This document shows, piece by piece, positions 1-64,000 of a stretch of DNA of 64,000 nucleotides. The notes beneath the pieces are model-generated. The model saw only the letters and a list, made by a program, of their open reading frames with translations, had not been told where the DNA came from and made no database searches. The first letter of the stretch is position 1. Every line of letters starts with the position of its first letter. Source of the stretch: Anthoceros angustus (lineage: Eukaryota; Plantae; Anthocerotophyta); NCBI GenBank assembly GCA_010909165.1, contig MU008223.1, forward strand, positions 120,131 to 184,130. Reading direction: 5' to 3'. Position numbers and translations under genes: made by a program.

Positions 1-1168
1 GCATACATACCATGCTATGCATGGCGTATATGCATGCCATCTGCATCTCAAATCAAGTGGCTTATGCCAAATGGGATGCCAATAATCATCGTCGTTGTTT
101 CCCGGTCTTGTTTCAGTTCAGCCTACAAAGAATAAAGATGATTGTCATGAATGGTGCATTTTGCAGTCTGGCCGTTGGGCTCCGACCCGCAGATTCCCTT
201 CGTCTCAACAAGAAAATCGCCCCTGGCCTTTGGAAGGATCGTAAAGTTCTGGCCTTGGCCAAGGAACAAGGCAGGAGGAAAAAATAGCCTCGGAGGAATG
301 CCTCAAGGACTGGAGATGATCCGGTTGTTGGAGCATCACTTTCAAAATGATCAACAAGTGGGAGTGAAGAGGTATACCCAAACACACCTCTCGTCGAGTC
401 ACCTCCTCCCAGCCTTCTCTCCCGATCACCTCCTCTCAAGACAAAGCATTGATTTTAACGACCGTGTTTTTACAACACGGTCCGCTGCAAAGCCCAATTG
501 TACGTTGTAAATGTTTGAGACGACAGGATCGTGCCTCTCTTTTTTTACAACATACGACAACCTAATCTAATTTACAACGATCCATTGCAAGCCAGACATT
601 GTAAAGCGTTTAAGAGAGGCCAAGATAGGCCTCCCACGAATTACAACAGTTTACAACATGTACCGGTAAAAGCGACTTGTATGTTGTAAAATGTATGACA
701 AGGCCGGGATCAGCCTCTCGCACGCTTTACACCAAATTCACAACGAGTCTCATATACGGTCCATTGCAAAGCGATCTTGCACATTATACACTACTCGGTC
801 GGGCTTCCAGCCATTGACAAATTCTACATTGTAAGCGTAGTGCCATTGACAAATTCATGAGCCACCCGGCGGCAACAGAGAGAGACACAAGCCAGCCTCA
901 AGTCGCCACTTCCTTTCGTGCTCTCACATAAATCATAGCAAGAGTTAGGAACGTAGCGGAGCCGCAAAGAGACTCCACAACACCCCTCAAGTAAGAGAGA
1001 TGCACCACCTTCAAGCAAGAGACATGCACCACCTTCGAGAGACATGCTATCCTCCTCATGTGTCATTTAGTCACAAACAACTTCCACCAAAATTGGACCG
1101 TGAACTTTAACGTGATTTCTTGATGCGAAGCCATATGAACTAGGATCCATGAATACACTAAGAGTACC

Positions 1169-1238
<70 letters not shown>

Positions 1239-1339
1239 CTATCTGTCTATCTATCTATCTGTCATCTATCTATCTATCTGTCTATCTATCCATCATTCCT
1301 ATCTATCATCTATCTATCTATCATGTCTATCTATCTATC

Positions 1340-1431
<92 letters not shown>

Positions 1432-1683
1432 CTATCTATCTATCTATCTATCTATCTATCCATTCATCTATCTATCTGTCATCTATCTATCATCTATCTA
1501 TCTATCTATCATCTATCTATCTATCTATCTATTCATCTATCTATCTATTCATAGAATGAATAGATAGATAGATAGATAGATAGATGAATAGATAGATAGA
1601 TAGATGAATAGATAGATAGATAGATAGATAGATAGATGAATAGATGAATGAATATAGATAGATAGATAGATAGATAGATAGAT

Positions 1684-1734
<51 letters not shown>

Positions 1735-1984
1735 GAATAGATAGATAGATAGATAGATAGATGAATGAATAGATGAATGGTAGATAGATAGATGAATGAA
1801 TAGATAGATAGATAGATAGAATGATAGATAGATAGATAGATAGATGAATAGATAGAATAGATAGATAGATGAATGAATAGATAGATAGATAGATAGATAG
1901 ATAGATGATAGATGAATGAATAGATAGATAGATAGATAGATGAATGAATGATAGATAGATAGATAGAATGAAGATAGATGAATG

Positions 1985-2051
<67 letters not shown>

Positions 2052-2066
2052 ATGAATGATGAATGA

Positions 2067-2128
<62 letters not shown>

Positions 2129-2130
2129 GA

Positions 2131-2164
<34 letters not shown>

Positions 2165-2171
2165 GAATAGA
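1169..2171. repeat. Head-to-head tetranucleotide microsatellite (TCTA)n then (TAGA)n, with TCAT/TCTG variants
   Basis: About 380 bp of TCTA (1169-1552) followed by about 615 bp of TAGA (1556-2171). The LSIY-repeat ORFs are translation by-products. Confidence 0.97.
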
Positions 2172-2501
2172 GGTACTCCTTAGTGTATTCATGGATCCTA
2201 GTTACATATGGCTTCACGCATCAAGAAATCACGTTACGAGTTCGATTGTCAATTTTGGTGGAAGTTGTTTGTGACTAAATGACACATGAGGAGGGCCCAG
2301 ATGTCTCTGCACAGAAGGTGGTGCATGTCTCTTGCTTGAAGGTGGTGCATCTCTACTTGAGGTGTTGTGGAGTCTTGGTTGCGGCTCACTTCTGCGTTCC
2401 TAACTCTTGCTATGATTTATGTGAGGCACGAAGGAGTGCACTTGGGAGCGTGCTTGTGTCTCTCTCTGTTGCCGCGGTGGCTCACACCTTGGGGCACATG
2501 G

Positions 2502-2895
2502 CACTAAACACAATGTGAATTTGTCAATGGCAGGCCGGCCCATACGTATACAATGTGCAAGATCGCTTTGCAATGGACCTTGTATATGAGACTCGTTGTG
2601 AATTTGGTGTAAAACGTGCGGAGGCTGATCCGGCCTTGCATATTTTACAACATACAAGTGCGCTTTGTGAAACGTGTTGTAAACTACATTGTAAATTCGG
2701 GAGGCCTATCTTGGCCTCTCTTAAACGTTTACAATGTCTGAGTGGTTTGCAATGGATCGTGTTGTAAATTAGATTAGGGTTATGCGTATGTTGTAAAACA
2801 TGAGAGGCACGATCTGGCGTCTCAAACATTTTACAGTGTACAATTGGGCTTCCAGCGGACCGTGTTGTAAAACACGGTCCGTTATAAAACAATGT
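2502..2895 (+). mobile_element. Probable CACTA-type terminus with subterminal TTGTAA/TTACAA repeat cluster (mirrored at ~455-842)
   Basis: CACTA at 2502 (mirror GTAGTG at 837-842) is followed by many TGTTGTAAA/TTTTACAAC motifs in both orientations and a hairpin GGACCGTGTT-GTAA-AACACGGTCC (~2857-2880). The partner terminus was not identified. Confidence 0.4.
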
Positions 2896-3009
2896 CTTTA
2901 TCTTGAAGGCTGGGAGGTGACAATGGAGAGAAGGCGGGAGGAGGTGGTGATCGGACGGAGGTGTGTTTGGGTATACCTCTTCACTCCCACTTGTTGATCA
3001 TTTTGGAAA

Positions 3010-3279
3010 GTGATGCTCCAACAGGATCATCTCCAGGTCCTTGAGGCATTCCTCCGGCGAGGCTATTTTTGCCTCCCTCTGGCCTTGTTCCTTGGCCAAG
3101 GCCAGAACTTTACCCTTCCGGCCAAGGCCAAGATTTATTTTGTTGCCGCAGACGAAGGAATGCAGGTCGGAATCGCCAGCATGCGTGCGGCTATTGCGCT
3201 GACACACGTCGCTAGCCGTGAATGGATGAGCAAGACCGATGAAACAACGACCGGGATTGGCATATCCCATTTGGCATAA
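3010..3279 (+). pseudogene. Fragment of the recurrent retroelement accessory ORF (mirrored at ~70-370 on the minus strand)
   Basis: LEAFLRRGYFCLPLALFLGQGQNFTLPAKAKIYFVAADEGMQV...RAAIAL. Nucleotides ~3080-3210 are clearly homologous to ~3820-3950. Confidence 0.5.
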
Positions 3280-3593
3280 GCCACTTGATTTGGATGCAGA
3301 AGTGCATGTGATGGCATGTGCATCGCCCATAGATGGCATGCACATGGTATGTATGCATGACGGATGGATGACATGTGATGTATGTGGACATGATTGACGG
3401 ACGATGTGTCATGATGCATGCAATCTATATACATGGTTATGTATGTAAGGCGCGGTGGCATGACGCATATATAGGCAGCGGACCTATATTGAAAAATACA
3501 TAAAATCAGAAATCAAGGAAAATAATAGATGGTTGAACACATAAACATTATTATTTGTTCAAGGCCACAAAGTAGGATTATAATATACCTAAA

Positions 3594-6025
3594 GTGCCTA
3601 CCATCGAACGAGGAGGCACTTCATCGAGAACTCCGGGGTTTGCCTATATATGTGGGCGCCATGGATTCTTGGATTGTAGATGTTTGTCCGAATGGAAAGG
3701 CAGCCATACTGGCACACTGTTGTCTCATTTCTCTCTTGTGACTTTTGGGAACCGTGACTATCAAGTGGGAGCCTCGTGCAACCAACTTGATCTCACTGCT
3801 CGGAGGCTATTTGTGCCTCTTCGCTTGTTGGCCAAGGCTGAACTTTACATTCCTTCCGCCAAGGCCAAGGACGAATTTGTTGCCGCATTTAAGGAATGCA
3901 GGTCGAAGCCAAAGATGCGCCTATGCGGCCATTGCGCTGTGCACCATCATGTATGAGGCCTACATCCATCACAGGGAGAAGCTCCTTAGGCCGAATTCCG
4001 TGGATGAAGAGGGCCCAAGACCATGCTACCTCAGCACCTATTTGGTGCATTTATGGGAGACGGAGGGACTCCTGACCAGCAAGGAGCTTGAGGATGCGTG
4101 GCATCCTTTTGAAGTCATTCACCTCCAGCCAAGCTTAGAGAGGCCCCTACCCTTTGCATTGAGGAGGACCATGGGAGGACAAACTTCCACAAGCACACCA
4201 GGACCCAGGATCGAGGAATTGGCGGCAATAAGATTGCCGGAGTGGGAGGCCCTCCCCCCACAACAGCAAGAAGGAGGAGAAGAGCAAGATTTGGCCAAGG
4301 AGGGCCAAGTGGTAGTTTATGAGAGAAGAACTACGCCCAAGGGTGGGGAGTCCCACCATTGTTGAGTGCCAGGGGAGGCACCCCACCCGTGGGAGGCACC
4401 TAGATGGGAAGGCGGACTACCGTGGTAGGCGATCACCTGCAGTAGTGGGGCACTACATGATGAGTCGGCACCCACCGTGGCAGGGCAGCTCACGTGGGGA
4501 AGGGCAAGGAGAAGCAGCGCTGGCGCGGCGCCCGGCCGCCATCACCCGCATTAGGTGGGGAGAGCGGATGGGGCGATGAGGGGACCCGCCGCCATGCTGA
4601 TGCAGAGAAGAGTTGGAGATTTCCGGCAAGAGGGCGGTGGGTTTGGGGTTCTTGAGTGCTTGTGAAGCACTGTTGCAGACTTGAAGGGGCTAGGGAACTA
4701 GCGGCCTCCTTGTGGGCATGTCGGGAGGAAGTCAAGGCCTGTGAGGAGGTGACCGAGGAGAGCAGGACCAAATGGCGCTTGGAGGCCATGGAGTCCGTGA
4801 GAAGGCAGCCAAGTTGGAGAAGGTCAGAAGCTTCAGCGCGACCTTGTGGATCAACGTGGAGAAGGTCTGGAGGGAAGGTTGTCACAAGCAGGAGAGAGCC
4901 ATTCGGGCGACAACCCAAAGGGACTCTTCTTGAGGCAGAAGGCGGAGCATTTGCCCAATTAGAACAAGGCGGAAGGCAAAACGCGGAGGCTCTAGGGAGG
5001 AGAAGGTGGGTCCACCAAATGGACGCCGAGGCAAGTGTAGCTACCCAAGCCATCAAAATCCGGATATGGAGGAAGAATTGCGGAGGACCCGGATAACTTG
5101 GAGGAGAAGCAGAGCAAGAAAAGACCAGCAGTGCGGTGGAGTTGGGCCGAGAAGAATGCTGCAGCTGGCGGAAGGAGGGCTTGTGATTGCGGACCAGGCG
5201 AAGGAGGTCCCAAGAGGAGGAGCACCACAAGAAAGTGGTGCACAGGATGCTGGTGGTGAGGAAGTGAAGATTTTAAGGCATATGCCCTTCAAAAATTAGC
5301 GCCCACCATGGGAAGCAAGGGAGGAGAATGTGACCCTCCATGTGAAGGTGGGAGAATTGACCACCTCAAGGGATGCCTACAAGGGTAGGTGTGAAGATGG
5401 AGAATGGCCCATGGAATTGGACGATCTCCAAATGCAGTATCACAGTTTGGGCGCCCATCTTCACAACAGGATATTGAAGGCCAACAACGAGGTGTTGTGG
5501 TTGGCCAAGAGGAGGACAATAGGTCCTCATGATGATGACAGGAAGGAGTTGCAACAGGTGCAACCGGAGGCCTCAGACTTTGATGAGGCCGCGAGTGACA
5601 TGGACTCCGAGGAGTCTGAAGAATCAGAGGAAGGAGGAGAGGCCGCGGCGCCAAGAGTGGAAGATGGCGCGGAGAGCAAGGAGGGGGGACAGCCCGCCTC
5701 CCGGGGTCGACCACCACGGGAGATCAGCTCACCAGTCTCGACTACTGGTAGACCACACCACGCCAGAGTCCGCCAGACGTAGGGGGTGCAAGCGGGCGTG
5801 AGCCTGTTGGGGAGTCGGGCGAGGCCCGGGCCGAGGATGAAGGAGCCGGGGTCCGGTAGTATACCCCCTGGAGGAGCAGCTGAGGTGGTGGGAGAGACAA
5901 CCCCACCGGAGGAGACTAAGGACGGGTCCACCATTGAGGAAGGGGAGGGTGAAATTCTCACCTGGACAAGGGAAGAGCCAGGGCCAGGGGAGGAGTCTAG
6001 TGCGAAGAGAGCCCGAAAGGGTTAG
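3594..6025 (+). pseudogene. Frameshifted long retroelement accessory ORF: conserved N-terminal domain, then coiled-coil-like and acidic low-complexity regions
   Basis: ...AAIALCTIMYEAY...PCYLSTYLVHLWETEGLLT aligns by eye with DWGAIIFARINQEAR...SALSPFLIHVWGHLNLL at 43780-43890. Downstream frames are E/G-rich and acidic (SDFDEAASDMDSEESEESEE). Confidence 0.5.
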
Positions 6026-7276
6026 TGGCACCATCACCGGGGGAAGGAGAGGAGAAATAGGGGTTAGACTACCGGTAGAGTCGACTACCCAGTCTCGAGA
6101 CTACATGGTAGTGTGCCGAGGAAGGAGCGCGACTAGGCGAAGTGAGGTCAAGGAAAGGGCGCTGCTCATGGGAGAGTGGAGCGATTGCCGGAGGAAAGGG
6201 AATTGTGGCGCCGCTGGAGATGGAGGAAGGCAATCTACTTGCCCCACACATCGTGAAGACATGGATCCGGGGAAGGACAGAGCAAGGAGGGCTAGGGAGC
6301 CAACCTACAAGGAACACGCCACCCCAAGAAGATAAGGATTGTGAATGGTCAATGACCATAAATGAGCTTTGGGGAATGGGAAGGATAGTTGTAGAGACAT
6401 CCTTTAAGGATGATCTTAGGTGAAGTTACTAGAATAGAATTTACCAAGGATCCGCTGGCAGACTTAGATGCCAAGCATTAAATGTCAAGGTAGGAAATAA
6501 TAAAATATTGGAAAAGGTGACCAGAGGGTAGCTAAATTGGTCTACTTGAGATAACCTTAAAAACTAGTCCAATATTCTATTCTAAGTCTTGAACAATCAT
6601 CCTCAATCTCAACATAGGCCTCGATCCACGTCCTCTTCATACATAGTTGAGGAGCTCGAAAATAATATTAAAATATTAAATAATATTTTGCTAATTAAAA
6701 CTTTTCCATATTTTCTTAGCCTCAAGAATACTTCGATAGACATGGATCATATGTCCGGAAATTCTTCACAAGCATACATAACCCGTATCATGTGTATCTT
6801 AGTTTCACGGCAAACATAGGAGCATGGTGAGCGTGCCGCTCTCCCTTTCATATTAGTGATTATATAGATGAGCTTCATATCATCACCCTTGGGATATATG
6901 CGGGCTTCGAGAACCCTATGTTTCCTATGTCTTCCTTGGCGGAAAAGAAATCTAAAAATGGGCAAGTTTTTTAGCAAGAAAATAAGTTAGAACACCTTTT
7001 AGAATCACAAAAGGCATGTCTACCTTTTCATTTTCTCATTTTCTTCATTTTCAACTTCATTTTCCTTTTTCCCATAATTTTCCATACATAAATCTGCGAA
7101 AATAGTATCAGAAAATTCATCACAATTGATATTTTGGGTGGAAAATGGTCATTTGAAGATGCCCACAAAGCGGGCTTACAACTTGGTGTCTCTCCTTACA
7201 AAAGGCATCTTCATCTGCTCAAGGTGCCTCCCTTCACGAGGGGAATGCCTTGCTACACATCGCCTTACTTGAGATT

Positions 7277-7624
7277 TCAGCCTCGTCTCCATCGGCGAGC
7301 GAAGCCCTTCCATGAAGACTCTTCCAAGGCTTGAATCGAGAGAGAACAATCATTTTCAGCGATTTCTTCTCCACAAGAACCTTTAATCTTCCTCGATCTC
7401 TCATCGCACACTGGTGACGACATCTGCGATTGGAGCAGTGTTAGGCTTGGGATTGGCGCGGGCACTTCAACAAATTGAGACAAGACATGGGGGCGCATCT
7501 TTCTCCAATTTCCCGGCTTGAGTGAGTACTCCGCATCGCAGCACTCACACATCAATTGGACCTCCAGACCGCAGGACGACCACCTCTCCAAGGTGACTTC
7601 AACATCAACACGAGTGCGGACCAC
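7277..7624 (-). pseudogene. Possible hAT transposase N-terminal remnant (BED-like zinc finger and following helical motif)
   Basis: LMCECCDAEYSLKPGNWRKMRPHV resembles a BED finger, with the last His absent. EEIAENDCSLSIQALEESSWKGFAR resembles the hAT IA.MI..D..P...VE...F motif. No DDE core was seen. Confidence 0.4.
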
Positions 7625-8290
7625 TTCCTACCACCGGAAATCGTGGTGGGCTCTCAACAAAGGTTGGAATCCAGCGTGGCAGAGGATCACCCGCCTGAGG
7701 AGGCGTTCGCTCGAGGGCGATCCCTCCTGCGCCTCTCCTCCCAATTCTTCTTCCATGCAGCGTCATCCTTCGGCAGATCGCGCGTGCACCGGCAGGTGAT
7801 ATGTACATGGCGGCGCGCCCCCGCTGGACGCGCCCTCCGACGGATGCGCGCTTCTCGACCGGATCACGAGCCAGCCAAGGAGCTTTCTTTGGGGAGGAGC
7901 GACAGAGCGGGAGCGATGGATGGAAGCAGAATAAAACCGTATGGGGAGGGTACCAGATGACCCCCATGGGCATCTGGACAGGCATCATATGGCGGCTTTA
8001 CCATTTAATGGGTTTTCACTTTTACCTCTTTCAAGTTTTCCTTTAACTTTTACCTATGGTTTTACTAAGATTAACCTAGTTTAAGTTTTACTTTTATCTT
8101 TTACCTTGTTTAGGAATTTACCATTTCCTAATTAAGTTTTTGGTAATTAATTTTGATTACATTAAATTCTGCTTAAATGTAACTTAAGCCAGTTTTAATT
8201 GTTTTCTTAGTTAGCGGATAGCTTTCAAGTTTGTGGAGCTAACTAACCTTTTAGGCTTATTTTGAAGCTATTTCTTCACACCTAGTTCAT

Positions 8291-8584
8291 AGTGAGTGGG
8301 AGTGATGAAATATGACCTATTTAGGGCACTCTTCACTAGGGCACCTAAGACTATTAATTAATTTAGTTCTTAGGGCTTTAGGTAGTTTATTGAGTAGTTA
8401 GTTGTTACAACCACCTTGAGGTTAGAACTACTTATGGTTACAACCACCTTATGGTTATAACCACCTAGCCTATATAAAGGCTTTGTACTTTCTATTATAA
8501 TCAATGCATACAACTCTTTTGTGCAAAGCTTTCTACTATCTGCTTGCTATGTTTTGCTACCTAGAGCAGCTATGATTCTCATCA
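8291..8584 (+). mobile_element. Copia-type polypurine tract plus ~282 bp LTR (8303-8584), adjoining the CACTA transposase
   Basis: AGTGAGTGGGAG precedes TGATGA (8303). The end TCATCA (8579-8584) is a perfect 6-bp terminal inverted repeat. It contains a TATA-like CCTATATAAAGG and ~17-bp GTTACAACCACCTT repeats (8404-8468). Confidence 0.65.
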
Positions 8585-9470
8585 TGTTTGATATCATGCA
8601 CATTGGAAAGAACTTTAGTGAACGAATTATGAGGCACATTTGTGGGGAGTTTGAAACCCTTGCGAGTCATAGAGATCTCGAACTATCAAATACCAAGCAG
8701 GAATGGTGGCCCAAGGACAGGCCCCAACCTAAGCCCAAGCCCAAGGGTAGGGCTAGGGCCATACGGGCCATGGCAATGCCATGCCCCAAGCCAAGTATGG
8801 GCCTAGGCCTAGGCAATCAAGGAAAAGGAAGAGAGGACAAGATGATGCAGTTGATGAGTTGCAGCATCCGTATGCCCATTGGGTATGGGTCCAACTTGAA
8901 ACGTTGTTTTAAGAAAGGGACACGAGAGACAATTTCAGGCCTGAAGTCCCATGATCATCATCATTTGTTATGTGACATATGGCCAATTGCCTTGAGAGGT
9001 TGATACATCCACAAGTGCATAAGGCTATATGTGATCTCGCAGAACTAATGCGTTGGCTTACCGCAAAAGAAATTGTGAAGGATGAGATTCCTGCTATGAA
9101 GGTCAAAATTGCAGAGGTGATGTGCATTTTGGAGAGAGAGTTTCCTACAACATTTCTGACAAGGCAGGTCCATGCTGTTATTCATCTGGTGCAGGAGGTT
9201 GAATTATGTGGGCCCACTTGCTATCGTTGGATGTATTTTCTTGAACGACATATGAAAGTGCTAAAGAACCTTATGCGACAAAAGCTCGACCGAAGGAAGC
9301 ATGGCTTTAGGATATCTAGCACAAGAGACAATGTTTTACTCTTCGTAATTCTTTGAAATATCCATAATACCACTTGATGTGGACAATGAAAGAAGATGTT
9401 ACTCAAAGTGGGGAGTTGCTAGAAGGATATGGAAAGACAAAGCGTCTGTCAGATGTGGAAGTCTAACCTA
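8585..9470 (+). pseudogene. CACTA (En/Spm) TNP2/TnpD transposase C-terminal remnant (DUF4218-type region)
   Basis: FDIMHIGKN, IRMPIGYGSN, GLKSHDHHHLL, CILEREFPTTFLTRQVHAVIHLVQEVELCGP, RWMYFLERHMKVLKN and GELLEG motifs. Frameshifted at ~9000. Confidence 0.9.
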
Positions 9471-9690
9471 CTGAACATTGATTTCAAGCTTTCGTGTGTT
9501 GGTTGGGACTGGATCTGCTAGACAGTAGTCCCAAGTCCTTGCGCCTTGGCATTCTCACAGCTCCAAGATCAGCTGTTTTAGGTGGGAATAGAGTGGGATT
9601 GCCTTGAGCATTTCTTGATTTTCCGTCATTCAGCCGATTTGGGTAGGTCTGTAAGGCTGATCCAAGTTGAGACAGGGGGATTAGATTAGT

Positions 9691-10335
9691 TCAGTAATTT
9701 ACGTGCTCTTGGATTCCTCGATTGGGCATAAGCAACCTGATGTGCGTGAAAACATCATACATTACCATTCCCCAATCCGGAGTAGCCCCCCTAGACAACC
9801 CCCAAATGAAATACAACTGCGCATCACTAAGATATGTCTTCCGTTGAGCACTCACCAATCCAAGGAGAATCTTAGCAAACATTCTCCATTTCTCTTCCTT
9901 GAGTTCTTCAGTGCACCAACCACCTTTCCCTCTAGACTTATGCTCGCGTTGTAACATGTCCATAGCCTTCTCAAGCAGCTCATGACACTTCCTATTCTCC
10001 TTTTTCTCTTCTCCTTTCTCCTCAACCTTCCTTTCAAGCTCCATGATTGCAATCCCCTCTTGAGCCTCCTCATTTGGCCTTCCATATACCTGTCCAGCAC
10101 CCTGGATCAGTCCTTACATCCCTATTTTCCAGTTCCTCAAGTTCTTGCCGTGGCATAGTGAAGTTTATAAAGCATTCCTCTATCATCTCCAAGCTGACAT
10201 AGGCCCAGTGGCGGCCATACACCCATTGCAATTGTACGTTGGGCTCTCTAGCAAACCGTGTAAATGCCACCAAGTGCCTAGCCTCCACCTGTGCAGGGAA
10301 GCAATTGAATTCGGGCATCTGTACCTCTTCTCCTA
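9691..10335 (-). pseudogene. Accessory ORF of the Athila-type element (env-like position), frameshifted
   Basis: RDVRTDPGCWT, KGGWCTEELKEEKWRMFAKIL and FIWGLSRGATPDWGMVMY align with SLRKDPRRWT, SNGWLMSDLLDRRVRAVAKVI and FLHALQRGKRADWGAIIF at 43320-43900. Confidence 0.65.
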
Positions 10336-10338
10336 GTA

Positions 10339-10959
10339 CTAGATGACCCGAACTTTGTCTTGGTCTACCTCTATCCCTCGCGCTGATACCCGGTGCCCCA
10401 GCAGGATTCCCTTCGTCATTCCGAAGTAGCATTTCTCCGGGTGAAGACACAGCTGAGTCTCCCTGCATCGCTCCAAGCACTTTCGCAGGTGGCCAACGTG
10501 CTTGTCCTCCTCACCATGCACACAAAAGTCGTCTAGGAACACCTCCATGAAGTCCCTCAGGAAGTCCCGAAAAACGTTGGTCACCATCCGCATGAATGAC
10601 CCCGGCGCTCCCGTCATCCCGAAGGCGCTTCTCTTGTAGGAGAACGTCCCCCATTCCGTCGTGAACGTTGTCTTGTCCCAGCCCGACTCCCTCATGTGCA
10701 GTTGGTTGTATCCGGAGTATCCGTCTAGGAAAGAGTAAGTACTCCGGCCTGCCACCTTGTCCAGTATGTCATCCACGAAAGGCATGGGAAAATGGTCCTT
10801 CTCGGTGGCGGCATTGAGTTTCCTCCAATCCTGGCAGCCGCGAATCTGTCCGGGCTGCTTCTTGGGTACCACCACAATGGGTGCCACCCATTTGCTGTTT
10901 ACAATTGGGAAGATGATGTCTGCCTCCAAATATTTGTCCAGGACCTCCTTGACCTTCAA
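10339..10959 (-). pseudogene. Ty3/gypsy (Athila-like) reverse transcriptase core, open for 206 aa, C-terminally truncated
   Basis: SKWVAPIVVVPKK, DWRKLNAATEKDHFPMPFVDDIL, YSFLDGYSGYNQ, FGMTGAPGSF, EVFLDDF, LHPEKCYF, LLGHRVS. Confidence 0.97.
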
Positions 10960-11669
10960 CGAGTGTTTGGGATTGGTTTATCTTTGTCAATTTGACGGAA
11001 CGCGACTTGGTCTATCCGATGTTCTCCCCACTGTTTCGGAATACCCTTCATGTCCGTAACTTTGAAAGCAAATGTTGAACTCCCCAACAATGTGTAAGTT
11101 CCCGCCTCAACTCCGTTGGCATGCCTTTCCGGAACTTTAAGGACTTGTCGGGTCGTACCTCCACATCTTCCACATCGTCCGAATTGACTGCCTCCCTCTC
11201 CGTCGGAGCCTCACTACATCCAAACCCTTCATCCTCCATCCGTGGTTCATCTTCGCGCATTCCCCACTCCCGAAAAAGTTCGTCCGAGGTGAAACGGGTT
11301 ACTTCTTTGGGCTCGGCCACCTCGTCATCCGGAGGGCCCTCTTCTCTACTACCGTCTTCCTAGCTTGGCGCGGCGTCCACCCGGAAGCAATCGACGACCT
11401 CTGCTCCGAAAGCGTCCCTCCAATAGTCCATCTCCTCCTCAGACCACGAGATTTTGGGGAAAGGATAGGCTTCGTCCGTATCCTCCCGTTTGTCGTCCAT
11501 ACTGTCCTCGGCGGAGGTGTACCCCTCCGTGGTCCTCACGGTTTCCCCACAGTACGTGTCCTTGCTCCAGGTGATCCCACCGCCCTTCCCTTACCTTCGG
11601 ATCCCAGTCTACTAGTTTAAAATGGATCTCCTTCACCTTAAGTGTAGTTTCATTTGGGCGAGTCCAGAG

Positions 11670-11942
11670 CTAGGGCATCCTACAGACCTCGTACCCCAAA
11701 GGTCCTTGGGCTTGATGACCACAAAATCCAGCGTGTAGGGTGCTCACTATGTTTGCTTGGACTCGGACGGCTCCCAGGCGCAGCGCCTCGACATGTCCGT
11801 CATCCACGAGGGTTTTGGTGGAGGGCTCAAGCGTAGTGAACCCCAAGCGTGTCTTGCGTGGCCTCGTGATGAGATTGACCCCAGAACCCGTGTCCAGGGC
11901 ACGTTCTTGATTACACATCCGATTTCCACGAACTATCGGCAC
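11670..11942 (-). pseudogene. Gypsy aspartic protease remnant
   Basis: ALDTGSGVNLI catalytic motif followed by LGFTTLEPSTKTL...; frameshifted. Confidence 0.8.
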
Positions 11943-12699
11943 TCATGGGTCGTGTGGATACCACCTTACCTCCACCAGGTTGGTTTTCGAGGTGCCCGTC
12001 GTGGTTGTGTCTCTTGATGGCCCGTTGGACCTCCACGGTACTTTGGGTTATCTCTCAACAAGCGAAGCGACACTAGGTCTTTGTTGGTTCATCATCGTCC
12101 GCCACCTTGAATGGCGTGGGGACTCCTTAGTCACGCGTGTGTCATGCAACTCCCAAGGGTCCCCACTCCGCCTCGGCTGGGTGGACCACCTCCGGATCTG
12201 TCGGATTTCCTCCTTGAGCATCTCCGTTACCTCTCGAACCACATCCGTGGCCGGGGTGGTGCCTTGGGTGGGTCCGTGCTTCCCTTCCTGTCTCGGGAAA
12301 TTTCTCACCGATTCCTCGGAGCTGCCAGTTCAACTCCTTCCTTGGCTGGATCTTCCTCCCTTGCTTGAGTACCCTCCTCGTATCCGGTACTCTCTCGTTC
12401 TTCTTCCTTTTGGTGCCTTCTCTCCTTCCGCTCTCTTGGACGGATGACACCTCCGGTACCTCCATGGCCACCTTCTCCTCCTTTGGACCCATCGTTCCTT
12501 CCTCGCGTTCCGTTCGGATTCCTTGACGTCTCCTCCCTCCGCCGATTGCGCATCTTGATCTGCGATCGGCGCCTTGGGAATGGGGGTGTGGGTGGTCGTG
12601 GTTCCCGGCGGTGGCGTGGCGCACCGCCCTTGTGCGAGGGTTCGGACACAAGGTGCTACCCGCCATATGGCTGCCTCATACAATCTCCACCCAGCGCCG

Positions 12700-13966
12700 A
12701 ATTCTCCATTACCCTGCCTGGTGGGGTACGGACAGGCGTTGGAGTAGTGCCCAGGGTTGCCACAATTCCAACAGACCACCGCCACCCGAAGGATTCCCGG
12801 GGTGCCCCCCATGTGTTGCACGGTGGTCGAGGCATGGACGGACCCCGCCAAGGATACATCGTCTTTGGGTATCGCGCCCCGGGAGGAGCTTCTCGCACTT
12901 GGTAAGCTGCCTCCCATTGCTCCTCGGACTCTTCCTCGTGAGTCACTCCACTTGGTTCACTGTCCGAGGGGCGTTAGCTTCGAGTGCCCATGTTGGTGGC
13001 ACACCGCACACCATAAATGAGTCCTGACCGTGGTGGCTGCCTTCCGCCGCTCGCAATCTTTCACTTGATTGATCGTTAACTCCTCCACCCTCTTCATTAC
13101 CCGCTCCAAGTCCTCCCTCAACCCGCTACTTCCTTTAAGGGAGCTGGATCAGTTGGAGCCTTTCGCACCGGGGCAAGCATCACGACCTCCTTTTTCTCGC
13201 CTCTCCATTTCACCACGGCCTTCTTCTTTTTGTTTTTGCGACGGGGTTCTTCCTCCTCCGTAGAGACTTTGGACTCACTTAGATCTCCTCCTCCTCCTCC
13301 AAAGAACCCCTGCCTCCTCACCTTCCTCTTCCGATCTCCTCATCTCGACTCAACTCCTTCTTCTTCTTCTTCCCTCCTTGGGTCGTCTTCATTCTTCGTT
13401 GGTGCATCGACTCTTTGTAGATCTCGGCCGCCCAAACCGCCTTACTCACATCTTTCTCGGCTAGCAATAGCACATGCTTGGCCATAGGCTTGGGTAGGCC
13501 AGCCACGAACCATCGTACCGCCTGCATGGTGGTGTGGGTGCCGTCTCGAGGGCGAGAACCGCCGATGTACGAACCCGCCTGGCCTTACCCTCTTCCAATT
13601 CTGAGCTTGATGACGTAGCCTTCTGGTCGATTCCGAATCTCTCAGAAGGCATCCTTCGAAAGCTTCAAAGGTCGCAGGAGGGGTTCTGTGGTATACTTCT
13701 CCATATTGAGCCGCTCGGAAGAACCTCAAAACCGCTTGAATGAGCTGTGCGTCCGTGCCTTCTCCGTTGAAATTCGCCCGTGACACGAAATCTTCCACGA
13801 AGGTTTCCGCGTCCCTCTCCTTCTTACCCCCAAAGAGGGAGTATGCTTGCTTTGTTGATGTCGTAGCCATCGCTGCGACCAGCAGTGGTTGAGGGTTCAC
13901 CAGCCCACTTACTTCTGCCGCCGGACTTTGCACTCCGTCCTCCTCGTGGTCTGATAACTCTACCAC
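12700..13966 (-). pseudogene. Gypsy gag remnant with CCHC zinc knuckle
   Basis: FGGKKERDAETFVEDF (retrotransposon gag-like, ~13850-13790) and VVCWNCGNPGHYSNACP (~12780-12730). Confidence 0.8.
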
Positions 13967-14142
13967 GCTTCCACTTACTTGCCTGCTGGGACCTTCGCGT
14001 TGAGCCTGCCGCCTTTCTCGCTCCCGAGCTCGAGCGCTCTGGCGGTTACGACGTCCGGCTCACCCAGCGATTTGTTCTTAACTACCTCTCGTCCTCTACG
14101 CATTCACTCCCACCTTCGTACTATGCTACGGAACGGTCTCAT

Positions 14143-14160
14143 TCCCCGGCAACGGCGCAA
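14143..14160 (-). promoter_or_regulatory. Primer-binding site complementary to the 3' end of plant tRNA-Asp(GTC)
   Basis: The plus strand reads TCCCCGGCAACGGCGCAA, which matches the tRNA-Asp 3' end (..TCCCCGGCAACGGCG-CCA, one mismatch). It lies upstream of gag, as expected for Athila-lineage elements. Confidence 0.85.
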
Positions 14161-14429
14161 AAAATATGGCGCGACTTTTGCTGACGGCCAGCCGGGCGCG
14201 CCAGTCCCATGTTGTTGTAACAAGAGGTCCGTTCCCAAGAGAATGATAGGTTCCGTTTGGCACGTCTCAACCGTTTCTCACCTCACCGTCATGACCGTTT
14301 CGGACTCAAAGCGCACGCGCTCGCAGTTTTACTACTAACTACTCTTAACGTCCACCGAACAGGCCTGGCGTGGCCAAACGTTTAAGGACTCGTTTGCGTC
14401 CGTGTCTTGAATGTTTGGACTTGTAAGCA

Positions 14430-14845
14430 TGAGAGCTACCAAGAGAAGAGTGATATTGCACATGCAACAAAAGAAGAAAAGACATTTTAGCCCACAGAGA
14501 AGCTAATAAACCAATCACTCACAAGGCGCTAAGTGAATGGGCCAGCCATTGGCGAGTGAAGGTCTCAGTGGCAACCATCAAGCGAGTCATCAAGAAAAGA
14601 ACGATTATCCAAAGTGTCAAACAACACGACTTAGAACGCAGACGCTATGACCTTGTGCATCTCCTGAAGTTGAGAAAATGTTGTATGATTGGTTTGTGGC
14701 AGAGAAGGGAGGAGCCGCAAAAGATGGTCAAATATGTAAACAGGCGAAAATTTTCTATGAGCAAGTACCCAAAGAAGTGCGGAAGAAGGGCTCATATTTT
14801 CAAATGGTGGGCCTAGGATTCAAGGGTAGACATGGTATAGCATGA
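14430..14845 (+). pseudogene. pogo/Tigger (CENP-B-like) transposase DNA-binding region remnant
   Basis: KRRVILHMQQK...ITHKALSEWA...VSVATIKRVIK resembles the first HTH. PEVEKMLYDWFVAE...QICKQAKIFY...FSNG..FKGRHGI resembles the Tc5-type HTH. No DDE domain follows. Confidence 0.7.
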
Positions 14846-16869
14846 CATGTAAAGCGCAGAAACCTGGACTTAACCCCGTAGCTTAAGTTCAAAGAGCTCA
14901 AATTGAGACTTCTTAGATACATATAGAAGACTATATCTTTTGTTCTCATGAGATTCTTTAAAATTGTTTTGGGCGCTTTGTTCCCATCATAATTTTGCAT
15001 ATGGTATAATTTTTCTTTATTTTAAAATTGGAAAAAAACAAAGCAACCCTACTATGTCAGATCTATTTCGATACTAGCCTAGACAATTCAAATGATCCTT
15101 TGTTTTTTTGGGCGGCTTGAGTCCGATTAGCATGCACCAAGCTAAGGCTCGCCAACAAACTACCTCCGCCTGTCCCCACGATCATATCATGCCTGTGCTT
15201 GGCCAATTTCAGTGGTCGCATAGATTGCCTAGTCATATGCATGACTAGGCCAAGTCTAGCTTGCAATTGGTCCAATCTTAGTCAATCGAGCCACCATAAT
15301 TGATGATTTTATGCCCGATGGGTACTAAGCGGAGCTAAAGCGTAAAAAGAAAAAAGCCAAAATTTCAAGGTGTTTAAAATTGATATACCGATATAGTATT
15401 ATGGTGTTATTTCAGCACCATATGAGACGCCCTTGAGCGAGAGCAAAAGCGAGGGGAGGAGGGGAGGAGAGCTCAACATGCATAACGAGGGGAGGCTAGG
15501 GAAAGGTGAAGAAGGATGGAGCTCCTCCTACCCTTGTAGGATTGAGCTAGGGCAAACGCCGCGCACAGATGCACCACAACACATTGAGGACAACATTTGA
15601 CCTCCAACATCGCGGCCACAAGTCCTCGCACTAACTGGTCACCCTTGTCACATTCGCTTGCGAGTCAAGCTTATGACTAGAACAATGGCAAGGACATCCG
15701 GACCGCCAGAGCACCTTTTCCGGTCGGTGGGAGGAAAACTGGGCTTGAGATTCACCCTCTAATGGCCACACTTATCCAGCCGCTAGCACGTTGGGCTTCG
15801 TCCATGAGACTTGTGTGGATAGCCGATTCTAAGAGATCAATCTGCCTACACCCATTCATAACCTCAGCCCCTCAACAAGCAAGGCACCCTCTAATTCTCC
15901 CTCTGGCGGCTACACCACTTGCACTGCTCCAAAAATTCAGCGACTCCCAACCTACAACAACACAACACAATCAGAGCCATGCCTAAGCGGAAAGGAGTCC
16001 AGCATCCAGGGAGGACCCCCGACCCACGCCGATTTTTGTCCCCACCTCTAAGACTAACTCCTCCAACAATTTGAGCACCTTCTTGTTACAGATTTGGGAT
16101 TCGTCCCTTAGTCTCTCCTTGTGGCCTTCCATTATTACCTAAACTCTAATCCTCTACTCATTATCCTCCTCAATGCTCAACTCGACTCATCATCCTTGTG
16201 GACTACCACTTCCCTTGGGGTTAAGAAATAAGTAGGGTTTGTTTTTGTAGGAGGCGAGGATAAAATAAGGCGGAAAAGGAGGAATAAGCACATCCTGATC
16301 GCACTCGAGTATACCCAGATCGCGGAGTGGCAACGCACCGGACCTACTATGACAGCGCCGACTACGTGCACGGATAAGTCCGGACTCACTAGTCCAAGAT
16401 AAAATACGCCGGAAGTAACTTAGAAGTGAGCCGTGAGACGGACTAGGCGGCGCCACGTGGACGGCCCCGAGTGGAGGCTCGGGCATGCACCGCCAGAGTA
16501 GCCGCCAGGCCGTTATAAGGCAGTATTCACGCCGCGATCGCGCGCGGCGTAAGGCCGTAGTACGCGGCGCGTAAGGCGAAGCGGAGGCGTAAGGTCGGCT
16601 GCCATGCGCATCTCAGCATGAGTGGAAGAGGCGCCTTCCGCCGGGTTACTCGGCGCGGGCGGGAAGGTCATTGCCGCGACCTAGACAATTCCAGCCTCTG
16701 CGCCGCAACCCTCTCGGCGCTATCTCTTTGAGCGCCAAGACCTTCGACCGTAGTTCACCGCGGGTTGGAGAAGCGAACGCTGCGGAGGGCGATCGTGCCG
16801 TGAACTGGCCGCCAGCCTAGCCGACAAGGGAGACGGGCGATGGCACCCAAAACTGGAAGTTTGGGAGCC

Positions 16870-17223
16870 ATGGAACCTCGTGGAGCGCAACATTGTGACC
16901 CGGCGCTATCCTGACTTTGGGCCCTGGCTCGAGGAAGCGGGAGAATTGGTGCACGAGTGGCACCGATGCGTGACGGCCCGACGCTCGGCTGGCCACACTG
17001 GTCCGGGAGTTCGCCAGGAAGATGCTTGGCGGTCAACAAGGAGGTGCGGTCCAAGAACCTCCGGGAGGACCAGGCGGACCTTGAGGTCCCGAGGCGGCTG
17101 ACAACCGCCCAAAGGAGGAAGAAGGGGAGTGGTGCGGGCCTCAAGGCGATAGGGCCGAACAAGGGCGGCGATGCGAGGCTGGACGCAGGACCACCAACTA
17201 CCGATATCCGACCGATAGAGTAA
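16870..17223 (+). pseudogene. Truncated copy of the recurrent accessory ORF, cut by the left edge of the tandem array
   Basis: WLEEAGELVHEWH...LVREFARKM.AVNKEVRSKNLRED has nucleotide and protein similarity to 43325-43650. Confidence 0.7.
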
Positions 17224-17251
17224 TGTAGCGGATCATTGTCCATTGGAACCT

Positions 17252-20200
17252 CATAAAAATGCACCATTAGACTCTTGATAACTATGGAGTGAATAGAATA
17301 TGAATATGCCTTTTTCCAATGGCTATCACCTTTTATTGGTAGAAGGACATAGTGCCTTACCCACTTGGGCATATTAACACCTCATATGGGCCATGTGTAC
17401 ATTTATGACCTCGGACCTTGTTTCACTTTTATATATACTACTAGGCTATAAATGAGGATCGACCTATGTGCATGTTTGTTAAAGATGGGTTGATTCCTTG
17501 TGGGTTATCATTGGTAGGAATGGCTGCCCAATAGGATTATATAACTTGTGAGCGGGTTGGATAGAATTTGCTACCCAATGAAATCCCTTCCTCCAAACTT
17601 TGGTTGGGGTTCCTCCCTTCCTCTCCTATGCTTAGCCTCTACCTTTGATGATTGTCATTCCTCTATTGCTCCCCGCCTCTATTTGCGTGATCACCTTACT
17701 TAGTACCTTGGTCTCTTTGTCGTTGCCTCCAGCCATGGCTACCAAGGTTGAACCTTTTCTCCTCTCTTTTACTTCACTATGCAACCTTAGAATTAGTGGA
17801 TGTGCAATGGATCCCGTCTCACCAAGGATCCAAATGATCCCTTTTGGTGGTGAAGAAGGAAGGGGAGGGTGTTGACCAACACCATCTCTGTGCATCCAAG
17901 AAGCTAGACCTTGATTTGGTCATCCGGTCTAGTCTTCTAAACCTCAAGTTTTGTTTTTCGGTATGATCTAGAAGCGGTGGATAGATGACTCAATGATGCT
18001 AGGGTTTGTGTCTTACGGATTCAAAATACCGGTTTGATCAACACAAGATACTGCGTTAGTGACGGCTATGAATGTAGTCGTGCTGCAATTTTTATCCGGA
18101 TGCCTCGTATTGGATGCATGTCTTGGAATCGTCATCCTTTGGGATCGACTCAAGGTCTGCTTAGGTGAAGCATCATCGCATCTTGCGTAGCTTTGATCGC
18201 ACAATCGTGAGACTGGTCGATGTTTGATACATGTAGCAAGGAATGACGGTGGCCGGGAGGACAACGACGCAGGTTGAATGACAAAATAGGTGGTATCTTG
18301 TTGTTTGGCTTCAATCGGACGATCCGAGCACAAGATTGCATGTGAATGGCTTCACGAAGATAGCATGCGATAGATATTGTGCTACACGGATGCTCGCAAG
18401 CTTTCGCATCGGGATGTCGATCTAGTTTTGCATATCGCGTTGCTACCAGTTGGATGTACTGCTGATGTAAGATTGCACCTTTGGAATATTGGGAGTCGGG
18501 GACAAGGGCCTCTTTGGACGCGCTTTTTGATCAGACGGGTTGGACGACTGCTGGTTTTGCCGCCTCGCCGCCATCGCTCATGGATTGCTTGCTAGGAATG
18601 ATTATCTCGGTTGAGGGTTCCACTTTGTGGCTGCCGTGCTTGGAGCCATACAAAGTGGCGCGTGCGGTGTGGTGCCGCAACTGGTTTTGCTTCCACGATG
18701 GGCTGCTTTGTCTTCTTTGGAAATTGATGTAAATGCGGTGCCACGGCCGCCTACCTGGTGGGTCTTTGGATATGCGGTGGATCGGAGGTTGTCGTCGATC
18801 TAAAGCGTGAGCAGGATGACCATGCTACCGAATTTGCTTGGTGACACCCGTCACGGAGAGGTGTGTCGGCGCCTCGGTGAGGATCGACTATGGGCAAGGA
18901 AAAAAAGGGGCTGGGTACAAATTTGAGTTGGCCTCTTTTGGACGCGATTTTGGCCGGACGGGTTGGAGGATTGCTGGTTTTACGCTCCCCGCCGCCATCG
19001 CTCATGGATTGCTTGGGGAATGATGACCATATGGTTTGATGGTTATTGTGGCATGCTGCTTGGAGCCATACAGTGGCGCCCGCAAGCGGTGAGACGACCG
19101 ATGGTTTTGCTACCACGGTGGATGTTCCTGAGTGGAATTGGTGTCGGGTGATTAGCACGATGTCTTTTGTCTGGATGCCGGATGGGCGGGATGGGTGGAT
19201 CGACGAGGTTGTCGATCTAAAACTTGACCGGATATTGGCCCGCCAATTTTTGTCACAACTATTGGATCTGATGCGCGGGTGCCGACCCGCACGTGGGCTT
19301 GTGATGGCCGCGATGGGCGTGGAGAGAAAGCGATGTCGGCAATAAACGACGCCGCTTAAGCTGGGCGAATGCATGAGGATGTGTAGTGATTGAGATTGCA
19401 ACTTGATGAGAAAATGATGTAGTCACGTAAGGAAGTGTGTGATGACCGGTGAGCGACTTGGAGAGAAAAAGATGCTACTAGTAGGTGCATGCCTATTGGT
19501 GACAATGATACTGTGTGATGATGGAGACGATGTCGACAATGGACGCACGCGTTTGTTTCCGAAGGATGTGTATGAAATTAAGACGGTGAGACTAGTGAGC
19601 TGAAAAAGCGATGCTCATCAAGTGGATGCATGCTTGCTTGCAAGCATGTGTAGGTGTAATGGTTGAGACTCATGCCCGGAGAAAAAAACGATGTAGGGAT
19701 GCATGTACACGCAAGGATGCATGTGGTGATGATTGCTCGATGAACGGCCTAGAGAAAATAATGCAAGCAATGATGCACACATGCGCTGGCAAGGATGCAT
19801 GGGGTTTGTGATATTGAGGCGGTCATTTGGAGAGAAAACGAGACATAGATGCACACTACTCCCTTGCTACAAGGATGCTTGCGGTAAGGTTTTGATAACT
19901 TACGGTGACATACCAACCATGGACCACAAATGGTGATGGTTCTGTTTACTTTGACAACCACGACGAAATTAATGGTGACATGCATGATTTTCTCTCTCAG
20001 AGCGGTGATGTTCCTATTTGCCTGATCCCGGGTTGCTAGCATGCTGAAAAATGGAAGAGTGCTTATAGACATCTTGGTTCACTGCGATTCGATGTAAGGT
20101 CTAACTACTTACCAATGGGCCGACGGAAATTGCGTAACATTGCATGCCTTTACACAATCATCCGTACGCTACAAATGTGATATACTCATACCAATGGAAT

Positions 20201-20349
20201 GTGGATCTCTCACACATGGGGTTGATTTAATTAGGAGACCTATGTAACTTGAAAAATCCTTCCTGGATTGGATTTTAAAATATATCTCTAAGCATTTTGC
20301 TTGAAATGACTGCTAGTCGCGTTTGATTTATGCGATGTAGTCTAGGAAA
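17252..20349 (+). repeat. Array unit 1 (alpha subtype), left-truncated by ~400 bp
   Basis: It begins inside the unit and lacks the CATCTATCCAAG...AT-rich start. It ends ...GTAGTCTAGGAAA. Confidence 0.9.
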
Positions 20350-20391
20350 TCTATCTCATTCATCTATCTATCTATCTATCTACATTCATCA

Positions 20392-20422
<31 letters not shown>

Positions 20423-20424
20423 TC

Positions 20425-20523
<99 letters not shown>

Positions 20524-20561
20524 ATCTATCTATCTATCTATCTATCATCTATCTATCATTC

Positions 20562-20592
<31 letters not shown>

Positions 20593-20658
20593 ATTCATCT
20601 ATCTATCATCTATCTATCTATATCTATCTATCTATCTATCTATCTATTCATCTCATTC

Positions 20659-20720
<62 letters not shown>

Positions 20721-20802
20721 TCATTCTATCTATCTATCATTCATCTATCTATCTATTCATCTATCTATCTATCTATCTATCTATCTATTCATCTATCCAT
20801 TC

Positions 20803-20833
<31 letters not shown>

Positions 20834-20861
20834 ATCTATCTATCTATCTATCTATCTATTC

Positions 20862-20920
<59 letters not shown>

Positions 20921-20990
20921 ATCTATCATCTATCTATCATCTATCTATCTATTCATCTATCTATCTATCTATCTATTCATTCATCTATTC

Positions 20991-21036
<46 letters not shown>

Positions 21037-21086
21037 TCATCTATCTATCTATCTATCTATCTATCTATATCATTCATCTATCTATC

Positions 21087-21128
<42 letters not shown>

Positions 21129-21245
21129 TCTATCTATCCATTCATCTATCTATCTATCTATCTATTCATCTATCTATCTATATCTATCTATTCATCTATC
21201 TATCTATCTATCTTCATCTCTATCTATCTATCTATCTATCTATTC

Positions 21246-21277
<32 letters not shown>

Positions 21278-21289
21278 CTATCTATCTTC

Positions 21290-21326
<37 letters not shown>

Positions 21327-21381
21327 CATTCTATCTATCTATCTATCATTCATCTATCTATCTATCTATCTATCTATCTTC

Positions 21382-21448
<67 letters not shown>
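20350..21448 (+). repeat. ~1.1 kb (TCTA)n microsatellite with interspersed TCAT variants at the unit1/unit2 junction
   Basis: Direct inspection. The 398-aa LSIY ORF is a by-product of the repeat. Confidence 0.97.
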
Positions 21449-24400
21449 CATCTATCCAAGAGAGAGTTATGTTCCTATGAGATCCATGAATTTGCCCTTT
21501 GTGTGCCCATAGATTGGTGCTTCTAAATGATGTTTATCCATCCCAAACATCCCATCGATGAACTAGTAAATCTATTCCTTCAATGTTTACGTAATACTAA
21601 TTTGTGAAGGAATTTTTATTGATTTTATTTATTATTTACCCTTTATTATTTTCTTACTAATATGGTTGTTTTCCTTGATTTTTGAGATAAATATTAATTC
21701 AAGGCTGTCTAATATTTATGCAATTTTTATTTGTCTTTTTTGGATAATAAACTTGGAAGCGTGATGTTTGCATTCTTTATGAGTATCTTTCATCTGTTTT
21801 GTTTTTTAGCCTTAGAGAGGTGTCTAACCCATAAAAATGCACCATTAGACTCTTGATAACTATGGAGTGAATAGAATATGAATATGCTTGCCTTTTCCAA
21901 TGGCTATCACCTTTTATTGGTAGAAGGACATAGTGCCTTACCCACTTGGGCATATTAACACCTCATATGGGCCATGTGTACATTTATGACCTCGGACCTT
22001 GTTTCACTTTTTATATACTACTAGGCTATAAATGAGGGATCGACCTATGTGCATGTTTGTTAAAGATGGGTTGATTCCTTGTGGGTTATCATTGGTAGGA
22101 ATGGCTGCCCAATAGGATTATATAACTTGTGAGCGGTTGGATAGAATTTGCTACCCAATGAAATCCCTTCCTCCAAACTTTGGTTGGGGTTCCTCCTTCC
22201 TCTCCTATGCTTAGCCTCTACCTTTGATGATTGTCATTCTCTCTATTGCTCCCCGCCTATTTGCGTGATCACCTTACTTAGTACCTTGGTCTCTTTGTCG
22301 CGTTGCCTCCCCAAGCTAGCCATGGCTACCAAGGTTGAACCTTTTCTCCTCTACTTCACTATGCAACCTTAGAATTAGTGGATGTGCAATGGATCCCGTC
22401 TCACCAAGGATCCAAACGGGCCGATGATCCCTTTTGGTGGTGAAGAAGGAAGGGGAGGGGTGTTGACCAACACCATCTTTGTTCATCCAAGAAGCTAGAC
22501 CTTGATTTGGTCATCCATGGTCTAGTCTTCTAAACTTCAAAGTTTTGTTTTCTCGATGATCTAGAAGCTTGGATAGATGACTCAATGATTGCTAGGGTTT
22601 ATGTCTTACGGATTCCAAAATACGGTTTGATCAACACAAGATACTTCGTGATCCGTGACGTGGCTATGAATGTGTCGTGCGCTACATTTTGTCTGGATGC
22701 CTCGTATTGGATGCATGTCTGGAATTGTCATCCTTGGGATACGACTCAAGGTCCCGCTTAGGTTGAATGATAGGTGGTAACGATCGCTTCATTTGGCGAC
22801 GGGCAAGATTACATATGAATGGTTTATAGGGATGTTTGACACAGATAAACATTATGCTACGGATGATCGCTTATGCTTGCGGGACAACGCCAACCTAGTT
22901 TTGCGTACCGCTACCACGGTGGATGTACGCTCGACCGCAGGATCACACTAGAAAACGGAACCCGCAGCAAGGGCCTCTGCCGACGCTTTTTGATCGGACG
23001 GGTTGGGCGATTGATGGTTTGCTGCTCGATGCCATCATGGTTTGCTTGCTGGAAACGGCGACCATCCGGTTTGAGGGTTCTCTTGCCGCCAATGCATGGA
23101 GCCATACAAATGGCGAAGCGTGCCGAGCACTGGGTTTTACTACCACCGTGGCTGCTTGCGCTGATTGCTGGAAATTGAGTGTGATGCGAGCCATTTGCTA
23201 CCGCGGTGGGTGCTAGATTGCCTGAGGAGATCGAGGTCGGTGCGTGGAAGCAAGGAATGACGGGCGGTGAGGAGAACGACGTGGACAAGCGCAGTTGAAT
23301 CAAACGGATGGTCTGTCGTTTGGAATCACTTGACGGTCACACAAGATTGCTGAGAATGGCGATAGGGATGCATGTGTGTGACGACGATGGGCATAGTGTC
23401 GCTAGATGATTGCTTGAGCTTGCGGCCGACGCCGACAGTTTAGCATAACGCTCACCACGGTTGGATGTGCTGCTGACTCATGAGGATCACATGGAAAATT
23501 GGGAGTCCGTCAAGGCAAGGGCCTTTTTGGACGCTTCCGACCGGACGGGTTGGAGGATTACTAGTTTTTCTGCCCTCGCCATCACTCATGGATTGCTTGT
23601 TGGGAATGATGACCATGCTGGCGGTTTCTGTGGCTCGCCTTGCTTGGAACCATGCAAATGACGCCGAAGCGGTGAGACGCCCGATGGTTTTGCTACCATG
23701 GATGCCATCAGAAATTGGTGTCGGTGGTGATAGAGCGTTGCAACGGATGATGGATGCTGGATATGCATTTGATAGATCCGGGTTGTCGATCTAAAACTTG
23801 ACCGGATGGCCATCGCCGCTTTTTTGTCACAACCGCTGGGATCCGGTGATGTGCGGTCTTGTGCATCACTCAACATGCTTGATGACGATTCACTGAGTAG
23901 AGTTTGCTTGATGAACCATCTCACGGGGTGTGACGCCCGTATCAAGGATCGACTTTGGAGCAACCAATAAAGAGGTCTGAGGGGTGATAATATGCGATGC
24001 TGGTTCGGATTGATGAGACGCTTTGCTCAGCGATGCATGATGGTCTGTAATGACCATGGGTGAAAATGATACAAGTAGGACGATCCGTTGCAAGGAAGTG
24101 TGTGATGCTTAGACTGAGACTTGAGAGAAACGATGAAAGTGTAGTTTAGTTGCAATGATACATATGGGTGTATGTGGAGACTAAGATGCGCAACGGACGT
24201 GCCGGTGGTTGTTTGATGATGTGAGTGGCGGATGAGCCTAAAAACAATGCAAGCAATGATGCACACTTTGCCCGCTATGCCGCAAGGCATGTGGGTTTTG
24301 AATGCGCTTATCGGATGAGTGGGCGATTTGCTTTTGCCGCCCCTCATCGCTCATGGATTGCTGGGAATGCATTCGCTTGAGGGTTCTACCAAGGCATGCC

Positions 24401-24824
24401 AAATGTGACAAGTGGCACCGCTTTTGCCGCAGACACGCTGACTAATGGTATTTTTTTTCTTGATTGCTGAAAAATGTGATGTTATATGCATGTACACGAG
24501 CTATGCTATGCTGCTGATGGAAAGAGTGCTTATAAGACCGGTTCACTTTGGTTGATTCATATTCTAACTACTTACCAACCGGGCCGACGGGAAATTGCCA
24601 TTGCATGCCTTTACACAATCATCCGTGTGCACGCTACAAATGTGATATTTTCATACCAAGGAGGGCATATTGGATCTCTCACACATGGGGTTTATGGAAT
24701 TAGGAGACCTATGGTCCGGAAAATCCTTCCATGGGATTCGGATTTTAAAATATATCTCTAAACATCACTTTGCTTGAAATGACTACCATGTCGCACTTGC
24801 ATTTATGCGATGTAGTCTAGGAAA
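21449..24824 (+). repeat. Array unit 2 (beta subtype)
   Basis: Shares GCTTAGGTTGAATGA...CAAGATTACATATGAATGGTTTATAGG and beta-type 3' variants with unit 5. Confidence 0.88.
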
Positions 24825-24834
24825 TCTATCTATC

Positions 24835-27800
24835 TTGTTTGGTCACCAAGAATCTTTTCAACCTTTGCCGGTTTAGAAAGTCAGTCAAATCTCTTGTGGA
24901 TTAATCATGTGGTGTTCCAAATGTGTTGGACTCACTAAGTGGAAATTGGCTTGGTGTTCTGTGGCAATCGAGTTTCTCCCGCCTCATTCAAGGCTACACA
25001 TGCTGGTTTGATCCCCCTTCTCGTGGCCGCTGTGATTGCTTCCATTGTCCCCTCCATTCATGCTGAAATTCAATTGCACGATAGCGCAGCATGGCGTCGC
25101 TTGTGGTGATGGATGGCACCCATCCGCTGGAGGTCCTCTCATTCAACGATTGCAAGCTTGCCAATAACCAGATAGTGATGAAGGGATGAAGCTTCTTCAA
25201 ACCATTGAGCGTAACTTGGAGCAATGTGTCGTCAATGACGGTAGATGCACAAGCAGCTTGGACGAGGAAAGAGTTCGGATTGCCAAGGCTCAAGGTTGCA
25301 GTCGCATGAGCCCCGGCCCATGCTTCACAGAGGGCGGATTCAACCATCTCGGCTTCCCACGCCAACATGACGGAGGAGGACCGCACCTTCATGAAATACG
25401 CCCAAGCACAAGAAATAAAGGCAACAAACGGCGAGGGTTCCTCTCATGAGCAATGTCCATTCCTCTTGTTGCACCTAGGGACATTGAGGTCGATTGCTTG
25501 CCATCTCCACAAGATGTGGACTGGCTCTAACCTCTCTTACTTGGCACCTTCATCGCTGAAACTTTTCAAGTCCTTTGTAGGCTAAGTGATGAAGAAATGG
25601 CGCGCTAAGGGGATGGAAATGTGGCTTCTGGCCGGGTGACGCAATTTTGCTTTGATGCTACCAAATGCCGAATCGATGAGATGATGTTGTGTAGGGTAAA
25701 AGGCTGTGAAAACCAGGGAAGGACCATGATGACAAAACATGGTGGAATTGGCTCAGCCTACATCAAATGCATCGCCAAGATTTGTTGAACAGTGATGGTA
25801 GGGCTGCCCGCAATGGCGATCATCCGGTTTGACCAAGCCCTCGTTCATGGTACAAGATTTGGATGAGTTCTTTCTGGCGAGCCTCCGTGTTCAATGGTTG
25901 CCTTCACGACCCTTCGAATGCTGGCCAAAACCGTGATTGTGTGAAAGCCCACATTTCCTTCATGTATGTACGTGAAATGATCTTTGGATGGTGCTGCATT
26001 TGCCACTAACCCCACCCAAAGGCTCCTTGTTGCATTCTGGATCAGAAAACTCATGATAGAGAAAATGATCAAGCCTCCTTCCTTCACGGAAGAATGCGAT
26101 CGCTTGATGAAACAGAGTTGAGGTCCAATCAAAAATCCTATATGCGCAAAGCAAAGTCCGATGGGGACAAGCGAAAAGTCCTCACCAGAGGCACCTGTGG
26201 CAAGGTGTGGCCCTATGATGCACAATAGGTTTTCTAACAAATATCTACTATCGACAGAAAGAAGACTCTCCTATGGCTCGACATTAGCAACCTTAGCTCT
26301 CCAGCCTCGATCCGACACCGGCTCCTTCCAACACACATGGTGACGCACTCCCGGTGCCTCTTCTACCTCTAAGCCTCCTAGTGGACTACGGGAATCAAAC
26401 TCGTGATTTTGTAAGTTGCCGATGACCCTCTTTTCTTTGTCCGCTAATTTTTCCTTGGTTGCCTTTTCTGTGTCATCGATGATCCGGTGCTCGCATGTTG
26501 CTTTTGACATGAGAATGGCAATTAGTGAAGCATGCACCGATACCAATGGTTTCGTTCACACGTTGTCTCGTAATAGATTGGAACATTTGCAAGTGAAAAG
26601 TTTTGACCAAGCTACTAACATGCTTGGTGATGCCTCCTTGATGTTAGTCTTGGAAACTACCTTTGATGGAGACATGTTGCCTCCTTGAGGCAAGAGGTGT
26701 ACAAGCCTCGGAAAGTTTTGTGGATTTTCTTTTGAACTGGAGATAGTGTGCCCAGAGACACTTGCGTGTGCCCATCACAAAAGCGCTTCAAGCTTTTGTG
26801 GATCCTTTGACCATGGATCCCAATGATGGGGTGGCTCATGTTACCGCTGATTGTGCTCGTGAGGGACCGTAACCTCCAAGCACAACTCAAGATGGGATAA
26901 AGATCCCCTTGCCTCCCTCAACGTCCCGATCTTTGTGGAGAGTGTTCGGATTCTTTGCACAACTTGTGGAAATTTTCTTGGCACATGGGTGCAATCTGTT
27001 GATGAGCATGTTTTTGGCCCAAAATTGGCGCTCAGCTTCCAATCTTTGAGACAAGCCAAAAACAAAGGCTTTGGTCCTATGGTAGGACTCATGTTCGAAA
27101 ATTCATGCGCAAGGGATGAGCTCTCATGGCTCCTTAACCACCTCTATTGTTCGCCTTGATAAAGCCAACGCCCCTGCTTTTCAATGCACCTTCTATGTCG
27201 AAATGTGCCTTGAAAAGACTTTGTGATCCGGACTTTTCACCCCGGCCGGAAAATGGCACTTGGTTGCCTATCTCACATATCCCGAGTAACATTCAATTCC
27301 ACCGAAAGCATACTCCCGAGATTCCGGTGGACCAAGACTTTGGTCTCCCTACCTCATGGGAATTTTTAAACAGCATAAATTGAAGCATGTGTGGTTAACC
27401 AATGGACATGATTGTGTGTTCTCTATCTTGGCACCTACTCACATTTGCCACAAATCTTATTATTCCAATTTTAAGGGATTGGACCCTTGGGCTTCAAGAG
27501 GGCTATAAAACCTACTTGGAGTGGATACCTCAATGTTTTGGATCACGGAATCCGTGGTACAAGTGGCAATCAATCTCCCGCTAAAATACATTCCATTTTA
27601 GTCATGGATATTACGCGATGCTATGAGGCTATTCCACACAAGGGAAGACTCCCGAAGCCATGGCTTTTGTCTTAAAAGGCATACATGTCACGAACATGAG
27701 CAAAACTAAAACCTTATGGGTGAAATACTCACCCGCAAGGCTTTTGTGATTACAAGTGGGTTTATGATACACCTAGTTGCACCACCGGACCATGGATCCC

Positions 27801-28731
27801 TCTCCCATACGAGAGACTCCTAAGTCTCCACTTATGGCTTATGCAAGCAAAATGTCCAGCTTGGAAACCACGGTTGCAAACCTGCATCCCAATGGGCTTT
27901 TCATGCTCTCCACTTTGGTGCAACTTGTACTTCTTCTCCTATGAATGCCGCTTCATTCAACGCCTAGCACGACTAGGAAGAATCGATCTAATGGCACTGC
28001 TCAAAGAAGCTAGAAGATACATTGATGATATCCGGCTCAACCGCCACCGCTCACGAATTCTTGGACCCTAATGCTAAGCGTGATCATAATCCCTATTGGA
28101 CTCCACATTGTTGAAATCCAACAAGAGGTGGATGAAACTTACCTAATCGCCGAGGGCATCACACTTGGAAAGTCGGCCCACTTTCTAAACATGCAAATTC
28201 ATATTGAGGATCCCATCCTTGGAATTTATAAGACCTATAAGTTGACAAACGAAGGGCTCTCCCATTCAAATATGCACAATACATCCACTTGAACTCTAAT
28301 AGACCAATTCGCCAAGCATACAATGTAATTGTGTCTCAAGTGTTCCCTATCCTCTATGTATCTAGTGAGGCCTCACTAGCCTACATAGAACTCATGGAAC
28401 TTATTAAAGCCTTCATCAACAATGGCTTTAGGAACACAAGCTTAAAACCATTGTTAAAAATGCTTAATGCTTGGAACCTTCCTGGTCTTAAGTTCCCAAT
28501 TGAGGATCTTGTTAGCATGTTCAATTAATTTCCCACATAACTTCTCTCTATGGGATGGTTAGATAGATTTATGTATATGATGCTTCATGCATCATGTTTT
28601 TTCTCTCATTTTATTACAATTATATTTCCTTTGGTGGTATAAATATCCTTGGATCAAGGGCATTTGTATACCTCATTTGCCCCCCGATCCAAAAAGGAAT
28701 ATATTTGTAAATTCAACCAGGAGAGTGGAGG
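24835..28731 (+). mobile_element. Penelope-like retroelement copy 1 (Naiad/Chlamys-type), frameshifted ORF ending at 28528
   Basis: CVC (CxC) linker at 26763; VRLDKAN ~27150; DITRCYEAIPH 27607; IPMGFSCSPLWCNLYFFSYE 27886; RYIDDI 28015; SNRP..QAYNVIVSQ ~28295. The stop follows the thumb domain, with no C-terminal endonuclease. TCTA flanks both ends. Confidence 0.9.
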
Positions 28732-28751
28732 TATCTATCTATCTATCTATC

Positions 28752-31700
28752 CATCTATCCAAGAGAGAGTTATGTTCCCTATGAGATCCATGAATTTGCC
28801 CTTTGTGTGCCCATAGATTGGTGCTTCTAAATGATGTTTATCCATCCCAAACATCCCATCGATGAACTAAAAATCTATTCCTTCAATGTTTACGTAATAC
28901 TAATTTGTGAAGGAATTTTTATTGATTTTATTTATTATTTACCCTTTATTATTTTCTTACTAATATGGTTGTTTTCCTTGATTTTTGAGATAAATTTTAA
29001 TTCAAGATAGTCTAATATATGCAGTTTTATTTGTCTTTTGGATAATAAACTTGGAAGCGTGATGTTTACAAGTATCTTTCATATGTTTTGTTTTTGACCT
29101 TAGAGAGGTATCTAACCCATAAAAATGCACCATTAGACTCTTGATAACTATGGAGTGAATAGAATATGAATATGCTTGCCTTTTTCCAACTGGCTATCAC
29201 CTTTTAATGGTAGAAGGACATAGTGCCTTACCCACTTGGGCATATTATAATTAACACCATATGGGCCATGTGTACATTTATGACCTCGGACCTTGTTTCA
29301 CTTTTAATATATACTACTAGGCTATAAATGAGGATCGACCTATGTGCATGTTTGTTAAAGATGGGTTGATTCCTTGTGGGTTATCATTGGTAGGAATGCC
29401 CAATAGGATTATATAACTTGTGAGCTGGTTGGATAGAATTTGCTACCCAATGAAATCCCTTCCCTCCAAACTTTGGTTGGGGTTCCTCCCTTCCCTCTCC
29501 TATGCTTAGCCTCTACCTTTGATGATTGTCATTCTCTCTATTGCTCCTGCCCTCTATTTGCGTGATCACCTTACTTAGTACCTTGGTCTCTTTGTCGCGT
29601 TGCCTCCCCAAGCTAGCCATGGCTACCAAGGTTGAACCTTTTTCTCCTCTCTTCTACTTCACTATGCAACCTTAGAATTAGTGGATGTGCAATGGATCCC
29701 GTCTCACCAAGGATCCAGAAACGGGGCCGATGATCCCTTTTTGGTGGCTGAAGAAGGGAAGGGGGAGGGGGTGTTGACCAACACCATCTTTGTTCATCCA
29801 AGAAGCTAGACCTTGATTTGGTCATCCATGGTCTAGTCTTCTAAACCTCAAGTTGTTTTTTCGGATCTATGATCAAATTGGATAGATGACTCAATGACCG
29901 CTAGGGTTTGTGTCTTACGGATTCAAAATACGGTTTGATCAACACAAGATACTGCCCGCAGTCGTGGCTATGAATGTGTCGTTGTTCGGGCTGCAATTTT
30001 TGTCCGGATGCCTCGTATTGGATGCATGTCGGAATCGTCATCCTTTGGGATCGACTCAAGGTCCCGCTTAGGTGAAGCATCAACGCATCTTGCGTAGGTT
30101 TGACCGCATAATGGAGACCGATATTGATGTTTGATACATGTAGCAAGGAATGACGGTGGCCGTGGGAGGACAACGCAGTGTTGAATGACGTAAAATAGGT
30201 GGTATCTCGCTTGTTTCACGGACTTGAGCACAAGATTGCATGTGAATGGCTTCAAGATAGCATGCGATAGATATTGTGCTCGGATGCTCGCTAAGCTTGC
30301 ATCGGGATGTCGATCTAGTTTTGCATATCGCGCTACCACGGTTGGATGTATTGGCTGATAAGATTGCATCGGAATATTGGGAGTCCGCCGAGGACAAGGG
30401 CCTCTTTGGACGCGCTTTTGATCGGACAGGTTGGACGATCGCTGGTTTTGCGCCCTCGCCATCGCTCATGGATTGCTTGCTAGGAATCATTATCTCGGTT
30501 GAGGGTTCCACCGTGGCTCGCCGTGCTTGGAGCCATACAAAGTGGCGCGTGCGTGGCAGGCGTTGGTTTTGCTTCCACGATGGCTGTCGTTAATCGCTGG
30601 AAATTGATGTCGTGTGCATAGCACGGCCGCCACCTGGTGGGTGCTGGATATGCAGCCGGGTGGATCCAGACGGGTTGTACGTCGATCTAAAACGTGAAGG
30701 ATGACCATGCTACCGAATTTGCTTGGTGACCCGTCTCACGGAGAGGTGTGTCCGACGCCTCGAGGATCGACTATGGGCAAGAAAAAAGGGTCAGGGTCAG
30801 CCGGCTGATTGACCGTCACGGCCTCTTTGACGCGATTTTGACGGTTGGAGGATTGCTGGTTTTTCCGCTCCGCCATCGCTCATGGATTGCTTGAATGATG
30901 ACCATATGGTTTGACGTTCTGCGTGGCCTGCTTGGAGCCATACAAGTGGCGCGCAACGGTGAGACGACCGATGGTTTTGCTACCACGGTGGATGTTCCTT
31001 GATGGGAATTGGTGTCTGTGGTGATTAGCATGATGTCTTTCTCTGGCTGGTGGATCTTTGGATGGGCGGATGGGTGGATCCAGACGGTTGTCGATCTAAA
31101 ACTTGGCCGGATGGTACGCCAATCCTTTTGTCACAACCAGCTGGATCTGGTGATGATGGCGGGTCGACCGCACGGGCTTGATGCTGTGGGCGTGCGGCTG
31201 GAGAAAAGCGATCTGCAATACGCGTTTGCTTACTGCGAGAATGCATGAGGATGTGTGATTGAGATTGGTGCAACTTGATGAGAAAATGATGAACACGCAA
31301 GGAAGTGTGTGATGAGACCGGTGAGCGACTTGGAGAGAAAAGATGCAGTGTAGGTACCGCTATTGGTGACAATGATACGTGTGATGATGGAGCTGCGATT
31401 GGACGACGCCGCTTTGTTTGCCGCAAGGATGTGTATGAAATTAAGACGGTGAGACTAGTGAGCGAATCAAAAAGCGATGCTCATCAAGTGGATGCACTGC
31501 TTTGTTTGCCGCAAGCATCTGTAGGTATGTTTGAGACTCATGAGCGCCCGGAGAAAAACGATGTAGGCTGTGGATGCCGCGTTGTATACGCAAGGATGCA
31601 TGTGGGTGTTTGATGAGACCGATGAACGCCTAGAGAAAACAATGCATACGCACTTCGCTTTTGCAAGGATGCATGTGGTTTGTGATATTGAGACTGGTCG

Positions 31701-32245
31701 CAGCTTTGGAGAGAAAAACGAGACAGCTATAGATGCACACTACTCCTTGCTACAAGGATGCTTGGTAAAGGTTTTGATAACTTACGTGTGACATACCAAC
31801 CATGGACCACAAATGGTGAACTAGTCCATTACGCTACTTTGACAACCACACGAAATTAATGGTGACATGCATGATTTTCTCTCATGAGCTGATGTTCCTA
31901 TTTGTCTGTTGATCTGGTTGCTAGCATGCTGAAAAATGGAAGAGTGCTTATAGACATCTTGGTTCACTGTCGATTCGATGTAGGTGTAACTACTTACCAA
32001 GGGCCGACGGGGAAATTGCATACACATTGTACACAATCATCTGTGCACGCTACAAATGTGATATACTCATACCAAGGAGGCGGATCTGGATCTCTCACAC
32101 ATGGGGTTGCTTTTAATTAGGAGACCTATGGTTCGAACTTGGAAAATCCTTCCGACGGATTTTAAAATATATCTCTAAACAAAGAGCTTTGCTTGAAATG
32201 ACCTAGCTAGGTCGTGACTGCATTTATGCGATGTAGTCTAGGAAA
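28752..32245 (+). repeat. Array unit 3 (alpha subtype)
   Basis: Colinear with units 1 and 4 (GCTTAGGTGAAGCATC... variant). Confidence 0.9.
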
Positions 32246-32255
32246 TCTATCTATC

Positions 32256-35200
32256 TTGTTCGCTCTTGGTTTGGTCACCAAGAATCCTTTCAACCACTGG
32301 TTTAGAAAGTCTGCAGTTCAAATCTCTTGTGGATTAATCATCTGGTGGTGTTCACAAATGTGTTGGACTCACTAAGGTTGGAACTTTGGTGGTGGCAATG
32401 AGTTTCTCCCCCTCATTCACACACACATGCTGGTTTGATCCCCTTCTCGTGGTCACTGGTGATTGCTTCCATTGTCCCCCCCTCCATTCATGCTGAAATT
32501 CAATTGCACGAAGCGGGCAATTGATGTTGTGGTGATGGATGGCACCCCATCCGCTGGAGGTCCTCTCATTCAACGATTGGTGCAAGCTTGCCAATTCACT
32601 AACCAGATGTGATGAAGGGATGAAGCTTCTTCAAACCATTGAGCGAACTTGGAGCAATGTGTCAATGACATGCAACAATATTGACGAGGAAAGAGTTCGG
32701 ATTGCCAAGGCTCAAGGTTGCAATCGGTCAAGATGAGCCCATGCTTCAGAGGGCTGTGATTCAACCATCCTGCTTCCCCACCGCCAACATGACGGAGGAG
32801 GACCGCACCTTCATGCGAGTATGTCAAGCACAAGAAATAAAGCATGACGGCGAGGGTTTCCTCTCATGAGCGGTCCCATTCCTCTTGTTGCACCTAGGGA
32901 CATTGAGGTGATTGTGCTGCCATCTCCCACAAGATGTGATGGCTCTAACCTCTCTTACTTGGCACCTTCACCGCTGAAACTTTTCAAGTCCTTTGTAGGC
33001 TAAGTGATGAAGAAATGGCGATTGTTGAAGGCGTGGATGGAAATGTGGCTTGGGCTGGGTTTTGCAACCGGTAAATGCGCGATCTGCTTTTGATGCTACC
33101 AAATGCCGAATCGTGAGATGATGTTGTGTAGGGTAAAGGCTCGAAAACCGGTGGCCAGCGGGGAAGGACCATGACAAAACATGGTGGAATTGGCTCAGCC
33201 TTACATCAAATGCATCCGCCAAGATTTGTTGATGGATGGTAGGGCTGCCCGCAATGGCGATATCCGTTTGACCAAGCCCTCGTTCATGGTACGCATTTGG
33301 ATGAGTTCTTTCTGGCGAGCCTCCGTGTTCAATGGCTTGCCTTCACGATTCTGAATGGCCAAAACCGTGATTGTGTGAAAGCCCACATTTCCTTCATGTA
33401 TGGTGAAATGATGATGGTGCCGCATTTGCCACTAACCCCACCCAAAGGCTCCTTGTTGCATTCTGGATCGAAAACTCATGATAGAAAATGATCAAGCCTC
33501 CTTCCTTCACGGAAGAATGCGATCGTTGATGAAACAGAGTTGAGGTCCAATCAAAATCCTATATGCGCAAAGCAAAGTCCGATGGGGACAAGCACGAAAA
33601 GTCCTCACCAGAGGCACCCGTGGCAATAGGCAAGGTGGCCCTATGATGCACAATAGGTTTTCTAACAAATATGCCTGGTAGCGGCCCCTACTATCGAAAG
33701 AAGACTCTCCTATGGCTCGGACATTCGCTAGCAACCTTAGCTCTCCACCTCGATCCGACACCCGGCTCCTTCCAACACACATGGTGACGGCACTCAAGGT
33801 GCCTCTTCTACCTCTAAGCCTCCTAGTGGACTACGGAATCAAACTCCGTGATTTTTGTAAGTCGATGACCCTCTTTTCGTTGTCCCGGCTAATTTTTCCT
33901 TGGTTTTCCGGTGTCATCCCCGATGATCCGTGCTGCTGATCGCATGTTGCTTTTGACATGACTGAATGGCAGTGAAGCATGCACCGATACCAATGCTGGT
34001 TTCGTTCACATCTTGTAATAGATGTTGGAACATTTGCAAGTGAACGTTGACCAAGCTACTAACATGCTTGGTGATGCCTCCTTGATGCAACTAGTCTTGG
34101 AAACTACCTTTGGATGGAGACATGTTGCCTCCTTGAGGCAAGAGGTGTACAAGCCTGAAAGTTTTGTGGATTTTCTTTTGAACACGGAGATAGTGTGCCC
34201 GAGACACTTGCGTGTGCCCATCACAAAAGCGCTTCCAAGCTTTTGTGGATCCTTTGACCATGGATCCCAATGATGGGGTGGCTCATGTTCGTGACCGATT
34301 GTGCTCGTGAGGACCGTAACCTCCAAGCACAACTCAAGATGGGGACCGAAGAGATCCCCTTGCCTCCCTCAACGCCCCGGCCGTGGAGAGTGTTCGGATT
34401 CTTTTGCACAACTTGTGGAAATTTTCTTGGCACATGGGTGCAACTGTTGATGAGCATGTTTTGGCCCAAAATTGCGTTCACGGCTTCCAATCTTTGAGAC
34501 AAGCCAAAAACAAAGGCTTTGGTCCTATGGTAGGACTCATGTTCGGAAAATTCATGCGCAAGGGATGAGCTCTCATGGCTCCTTAACCACCTCTATTGTT
34601 CGCCTTGATAAAGCCAACACCACCTGTTTCAATGCACCTTCTATGTCGAAATGTGCCTTGAAAAGACTTTGTGATCCGGACTTTTCACCTGGAAAATGGC
34701 ACTTGGTTGCCTATCTCACATATCGAGTAACATTCAATTCCGTGAAGCATACCCCCGAGATTCCGGTGGACCAAGACTTTGGTCTCCTACCTCATGGGAA
34801 TTTTAAACAGCATAAATTGAAGCACGTGGTTAACCAATGGACATGATTGTGTGTTCTCTATCTTGGACCTACCACATTTGCCACAAATCTTATTATTCCA
34901 ATTTTAAGGATTGGACTTGGGCTTCAAGAGGGCTATAAAACCTACTTGGAGTGGATACCTCAATGTTTTGGATCACGAACTGGTACAAGTGGCAATCAAT
35001 CTCCTAAAATACATTCCATTTTAGTCGCGATATTACGCGATGCTATGAGGCTATTCCACACAAGGGAAGACTCTCCAAGCGCTTTTGTCTTAAAAGACAT
35101 ACGCTCATGTCATGCACACGAGCAAACTAAAACCTTATGGGTGAAATACTCATTCGCCCAAGAATTTTTGTGATTACAAGTGGGTTTATGATACACCTAC

Positions 35201-36139
35201 AGGACCATGGATCCCTCTCATACGAGAGACTCCTAAGTCTCCACTTATGGCTTATGCAAACCGCAATGTCCAGCTTGGAAACCACGCGGTTGCAAACCTC
35301 GGGCATCCCAATGGGCTTTTCATTCTCCACTTTGGTGCAACTTGTACTTCTTCTCCTATGAATGCCGCTTCATTCAACGCCTACGACTAGGAAGAATGAT
35401 CTAATGGCACTGCTCAAAGAAGCTAGAAGATACATTGATGATATCTCCGCTCAACCGCCATTCCACGATTCTTGGACCCTATTGCTAAGCGTGATCGATA
35501 ATCCCTATTGGATCTACCCCTCCACATTGTTGAAATCCAACAAGAGGTGGATGAAACTTACCTAATCCGAGGCATCACACTTGGAAAGTCGGCCCACTTT
35601 CTAAACATGCAAATTCATATTGAGGATCCCATCCTTGGAATTTATAAGACCTATAAGTTCGACAAACGAAGGGCTCTCCCATTCAAATATGCACAATACA
35701 TCCACTTGAACTCTAATAGACCAAGCCAAGCATACAATGTAATTGTCTCAAGTGTTCCCTATCCTCTATGTATCTAGTGAGGCCTCACTAGCCTACATAG
35801 AACTCATGGAACTTATTAAAGCCTTCATCAACAATGGCTTTAGGGAACACAAGCTTAAAACCATTGTTAAAAATGCTTAATGCTTGGAACCTTCGGTCTT
35901 AAGTTCCCAATTGAGGATCTTGTTAGCATGTTCAATTAATTTCCCACATAACTTCTCTCTATGGGATGGTTAGATAGATTTATGTATATGATGCTTCATG
36001 CATCATGTTTTTTCTATCATTTTATTATATTTCCTTTTTGGCTGGTATACAAATATCCTTGGATCAAGGGCATTTGTATACCTCATTTGCCCCGATCCAA
36101 AAGGAATATATTTGTAAATTCAACCAGGAGAGTGGAGGG
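32256..36139 (+). mobile_element. Penelope-like retroelement copy 2 (Naiad/Chlamys-type), frameshifted ORF ending at ~35939
   Basis: DTCVCPSQKRFQAFVDPLTMDPNDGVAHV at ~34203-34290; IVRLDKAN ~34595; GIPMG 35302; RYIDDI 35428; FLNMQIHI..YKFDKRRALPFKYAQYIHLNSNRP. Both termini match copy 1. Confidence 0.9.
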
Positions 36140-36163
36140 TATCTATCTATCTATCTATCTATC

Positions 36164-39100
36164 CATCTATCCAAGAGAGAGTTATGTTCCCTATGAGATC
36201 CATGAATTTGCCCTTTGTGTGCCCATAGATTGGTGCTTCTAAATGATGTTTATCCATCCCAAACATCCCATCGATGAACTAAGTAAATCTATTCCTTCAA
36301 TGTTTACGTAATACTAATTTGTGAAGGAATTTTTATTGATTTTATTTATTATTTACCCTTTATTATTTTCTTACTAATATGGTTGTTTTCCTTGATTTTG
36401 AGATAAATTTTAATTCAAGATAGTCTAATATGTATGCAGGTTTTATTTGTCTTTTTGGATAATAAACTTGGAAGCGTGATGTTTACAAGTATCTTTCATA
36501 TGTTTTGTTTTTGACCTTAGAGAGTATCTAACCCATAAAAATGCACCATTAGACTCTTGATAACTATGGAGTGAATAGAATATGAATATGCTTGCCTTTT
36601 TCCAACTGGCTATCACCTTTTAATGGTAGAAGGACATAGTGCCTTACCCACTTGGGCATATTATAATTAACACCTCATATGGGCCATGTGTACATTTATG
36701 ACCTCGGACCTTGTTTCACTTTTAATATATACTACTAGGCTATAAATGAGGGATCGACCTATGTGCATGTTTGTTAAAGATGGGTTGATTCCTTGTGGGT
36801 TATCATTGGTAGGAATGGCTGCCCAATAGGATTATATAACTTGTGAGCGTGGTTGGATAGAATTTGCTACCCAATGAAATCCCTTCCTCCAAACTTTGGT
36901 TGGGGTTCCTCCCTTCCTCTCCTATGCTTAGCCTCTACCTTTGATGATTGTCATTCTCTCTATTGCCCCCGCCTCTATTTGCGTGATCACCTTACTTAGT
37001 ACCTTGGTCTCTTTGTCGCGTTGCCTCCCCAAGCTAGCCATGGCTACCAAGGTTGAACCTTTTCTCCTCTCTTCTACTTCACTATGCAACCTTAGAATTA
37101 GTGGATGTGCAATGGATCCCGTCTCACCAAGGATCCGAACGGGCCGATGATCCCTTTTGGTTGAAGAAGGAAGGGGAGGTGTTGACCAACACCATCTCTG
37201 CATCCAAGAAGCTAGACCTTGATTTGGTCATCCGGTCTAGTCTTCTAAACCTCAAGTTGTTTTTCGGTATGATCTAGAAGCATGGATAGATGACTCAATG
37301 ACCGCTAGGGTTTGTGTCTTACTGATTCAAAATACCGGTTTGATCAACACAAGATACTTCGTGCCCCAGTGGACGTGGCTATGAATGTGTTGTTCGTGCT
37401 GCAATTTTTGTCTGGATGCCTCGTATTGGATGCATGTCGGAATCGTCATCCTTTGGGATCGACTCAAGGTCGCTTAGGTGAAGCATCCACCGCATCTTGC
37501 GAGGTTTGACCGCATTGGGAGTTGATGTTTGATACATGTAGCAAGGAATGACGGTGGTGGGAGGACAACGAGTGTTGAATGAGAAAATAGGTGGTTGTGC
37601 TTTTGGACGATCCCGAGCACAAGATTGCATGTGAATGGCTTCAAGATAGCATGCGATAGATATTGTGCTACCGGATGCTCGCTTAAGCTTGCACGGGATG
37701 TCGATCTAGTTTTGCATATCGCGTTACCACGGTTGGATGTACCGCTTGACCGCATGTAAGATTGCATCGAATATTGGGAGTCCACGAGGACAAGGGCCTC
37801 TTTGGACGCGCTTTTGATCGGAGTTGACGATTGCTGGTTTTGCCCTCGCCGCCATCGCTCATGGATTGCTAGGAATCATTATCTCGGTTGAGGGTTCCAC
37901 TGCGGGCTGCCGTGCTTGGAGTGGCGCGCGCAGTGGTGCCGCAGCGACACTGCTGGTTTTGCTTCCACGATGGTTTTCGTTAATCGCTGGAAATTGATGT
38001 CGTGCGGTGCATAGCACGACGTACATTGGTGGGTCTGGATATGCGTGGGTGGATCCAGACGGGGTTGTACGTCGATCTAAAACGTGAACGGATGACCATG
38101 CCAAAGAATTTGCTTGGTGACCGTCTCACGGAGGTGTGTCCGACGCCCAGTGAGGATCGACTATGGGCAAGAAAAAAGGTCGGGGCCGGGGGCTGATTAG
38201 TCTGGCCGCCTCTTTTGACGCGATTTTGACGGGTTGGAGGATTCTTGGTTTTTTCGCTCCACGCCATCGCTCATGGATTGCTTGGGAATGATGACCATAT
38301 GGTTTGACGGTTCGCTGTGGCGCCATGCTTGGAGCCATACAAGTGGCGCAAGCGGTGAGACGACCCGATGGTTTTGCTACCACGGTGGATGTTCAGTTGC
38401 CGGAATTGGTGTCTGTGGTGATTAGCATGACGCTGCTGGTGGATGCCGGATGGGCGGATGGGTGGATCAGACGGGGTTGTCGATCTAAAACTTGATCGGG
38501 ATATGCGCGCCAATCCTTTGTCACAACCCGGGATCGGTGATGTGGCGGGCGCCACCGCACGTGGATGGCTTGTGATGGCGGCGTGCGGCTGGAGAGAAAA
38601 CGATGGCAATACAACGCGCCGCTTGCTTTGCGAGAATGCATGAGGATGGTGATTGAGATTGGTGCAACTTGATGAGAAAATGATGTAATGTCGTAAGGAA
38701 GTGTGTGATCCGACCGGTGAGCGACTTGGAGAGAAAAAGAGTGAGTACTGCCTATTGGTGACAATGATACTGTGGGTGTGTGATGATGGAGATCACGCGA
38801 CAATGGACGACGCTTGTTTGCCGTAAGGATGTGTATGAAATTAAGACGGCCGAGACTAGTGAGCGACCAAAAACGATGCTCATCAAGTGGATGGTTTTGC
38901 TTTGCCGCACAATGAGGTATGTAATGGTTGAGACTCATGAGCCCGGAGAAAACGATGTGTGGATGCACGTTGTATACTTCTGCAAGGATGCATGTGGGTG
39001 TTTGATGATTGAGAGGCGAACGGCCTAGAGAAAACAATGCAAGCAATGATGCACACCTCGCCGTAAGGATGCATGTGGGTTTGTGATATTGAGGCCGCCA

Positions 39101-39634
39101 GCTTGGAGAGAAAACGAGATGCTATAGATGCACACTACCCTCAAGGATGCTTATAAAGGTTTTGATAACTTACGGTGACATACCAACCATGGACCACAAA
39201 TGGTGAATCGTTTCTTACGCTACTTTGACAACCATAAATTAATGGTGACATGCATGATTTTTCTCTCTCATGAGTGATGTTCCTATTTGCCTGTTGATCC
39301 TGGCTAGCATGCTGAAAAATGGAAGAGTGCTTATAGACATCTTGGTTCACTTCTCTCGATTCGTATGCCTAACTACTTACCAACCTGGCCGACGGGAAAT
39401 TGCGACACATTGCATGCCTTTACACAATCATCCGTGTGCATGCTACAAATGTGATATACTCATACCAAGGAGGGTCTATCGGATCTCTCACACATGGGGT
39501 TGCTGAATTAGGAGACCTATGGTGAACGGAAAATCCTTCCACAGGATTCTGGATTTTAAAATATATCTCTAAGCAGCTTTGCTTGAAATGACTGGCTAGG
39601 TCATGCAAGCATTTATGCGATGTAGTCTAGGAAA
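36164..39634 (+). repeat. Array unit 4 (alpha subtype), followed by the empty junction TCTATCTATC (39635-39644)
   Basis: GTAGTCTAGGAAA-TCTATCTATC-CATCTATCCAAG at 39622-39656. Confidence 0.9.
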
Positions 39635-39644
39635 TCTATCTATC

Positions 39645-42600
39645 CATCTATCCAAGAGAGAGTTATGTTCCTATGAGATCCATGAATTTGCCCTTTGTGT
39701 GCCCATAGATTGGTGCTTCTAAATGATGTTTATCCATCCCAAACATCCCATCGATGAACTAAGTAAATCTATTCCTTCAATGTTTACGTAATACTAATTT
39801 GTGAAGGAATTTTTATTGATTTTATTTTTACCCTTTATTATTTTCTTACTAATATGGTTGTTTTCCTTGATTTTGAGATAAATTTTAATTCAAGATAGTC
39901 TAATATGTATGGGTTTTATTTGTCTTTTTGGATAATAAACTTGGAAGCGTGATGTTTGCATTCTTTATAAGTATCTTTCATATGTTTTGTTTTTGACCTT
40001 AGAGAGGTGTCTAACCCATAAAAATGCACCATTAGACTCTTGATAACTATGGAGTGAATAGAATATGAATATGCTTTTTCCAAATGGCTATCACCTTTTA
40101 TTGGTAGAAGGACATAGTGCCTTACCCACTTGGGCATATTAACACCTCATATGGGCCATGTGTACATTTATGACCTCGGACCTTGTTTCACTTTTAATAT
40201 ATACTACTAGGCTATAAATGAGGGATCGACCTATGTGCATGTTTGTTAAAGATGGGTTGATTCCTTGTGGGTTATCATTGGTAGGAATGGCTGCCCAATA
40301 GGATTATATAACTTGAGCCGTTGGTTGGATAGAATTTGCTACCCAATGAAATCCTTCCCTCCAAACTTTGGTTGGGGTTCCTCCCTTCCTCCTATGCTTA
40401 GCCTCTACCTTTGATGATTGTCATTCTCTCTATTGCTCCGCCCTCTATTTGCGTGATCACCTTACTTAGTACCTTGGTCTCTTTGTCGCGTTGCCTCCCC
40501 AAGCTAGCCATGGCTACCAAGGTTGAACCTTTTCTCCTCTCTACTTCACTATGCAACCTTAGAATTAGTGGATGTGCAATGGATCCCGTCTCACCAAGGA
40601 TCTAAACGGGCCGATGATCCCTTTTGGTGGTGAAGGGAAGGGGAGGTGTTGACCAACACCATCTTTGTTCATCAAGAAGCTAGACCTTGATTTGGTCATC
40701 CATGGTCTAGTCTTCTAAACTTCAAAGTTTTGTTTTCTCATGATCTAGAAGCGGATAGATGACTCAATGGTTGCTAGGGTTTATGTCTTACGGCTTCCAA
40801 ATACCCGGGTCTGATCAACACAAGATACTTCGTGATCCGGCCGACGTGTGGCTATGAATGTGTTGTTCGCGCTACATTTTCCGTCTGATGCCTCGTATTG
40901 GATGCATGTCTGGAATTGTCATCCGTTGGGATACCGACTCAAGGGCCCGCTTAGGTTGAATGACGTAAAATAGGTGGTATGTTATCGCTTCATTTAGCGT
41001 TCCTGGGCACAAGATTACATATGAATGGTTTATAGGATAGCATACGGTGACGACCGCAGATGGACATTATGCTACCGGATGATCGCTTATGCTTGGGACG
41101 TAACCTAGTTTTGCGTAACACGCTACCACGGTGGGATGTGCTCGTTAAACCGCATCGGGATCACACTAGAAAATCGGGAACCCAAAGCAAGGGCCTCTGC
41201 GGACGCTTTTTGATCGGACGGGTTGGGCGATTGATGGTTTTGCTCGCCCCGATGCCATCGCTCATGGTTTGCTTACGTGAAACGGCGACCATCTAGTTTG
41301 AGGGTTACATTGCTGCGAATGCATGGAGCCATACAAATGGCGCCGCAAGCGCGTGCCGCAGCACTGATGGTTTTACCACCGCGGGCTTGCGCTTGATTGC
41401 GGAAAATTGAGTGTGATGCGTATACATGTGCTACCGGGTGGGTGCTAGATTGCTCATTGCATTGTGAGACCGAGGTCGATGTTTGACACAGGAAGCAAGG
41501 AATGACGGTGGCGGTGAGGAGAACGACGTCGTGACAAGCGCAGTTGAATGACGTAAACCGGATGGTATCAGTCTGCTTGGAATCACTTGACGCTGGACAC
41601 AAGATTGCATGAGAATGGTGATAGGATGCATGTGACGACTGCAGATGGGCATAGTGCTTAGATGATTGCTTGAGCTTGGGTGACGTCGACCTAGTTTAGC
41701 ATAACGCGTTGCGACACGTTGGATGTGCCCTGTTGACTCGTCACAGGGATCACACCGGAAAATTGGGAGTCCGTCAAGGCAAGGGCCTTTTTGACAAGCT
41801 TCAGGACGGTTGGGCGACATTAGTTTTGTCTGCCTCGCTGCCATCACTCACGGATTGCTTGTTGGGAACGATGACCATCCGGCTCGGCGGTTTTGTCGGC
41901 TCGCCTTGCTTGGAACCATGCAAATGACCGCAAGCGCGCCCGACGCCCGATGTTTTGCTACCACGATGCGACCGCCGATCAGAAATTGGTGTCGCGTGGT
42001 GATAGCGCGACGTGCTGCAACGGATGATGGATGCTGGATATGCAGACTAGATAGATCCGGGTTGTCAATCTAAAGCATGACCGGGATGGCCATACGACTG
42101 CCAGTTTTTTTTGTCACAACCGGCTAGGATCTGGTGATGCTGCGTGTCTTCTGTGCATCACTCAACATGCTTCTGTCACCTGGACCTGGATTCCCACGGC
42201 CTGGAGCTGTAGTTTGCTTGATGAACCATCTCACAGGGGGGTATTCTGACGCCTCCAGACTAAGGATCGACTTTGAGCAACCAATAAAGAGGCTCGGGGC
42301 TGAGGGCTGACTGAATATCTGCTCGCGATGCTGGTTCTGGGGATTGATGACCCCGACGTTTGCTCACTGCGAGAATGCATGATGGTCTACAGTGGTAATG
42401 ACCGGTGTGCAATCTGAAGAAAAAATGATACAAGTAGTGGACGCATGCTGTTTGTTGCAAGGAAGTGTGTGATATCTTAGACTCCTGAGCGACTTGGAGA
42501 GAAAACGAGGCAGGCAGTGGGTGCACGCTGTTTCTTAGTTGCAATGATACATATGGGTGTGTGATGTGGGAGACTAAGATGCAGACAGCGGACGTACGCT

Positions 42601-43322
42601 GGTGGTTTGCTGCAATGATGTATGTGAGTTTGTGGCGGCTGAGACTGAAAAAAACGATGCTCATCAAATGGATGCACACTGTTTGCCTGCTATTCGGTGT
42701 TCGCTGAAGGCAAGGGCCTCTTTTGAATGCGCTTTCCGATCGGATGAGTGGGACGATTTCCGTTTTTGCTGCTCCCTGCTGCCATCGCTCATGGATTGCT
42801 TGCTGGGAATGATGAACATCTGGCTTGAGGGTTCTGGCTTTGCCAATACATACATAGTGGCACCGAAGCGTGCACAGCGCTGACGCTTTTGCTACCACGG
42901 TGGTTTTTTTTGTGCTGATTGCTAGAAAATGGTGCTATGAGGTGCTATATGGTGCATAGCACCCAGCGCTATGGCTGGTGGACGCTGGATTTGCACTGGG
43001 TGGATCAAGACGCCGTCAATCCAAAGACCGTTTACTTCTTGGTTGATTCAGATAGGACGTCTAACTATGTACCAAGTGGGCGGGAATAGCGGACACCGCA
43101 TGCCTTCACGAGTCGGTGTGTGCATACAAATGTGATATTTTGGCACCAAGGAGGGCTGGGCATATCTGGATCTCTCACATAGGGGCGCTTATGGAATAAG
43201 AGACCTATGGTCTGGACTTCTGAAAATCCTTCCATGGGATTCTGGACTTTAACATCTATCTCTAAACATCAGCTTTGCTTGAAATGACCTGACCATGTCA
43301 GGCAGCTTGCATTTATGCGATG
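39645..43322 (+). repeat. Array unit 5 (beta subtype), ending ~11 nt short of the usual TCTA junction
   Basis: ...GCATTTATGCGATG joins directly to CTGGTGGAGG (the accessory ORF) instead of TAGTCTAGGAAATCTA. Confidence 0.88.
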
Positions 43323-44221
43323 CTGGTGGAGGAAGCAGAGGAGCTAGTGGAGCAATGGCACTTGGATATCTTCAGGGCGGTCTGGACGTTTGACAGCGTC
43401 GCTCTCGTCCGAGAGTATGCCAGGAAGATGCTGGCAGTCACCAACAAGGAGGTTCGCTCCAAGAGCCTGAGGAAGGACCCCAGGAGGTGGACCGTGGAGG
43501 TCCTGAGGGCGGTTTACAACCGCTCGGGGGAAGAAATTGGGGGCGTAGTCCCGGAGCCCCTCAAGGTGAGAGGGAAGGTGGGGGCGGCGAAGGCGGCAAT
43601 GCTGAGGCCAGGGACGCAACGGTCGTCCAACGGCTGGTTGATGTCGGACCTGCTGGACAGGCGGGTGAGGGCAGTGGCCAAGGTCATTGTCCACTGGAAC
43701 ATGCTCACCAAGGTGGATCACCTTGGTGACAACCTTTTGGTGTTCCTGCACGCCCTACAGCGAGGGAAAAGGGCCGATTGGGGGCGATCATCTTCGCCCG
43801 AATCAACCAAGAGGCCAGGAAGCTACGGAGTGAGAAGCCGCCTCCGTCAGCACTATCGCCCTTCCTCATCCATGTATGGGGACACCTCAACCTTCTGAAG
43901 GAGGGAGAGGAGGAGCGGGCGCTCCGGAAAGGGCTGGCGGCCTACCAGAGACGCAGCGTGAAGGAGCGAAGGCGCCAGAGGCAGAGGTCCGGCCTCCTAA
44001 GGCCAAACAGGCCCGGGAGGAAGACGATTGGGAAGGGATTCCGGATTCCATTCGGCTGGAACGGACCCCCTCGCCACCTCAGGAGGTATGGGAGGATATT
44101 CCTGCCTCCCTTCTTTGGTCCCAGTGAGCTCCTGCTTGGACGGAGTACCCAGGGGATATGGCGCTGGCGGCGCCCGCCAGCTAGCAACCCACCACGGCCC
44201 GGCGTGAGCCTCACGGACTAG
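43320..44221 (+). pseudogene. Best-preserved copy of the recurrent retroelement accessory ORF, with one frameshift near 43780
   Basis: The 192-aa and 147-aa overlapping ORFs join into ...KDPRRWTVEVLRAVY...SNGWLMSDLLDRRVRAVAKVI...GKRADWGAIIFARINQEARKLRSEKPPPSALSPFLIHVW... Confidence 0.7.
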
Positions 44222-44568
44222 GAGAGTCGACAAGAGGCGGAAGACGGCTCCCACCAATGAAGCGCCAAGGCGCGCGCAGTTCCTCGCCTACCCACGGAGT
44301 GCGGGAGGCGGAGGCGTAGAAGGGCGGAGGCGGGGCCCGCCCAAAGCGCGGGTCAGCACAGCGGCAACCACACCCAGAGCGATCCTGTCTGCGGTGGGCA
44401 AACAACGCCCGACTCAGGACCCCTCACCACCTCCGAGCCCAAAGCAGGCGGGCGGAGAAGGAGTTAAGCGGCCAAAGCAGGCCAAGGAGGTGGAAGGACG
44501 GACCAGGCACTCGGGACGAGGTCTGATCGGTCCGGAGAACCAAGTTCGGACTCCCTCGGGACCCGATC

Positions 44569-44758
44569 TGTATTATATATATCATGCATTCGCCTAAGAC
44601 ACTTAGGCTAGAAAGCATAACACACAAAAGAGTATGTATTAATGAACAAAGAATATCTTAAATACAAAATTGATATGTCTCTTGAGTTACGTATCTAACC
44701 TCTAGTATAGAAACTAGGGTATAAACTATGTTAGGGTTTCATTTCTAACACTCCCACT
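44569..44758 (-). mobile_element. Probable Copia 3' LTR (44569-44750) with polypurine tract
   Basis: The minus strand reads AGTGGGAG-TGTTAG...TAATACA, giving TG..CA ends after a Copia-like PPT. Confidence 0.5.
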
Positions 44759-45228
44759 AAACCAACATGGTTTATACAACCATAGGTTTGAACTTATAAT
44801 CATTGTATACCATTACGCCCCAGCTACTCTCAGTGATGTAGCGTATTCCCAGCGTACACCACATGGAGCTCCTGACAGTCTTCCTTATATGCTGCGCTGG
44901 CTATCTGTTCAGCAGATTGATTACGCGCACAAACCTAAAGATGAAGACACGCTCTAGAGCCTCACACAGCGCAAGCCCTGCTCGGAGTCCTCGACACACC
45001 AACATGAAGAGAGCTAGCGATCTTGGGAGTGGGACACGCGGATGGTGCGACACGCAAACTGCAAGTAGGCGGGTGACAGGCGCCCTCCCAGCGCCCTCCG
45101 GTGAGGCCTGCCGGCTCAATTTTCAGTGGAATCCTCGAGTCATGACCAACATCGCATCGCCAACACCACCAATGACTTAGAGCTTCCTCGTCATCAAGCC
45201 GGAGCTGGAGGAAGAGCTCCCACTGCAC

Positions 45229-45660
45229 TTATGCTAGAGTACTCACAAAGGCCTCATCAAAGTCTTCAGCACAATTGCTTTGAGGTCTTGCTTTCTTGTC
45301 CCTTTGTTTCTTGAAATAGTTCCTCGCAATGTATCCAACCTTGCCACAGTAGTTGCAGGTTATGTTGGACCTTCTATATCCTCCTACAGATTGAGGATGA
45401 CCTTTCCCTAGCTTGATGGAGCTTGGGTGTTCTTCCTGAGGCTTCTTGGCCACAAAAGCTGATTCCTCAGGTATCTTCCCCTTTTCCCTTCGTTTTGTCT
45501 CTTCATGTAAGAGTCTGCTCACAAGAATCTCAAAAGTCAAAGTCTATATTCTTGACTCCAAAGGCATGCTATTCATACACATGTCTTTCGTGGATAACAT
45601 GATTAAATTCCAAAGATCATGAATGACAGCCATGATTGCTACTATATGAATGGCTTCTGC
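45229..45660 (-). pseudogene. Copia gag remnant with degenerate zinc knuckle
   Basis: LTFEILVSRLLHEETKR...ITCNYCGKVGYIARNYF. It lies only ~0.5 kb from the PPT/LTR, so pol is deleted. Confidence 0.75.
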
Positions 45661-45714
45661 AAGATGGGGCTCCATGTCAAGATGGGGCTCCATGTCAAGA
45701 TGGGGCTCCATGTC
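45661..45714 (+). repeat. 18-bp tandem repeat x3
   Basis: AAGATGGGGCTCCATGTC, three perfect copies. Confidence 0.95.
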
Positions 45715-45980
45715 AAAGGTCTTTCACGAAACACGCTATGGGTGGAAAGTCCATGAGGTTGCCCGTGAGCTCAACGCCAATGCGGCCGGCCGGCCTACCC
45801 ATGGGCTACAAGTAATGTAGAGGAAAATAAAAGATAAAATTTTGAAATAAAATAAATTCACCGGGCCCGGGGCGCTTTCTGCGGGCCGGGTCGGGTGACA
45901 TGGGAAACGGCCCTAAATAAACCACACCGTCATACGTCTCACTTCATGGCATTAGTGATATAATTCCTAACACTGTTTAT

Positions 45981-46061
45981 TGAGGGAGGGAGGAGGAATG
46001 GTAACGATGAGGGAGGGAGGAGGAATGGTGACGATGAGGGAGGGAGGAGGAATGGTGACGA
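45981..46061 (+). repeat. 27-bp purine-rich tandem repeat x3
   Basis: TGAGGGAGGGAGGAGGAATGGT(A/G)ACGA, three copies. Confidence 0.95.
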
Positions 46062-46732
46062 TGTCTTCTGCCTGCTACGTGAGGAGAACTCATCTGGCAG
46101 GCAGAAGACATCGTAGGAGATATTTCTCGATACACGGCTGTCGATATGGCATGATTAATTCAAATTTTCTTCCTCTTCCACGTCTGCCCTACTCCCTCTC
46201 AGACAGTTGTCGATGTGGCATGATTAAACATCTGCCCTCCTCCCTCTCACATGGTTGTCAATGTGGCATGGTTGGCTGCCCGCCTTTCTCCGTATCCGGT
46301 GCTAAGGAAGGCGAATTCGACTGTAAGGGAAGACGATCCCACAAAGAAAAGCGGGAGGCTTTCCTCACGACGCCGTCGTCTACTCTCATGAAAACTTCTG
46401 GATATAGAAAAGACGTCAACAAGAAAAGCAGACATTTGTACCAGAGGACAACCCTGTTACAACTGCTTCCGTGCAAAGGTTTTCAGTCGCTGTACATCTC
46501 ACTTCTAGTAATCTCCTTCACCACATCCAGTTCCAGACGTTCGATCTGAAGGGATCCATTCCAAAGGGTTCGCTATTCTACAATTATGATCCATCGTATA
46601 ACCTAATTTACACAATGGCTCACAAAAATGGAGGACATCTCATACTTAGCATGTGCTAGAACTCATGTGTGGCGTCGAAAAACCATCTCACCCGGAGAAG
46701 ACACTGTTTGAAAGCCCAGAAAGTCACCGCTG

Positions 46733-49700
46733 TCATCGCTGAGACTGTTCAGGAACCTGGTTGCCAGGTGCAGGAGCAGATGGCCCACCAGATGAACCGT
46801 TATCCAGGGGAGGCCCAATACCCCATTTTCCTTCAGCCTCAAGAGGTTCTAACACTTGAACCACACCATCGCTCAATCCAAGAGCAAACTGACTTGGCTC
46901 CAGAGGATGAGCAGCGATGACGAGGGGATATGCTGGTGCTCTGCAGCAGCACCCTCCACAGTGAGGAACAGAAAACCCAAACAGGCCAGCAGTGCAACAG
47001 TAGGAGTTGCCACTTACCCGCCAACACCAGGAGGCATGTGCACTGAAGGTGCCAGTCTGCACCGAGGCCTCAAGCTGTCAGCATCAAACACTCCAATAGA
47101 GCCATCCATAAAGCCCGCATACACAAGCAAGCTATCACATGAATATGTTGCATTTGTGATGCTTGAGCTCAGAGAATCTCTTGGTGCCCACTGCATCGAC
47201 AAGGAAAATTAAGAAAAAAATGAGATAGAGGTCTCACCCTAAGAAAGTAGCAAAATCGAGCACAAAGTCACATCTTACATATCGCACTCTTTCCAGCTTT
47301 CCTGCATCAAAGATTGCTAGCTGACTTTCATGCACCACAAGGAGACGTATTTGGTCATTGTGAAATTGAACTCTCGTGTCGCCTCCGATTGGAGGAGGGA
47401 CTCTCCCTGTCTGGGTTGGCAAAAATTTTGACTTGCGCTTTTCCCAACCATCTGTTCCCCATACACACAGCTGCCATGCCAACACACAATTAGGGGGAAA
47501 CAAATTAAATAACTCACAATAACCCAAAGTGGCAAGGAAATGACAAAGATCAATTATCTGATGTTCATCAGGATAGAAACAAATGACAATAAAACTTGTC
47601 CTCACCTGGGCATCGGCACCAGAAGAAACAAGTACGTTGAGAGCATTGGAAAATGCAAGTCCAGTGATTCGTTTTTGGTGGCCCTTCAACTTGCTTTTAA
47701 CCTTCAGGAAATAGCTTGTTAGCCTCACAGCAGCTCAAGATCAAGTGGGCAGAAAGCTGGTTAGTCATGAGCATACCTCATCAATACGAACATTGTAGAT
47801 CTGAATTGTTGAATCCTCCATGCCCACTGCGATAATATTGTTGTCTTGTGGGTGGAAAGCAAGAAATGTAGCTGCCGGGGGTGGCGGCATGAAGGTGGTC
47901 ATAACCTGCAAAAGTACACCCAGCGATTAGAGACATATTTACCAGTGTACATCTAGTCAGGAGGCAGGGAGTAGCATTCAATGACCTTGAAAGTCATCAT
48001 ATTGAACAGGGACACTTTTCCTCCCGAAGCAGACATCACATAGGAGTCGTTTTTCGAGAGAGCAATGCAAGGCACCGCTTCCTCCGGATTTGTCTCACTG
48101 ATATCATTAGTCATAAGAATGCCACTATTTGGCTGCCACAGCTGTGGTTGAGAGCTTGCAGTTGCCTGTGCATCAGAGACTCATAGATTACGCTTGATAT
48201 CCACCATATCTACAGCAGCAGATGGAACCGGACAGACAAAATGCAATGCGTTATCCTACCAGTCCTGATGGGTTCCGATCACTACGCTGCCACTTCCAGA
48301 GCTTGTGCACAGCATTAGATGCAAGGGCTAGAAGAGCTACACCAGAGTTTGTGTATATGAGTCTTGACACCTGTTGCAAGTAATGAGATAATTTGCCATA
48401 CACAACCAAAGGTTACTCTCACAGAACTGCATAGAGATCCATACTAATTAGCAATACACAACCAGAGGTTACTCTCACAGCAATGCATAGAGATCCATAC
48501 CTTGCTAGCTGGTAGAGTGTCAGGAAGCTTTGTAGAACGACATTGTACAGGGTCTGTGATCTCAGTAAGCTTCCAGCTTTTGGTCCTATCTGCAGCATCG
48601 TCTGGCCCTCTTACTTTAGTATCAGAAGCTCTAACACTCTCAACACCATTCTGCAACCACATCAAGAGCTATGATTAGTCACATAATGCATAACAAATGA
48701 CCGAGACCTTGCATATAGCAGGCATGTTCTCAAATGATAAGCATTAATACCGGTCCAGCCATAGTAACTGCCGTGGATGCTCTCTCTGGACGTTCCACAC
48801 CCACACCAGGAGGCGCACCAGGTAATCCAACAGCTGTGAGAGGGTTGATCCCAACCCCTGGTGCCTACACCGGTATTTCAGCGAGAATGTACCTTAGAAC
48901 TCATGCTACTGCCTAGAAACACTGCCCTAGCCAGCCAAGATGGAGAATACTTCACAGGGCTCTACTCTGAGTAGCACCAGCAACATGAGTATCTAACTTA
49001 GGTGACTCTCACCTTAGATACCACGGGTTCAGGAGGCCCCCTTTCAAATGCACGACTTTCAAATGCACGAAGAACCCGCAACCCATCCGCATTAGCCAGG
49101 ATTTTTATCCCATTGTCAGCAGCTGTAACAGCCAACAAAGATCCTTCCTTATTGAACCGTAGTCGGGGACTAGACTGCAAAAAGCAGAACAAGAAATCAC
49201 ACAATGTACAGAGACTCCTCTGCTCTCAAGATCATGTAAAACCGTTGCATATCCTGCAGTGACTGCACAAGTTAAAAGCTTCAATCGAAGATAAAAACCA
49301 TCTTACTGGCAGTCCTCCCTCAGCATCAATTGTTGTTAAAATGTTTGTTATGTCCATATCCCAAAACTTGATGGCAAACTCATCTCCAGCAGCAAGGAAA
49401 CGGTTTCTTGTGGTGTCAAACTGCACAACTCCTAATGAGCGTTTCCGGAACCCAGAGTATGTCCGTTTGATTGCTCCTTCACTTTCATTCCACTCAACCA
49501 AATAGGAATCACCTTCCTTACTTGTTCCACAGGAAAAAAGCCTGACAGCAGAATTAGATAAATGACAAGGTTACACTTGGAGGAGCCATGCTGCACGTTC
49601 AACTATAGAAGTGAACTTCAGTCAAAATCGAGCTGAAGCTCCTGGGCAGCAGAAGCTGTCATCAAGCTGCAGTTCTTACCGAGTCCCATCAGCACTGTAA

Positions 49701-52700
49701 GCCATGGTTGTACACCAATGACCTGGGGCATCATAATCAACTCTTGAGCCCAATGAATCATAAAGCCAGGCCTTGATTTTGCCATCAATAGCTGTGGAGA
49801 AGATGAACTGCAGAGACTCAAAAAAAAAAAAAACTCAGTCTTGCAGGCCAAAAGATTTACTGGCACAGATCACAAGCAGGCTCTATAGACTATCAGAGAT
49901 TTCAAACCAGTTCAGAAGTAACCTCACTGGTTGGATGTAATACAGGAGTTCAGAGTGTCCACCTGAATGTTCTCCTTTTGATGAGGACACACAGAATACA
50001 CTGGCGCTTCATGCCCCTCAAAAGTGTACTGCCTGCGTCCATTTGCAGCATCCCAAACCTACAACGCAATTGCGCCAAGACGGACCATCATTAGCATTTA
50101 TCTCTATTGACAGATAATATCAGCCACACCTACTTAACCACAATAGAGGGCAAACCTTGATAGTCTTGTCATCTCCACATGTGATGACACACAGCTGCTT
50201 GTTTGGATGAGAAAATGCAAGGTCATTCACACCACCAACATGTGCATCAATCTGGCCATCACCCACAGCACATGTCAATCATGAATTGGCCGACATATGA
50301 TCCACAATTGTGGCAGGCCGATCTACACGTGGCAGCAAATATATAGATACAGGAAGTAGGGTACCTCCAAATGCTGGCGAACATCACTACCGCCATGGTA
50401 AGAATAAATATGGACTATGTGCTTTGAAAAGGCAACACCTGCACGAAATTTAACGATATTACAAATTTACAATCCCTCGAAAGACTGCCAACAAGTCTAA
50501 ACAGCAGAAATGTCAGCGGCGATACACAAACTGAGTGCATACCCAGTAGTTGCCCATCTGGGCTCCAGACAGTCCTATTCACTGAGACTTGTGGATCCTT
50601 CACTAATGCAGCCTGTTTCAATAAACAGCTTAGAAACTGATAAGCCAAATTCCCTCCAAGTAACCATCCCTGCAAATGAGCGTCAATAGCCCAAAACAAC
50701 GCACCTGCATAGGCATCGTGCAGACAGAGATGTCCCAAACCTTGAAAGTTCTTTGAGCAAGACGTTCTCGAGAGCCCACTTCCCAAATGCCTATGTCTCC
50801 CACATTTGTACCAACTGCCAAAAGCATCCCATGCTTAATTCAAAACTCAAAGCAAAGGATCATGAAGCTTTCAGTGGTTCACATTTGTGAAAGAGCTTCA
50901 CCCAACAATATAGTCTGCTGCAGAGGATGAAAATCCATGCTCATGACACAAGAGCCTTGGTTCAAAGTCCGGGCCACTGTTTTAGGAAGGTCGTCAGGTG
51001 AGTATGAATTTTGAGCATGAGCTGGGCCAGGATAGTTGACCTGTGGACCAAAAACAAAACACTCAAATTGTGACCATGCACAATGCTTGCTCAAGGGTCC
51101 ATGAATCACCACTTATCAACAGAATAGACATAGCTCACCTCATCTCCTCCCTGCTGCCTAGGCCGCTTCATAAGGTGCTCAGAATCAGCGGACTGATAGT
51201 CCACGGTCGGTATATTAGAAGGGGGGGTTCTTGGACGCTTGAGCAAGGCAGCTGCTGAGCATGGCACTTCAGAAGTAAAACGGAAGTCTATGCATTGTGG
51301 CAAAAGTAAATAATGGAGCGACCTACCACTCAAAGACATGGCTCTAGCCCAAGAATTTCAAAAAACCCTAAGTAGCAGATACAAAACTGAGGCCAGGAAG
51401 ACCAAAAAGCAACAAGACCCACCTGGATTGGGCGGAGCTGAGAGAGGGGCTGGACCAGGAGCTACATGAGGAGTTGCAGGATTTGAATTTGGATTTGCCA
51501 TCCAACCAGCCAAGCCACTGACAGATGGAGCTGCAGTCGGCTGGAAAGGCTGTTCAGGGCAGAGAGTGTCAGACTGTCGGATCTATACTGGCTAAAATCC
51601 AAGCCAAGGGAGACCATGCAATAACTCTCCAATACAAAAGGTGGAACATAATGACCACCAGAGTCCAAGGTAGACATACACTATGGGCTCCCAAGGGTGG
51701 AAAGGCTCCCTTGGGTTGAATCCCCACAAGAGGATTGTTGACAGCTGCTGCAGGGCGGGCGCCATTGGGAGGGCCACAAGTATGGTCCACAAACAAAGTC
51801 TTGATATCAGGATTTGGGCGTGGATTCTTGCACAACTGATGCTGCCAATTCAAGCTGACAAAACAACATTAAGAAGTTACTACACCAGTCCAGTTGCGAG
51901 CAGAAGCTGACAAGGAAACATCACCAGATCTGGAGAACGCAGTGAACCACATGACCAAAACAAGTAGATAGCAGCTAGGTCATAAAACCACCAAAAGCTC
52001 AAAGACCCTTGCAGCAGAAGTACTAGTTAGCAAAAGCTACCTTTGGTTAATTAGAGTCCTCAGCCGTGAGGCCTTAAGTGGAGGGAATGTAAGCTTATCC
52101 CGAAACAACGGATTTGCTTCTATTAACTTTTTCAACTCCAGCAGCATTATATTCCTGGCAGATTTTGTGTCCCCGTATTTGGAAAGCTGCTCATTCTCTC
52201 TGTATACAGGCACTGAAGTCAACAAGGACAAGCAACAATCCCACATTCCAGAGCAACAGAAATCCACGTAAATAACACTAGAGACAAACCGGAAGTTCTC
52301 AAGTGTGAGCAGCTGAGTAATCTCCTTGTAAAGCTCTTCATTGAAAGAGGAGAAGACTTTTAAATCTTTCACCAGAATATCAACAGCCTTGGCACGATCT
52401 TGTCTGGATACACACACACACAATGACATCAGAGAGAAGGGTTATTACGGAGAACTGTTAACATGACTGAGCACATTTGAATTTAGTTGCCCAAAACATA
52501 CTTGTCCAACGCTTCCAGATACTTCTGCTTTCTTATCTCAAAAAAGATTTTCATGGAATAGCGATTATCGTCAACTTTCGTGAAGCCTGAAAGATATCGT
52601 TCAACCTCATCCCACTCGCCTGCCTGTACTTGGTCCTCAAAGTACTTCATGTTGAAGAAGAAGCCTGACTCTTGTTCAAGCCTAGGAATACGATAAATAA

Positions 52701-52867
52701 ACACGTAAATGCATGTCAGCGAACACTCTGTACGGACCAGCCCAGCCCGTAATCGAGACACTCTCCAGACATAATGAAATTCATTACTTGTGCACAGTTT
52801 CCTTGAACTTCTCTTCATCCAAGAACTGAAGAATAAGAAAAACGAGCTCCCTGCTCAAAGAAGACAT
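46733..52867 (-). CDS. TPL: TOPLESS/TOPLESS-RELATED transcriptional co-repressor (LisH-CTLH-CRA, two WD40 propellers), 25 coding exons, 1137 aa
   Basis: Starts MSSLSRELVFLILQFLDEEKFKETVHKLEQESGFFFNMKYFEDQV. Exons (all GT-AG): 52867-52788, 52681-52502, 52403-52290, 52199-52041, 51854-51680, 51549-51423, 51254-51139, 51040-50902, 50814-50705, 50612-50543, 50438-50365, 50251-50156, 50058-49963, 49807-49680, 49541-49307, 49174-49013, 48864-48751, 48650-48501, 48370-48260, 48165-47986, 47905-47777, 47701-47606, 47470-47279, 47190-47018, 46940-46733. They sum to 3414 nt, in frame, ending in TGA. Confidence 0.97.
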
Positions 52868-52896
52868 GATAATCGATTCTTCAAACCCCACCTCCC

Positions 52897-53748
52897 CTGG
52901 CAAGATAAAAGACCTCCCTACGCAAACGTCATTGCCGTTTCCCTGGTATGACTAAGCTGCCGACGAGGACACCCTACAATACAACCTGGACGCACCACAA
53001 TCAGAGCTACGCGTCCTTGAACTTTGAATCCTGTACTGTCTCTCAGTTAGAAAGCTACACACAGAACAACGAGCTAGTGTCGAAGAAAAAAAGCCATAGC
53101 TCACCAACCAGCAACCGTTCTTCCTGCTGCATCGTGACGCATGCAAACACATTCAAAGCAAAACTCGCTAAAGAGAGATCCAATACATGGTCGAAAGCAA
53201 CGGAGCGCATCACTACAAGGAACGCCCAAGGCACAAACTCCACGGACACCAGCAGAAGAGCGATGCAGAACCTTGCACCGACTCCCAGGAACCTGAGTTC
53301 AAGGCTTCCTCGCATCGACGTACCAGCATCTCCGCCAAATGAGCCTCCGTCACAACCACCATTCAAATCATGCATTCCGTCACCTCCACGCGCGTTCCTC
53401 CCCCAGCCGCTGTGCCCAAACACATAAGTGACGGGCGATTCTGCAGCCAATCAAATCAAACCACAGAACTGGACACACAAATTCCCTATCCAAATCGAAA
53501 ATTTCGAGACTCTCAGACAGCTAATCCATCCCAACAGTGCCGTGGCAGGACCCAATCCAGCGTGCTGCAAGTCACGAGGGCATGAAGGGATCTCAGGCGG
53601 GCAAGAACAAGTGTTCAACTAAGAAGTGCGGCGCGCGGCAGTACTCTGTTATCGGTCCAGGCTCCGTAAAACTTAGCCCTATAGGGCACTTCATACCTAA
53701 ACGCAGTGCATTTCACTTCTGTGCCCAAGAGAGTACGTAGGGTTTTAC
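52897..53748 (-). other. Probable 5' UTR intron of TPL (acceptor clear, donor tentative)
   Basis: A pyrimidine-rich ...TTTTATCTTGCCAG acceptor lies 29 nt before the ATG. A candidate donor TCG|GTAAAA is at 53748. Confidence 0.4.
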
Positions 53749-54044
53749 CGAACTCTCGGGCACTCGGCCGGCTTCCTTTGGGCTGTGCTTGAAATTGCCG
53801 ATGGGAAAAACTTGACACGGATCACCCCGTCCGAAATGTACACCTTTCCCATAAACGGTTTGCGCTGCTCATGGCAGGATTAGTTTTTAGAGCGGATATT
53901 GCAGGATTAGTGGCCTTAGTATTTCTTATCAAGTCCTTGGTTTATATTCCTCTTCGCATGTCGACATTTACTCCACATCTATATAATTTTTGTGTAGGAA
54001 GAGAATTAAAAATATTAAAATTATATTTTTATTATGAGATCGGT

Positions 54045-54950
54045 AGTAATACCCCCTATCTAGCGAGGTGGGGCAAGCACGCAGTTAGAAGCAACAACAC
54101 CACCAGACACAGCACTAGGCCTCCAAGTAGTCCGCCATCCTTCCACGGGGCGACTCGCAGTCAGCACATCCATTGCTGCTCTATACTTCAGCAAGAGTCA
54201 ACAAGAATACATGAGAGATTAGAGAGAGCTTCCCATCTCCGTGTAAGCTAGGTACATAGCTCTCTTCCCTCGATCTCTTCCTCACAACTCTCCTCGAGAC
54301 ACACTCACACTCTAAGCTCCCACAGCCTCTAAGCACCCAAGTCTTATCCTCAACCAGAGTGTGACACAAGTGCTAGGATATCTCCTCTAGGGCTCACTCA
54401 TCCCTTAAATAGGGAGGCTTACTTCATTCCCTAAGTAACTGCCTAAAGCAGACTACCTTCCTTAAGCCCTAAGCTAAGCCTCACTACCACACACCACATA
54501 TCTTACTAAACTAGATCTAGGGCTGCATGGCTCCTTACTTTCTCCCTCACCAGGAAAAAGGATCACTGCCCTCAGTGATAGTCAATATATCGAGCGATCA
54601 TCCAAGATCCTTTCTGGATATCCTCTAACGTCACCCAAACTGGATATGAGATCCCACGCAATTTTACCATGTGTTGTGGTATGATTCCACAATTTTTAGG
54701 CATGCTATTCTCTGTGAGGAATTCCACAATTTCTGGCAGTCCTTGATTATGTTGCACGAGAATACTGTACTTCTTTTTGTCCATGTCCTCCTTCTACTTG
54801 CCTGGCACAAATGGTTTCAGTAGTGATACATGGAACACATTGTATGCAAAAATCCTTTTAGGCAGCTGTAGCTTGTAAGCCACTTCCCCAATGCGCGTCA
54901 AGATCACAAAAGGACCTCCATATCTCGGCCTGGTGAGCCTAATGTAGATG
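54045..54950 (-). mobile_element. Chromovirus (Ty3/gypsy) 3' end: integrase C-terminus, chromodomain-like segment, PPT and ~495 bp LTR (54045-54538)
   Basis: PRYGGPFVILTRIGEVAYKLQLP...VFHVSLLKP (54940-54800), then HMVKLRG...VWVTLEDIQ (chromodomain-like), a purine tract GGTGAGGGAGAA, and an LTR ending ...GGGGTATTAC. Confidence 0.8.
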
Positions 54951-55049
54951 ATCCCGTAGTGGCTGAGCGTGCTATCGGTCATCTCCCACACTACCCAAAT
55001 CATGATTGGCTTGTAGACGATCCCATGGAGTATGTGATGCCAATGCCCC

Positions 55050-56621
55050 AGCATGACCCTGTTCGACGTTCTACCAGAGTTCGCATGCCCCCCTAATCAG
55101 TGACGAGAACCTCCTTATCAAAGTGTGGATTTCTGAAAGGTTCCTCATCCCCACGGGTCTGAAGCTGATGATGTCTTCATTGATATGGTCAACTTAACCA
55201 TTAACCGTGGATATGAGCCTCAAACATACCATGAAGCTGTTACTGGGTCTGGTGCTGTGCATTGGAAGGCTGCCATTAAGTCTGAATATGATTCCCTCGT
55301 ACAAAACAATATTTGGGAGCTCTACCCTCAGCCTCAAGGGAGGCAGATTGTCACGTCAAAGAGGGTCTTCAGGCTAAAGTATAAGGCGGATGGCAATATT
55401 GCCAGGTACAAAGCTCGTTTGGTAGCTCAAGGGTTTTCCCAAGTCCCCAGCCTGGATTATCATGATACATTCTCACCTGTTGTTAAGTTGAGACTCAGTC
55501 CTTGCGGATGTTGTTCTCCTTGTCCGCCTTTATCTCTCTGTTCATACACCAAATGGATGTTAAGACTACATTCTTATATGACAAACTAGAAGAAGAGATA
55601 TTCATGCAGTAACATGAAGGTCATGAGCTCAAAGAAAAGGAGGATTGGGTCTGCAAGTTGTTAAAAACGATTAACGGCTTAAAGCAAAGTCCACGTGCTT
55701 GGTATGAGTGCATAGATGAATTTCTCCCTGGTCTTGGTTTTCAGAAGAGTACTGCAAATACAAATGTGTACCTCCTGCAAGAGGCAACAGGGTTTGATAT
55801 GCTAGATGTTGGTGAATTGTCTTTTTGCTTGGGGACTCAGCTTCAATGCGACCCTGCAGCAAGGTTTGTCATCTTAGCATTCTATGTAAATGATTGCATA
55901 TTGCTTGGCACAGATCTAGAAGGTATTACCAGGGTGAAGGGTTTTCTCTCTGGCCGGTTTGATATGGTAGATGTGGGTGAATTGTCTTATTGCTTGGGGA
56001 CTCAGCTTCAATGCGACCCTGCAGATGGCACTCTTCTTATTCATCAAGAAAAATATATTTATGATATGTTGTTTAAGTATAAGTTGATGGATGCGGCCAA
56101 AGACTTACCCACTAGAGACAGTCAGTAAGCTTGATACCATCTAAGCATTCTAACATGACAAGAGATGGATTTAGTTCCCTATGCACAGGGTATTGGATCC
56201 CTTATCTTCTGCTCCAATCATGCACTGTGGTGCTCGGCAGTAAGGTAAGTGTCACGCTTTCGAAAGCCCTGGCCGAAACTTCGCTGAAAACAAGATATTA
56301 ATAAGGTATCTTAAGGGAACAAGTTATTCCAAGAGAGCTTATGATGGGGAAGCACTTACGTTGATTGGGTATTGTGATGCTGACTGGGCCTCTGATCCCG
56401 ACACCAGAAAGTCAGTGTTTGCTTATGTATTCTTGCTTGTAGGTGGAGCTATGACTTGGTCATCTAAAACGCAATCCACACTTTGCATGTCATCCACCGG
56501 AGCGGAGTACTCAATCTTGATACAAGCATCCAAAGAAGCAATATGGTTAAGAAGACTCCTTGCTGATATGGGCCAAGAGCAGAAGGATCCAACTGTCATC
56601 TATTGTGACAATCTATTATAA
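55050..56621 (+). pseudogene. Ty1/Copia reverse transcriptase and RNase H remnant, truncated after CDN
   Basis: RRSTRVR, EPQTYHEA, RYKARLVAQGFSQ..LDYHDTFSPV, GLKQSPRAWY, FYVNDCIL, GYCDADWASDPDTRKS, AEY...KEAIWLRRLL, IYCDN. Confidence 0.95.
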
Positions 56622-56855
56622 TAGCCTTTTGGTTTACCCTTGGTTAAGAAAAAGTTATGAAAGGCTATGGTAGTTTTACATTTTCAGTTCCGACGGTTTA
56701 GGAACCGTTCCTTACTTTGTATAAAACACTTTACTTTTCTTTAATCAATGTTGCTACTTTTATGTGCAAGCGCTTGTGTACTTGCTGCCTGCGCTGGGTT
56801 TGATCACCACCTACTCATGTGGATCTAGCTATGGTAAACAGCACAATAGCTTTTA

Positions 56856-58290
56856 TGGTATCAGAGCCACGTTTGGGCGACAGCGTTGGGCGCTTGTGCA
56901 CCTAAGACCCCATGATTTTGCTGTCCTGCAATCAAGATGCCGAGGCGTAGATTCCAACTGTGTCCTCCCAGATCGTCTCGCAAACCTCTGACGCGTCCTT
57001 TCATTTCTTCCTCGGAGCGCCAGTTTGTTTGTTCTGATTGCAGATCTTCAGAGAGGAGAGAGCCTGCATATGTCGTTAGGAGCTGCTTAGTACGCGCCGC
57101 ACACATTGCGCAGGAGCAACTCCACCGACCAGCCCACACCTTGATTCAACCTGCGCCAGAGGTGTCGACTGCAAGGACATGCAACAACTGGGGCCATCCC
57201 CAAGAGGAGAAAAGTAACCCGAGGTACCCGAAGGTAACCCTCGAGGAGGTTATTGGCGCACTTATATCTGAGGAACGTACCAGAAGCTTTCACAAGTCGA
57301 AGGGGTTAACCTCCACCAGCACAAGAGTGCTCTTTACATCAAGAGGAAGAGCAGGGTTTCGTGGCAGAAGCCGAGGTCGAGATGCTTACCAACAACCGCA
57401 GAGGGAAGCCACTGCCAAAAAGACCTTCGTGTGCAACTGGTGCAAGATACCTGGACATTATGAGCGTGACTGCCGCAAGAAGAAGAGTGGAGAGCCCAAG
57501 CGCGACCATCCACCAGAGAGCAATGTCACCATCAGCAAGGCTAAGCAGCCCACTATCCTAGCATTATGCCTGTCATCCACACAAGTACAGTCTGATTCGT
57601 GGTCTCTAGACTCAGGGGCCACGAGTCACATCTGTTTTCACATGAGTGCTTTTTCTGTTTTCACTTCTTCTAGTGATGCTAAATAGTTTGTGCTCCTGGG
57701 TGATGACAGTGGACTCTCCATCAAGGGATCGGGCTCAGTCATCGTCACCTTGCCAGATTCTTCCAGTCTTACACTTACTGATGTCCTTTATGTTCCTTCA
57801 ATGACTAAGAACTTGATGTCTGTCTTGAAGTTGACACAGGAACACAACTGCCGAGTGAGTTTTGATCAACAAGGTTGTCATGTCACAAGTTCCAGGTTAG
57901 ATCATACCTTATTCTCAGGTTCTCCCTATCATGATCTATACCTGCTGAACGTAAGGACAGTACTCATTTCCTCTCAATCTGTCCATGCTACACAAGCAAC
58001 TTCTGCTCAGCTTTGGCCCTGTCGTCTGGGGCATGTCAACTTTCAGCGTTTAGGTTCCTTCGTTCAAGGTGAGAGCTACCGACAACATCTTACTTTCCCT
58101 TTTGATAAGAATGCTTTTTGTGAGGCCTGTCAGCTCAGTAAGACACACTCCCTTCCTTTCAAGGACAAGGCCCTTAGCCGTGCTGATGGATTGCTGCATA
58201 CTGTGCATATTGACATCTGTGGACCCATCTTGACCACCTCCTTTGGCGGGGCTGAATATTTCATCACCTTCTACTCATGGCAGTGGAGGC
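56856..58290 (+). mobile_element. Second Ty1/Copia fragment: tRNA-iMet PBS, partial gag with CCHC, protease, GAG-pre-integrase and start of integrase
   Basis: TGGTATCAGAGC at 56856-56867; CNWCKIPGHYERDC; WSLDSGATSHI; VLYVPSMTKNLMSV; LWPCRLGHVN; CEACQLSK; VHIDICGP. One in-frame stop at 57684-57686. Confidence 0.93.
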
Positions 58291-59499
58291 GGATCTTGTA
58301 ATAGTTTTAACAAGGTCTCTTAAGTAGAGACACACTCCTCTTTTAGAGATGATGTCCATTTGGTCACATTCGACCTACAAATTGGCAACCAATCTCTGGA
58401 TTTGGTGCTTTTCCAAAAACCAAGGGCAAAACCCGCACTATTTCCATTTCCCGTAGTTGTCAAAAGCATCTTTTCTACCTTTTTGATGTCTTTTAACCCT
58501 GTTAAGAAAGGTCCATGGTTGGATCAAGTTGGAAAATACCCCTGTTTTAAGGCTTTTTAAGGGCATTTTCGCAAAAACCGTTTGTCGTTTTGAATCTGGA
58601 CATTTATGACAATTTCAGAACCAATGTGCTAAGTTGAAAACTGCAATGACACCTCAATATGCTAACACGGTTTTTTGTACACATTGGTCCAAGTATGCCC
58701 GACATCCTGCCCTTACCGATCGCAAGGTTGTGGCACCATAAAAAACAAGAAGGATATGTGTCTTCATGTCAACTACCCGATACACAAACATGCATGCACA
58801 CATCTGATTTGGTACTATAGTGGGAGACTAGAGGTATAAGACACCAAGATCCCACATGGGCCATATGCCCAACTATATGTCCGCGTTCCAAACTATACAA
58901 AAATGCTCATATATATTAAAAGAAAAGTGCCATGGCACCATATAACCGACACGGACAACCGGTCACTAATTTAGTCAAGTGACCCATACTCATAAGCGAA
59001 TAGACTAGGGTGTCGGACCTAGGTTGGATCTGCAGCCCAAGCGCCAAGAGCTTTTCTTTTAAGGCCAAAGGCACCGGACATCCGTGACCTTTGCACCACA
59101 TTGTCCGACAAAGCCAACAATTTCGCCCTCTATGATCAAGTTTGAAGTCTACGGCGGTGCTCTAGCACTCCACCCACACCAAAACAAGCTATCCTGGCAG
59201 CTTGTGGCTCCCAAAAAGGAGGGACCTCACCGCTTGCCCTCCATCGCATGAACCTCCCGCCTATATGTTGGCACCTACATACATGAAGAGCAGCGGTCAT
59301 TGGCTCACAAAGAAGACCTTACTACCATGCAGCTGATAAGACCAAGAACATCAACCGATGATGCAAAGCAGGAATATCAAAGACCAAAACCAGCAATCAC
59401 CGCAGAACCCATGATGCATGAATTGAAACACCTTACTACCAAAGCCTTCACTCGGCCCGGAGGCTCCGGCTTCACATTGAACCCTCATACGCCAATGCC

Positions 59500-62400
59500 T
59501 TGGCATACCGCCATTACAAGCGCTCCCTCCGACGCCTTCTTGCTGCCCACACCGCCTCTTACGCCTCTAGCTCCTCCTTCACCTCCTCCTCTCGGTTATA
59601 GTCCTCACCTCCTCCTCTCGGTTATAGTCCTCACCTCCTCCTTCACCTCCTTCCCACCCATCGTGAGATCATGGCGGATGTCACGGGCCTCACCCCTCTC
59701 CTCTCGGTTATAGTCCTCACCTCCTCTGGGCTCCCTCAAAGAAACCCTTATCCCCACCTCCCCGTGGAACCACGCAGAGGCTTTGGGAGTGGCAAGCGGA
59801 TGCCACTCGAATAAGGGTTGGCCACCAATGGCGATGATGCCCGGAGGGACGCCCCACGACGCTCCCTCAAAGTGGATCTCCTCCGGCCCTCTTCTGCAAT
59901 GTCTGCTGTGACCCGTGGTGGGACCGCGCACCGGTCCTCATAAACTGCTTTGGTCTGCAACAACACTCTTAACACCCGTCGGTGGAGGCGCTGGAGCCAC
60001 CACCTCGATGCACACAGATCAACCGGAAAATTGACGCACGAATGGATTCTTCCTCCAGCGTGCCGCTCACTGGAAGGCAAACACAGGAGAATTGGTTGCG
60101 GTTGTTGGAGAGTAAATCACGAGTACTTGGCAAAGGGCCAAAATACCACATGGCGGCTGCAGTTTACGTCCCCAACCCGCCCCAATAGCTCAAAAGCCCG
60201 CGGCCTGCACCTCAACTGTCAGAAGCCCGAGCCCTGCACCCTATCACAAAAAACCCAAATATGCAGCTGGCCAGAAACAAGCGTAATGCTCACCACAATT
60301 AGAAACGACCAGGAGCTTTAGCACCGGACATCCGGTGCAAAAGGCACAATGCATCAGCATCAAAACTCTATGTCAAAACATGAACACGGGATCACACATC
60401 CACATATACCCTAAACATCAATGTCACGACTATGTATTCACTGTCCTCGACCTCAGCACTCTCTCTGGGCCAACCTCGAAATTTTGAATCCTTGGTGGGT
60501 TAAGATCGCTCCTCACGAGTCCACACCTTCCAAAGAAGTCTACCAAATAATCAACGGATGCATCGGAAGATTCAACGTTGTCCAAGTCTTGAATCAATTC
60601 GTTCGTCACCACTTGCTTCACCATCAGGAGGAAGCAAGCGGTTCCTCACTTGGCTCGTAACTCAAGACCTTCCTCCTCAAAGATGTCCATTGTGTCTTTG
60701 CTCAAAGTCTTGTTCCTCGTCAACTCGAAATCATAACCCATGATTGTGGTCTCCAAAAGCTTGATTGGTTGCACATGTTTCTTCAAAGGGTGCCTGCACG
60801 ACCTTTTCTACGGAGGGGGTTAGCACCACTCTTCCGAATACCTACCTCCAATGCATTAGGGTTTTGATGCGCCACCGGTGGACTTGCGCTACCGGTCCGG
60901 CTTCATGGTCTACATCCACAACCTTACCCGCCAGAAGGACGGTCCGGATCATCTCCACTGGACCGCAATCATCATGCCACCTGGATCTCTTTAACCGATC
61001 CTCGTCACGCTCCAGCCTCTTGGCAAGCATTCTGTGGCCCCTGTAAACCTCTCGCTCATGTCCAAATATGCGCTCGCAAGTGTAGCGTCCACTATCACTT
61101 CATCCGGAAGAGCCACTTGGGTTCTTGAATGCTCCTCCGGTTATACCATTTCCATGTTGTGTCCAATGGACGAAGAGCTCAGACGCTACTACACTATGGC
61201 CATCGCTTCTTCCAAAACCATCCCACCGTGATGACCATTGAAGACTTCTGGAAGTTCTTAAACGCTGTCGTTGTCTTCCACTCCGATAGCCCTATCAGCC
61301 GCACGCATGTTCTCTTTGGCCCTTGGATTTCGCACTGCAAGTGGCGAGTGGAGCCGCAATAATCTCCCTCTGGGACTCCATCCGCATAGCTGAACACCAC
61401 CATCCAGGCTCCAATGCGCAGCATGGAAAGCTTGCACCTCGTGACCGTCACAAACACATGACTAGGCAACTCTTGAGTGATTTTAAAGCGATGTTGGAAA
61501 GTGATTATGGAGAGTAAATGTTGCGACGGACCCCAGTGCCACAAATATTGCTTAAAGTTGGGCACCTCTTTCATAAGATAGATCTTTGGTGTCGAGTATA
61601 AGCCCTCTCAAGGCAACCGATTAGCTCAAAGGTGTAGGCCTCCTTGATTTGCTGTGACGGAAAACATTTGATCAATCGATCATGGGTATGGCCAACAATT
61701 AGAAATCCTAGTTTCACCTTCTTGAAAATACCTCGGTCCACTAACATGGCGCACCAACACTTCTTAGTTCTTATTCGAGAAATTGTATTGTCCATCCGCA
61801 AAGAGTTTGAGGCAACTGGCCCTCCCATCCGTTAATAACATGCTGGACTACGCAATTGTCCCGTTAGGGTCATTTCAGATTTGGATAGCTGTAAACATAA
61901 GTTCTCATGTATTTGTTAAACACCAAAACTCCAACCACATGGACAGAGACGAGCAAGACTATCCACATCTTTGGGCACACTCATGAAATGAGGCAACTCT
62001 TTTCTTTTGGTCCATACCATCTATCGCAATCCTACTTGGTCGAGCCATACACTTGCCGCGATGCTTTGCCATTTTCCTCCATCATTGTTGATCCCGGTGG
62101 TAATTGAGGAGTTCCCAAGTCTATCTGCACATACCGGACAAGTGCCATCGCAGCCCCGAACAACTCCGAGTCTGTGCGCTGCTACATCAACCTTTGTAAT
62201 GAACCCTAAAGAATGGTTTGGTTTTACTAGATCACAATGAAGGACTGAAAATCGTGCTTAATCAAGGGGGGTTACTGCACCCTCGGCTGATTTTTCGCTT
62301 TTCAACAAAGAACCGCGGCCAAGGGGTTGCATCAATCGGGCATCAGAATCTTAAGCTTTGATATATGAAAACAATGTTGTACTAAAAATGTTTAGCAAGT

Positions 62401-62800
62401 AGGAATGCTAAGTCACTTCGTTGTTCTTTTTCCATGACAAACATGAAGTATTTGAAGACCTTATTGATAGTTTCACGAAAACAGTATTGACCATGGGTGA
62501 AAAACCACATGTTTCAATTTGAAGGCATTCGCCAAGTCGATTGGTGCACTCTTCACAATGCCTTGCCCAAATATGGGACTAGGTTTGCTGCCAGGCAAAC
62601 CCCTCGGTAAACATTCAACTTCACACCGGCACCATTCCTGCTGTACAATGTCTCGGCCTCATAATCGCCGCCTTGCCGCCTTTCTCTCATGCACGCTCCG
62701 GCTCAAGACTTTACTCCGCTGGTCCGAGGTGCCATCTGCAAACACAACCAACAAAGCAATGAGGCATCACGTACTATGGATTATGGATCGCGGCACGCTC
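59500..62800 (-). pseudogene. Degenerate DNA transposase of the DGMDQ...DN..ENKN...GHTH class (usually labelled CMC/EnSpm-like or Sola-like)
   Basis: IAIDGMDQKK..LPHF (~62030), RMDNTIS/ENKN-like (~61790), MLVDRGIFKKVKLGFLIVGHTHD (~61750-61680). Outer boundaries are approximate and there are many frameshifts. Confidence 0.7.
59581..59725 (+). repeat. ~26-bp repeat, two tandem copies plus one displaced copy
   Basis: ACCTCCTCCTCTCGGTTATAGTCCTC at 59581 and 59607, and a further copy at ~59697. Confidence 0.85.
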
Positions 62801-64000
62801 ACCCCACCTGATCCTCCTCTTGAATCACCGGACAACCGGAGGATGAAGGCCGATGATCTCAATCCACCGACCTCGATGGCGATATAACCTCCGATATGGA
62901 AGTGGTAATACCACCGCTACACAAAATACTTGATGAACCTTTGGTGCCCGCCATATGCATCTCCTCGCACATTTTCGGCCAAACTCCGCTTTCAGCAGCA
63001 CGACGGTGGATGGCTATGGTGACACCGGACTCGTATGCGATCTCCACCGCAGTTGCCCGCCGAGTGTGGAATCGTCTGCTGATGTCGAGCTCTGGCCTCG
63101 CCATGTTTCGAGTGCCCCGCTAAACAAGTAAAGCATATTTTATGAATATGCAGTTTTGCCTGGCAAACTCGGTTTGATCAAAATCTCGTGTCCTCGGTCT
63201 CGTGAATCAGAATGCATTTAACGATCCTCACCGCATGATTTGTAGCTTAAAGTAGATATCCGTCCTAATTGACCAATCAATGACCCAGCAACCGGCATCT
63301 ATGGCCATGATGCGCTCGCCGGTCTCCTCTATACACGCTTCTCAACAACCGGCGCTTTCACTAGTCACAAAATGGCAAGCTCCTCATTGAGAGGATTGCT
63401 TTGATTTGTTGAAAACGCTGCGCCAGTGCTCGATGAGACATCGCCATGTGGCCTTGCATCGGACCCATTGATTTGACAGCGATACTCATGGGGTCCAATG
63501 CGCAAAATCATGGCGATAATCAAGACGCTGCAGATTTGTAAATCGTGAGCCGGCAATGAAAGGCGGTCAAGCCCAAAACACGACTAGGATCAAACCACTA
63601 CCGGGTGATCGCTGGCGCAAAACATGATGGAGATCGTATTGTTGATCGGATGGACTTAACCAAAGCGCAATGAGACTGAGCAAATTGCGACATGTGGACT
63701 GTCGTCCTGAGCTCGACATCACGACCTGGAGCGGCTGGAGCATCCATATTCAAGGAACCCATTCCTCGCACCGAGACTATCATACCCGTGTCCGCTCAAA
63801 GATGCCAAGTATCCTCATCGAGAATCCAGCATCTAATCTGACGGATCATTGGTATCCACTTTTTGGCATAGCTATCAAACATGAGTGGTAATTGCTCTAG
63901 TTGCCAGATACGATATTTGCAATGAGCTTGCAGCAAATAATAAATTTATTTATAGATATTTTATATAAAATGGTTTTCATGCTTTTACAACCATAGCTAC

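Follow-up and report, generated by a model that had tools for sequence, protein, structure and literature searches.

A head-to-tail chain of TCTA-tailed non-coding units and apparently nuclease-less PLEs in Anthoceros angustus

We analysed a 64,000-nucleotide stretch of the Anthoceros angustus genome (assembly GCA_010909165.1, contig MU008223.1, positions 120,131 to 184,130 of the forward strand), hereafter referred to as the window. A head-to-tail chain of five units of 3.1–3.7 kb and two RT elements of 3.9 kb (PLE1 and PLE2) occupies positions 17247–43322, as resolved by self-BLASTN and junction read-outs (Table 1). All the modules are co-oriented on the + strand. Each of the six internal junctions is a TCTA run, and these hinges vary in length from 8 bp to 1.1 kb. 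A TCTA 12-mer was found 313 times in the window against 0.35 matches expected by chance, and the hinges upstream of PLE1 and PLE2 are identical 11-mers. The first-pass annotation had described the same chain, with all five units and both PLEs pointing one way, joints consisting of TCTA only, four unit 3' ends abutting (TCTA)n, a 5'-truncated leftmost unit and an alpha unit following each PLE. These features were borne out, the four ends being those of alpha-1, beta-1, alpha-2 and alpha-3, while the left edge of the array, placed at 17252, had to be moved to 17247.

Table 1. Coordinates of the array, its modules and neighbouring features in the window
Feature	Position	Strand	Remarks
X, TCTA-tailed non-coding sequence, tail-to-tail inverted pair	33-3308	.	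Third TCTA-tailed family in the window
X copy 1	33-1168	+	Then (TCTA)n, 1169-1548
X copy 2	2172-3308	-	Preceded by (TAGA)n, 1560-2171
Left flank copy of ~320 bp sequence	16929-17246	+	~70-77% identical to right copy
Unit alpha-1 (a1)	17247-20349	+	5'-truncated, first ~370-385 nt of unit absent; abuts unrelated DNA; 3' end GTAGTCTAGGAAA intact
(TCTA)n tail/hinge	20350-21446	+	~1.1 kb, ~270-280 imperfect copies (TRF)
Unit beta-1 (b1)	21447-24824	+	Complete; start TCCATCTATCCAAGAGAG, end GTAGTCTAGGAAA
Hinge TCTATCTATCT, beta-1/PLE1	24825-24835	+	Junction read-out
PLE1, 3.9-kb RT element	24836-28733	+	Frameshifted; terminal motif ...CCAGGAGAGTGGAGGTA
Candidate N-terminal extension of PLE1	~25456-25770	+	Weak collinear match to relative
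PLE1 CxC	26760	+	TCVCPS
PLE1 HLYCS/LDKA	27127-27170	+	Motif match
PLE1 RT motifs A-E and thumb	27583-28525	+	Motif match
(TCTA)4 tail of PLE1	28734-28749	+	Junction read-out
Unit alpha-2 (a2)	28750-32245	+	Complete
Hinge TCTATCTATCT, alpha-2/PLE2	32246-32256	+	Junction read-out
PLE2, second RT element copy	32257-36141	+	Self-comparison and junction read-out
PLE2 CxC	34206	+	Motif match
(TCTA)5 tail of PLE2	36142-36161	+	Junction read-out
Unit alpha-3 (a3)	36162-39634	+	Complete
(TCTA)2 hinge, alpha-3/beta-2	39635-39642	+	Junction read-out
Unit beta-2 (b2)	39643-43322	+	5' end complete; last 13 nt and TCTA tail absent; abuts unrelated DNA
Right flank copy of ~320 bp sequence	43323-43680	+	Inside ORF 43320-43898

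The units have fixed ends. All four with a complete 5' end share the start TCCATCTATCCAAGAGAGAG (fixed 5' end TCCATCTATCC...), and four of the five terminate in ...GTAGTCTAGGAAA, a 13-mer whose only four exact matches in the window are unit ends. The 5' 900 bp are common to the alpha and beta forms at 97–100% identity. Over the last ~260 alignment columns, which include a strongly conserved 3' end of ~110 nt, beta-1 is 86–89% identical to the alpha units and beta-2 72–75%. The middle is only 40–75% identical between the two forms, though they are interleaved in the array. Divergence tracks GC content (rho 0.58), so the conservation of the ends may be partly compositional, and we keep selective constraint on them as a possibility only. 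Alpha-2 also contains an internal direct repeat with a 414-bp spacing (~30429–31090).

No Pfam family was found in the unit ORFs, and we recognised neither coding content nor a tRNA-like head. We compared unit and PLE over the last 300 nt by blastn-short and in full by word-7 blastn; neither search returned anything beyond chance, and the TCTA tail is the sole sequence that the two have in common. The unit was considered as a deletion derivative of the PLE and rejected, as it resembles the PLE nowhere. Two exact-pattern scans of metagenome contigs gave no match to the unit, and we saw no dispersed solo unit, target-site duplication or transcript. Stems were predicted at the 3' ends of both unit and PLE; no compensatory changes accompanied them, and we claim no structure.

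The two PLE copies share ~94–95% substitution identity and are separated by ~110 indels. The first-pass annotation had spoken of a PLE ORF; the RT element is indeed present, but its reading frame is not intact, each copy having ~5–6 frame changes of its own within the 1.7 kb of the RT part and no ORF of 200 aa or more. Sequence motifs point to the family. A CxC column, conserved in seven relatives from metagenome contigs, lies between the N-terminal region and the RT; in PLE2, positions 34203–34292 read DTCVCPSQKRFQAFVDPL and align to ETCACTSVKRLQEFCDPL of the relative L005. RLDKAN is found at 27152 in PLE1 and at 34601 in PLE2, where relatives read LYCSGLDKASNN, and in both window copies HLYCS and LDKA stand in different frames. 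The distance from VADITRCYE to GIPMGFSCSP (RT motifs A–B) is ~100 residues in the relatives; the window copies have stops in this stretch. The window copies have CDCFHC close to their 5' end (~25030 in PLE1), and the N-terminal extension gave only weak collinear matches to relatives (E 0.07–0.3).

Pfam returned weak RVT_1 matches only on the PLE RT, and the ESM Atlas weak RVT_1-type neighbours only for the RT piece. PDB sequence searches yielded chance-level matches (E 0.09 or worse), none of them to an RT, and a HMMER search with the piece 34454–34843, which straddles a frame change, retrieved two spurious repeat proteins only. An AlphaFold2 model of the relative P0013 built on 23 sequences was too poor to use (pLDDT 49). 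We took the CxC, LDKA and, more tentatively, the ~100-residue motif A–B gap measured in relatives as sequence marks that appear to place the RT elements in the Chlamys/PLE-X (CxC) branch.

The PLE is apparently nuclease-less. A GIY-YIG domain was found by Pfam neither in 30 window ORF pieces, the L001 pieces and the eight longest relatives, nor among the precomputed Pfam domains of 131 relatives, though broken ORFs and the divergence of Chlamys nucleases make this a weak test; 3' of the thumb, the PLE has no coding room left. Hammerhead ribozymes were likewise not detected, by Rfam on the whole window (gathering threshold) and on 17000–44000 (E ≤ 5), by a core-motif regex on 17000–44000, or by Rfam on six relatives at the gathering threshold.

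The relatives are complete in ~4 kb and end in GTGGAGG followed by their own (TTC)n microsatellite. A terminal motif of this type stands beside the tail in seven loci, counting the window and its relatives, the tail being TCTA in the former and TTC in the latter; L005, among the seven, has the variant GGTAAAGG. The window PLE appears collinear with that of L011 from the candidate N-terminal extension to the thumb, and the L011 PLE measures ~4.0 kb from hinge to tail. The L011 tail, (CTT)25, is followed by non-coding modules (M1–M3) that end at 13768, 15513 and 19407, each in a shared 90–130-nt 3' motif plus (TTC)n; a further M1-like piece is found on the upstream side of the PLE. L012 has similar chains of tailed modules, and L005 has a possible one (a 1.38-kb stretch between two TTC/CTT tracts), so that at least two and possibly three relatives sit in chains of same-tailed non-coding modules. 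ORF pieces of the relatives are split as if by introns; the L011 ORF 8255–9493 carries RCSCSQEANDGC, and L001 carries RCTCSQNAKMGC (CSCx7C).

Three explanations had been offered in the first-pass annotation. The one that fits best takes the unit as a non-autonomous element retrotransposed in trans to the same target. We read the array as a chain of separate retroelement modules sharing a 3' (TCTA)n tail, in which the unit would be copied in trans, and give this reading about an even chance of being correct. We favour it because the relatives are complete at ~4 kb with the same terminal motif and a tail, some of them in tailed-module chains, because the 3.9-kb PLE is bounded by microsatellites as the 4-kb relatives are, and because units occur without a PLE between them (alpha-1 to beta-1 and alpha-3 to beta-2), beta-1 and beta-2 beginning exactly at a hinge with no PLE directly upstream, where random points along a 7.4-kb element might otherwise have been expected. 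The PLE would accordingly be a complete element of ~3.9 kb without the unit, its RNA ending in the conserved G-rich terminal motif and then the microsatellite. The third TCTA-tailed family, X, the polarity of the array ends, and the tailed-module architecture that appears independently replicated in relatives are further points in its favour. Several observations weigh against it, among them the failure to see a dispersed solo unit, a target-site duplication or a transcript. The unit shares only the tail with the PLE, and the partners described by Craig et al. generally share 3' ends; alpha follows both PLEs and similar sequence lies on both sides of the L011 PLE, the R-ORF-R look that a pseudo-LTR model predicts; and PLE1 with alpha-2 and PLE2 with alpha-3 could be one 7.4-kb segmental duplication, the upstream hinges being identical.

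The pseudo-LTR model would make the real element ~7.4 kb long, the part with the PLE ORF being followed by a TCTA tract inside the element and then by a 3' region of 3.5 kb. ORF-less units would then be 5'-truncated pseudo-LTRs, their truncation points drawn to the internal tract because it shares microhomology with the TCTA target. In a milder form, the model invokes 3' transduction, with PLE transcripts reading through into the downstream unit. Partial-tandem pseudo-LTRs are the norm for PLEs (PMC8557442), only 4–5 TCTA repeats separate each PLE from the alpha unit behind it, divergence is low over ~1.5 kb from the 3' end of the PLE through the hinge into the 5' end of the unit, and the L011 PLE is flanked on either side by M1-like sequence. 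However, the relatives end 0.1–0.5 kb past the ORF with terminal motif and tail, and the window PLEs have the same motif at 28733 and 36141. Furthermore, PLE1 has different flanks (beta upstream, alpha downstream), none of the truncated copies contains a partial ORF, no repeated module was found around the L004 PLE, and the 5' kilobase of the unit is equally conserved in units without an upstream PLE. We consider this model unlikely. A giant PLE transcription unit or a Terminon-like cargo, also raised earlier, is unsupported, since we recognised no coding content in the units and the element is complete without them. The converse arrangement, the unit as the 5' leader of one unit-plus-PLE element, was rejected, because alpha-3 and beta-2 would be 3'-truncated copies, which target-primed copying does not yield.

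The array could also be an ordinary macrosatellite whose monomer contained a TCTA tract and was amplified by unequal crossing-over, the PLE arriving later, either in two hinges or once, followed by copying together with the unit as a 7.4-kb segmental duplication. Insertion into an existing hinge gives unit–PLE–unit without trans-mobilisation, and the units have no recognisable genes. The 7.4-kb repeat (24517–32255 against 31936–39644) aligns end to end at 87% by self-BLASTN, and the identity of the two upstream 11-mer hinges also agrees with such copying. Against this, alpha and beta forms differing so much in the middle are interleaved, unlike in a homogenised local array, and hinge length is variable. 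The array also has a retroposition-like polarity, being truncated on the 5' side and stopping close to a natural end on the 3' side; its right end lies ≤13 nt from the natural unit end, for which we estimate, post hoc, a probability of ~0.4% if the boundary of a satellite were random. Comparable tailed chains accompany related PLEs in another organism, and the tailed family X lies nearby. We regard an invaded macrosatellite as quite improbable.

The flanks of the array are transposon DNA, and the ORF at the right junction resembles plant-mobile-domain proteins. A ~320 bp sequence is repeated in the two flanks, right at the junctions; as a long target-site duplication it was rejected, being too diverged (~75%) to be recent. 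No telomeric repeat was listed in the tandem-repeat scan of the window.

Noisy long reads might have inflated the number of modules or scrambled their order, and the divergence and ORF decay might be largely consensus error. Copies differ by ~3 gap openings per 100 bp, transitions about equal transversions in the units and in the X pair, private frameshifts interrupt long identical peptide stretches, divergence tracks GC content, and an inverted palindrome is centred on a microsatellite at 33–3308. Copy decay may thus be exaggerated by assembly noise, because the differences are rich in indels and transitions about equal transversions. Structural differences between copies (alpha versus beta, hinge lengths, the truncated alpha-1) are, however, unexpected from a collapsed or expanded repeat, and we find it very doubtful that the array as a whole is an artefact.

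For the favoured chain of separate tailed modules, we infer trans-mobilisation, priming by tail pairing and the following order of events. A (UCUA)n RNA tail would anneal to a (TAGA)n 3' end exposed within a TCTA tract of the genome, in most cases the tail left by a previous insert, and the PLE reverse transcriptase would extend from the paired end, so that any RNA with a (UCUA)n tail could be copied in trans. Under this mechanism all inserts would be co-oriented because the TCTA tract has polarity. The chain may have grown as successive inserts landed in hinges, through template switches at TCTA microhomologies, or in both ways. Alpha-1, at the left end, would represent a normal 5' truncation, and beta-2, at the right end, 13 nt short and tail-less, has the appearance of a founding insertion for which a break, and no nuclease, provided the primer. 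A bolder proposal, which we put forward tentatively and think unlikely, is that internal microsatellites act as a surrogate telomere for a telomerase-related RT lacking a nuclease, unrelated tailed RNAs being mobilised by the tail alone into self-extending chains. The RNA terminal motif and a few repeats would base-pair with (TAGA)n 3' ends that lie exposed, reiterative addition of repeats by the enzyme may account for hinges of 8 bp to 1.1 kb, and the RT would switch to any same-tailed RNA (alpha, beta and X here; M1–M3 in L011).

Next, we compared the locus with known systems. EN-minus families of Chlamys PLE-X occur in Selaginella, Chara and possibly mosses (Craig et al. 2021, PMC8557442). 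The window elements and relatives resemble them in having a CxC ahead of the RT and LDKA where other elements have DKG, in the lack of a detectable GIY-YIG, in the green-lineage host and in the intron-like splitting of ORF pieces in relatives. Possible further likenesses are the long, perhaps IFD-like stretch between motifs A and B and a candidate N-terminal CxCX1-8C (CSCx7C in L011 and L001; CDCFHC in the window copies). Described PLE-X families, however, carry canonical hammerheads, none of which was found here, and they target a single 28S rDNA site in Selaginella and sites across the genome in Chara, whereas the present elements end in a microsatellite, TCTA or TTC. The Chlamys clade also has a microsatellite insertion bias and non-autonomous partners with multicopy head-to-tail insertions (Craig et al. 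2021, PMC8557442). Like MRC1 of Chlamydomonas, a non-autonomous Chlamys element, the units are associated with a microsatellite, and like MRC1-type partners they form multicopy head-to-tail non-coding sequence (five units) beside an autonomous element. They differ from such partners, which generally share 3'-end sequence with the autonomous family, in sharing the TCTA tail only, in their size of 3.1–3.7 kb and in having two forms with conserved ends around a diverged middle.

Head-to-tail insertion and 5' truncation are general PLE features, but the repeats that flank the PLE here do not match its own 3' part. The EN-minus Athena and Coprina elements and the Terminons of bdelloid rotifers are also nuclease-less PLEs in head-to-tail arrays, and in Athena and Coprina the short repeats at the RNA 3' end are complementary to the attached DNA end. 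Athena and Coprina, however, attach to telomeric G-overhangs and carry hammerheads, whereas this array lies at an internal microsatellite amid ordinary transposon DNA. Terminons contain numerous additional ORFs, whereas the extra blocks here have no recognisable genes. Simple-repeat tails are known from non-LTR elements; the I factor ends in (TAA)n, and L1 and Alu share poly(A) only. LINE/SINE pairs thus offer a likeness in an autonomous RT element with non-coding partners that share just a simple-repeat tail, and in 5' truncation; but they belong to another RT class and are dispersed with target-site duplications, unlike the long co-oriented chains seen here, in which one module sits in the tail of another. 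Animal non-LTR retrozymes (bioRxiv 10.64898/2026.07.22.740005) are likewise tandem non-autonomous sequences attributed to PLEs, but they are short, hammerhead-bearing and derived from PLE pseudo-LTRs, whereas our units have neither a hammerhead nor PLE similarity.

The chain is most likely a pile-up of separate mobile modules sharing a repeat tail, a habit already known from the PLE group and now encountered in a plant lineage that apparently lacks the nuclease. Craig et al. 2021 (PMC8557442) left open how nuclease-less PLEs insert inside chromosomes, and called for in vitro work on why PLEs form tandems and favour microsatellites. The locus and its relatives provide a testable design for such work, with a conserved terminal motif, a lineage-specific tail and non-coding partners that share the tail only. 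If the tail alone suffices for copying, this would be the PLE counterpart of the poly(A)-only relationship between L1 and Alu, and would parallel, at internal sites, the way in which Athena elements attach to telomeres. The surrogate-telomere reading, if true, would answer how EN-minus PLEs obtain a 3'-OH away from chromosome ends. For annotation, 'macrosatellite' blocks of 20–50 kb in this plant are to be read as retroelement chains.

Comparison of the window with itself, together with direct reading of the junctions, revealed a co-oriented chain of modules at 17247-43322, all on the plus strand. The first-pass annotation had described a head-to-tail array of five 3.1-3.7 kb units (here alpha forms a1-a3, beta forms b1 and b2) and two Penelope-like elements (here PLE1 and PLE2) joined at TCTA. 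This description was borne out, with amendments at the two edges: the left edge lies at 17247, and b2 stops 13 nt before the normal unit end, is tail-less and adjoins unrelated DNA. All complete units start with TCCATCTATCCAAGAGAGAG, and four of the five finish in GTAGTCTAGGAAA, a 13-mer with exactly four perfect matches in the window, each at a unit end. The first ∼370-385 nt of the unit are missing from a1.

Modules of the array and of the X pair (hinge, TCTA run between modules)
Feature	Position	Strand	Remarks
X	33-1168, inverted copy 2172-3308		non-coding, (TCTA)n tail
a1	17247-20349	+	5'-truncated
(TCTA)n	20350-21446	+	about 270 copies
b1	21447-24824	+	
hinge TCTATCTATCT	24825-24835	+	
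PLE1	24836-28733	+	
(TCTA)4	28734-28749	+	
a2	28750-32245	+	
hinge TCTATCTATCT	32246-32256	+	11-mer identical to hinge at 24825-24835
PLE2	32257-36141	+	
(TCTA)5	36142-36161	+	
a3	36162-39634	+	
(TCTA)2	39635-39642	+	
b2	39643-43322	+	3'-truncated, without tail

Neither of the 3.9-kb reverse-transcriptase (RT) elements has a long ORF. Their stop-free plus-strand pieces carry the RT motifs KIHSILVMDITRCYEAIPH, GIPMGFSCSPLWCNLYFFSYE, RYIDDI, GKSAHFLNMQIHIED and DKRRALPFKYAQYIHLNSNRP in this order, and Pfam returned a weak RVT_1 match for these pieces and nothing else. A word search recovered relatives on metagenome contigs (49-54% identity), through which ∼130 further relatives were reached. According to Craig et al. 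2021 (PMC8557442), the Naiad/Chlamys clade is diagnosed by a CxC motif, replacement of DKG by an LDKA-type motif and added length separating RT motifs A and B. In alignments with the relatives, both PLEs have the CxC motif (TCVCPS at 26760 and 34206), and LDKA stands where DKG is expected in window PLEs and relatives alike. Motifs A and B are ∼100 residues apart in the relatives; in the window copies this stretch is broken by stops. The upstream ORF of the best-preserved relative, L011, contains RCSCSQEANDGC, consistent with the N-terminal CxCX1-8C extension of PLE-X families, which lack a nuclease; similarity of the window PLEs to this ORF is weak but collinear. No GIY-YIG domain was detected in the window pieces or the relatives, and neither the window nor any of six related loci gave a hammerhead hit. 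Judged from motifs and the literature description, the 3.9-kb elements would be PLEs with Naiad/Chlamys-type marks. A structure model of a relative was too poor in quality for use. A frame change between HLYCS and RLDKA is common to both PLEs (27127-27170 and 34576-34620), where the relatives are uninterrupted (LYCSGLDKA); it reflects either descent from an already defective copy or one local error arising twice.

In the relatives, a conserved terminal motif, CATCAC(C/T)AGGGG(T/C)(G/A)GTGGAGGG, lies 0.1-0.5 kb beyond the ORF and runs immediately into (TTC)n (loci L004, L005, L006-L008, L011 and L012). PLE1 and PLE2 end in ...TTCAACCAGGAGAGTGGAGG(G)TA followed immediately by (TCTA)n; the terminal motif is the same and the repeat differs. 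In L011, the distance from a short TTC run preceding the first ORF to the tail is ∼4.0 kb. The match of this length to the 3.9 kb of the window PLE, with the common terminal motif, indicates that the RT element is complete without the 3.5-kb unit. One model proposed earlier was a 7.4-kb element comprising both, with upstream units as pseudo-LTRs. In its favour, the R-ORF-R appearance recurs, divergence is low across the PLE 3' end, hinge and unit 5' end, and microhomology of an internal TCTA tract could funnel truncation to the hinge. We give this model a small though appreciable probability; the PLE boundaries are among the reasons for preferring separate tailed modules.

No Pfam family matched any ORF of the unit, and the unit has no tRNA-like head and no Rfam match. 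Its interior holds a direct repeat with 414-bp spacing plus other degenerate repeats. Alpha and beta forms show 97-100% substitution identity over the first ∼900 bp, are 40-75% alike in the middle 2 kb, where large blocks differ, and show 72-89% over the last ∼260 alignment columns (beta-1 versus alpha units 86-89%; beta-2, 72-75%), with the final ∼110 nt strongly conserved. A further TCTA-tailed non-coding sequence, X, has a 3' end unrelated to those of the other tailed modules. Its copies form a tail-to-tail palindrome at 33-3308, with 380 bp of (TCTA)n and 610 bp of (TAGA)n between them, and differ by 18.6% in substitutions. This layout is not predicted by strand-directed insertion into one microsatellite; it may have arisen by fold-back duplication or by misassembly.

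Between repeat copies, transitions about equal transversions (units and X pair) and the indel-to-substitution ratio is near 0.5 (units, PLEs and X). Array copies have ∼3 gap openings per 100 bp. Between PLE1 and PLE2 there are ∼110 indels and ∼190 substitutions, and private frame changes (∼6 in PLE1, ∼5 in PLE2; 1-2 are common) interrupt identical peptide runs of ∼30 residues. Copy divergence tracks GC content, with differences concentrated in GC-rich stretches. Decay by point mutation does not usually leave such an indel-rich, GC-linked pattern, which may represent consensus errors; it suggests long-read consensus noise, which would also touch other gene calls in the genome. This makes ages, the apparent constraint on the unit ends and the 'dead' reading of the ORFs uncertain. 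That the assembly is largely artefactual is, in our judgement, quite improbable.

Among the relatives, L011 has non-coding modules beyond its PLE tail, (CTT)25. They end at 13768, 15513 and 19407, each finishing in a common 90-130-nt 3' motif and a TTC run; a 1.1-kb similarity joins two of the modules, and a 128-bp piece like the module M1 lies upstream of the PLE. Downstream of its (TCT)125 tail, L012 carries two homologous modules with a terminal TTC run each, and TTC runs occur upstream too. These layouts place at least two related PLEs, L011 and L012, among chained non-coding modules that have the same kind of tail as the PLE; both the organism and the microsatellite differ from those of the window. 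L005, laid out as PLE-(TTC)17-1.38 kb-(CTT)263, may be a third, the single 1.38-kb stretch being a candidate module. All TTC-type runs of ≥12 nt in L012, L004 and L005 are on the PLE strand, with none on the other.

One copy of the L011 3' motif (13679-13768, 15383-15515 and 19283-19415) has CTGATGAG...GAAA-like strings and the others TTGATGAG. These hammerhead-like strings are probably due to chance, there being no Rfam call and no core conserved among copies. Three-copy runs of the plant-type telomere heptamer (TAGGGTT/CCTAAAC) occur in L004 (2929-2949) and L005 (1602-1623), two long contigs of sample ERZ25073694, 6-8 kb upstream of the related PLEs.

The reading that fits best is trans copying of the unit as one of several separate, tailed modules. 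We give it about an even chance, because unit-unit junctions exist without a PLE, two PLE-less units begin exactly at the hinge, PLE1 is flanked by differing unit types, the array polarity is retroposition-like and the relatives replicate the layout. The Naiad/Chlamys clade also offers published precedent, both for non-autonomous partners that form head-to-tail insertions and for a bias towards microsatellites (Craig et al. 2021, PMC8557442). The main weakness is that those partners generally have 3' ends in common with the autonomous family, whereas window unit and PLE have the tail alone in common, with no other sequence alike at ends or interior. A macrosatellite later invaded would account simply for the unit-PLE-unit order, but leaves the array polarity, the relatives' chains and the interspersion of two very dissimilar unit forms, alpha and beta, unexplained, and is unlikely.

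A ∼320-bp sequence has direct copies at 16929-17246 and 43323-43680 (70-77% identical), the left one stopping at the left array junction and the right one beginning at the right junction. The layout is that of a very long target duplication; the divergence is too high for a recent one. An ORF resembling plant-mobile-domain proteins (Atlas score 0.91) contains the right-hand copy. Transposon debris surrounds the array (8979-9353 and 56937-58301, plus; 10339-10959 and 12330-12917, minus), including a DUF4218 transposase-associated domain, a minus-strand RT piece (YSFLDGYSGYNQ) with a gag zinc knuckle recognized by eye, which is probably an LTR element, and a gag-pre-integrase/Pol_BBD pair, probably of a Copia-type element. 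Short tandem repeats, 98-100% perfect, lie outside the array at 45660-45716, 45981-46063 and 59579-59642 (periods 18, 27 and 26 nt).

In the proposed mechanism, the (UCUA)n 3' end of an RNA would pair with a (TAGA)n 3' end within a TCTA tract, from which the RT would then extend, and insert orientation would be set by tract polarity. Units carry a TCTA-like 5' end (TCCATCTATCC) and each PLE is preceded by the similar TCTATCTATCT; these ends could aid template switching or 5' joining. The right end at b2 would resemble nuclease-free priming at a break. The commonest targets would be the tails of earlier inserts, leading to growth of the chain.

What the first reader, a model, noticed from the sequence alone, without database searches (positions are those of the whole stretch)
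24825..36163. Two full-length Naiad/Chlamys-type Penelope-like retroelements inserted precisely in a TCTA microsatellite, with an empty site in the same window
Seen: two ~3.9 kb copies with the same termini carry CxC, DKA, DxxxxYxxIPH, GIPMG, RYIDD and DKR..LPF..Y..SN.P motifs, and the ORF stops right after the thumb domain. The empty junction reads GGAAA-TCTATCTATC-CATCTATCCAAG (39630-39656). Filled junctions read GGAAA-TCTATCTATC-[element]-TA(TCTA)2-3-TCTATCTATC-CATCTATCCAAG, i.e. a >=10-bp target duplication plus extra TCTA units. Established: N-terminal-endonuclease PLEs (Naiad/Chlamys) have a CxC linker, an insertion-in-fingers domain, microsatellite insertion bias and no canonical hammerheads. 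To my knowledge, described plant members come from green algae and spike mosses, where they target rDNA. Inference: this is a (TCTA)n-targeting family, possibly in a new host lineage and with a new target.
Basis: partly seen in the sequence, partly recalled or inferred. Interest (0 to 1): 0.85.

Follow-up and report, generated by a model that had tools for sequence, protein, structure and literature searches.

The report
Penelope-like retroelement in a TCTA-jointed array
Two real copies of a telomerase-related jumping gene without a recognisable nuclease sit in a 26-kb chain of repeats joined by TCTA runs, so they are not two clean hits in a host microsatellite.

Summary
The sequence facts hold. 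There are two ~3.9-kb copies (E1 24835-28731, E2 32256-36139) with the same ends. The junction strings are as quoted, and the RT motifs match the invariant columns of a real protein family.

The family is the CxC-type Penelope-like group that includes the 28S-targeting 'PLE-X' proteins of Selaginella. E carries the N-terminal extension, the CxC motif, the RT and the thumb. No GIY-YIG nuclease and no hammerhead core were found.

The assembled reading frames are broken into pieces of at most 130 aa. Short-read contigs suggest that many of these breaks are assembly indel errors.

The insertion story is only partly right. Both copies and the 'empty site' lie in one head-to-tail array: U0-(TCTA)~275-UA-E1-UB-E2-UC-UD. 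U is a 3.5-kb non-coding repeat, and every inner joint is TCTA. The array's outer ends lie in non-TCTA DNA. An intact relative has precise 1.2-kb pseudo-LTRs that start at the ORF end.

My best reading (about 0.5) is that U is the element's own pseudo-LTR-like partner and that the element makes or uses the TCTA joints. The main rival (0.3) is that U is a host tandem repeat which E targets site-specifically.

The scan has noted the same family with the same 3.5-kb blocks at several other places in this genome.

The parts
17247..20349 (+). U0: 3.5-kb non-coding repeat unit (type 1), lacking its first ~375 nt; its left edge abuts the PMD-like sequence Y
   Evidence: blastn to UC 36530-39625, 84.6%; end motif GATGTAGTCTAGGAAA at 20334-20349; alignment
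20350..21448 (+). 1.1-kb imperfect (TCTA)n joint between U0 and UA, with TTCA/TCA variant units
21449..24824 (+). UA: repeat unit, type 2
   Evidence: start motif CATCTATCCAAGAGAG at 21449; end motif at 24809-24824; block identities
24825..24834 (+). UA|E1 joint TCTATCTATC
24835..28731 (+). E1: coding module of the Penelope-like element. N-terminal-extension homology about 25442-26094, CxC at 26763-26771, RT and thumb 27207-28516, frame ends at 28525, 3' UTR to 28731
   Evidence: family HMM pieces with E down to 9.5e-30; tblastn; N-extension HMM
28552..28570 (+). Site in the E1 3' UTR (GGGATGGTTAGATAGATTT) complementary to the E|U joint; the same site in E2 is at 35963-35981
   Evidence: RNA fold of 28520-28760: the stem pairs this site with the (UCUA)n joint and the first bases of U, z = -4.98; coordinates
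28732..28751 (+). E1|UB joint TA(TCTA)4TC
28752..32245 (+). UB: repeat unit, type 1
32246..32255 (+). UB|E2 joint TCTATCTATC
32256..36139 (+). E2: second coding module. N-extension matches at 32878-32967, 33083-33190 and 33294-33416; CxC at 34209-34217; RT and thumb 34595-35874. It has an extra 11 nt just after its 5' TTGTT compared with E1
36140..36163 (+). E2|UC joint TA(TCTA)5TC
36164..39634 (+). UC: repeat unit, type 1
39635..39644 (+).
39645..43322 (+). UD: repeat unit, type 2, ending ~13 nt before the normal U end and followed directly by Y with no TCTA
16925..17249 (+). Left flank Y: start of a PMD-like ORF, homologous to the right flank
   Evidence: blastn 77.7% over 121 nt, E 7e-13; tblastx; alignment
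43321..43898 (+). Right flank Y: 192-aa ORF whose nearest Atlas clusters are plant-mobile-domain proteins (weak evidence)

Best explanation
E1 and E2 are two copies of one Penelope-like retroelement. Its protein is of the EN-lacking 'PLE-X' type: an N-terminal extension, a CxC motif, a telomerase-related RT and a thumb.

The copies are not hits in an ordinary host microsatellite. They are the coding modules of a 26-kb array in which E alternates with a 3.5-kb non-coding repeat U. All modules have one orientation, and every inner joint is (TCTA)n.

I take U to be the element's own long non-coding partner. It could be a pseudo-LTR-like 3' module of a ~7.4-kb unit E+U, or a rider that the same RT copies. 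I take the TCTA joints to be made or used by the element itself.

Inferred mechanism:
- The RNA ends in, or contains, (UCUA)n.
- The RT has no nuclease of its own, so it primes on a free (TAGA)n 3' end at an existing joint or break.
- Copying often stops, or switches template, at the next TCTA run. New E or U modules are therefore added at joints, and the TCTA runs vary from 10 bp to 1.1 kb.

What is shown: the anatomy, the homology, the joints and the non-TCTA outer ends. What is inferred: transcription, priming and the order of events.
For: 1. Family. Stop-free pieces of E match a profile of ten ~700-aa relatives with E down to 1e-28 and 9.5e-30, and nothing else in the window matches. The relatives include Selaginella moellendorffii EFJ09726 and others. 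In Selaginella they form a head-to-tail array of period 5226 abutting a 28S fragment, as described for PLE-X in PMC8557442.

2. No nuclease was found in E, in U or in the relatives. E's 5' region gives the two best N-extension hits of 2524 window pieces, and they are colinear.

3. Array. All four full U starts and four U ends are identical motifs. TCTA tracts occur only at module boundaries.

4. The outer ends of the array are not TCTA.

5. Analogy. An intact relative (L006-L008) has three dispersed insertions. Each is pLTR(1205 bp)-ORF1-ORF2-pLTR with precise ends, and the pLTR starts 37 nt before the ORF2 stop. U likewise starts ~230 nt after E's frame ends.

6. Both E copies are followed by type-1 U. 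The type-2 units UA and UD are not preceded by E.

7. The best-conserved block between the two 7.4-kb repeats runs from E's RT across the joint into the U head. A predicted stem in the E 3' UTR pairs with the joint and the first bases of U.

8. First-reader notes, unchecked, describe the same E plus 3.5-kb blocks joined by CTAT/TATC at four other loci. One of these notes puts a terminal TCTA tract inside a Ty3 protease coding sequence.
Against: - E1 lies between a type-2 U (UA) and a type-1 U (UB). Their bodies are only 41-70% alike, whereas the pLTR pairs of the relative are near-identical.
- The ends of E and U share no significant similarity apart from the TCTA runs.
- U|U joints without E exist, so U can stand alone.
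- The U head is 96-100% alike in all five units while the body is 41-88% alike. That pattern would also fit a conserved host gene with a variable spacer.
- The co-occurrence of E and U elsewhere in the genome rests on unchecked notes.
- The assembly is noisy (transitions:transversions 371:347, and 220 gap events in 7.5 kb), so arguments from divergence are weak.
Confidence: 0.5

Rival explanations
1. Niche model. U is a host tandem repeat: a satellite, or a repeated gene with a variable spacer. Each unit boundary carries a short TCTA run. E is a site-specific inserter at that boundary, much as its Selaginella relatives insert at one site of the tandem 28S genes. E1 and E2 are then two separate insertions, and UC|UD is a valid unoccupied paralogous site.
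For: The 5' joints are exact and identical, and the empty joint has the same 10 nt. E2 has an extra 11 nt at its 5' end, and the two copies have different TCTA counts at the 3' joint, as expected of separate events. The E RT and U head are far more alike (96-100%) than the UB/UC bodies (about 84%), so E looks younger than the U bodies. The relatives target a tandem gene array. The conserved head with a variable, sub-repeated body resembles a gene plus spacer.
Against: U matches no Rfam family and no Pfam family. Adjacent U units belong to two very different types, which is unusual for a homogenised satellite. The array is bounded by homologous non-TCTA sequence, with a 5'-cut U on the left, which looks like one inserted block. 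The same U accompanies E at several other loci according to unchecked notes.
Confidence: 0.3
2. A single E insertion was followed by unequal crossing-over in the U array, which duplicated a 7.4-kb E+U period. The two copies would then record one event, whatever U is.
For: 24517-32255 aligns colinearly with 31936-39644 over 8 kb. The 5' joints are identical. Both E copies are followed by type-1 U.
Against: A neutral duplication predicts even divergence, but substitution identity ranges from 78% to 100% along the period. UB and UC bodies are no closer to each other than either is to U0. The tail of UA upstream of E1 shows no special likeness to the tail of UB. E1 and E2 differ by an 11-nt stretch at the 5' end.
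Confidence: 0.15
3. The repeat structure is an assembly artefact: a collapsed or falsely duplicated repeat in a noisy long-read assembly.
For: There are many small indels relative to short-read contigs of the same organism. The transition:transversion ratio is near 1.
Against: The units differ by hundreds of substitutions, by large indels and by two U types. Short-read contigs cover both E and U sequence. Similar arrays are noted on other contigs.
Confidence: 0.05

Closest known systems
PLE-X families of spike mosses and Chara (EN-lacking branch of the Chlamys group; Craig et al. 2021, PMC8557442)
   Same: CxC motif, RT and C-terminal thumb. No GIY-YIG. An N-terminal extension that is homologous, though weakly, in colinear pieces. 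Head-to-tail arrays inside tandem repeats. Direct sequence homology to S. moellendorffii proteins (thumb piece E 1.3e-8; profile pieces to 1e-30).
   Different: The joint or target is (TCTA)n next to a 3.5-kb non-coding repeat, not a fixed 28S site. No rRNA is present in the window. No hammerhead core is present. The CxCX1-8C cysteines of the extension are not all seen in the assembled copies. Identity to any relative is only about 38-42%.
Chlamys and Naiad N-terminal-EN Penelope-like elements
   Same: CxC linker, RT at the C-terminus, lack of canonical hammerheads, association with microsatellites, pseudo-LTRs and multicopy head-to-tail insertions.
   Different: The defining N-terminal GIY-YIG nuclease was looked for and not found. 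The reported microsatellites are (CA)n and (C)n for Chlamys and (TA)n for Naiad, not (TCTA)n.
Unnamed intact relative in ENA assembly ERZ25073694 (loci L006-L008)
   Same: Two-part coding capacity: an N-extension ORF1 plus a CxC-RT ORF2. A long non-coding repeat starts at the ORF end and is also present upstream with precise ends. The body starts ACATCTATCC, which resembles the TCTATC run before E's 5' end.
   Different: Its pLTR is 1.2 kb and its copies are near-identical. Its insertions are dispersed in unrelated DNA. It has no microsatellite joints, and ORF1 and ORF2 are intact.
EN-deficient telomere-associated PLEs (Athena, Coprina) and telomerase (from my own knowledge of Gladyshev and Arkhipova 2007; not read here)
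   Same: An RT without a nuclease. Head-to-tail arrays separated by short runs of a simple repeat that could base-pair with the RNA 3' end.
   Different: TCTA is not a known plant telomere repeat. The array is internal and flanked by other transposons. Priming on the repeat is inferred, not shown.

Membership tests
Penelope-like elements (RT clade) | RT with the PLE-type core and thumb motifs, homologous to described PLE RTs | tested here: met
   Pieces of E1 and E2 match the profile of relatives that include the Selaginella PLE-X proteins (E 1.3e-28 and 9.5e-30). The motifs fall on invariant columns. Pfam RVT_1 gives only a weak hit, as it does for the relatives.
Penelope-like elements (RT clade) | RT phylogeny places it with PLEs and not with LINE, LTR or group II RTs | not tested
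A PDB sequence search with the family profile gave nothing useful.
Naiad/Chlamys N-terminal EN+ PLEs | N-terminal GIY-YIG endonuclease | tested here: not met
   Pfam on 49 stop-free pieces of both 5' regions gave no GIY-YIG at E<=1. A GIY..YIG motif scan of E and U on both strands found nothing. The relatives have none either. Caveat: frames broken by indels lower the sensitivity.
Naiad/Chlamys N-terminal EN+ PLEs | CxC motif upstream of the RT | tested here: met
   CVC at 26763-26771 and 34209-34217, aligned to the invariant C44/C46 of the relatives.
Naiad/Chlamys N-terminal EN+ PLEs | Insertion-in-fingers domain | not tested
   No reference with marked IFD limits was at hand.
Naiad/Chlamys N-terminal EN+ PLEs | No canonical hammerhead ribozyme | tested here: met
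   Rfam found none at E<=1 and E<=10. There is no CTGA[TC]GA box in 17247-43320 on either strand.
Naiad/Chlamys N-terminal EN+ PLEs | Insertion bias for microsatellites | tested here: inconclusive
   All inner joints are TCTA, but the joints are paralogous and the array's outer ends are not TCTA.
PLE-X (EN-lacking, Craig et al. 2021) | CxC present, GIY-YIG absent | tested here: met
PLE-X (EN-lacking, Craig et al. 2021) | Unique N-terminal extension with a CxCX1-8C motif | tested here: inconclusive
   Homology to the extension is supported by colinear weak hits: 25442-25558 (E 0.055; an earlier profile gave E 0.012 for 25376-25570 of the same piece), 25999-26094, and E2 32878-32967 / 33083-33190 / 33294-33416. 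PYIKC is conserved, but the full cysteine pattern is not seen in the assembled copies.
PLE-X (EN-lacking, Craig et al. 2021) | Canonical hammerhead ribozymes | tested here: inconclusive
   None was found in E or U. The same tools also found none in the S. moellendorffii array, so the test cannot separate members from non-members.
PLE-X (EN-lacking, Craig et al. 2021) | Insertion at a fixed 28S rDNA site (spike-moss families only) | tested here: not met
   There is no rRNA in the window. The Selaginella control locus does abut 28S.
PLE structural habit | Pseudo-LTRs or partial head-to-tail tandems | tested here: inconclusive
   U-E-U-E-U-U is a head-to-tail array. U shares no sequence with E, so it is not a 5'-truncated copy of the 3.9-kb module. 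It fits a pLTR only if the unit is E+U, as in L006-L008.

The most novel reading that the evidence does not exclude
A nuclease-less, telomerase-related RT builds its own non-telomeric repeat joints. It would prime on (TAGA)n ends. It might also copy the short UAGAUAGAU site in its 3' UTR reiteratively, laying down (TCTA)n from 10 bp to over 1 kb. In doing so it would chain itself and a 3.5-kb non-coding RNA into long arrays, as an internal-chromosome counterpart of telomere-primed retrotransposition.
Probability: 0.12. Interest if true: 0.75.

Novelty: new variant of a known kind. Interest (0 to 1): 0.45.

Why it matters
PLE-X elements are the PLE branch for which it is not known how integration works without a nuclease (PMC8557442). 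Here is a second lineage, in a land plant outside the spike mosses, that again lives in tandem repeats but with simple-repeat joints instead of a 28S site. That gives a concrete hypothesis to test: priming by base-pairing on a short repeat. It also offers material for studying how pseudo-LTR-like arrays form.

There is a practical lesson as well. 'Filled versus empty site' reasoning inside a repeat array does not prove independent insertions. In addition, this assembly's small indels break real ORFs.

Tried and rejected
- Pfam on single E pieces gave only a weak RVT_1 hit.
- Rfam found no family in the window, including hammerheads. A hand scan for hammerhead cores also found none.
- The GIY-YIG search was negative.
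- Comparing the 400-nt ends of E and U showed no meaningful similarity.
- U pieces against Pfam gave nothing credible. A bacterial-type promoter/terminator scan of the U head was uninformative.
- The family profile against PDB sequences gave only chance hits.
- An AlphaFold model of the intact relative's ORF1 (the N-extension) had mean pLDDT 44.6, too poor to search for a hidden nuclease fold, so no fold search was run.
- Public runs yielded only one DNA run, kept as contigs. Those contigs break at the TCTA joint, so no junction census or copy numbers could be drawn. The depth figures are not used as evidence.
- A permissive pattern search for the 3' UTR site mostly hit the microsatellites and was replaced by an exact scan.
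- A search for LTR pairs in the flanks found none.
- I rejected 'degenerate dead copies' as a conclusion. Blocks with 0-4 substitutions still carry 2-6 gap events. A 558-nt short-read contig differs from E2 by 3 letters and 17 gaps. At 35743 the contig's extra 2 nt falls exactly where E2's frame breaks but E1's does not.
Full report
**The observation**

A self-comparison of the window shows that 24517-32255 aligns colinearly with 31936-39644 (8 kb, 88% with gaps). Within this stretch lie two 3.9-kb copies, E1 24835-28731 and E2 32256-36139. They are 89% identical by blastn and 94.2% identical counting substitutions only, with 122 gap events.

- ..GTAGTCTAGGAAA-TCTATCTATC-TTGTT.. at both 5' ends.
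- ..GAGAGTGGAGG(G)-TA(TCTA)4 or 5 TC-CATCTATCCAAG.. at both 3' ends.
- ..GGAAA-TCTATCTATC-CATCTATCCAAG.. at 39622-39660.

All the named protein motifs are on the + strand. There is no continuous ORF, however. The longest stop-free + strand piece is 130 aa, and the RT is spread over several frames in both copies.

**Are the copies dead, or is the assembly noisy?**

Between the two 7.4-kb repeats there are 220 gap events and 718 mismatches in 7.5 kb, with a transition:transversion ratio of 371:347. Blocks with 0-4 substitutions still hold 2-6 gap events.

Short-read contigs of the same coded organism lie on E2 and U with very few substitutions but many small insertions. One 558-nt contig shows 3 letters and 17 gaps; a 317-nt contig shows 1 letter and 15 gaps. 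At 35743 the contig has 2 extra nt exactly where E2's thumb frame breaks, while E1 reads through.

An earlier agent saw the same kind of frame-breaking gaps elsewhere in this assembly. I conclude that many frameshifts are assembly errors. Whether E1 and E2 are intact cannot be judged from the window.

**What the protein is**

The thumb piece 28241-28525 finds 83 proteins at E<=0.001, with the best at 5.9e-20. In every long hit the match lies at the C-terminal end. One cluster is Selaginella moellendorffii EFJ09726 and its paralogues.

Ten long relatives align well, with an invariant CxC and the motifs GxDKA, IP, GIPMG, RYIDD, DKRxLPF and SNRP. A profile of them matches E1 pieces at 1.3e-28 (27742-28038) and 9.5e-30 (28244-28516), and E2 pieces at up to 3.8e-24. 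It matches nothing else in the window. E is about 38-42% identical to any relative.

The Selaginella locus is a head-to-tail array of period 5226 that abuts a 28S fragment. That matches the 28S-targeting, EN-lacking 'PLE-X' families of Craig et al. 2021 (PMC8557442).

**No endonuclease, but an N-terminal extension**

- Pfam finds no GIY-YIG in 49 stop-free pieces of the two 5' regions.
- A GIY..YIG motif scan of E and U on both strands is empty.
- The relatives have none either.

Instead, E's 5' region is colinear with the N-terminal extension of this family. A profile built from the extension of a close metagenomic relative (L001), its homologues and Selaginella P0100 puts its two best hits, out of 2524 window pieces, in E1. 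These are piece 25310-25582 (aligned 25376-25570, E 0.012) and 25981-26118, and they lie in the right order and spacing.

The intact ORF1 of another relative (L006) gives three colinear matches in E2, at 32878-32967, 33083-33190 and 33294-33416 (HLDEFF against HLDKFF). A second profile repeats the result.

Each hit is weak. It is the colinearity and rank that make the case. The CxCX1-8C cysteines are not all visible in the assembled copies.

E's last piece ends where the relatives' proteins end, so there is no C-terminal domain. E is therefore a self-contained coding module of the PLE-X type, not an N-terminal-EN Naiad/Chlamys element in the strict sense.

No hammerhead was found. Rfam was run at E<=1 and E<=10, and there is no CUGAUGA/CUGACGA box in the 26 kb on either strand. 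The same tools also found none in the Selaginella array, so this test does not discriminate.

**The surroundings change the story**

The flanks of E are copies of a 3.5-kb repeat, U. The window holds this array, all on the + strand:
- U0 (17247-20349, 5'-cut)
- a 1.1-kb imperfect (TCTA)n tract
- UA (21449-24824)
- E1
- UB (28752-32245)
- E2
- UC (36164-39634)
- UD (39645-43322, 3'-cut)

All four complete U starts and four U ends are identical 16-23-nt motifs. The 'empty site' is the UC|UD joint.

Every (TCTA)>=3 tract in the 64 kb lies at a boundary of such a module. That includes a fold-back at 1169-2171, where a third, unrelated sequence X ends in TCTA. U matches no Pfam or Rfam family, and its ends share nothing with E's ends.

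U comes in two types: U0, UB and UC are one type, UA and UD the other. The first ~900 nt are 96-100% alike in all units, whereas the body is 41-88% alike. Between the two 7.4-kb repeats the best-conserved block runs from the RT across the joint into the U head.

**The array's outer ends are not TCTA**

On the right, UD stops 13 nt short of the usual U end and is followed directly by a 192-aa ORF, Y. On the left, U0 starts at about U position 376, directly after a 325-nt stretch homologous to the start of Y. That homology is 77.7% over 121 nt by blastn (E 7e-13), with conserved peptides by tblastx. Y's nearest Atlas clusters are plant-mobile-domain proteins, which is weak evidence.

This looks like a 5'-truncated block inside duplicated target DNA, or like two Y paralogues. 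I cannot tell which. Either way, the locus gives no sign that a host TCTA microsatellite was the original target.

**Relatives with pseudo-LTRs**

In ENA assembly ERZ25073694 an intact relative occurs at three unrelated places (L006-L008). Each copy is a 1205-bp repeat, ORF1 (556 aa; an N-extension homologue at E 5e-79, with an RGG-rich tail), ORF2 (772 aa) and the same 1205-bp repeat again. The repeat starts 37 nt before the ORF2 stop, and its ends are precise to the base.

By analogy, U starts ~230 nt after E's frame ends and also stands upstream of E, so it may be the long pseudo-LTR-like module of a 7.4-kb unit. Unchecked first-reader notes describe the same family with ~3.5-kb blocks joined through CTAT/TATC at several other places in this genome. 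One of these notes puts a terminal TCTA tract inside a Ty3 protease coding sequence.

**Weighing the readings**

For the composite reading (0.5):
- the analogy with the pLTR-bearing relative;
- the pairing of E with type-1 U;
- the conserved block that crosses the joint;
- a predicted 3' UTR stem (z = -4.98) that pairs GGGAUGGUUAGAUAGAU with the joint and the first bases of U;
- the non-TCTA outer ends;
- the notes from other loci.

Against it:
- E1 sits between U units of different types;
- E and U share no end sequence;
- U|U joints exist without E.

The niche reading (0.3) treats U as a host tandem repeat that E targets, as its relatives target 28S. It explains the exact joints, the 11-nt difference at E2's 5' end, and E looking younger than the U bodies. 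It does not explain the two interleaved U types or the block-like outer ends.

A single insertion followed by unequal crossing-over (0.15) predicts even divergence, which is not seen. The noisy assembly weakens that argument.

**Mechanism**

All of this is inferred. An RT without a nuclease needs a free 3' end. RNA carrying (UCUA)n can pair with a (TAGA)n end at a nick or break in an existing joint. Synthesis that stops or switches template at the next TCTA run would add whole E or U modules at joints and leave TCTA runs of variable length.

**Novelty and what was not done**

I found no paper in the held library on PLEs in hornworts or on TCTA-jointed PLE arrays. Craig et al. already mention BlastP hits for this type in mosses. 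I rate this a new variant of a known kind.

Not done:
- the RT phylogeny;
- the genome-wide flank table;
- any check of the host's identity, because the organism is coded;
- any consensus of the copies.

Noticed in passing
window 181-3171: Fold-back. A ~1-kb sequence X (181-1168) ends in (TCTA)n (1169-1548). That tract meets (TAGA)n (1554-2171) head-on and is followed by an inverted copy of X (2172-3171, 84.5%). X is unrelated to E and U, so it is a third kind of TCTA-tailed module.
   Followed up: partly
window 20350-21448: The U0|UA joint holds 1.1 kb of imperfect (TCTA)n with recurrent TTCA/TCA variant units. The same joint elsewhere holds 10 bp, or an E module.
   Followed up: partly
window 16925-17249 and 43321-43898: The array is bounded on both sides by homologous starts of a PMD-like ORF (77.7% over 121 nt, with conserved peptides). 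This may be a long target duplication around a 5'-truncated block, or two paralogues.
   Followed up: partly
window 28552-28570 and 35963-35981: Just after E's stop codon lies a site complementary to the E|U joint (16 of 18 nt). The 241-nt 3' end folds with this long-range stem at z = -4.98. It could be a structural clamp or a template-like site.
   Followed up: partly
window 17247-43320 and other stretches: The assembly carries roughly one small indel per 30-50 nt relative to short-read contigs of the same organism, mostly missing bases. ORFs in this genome are therefore broken artificially.
   Followed up: partly
window 37796-38091 vs 38208-38499, and matching places in the other U units: The U body contains diverged ~300-nt internal sub-repeats (74% alike) and a recurring ~60-80-nt motif (TCATGGATTGCTTG...).
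   Followed up: no
window 10339-12917 (-) and 56937-58301 (+): Remains of other retrotransposons: RVT_1 (E 2e-18) and a gag zinc knuckle on the minus strand, and a Copia-type gag / pre-integrase on the plus strand. The region is transposon-rich.
   Followed up: no
L006:4887-11486 (also L007, L008): An intact, very young PLE-X-like family (copies 99.9% alike) in an ENA assembly, with precise 1205-bp pseudo-LTRs and a 556-aa ORF1 that ends in an RGG-rich tail. It is good material for experiments on this EN-lacking group.
   Followed up: partly
L001:635-781: The closest metagenomic relative of E has the thumb end of a second, diverged copy about 3.7 kb upstream of its CxC, which is a partial tandem arrangement.
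   Followed up: no
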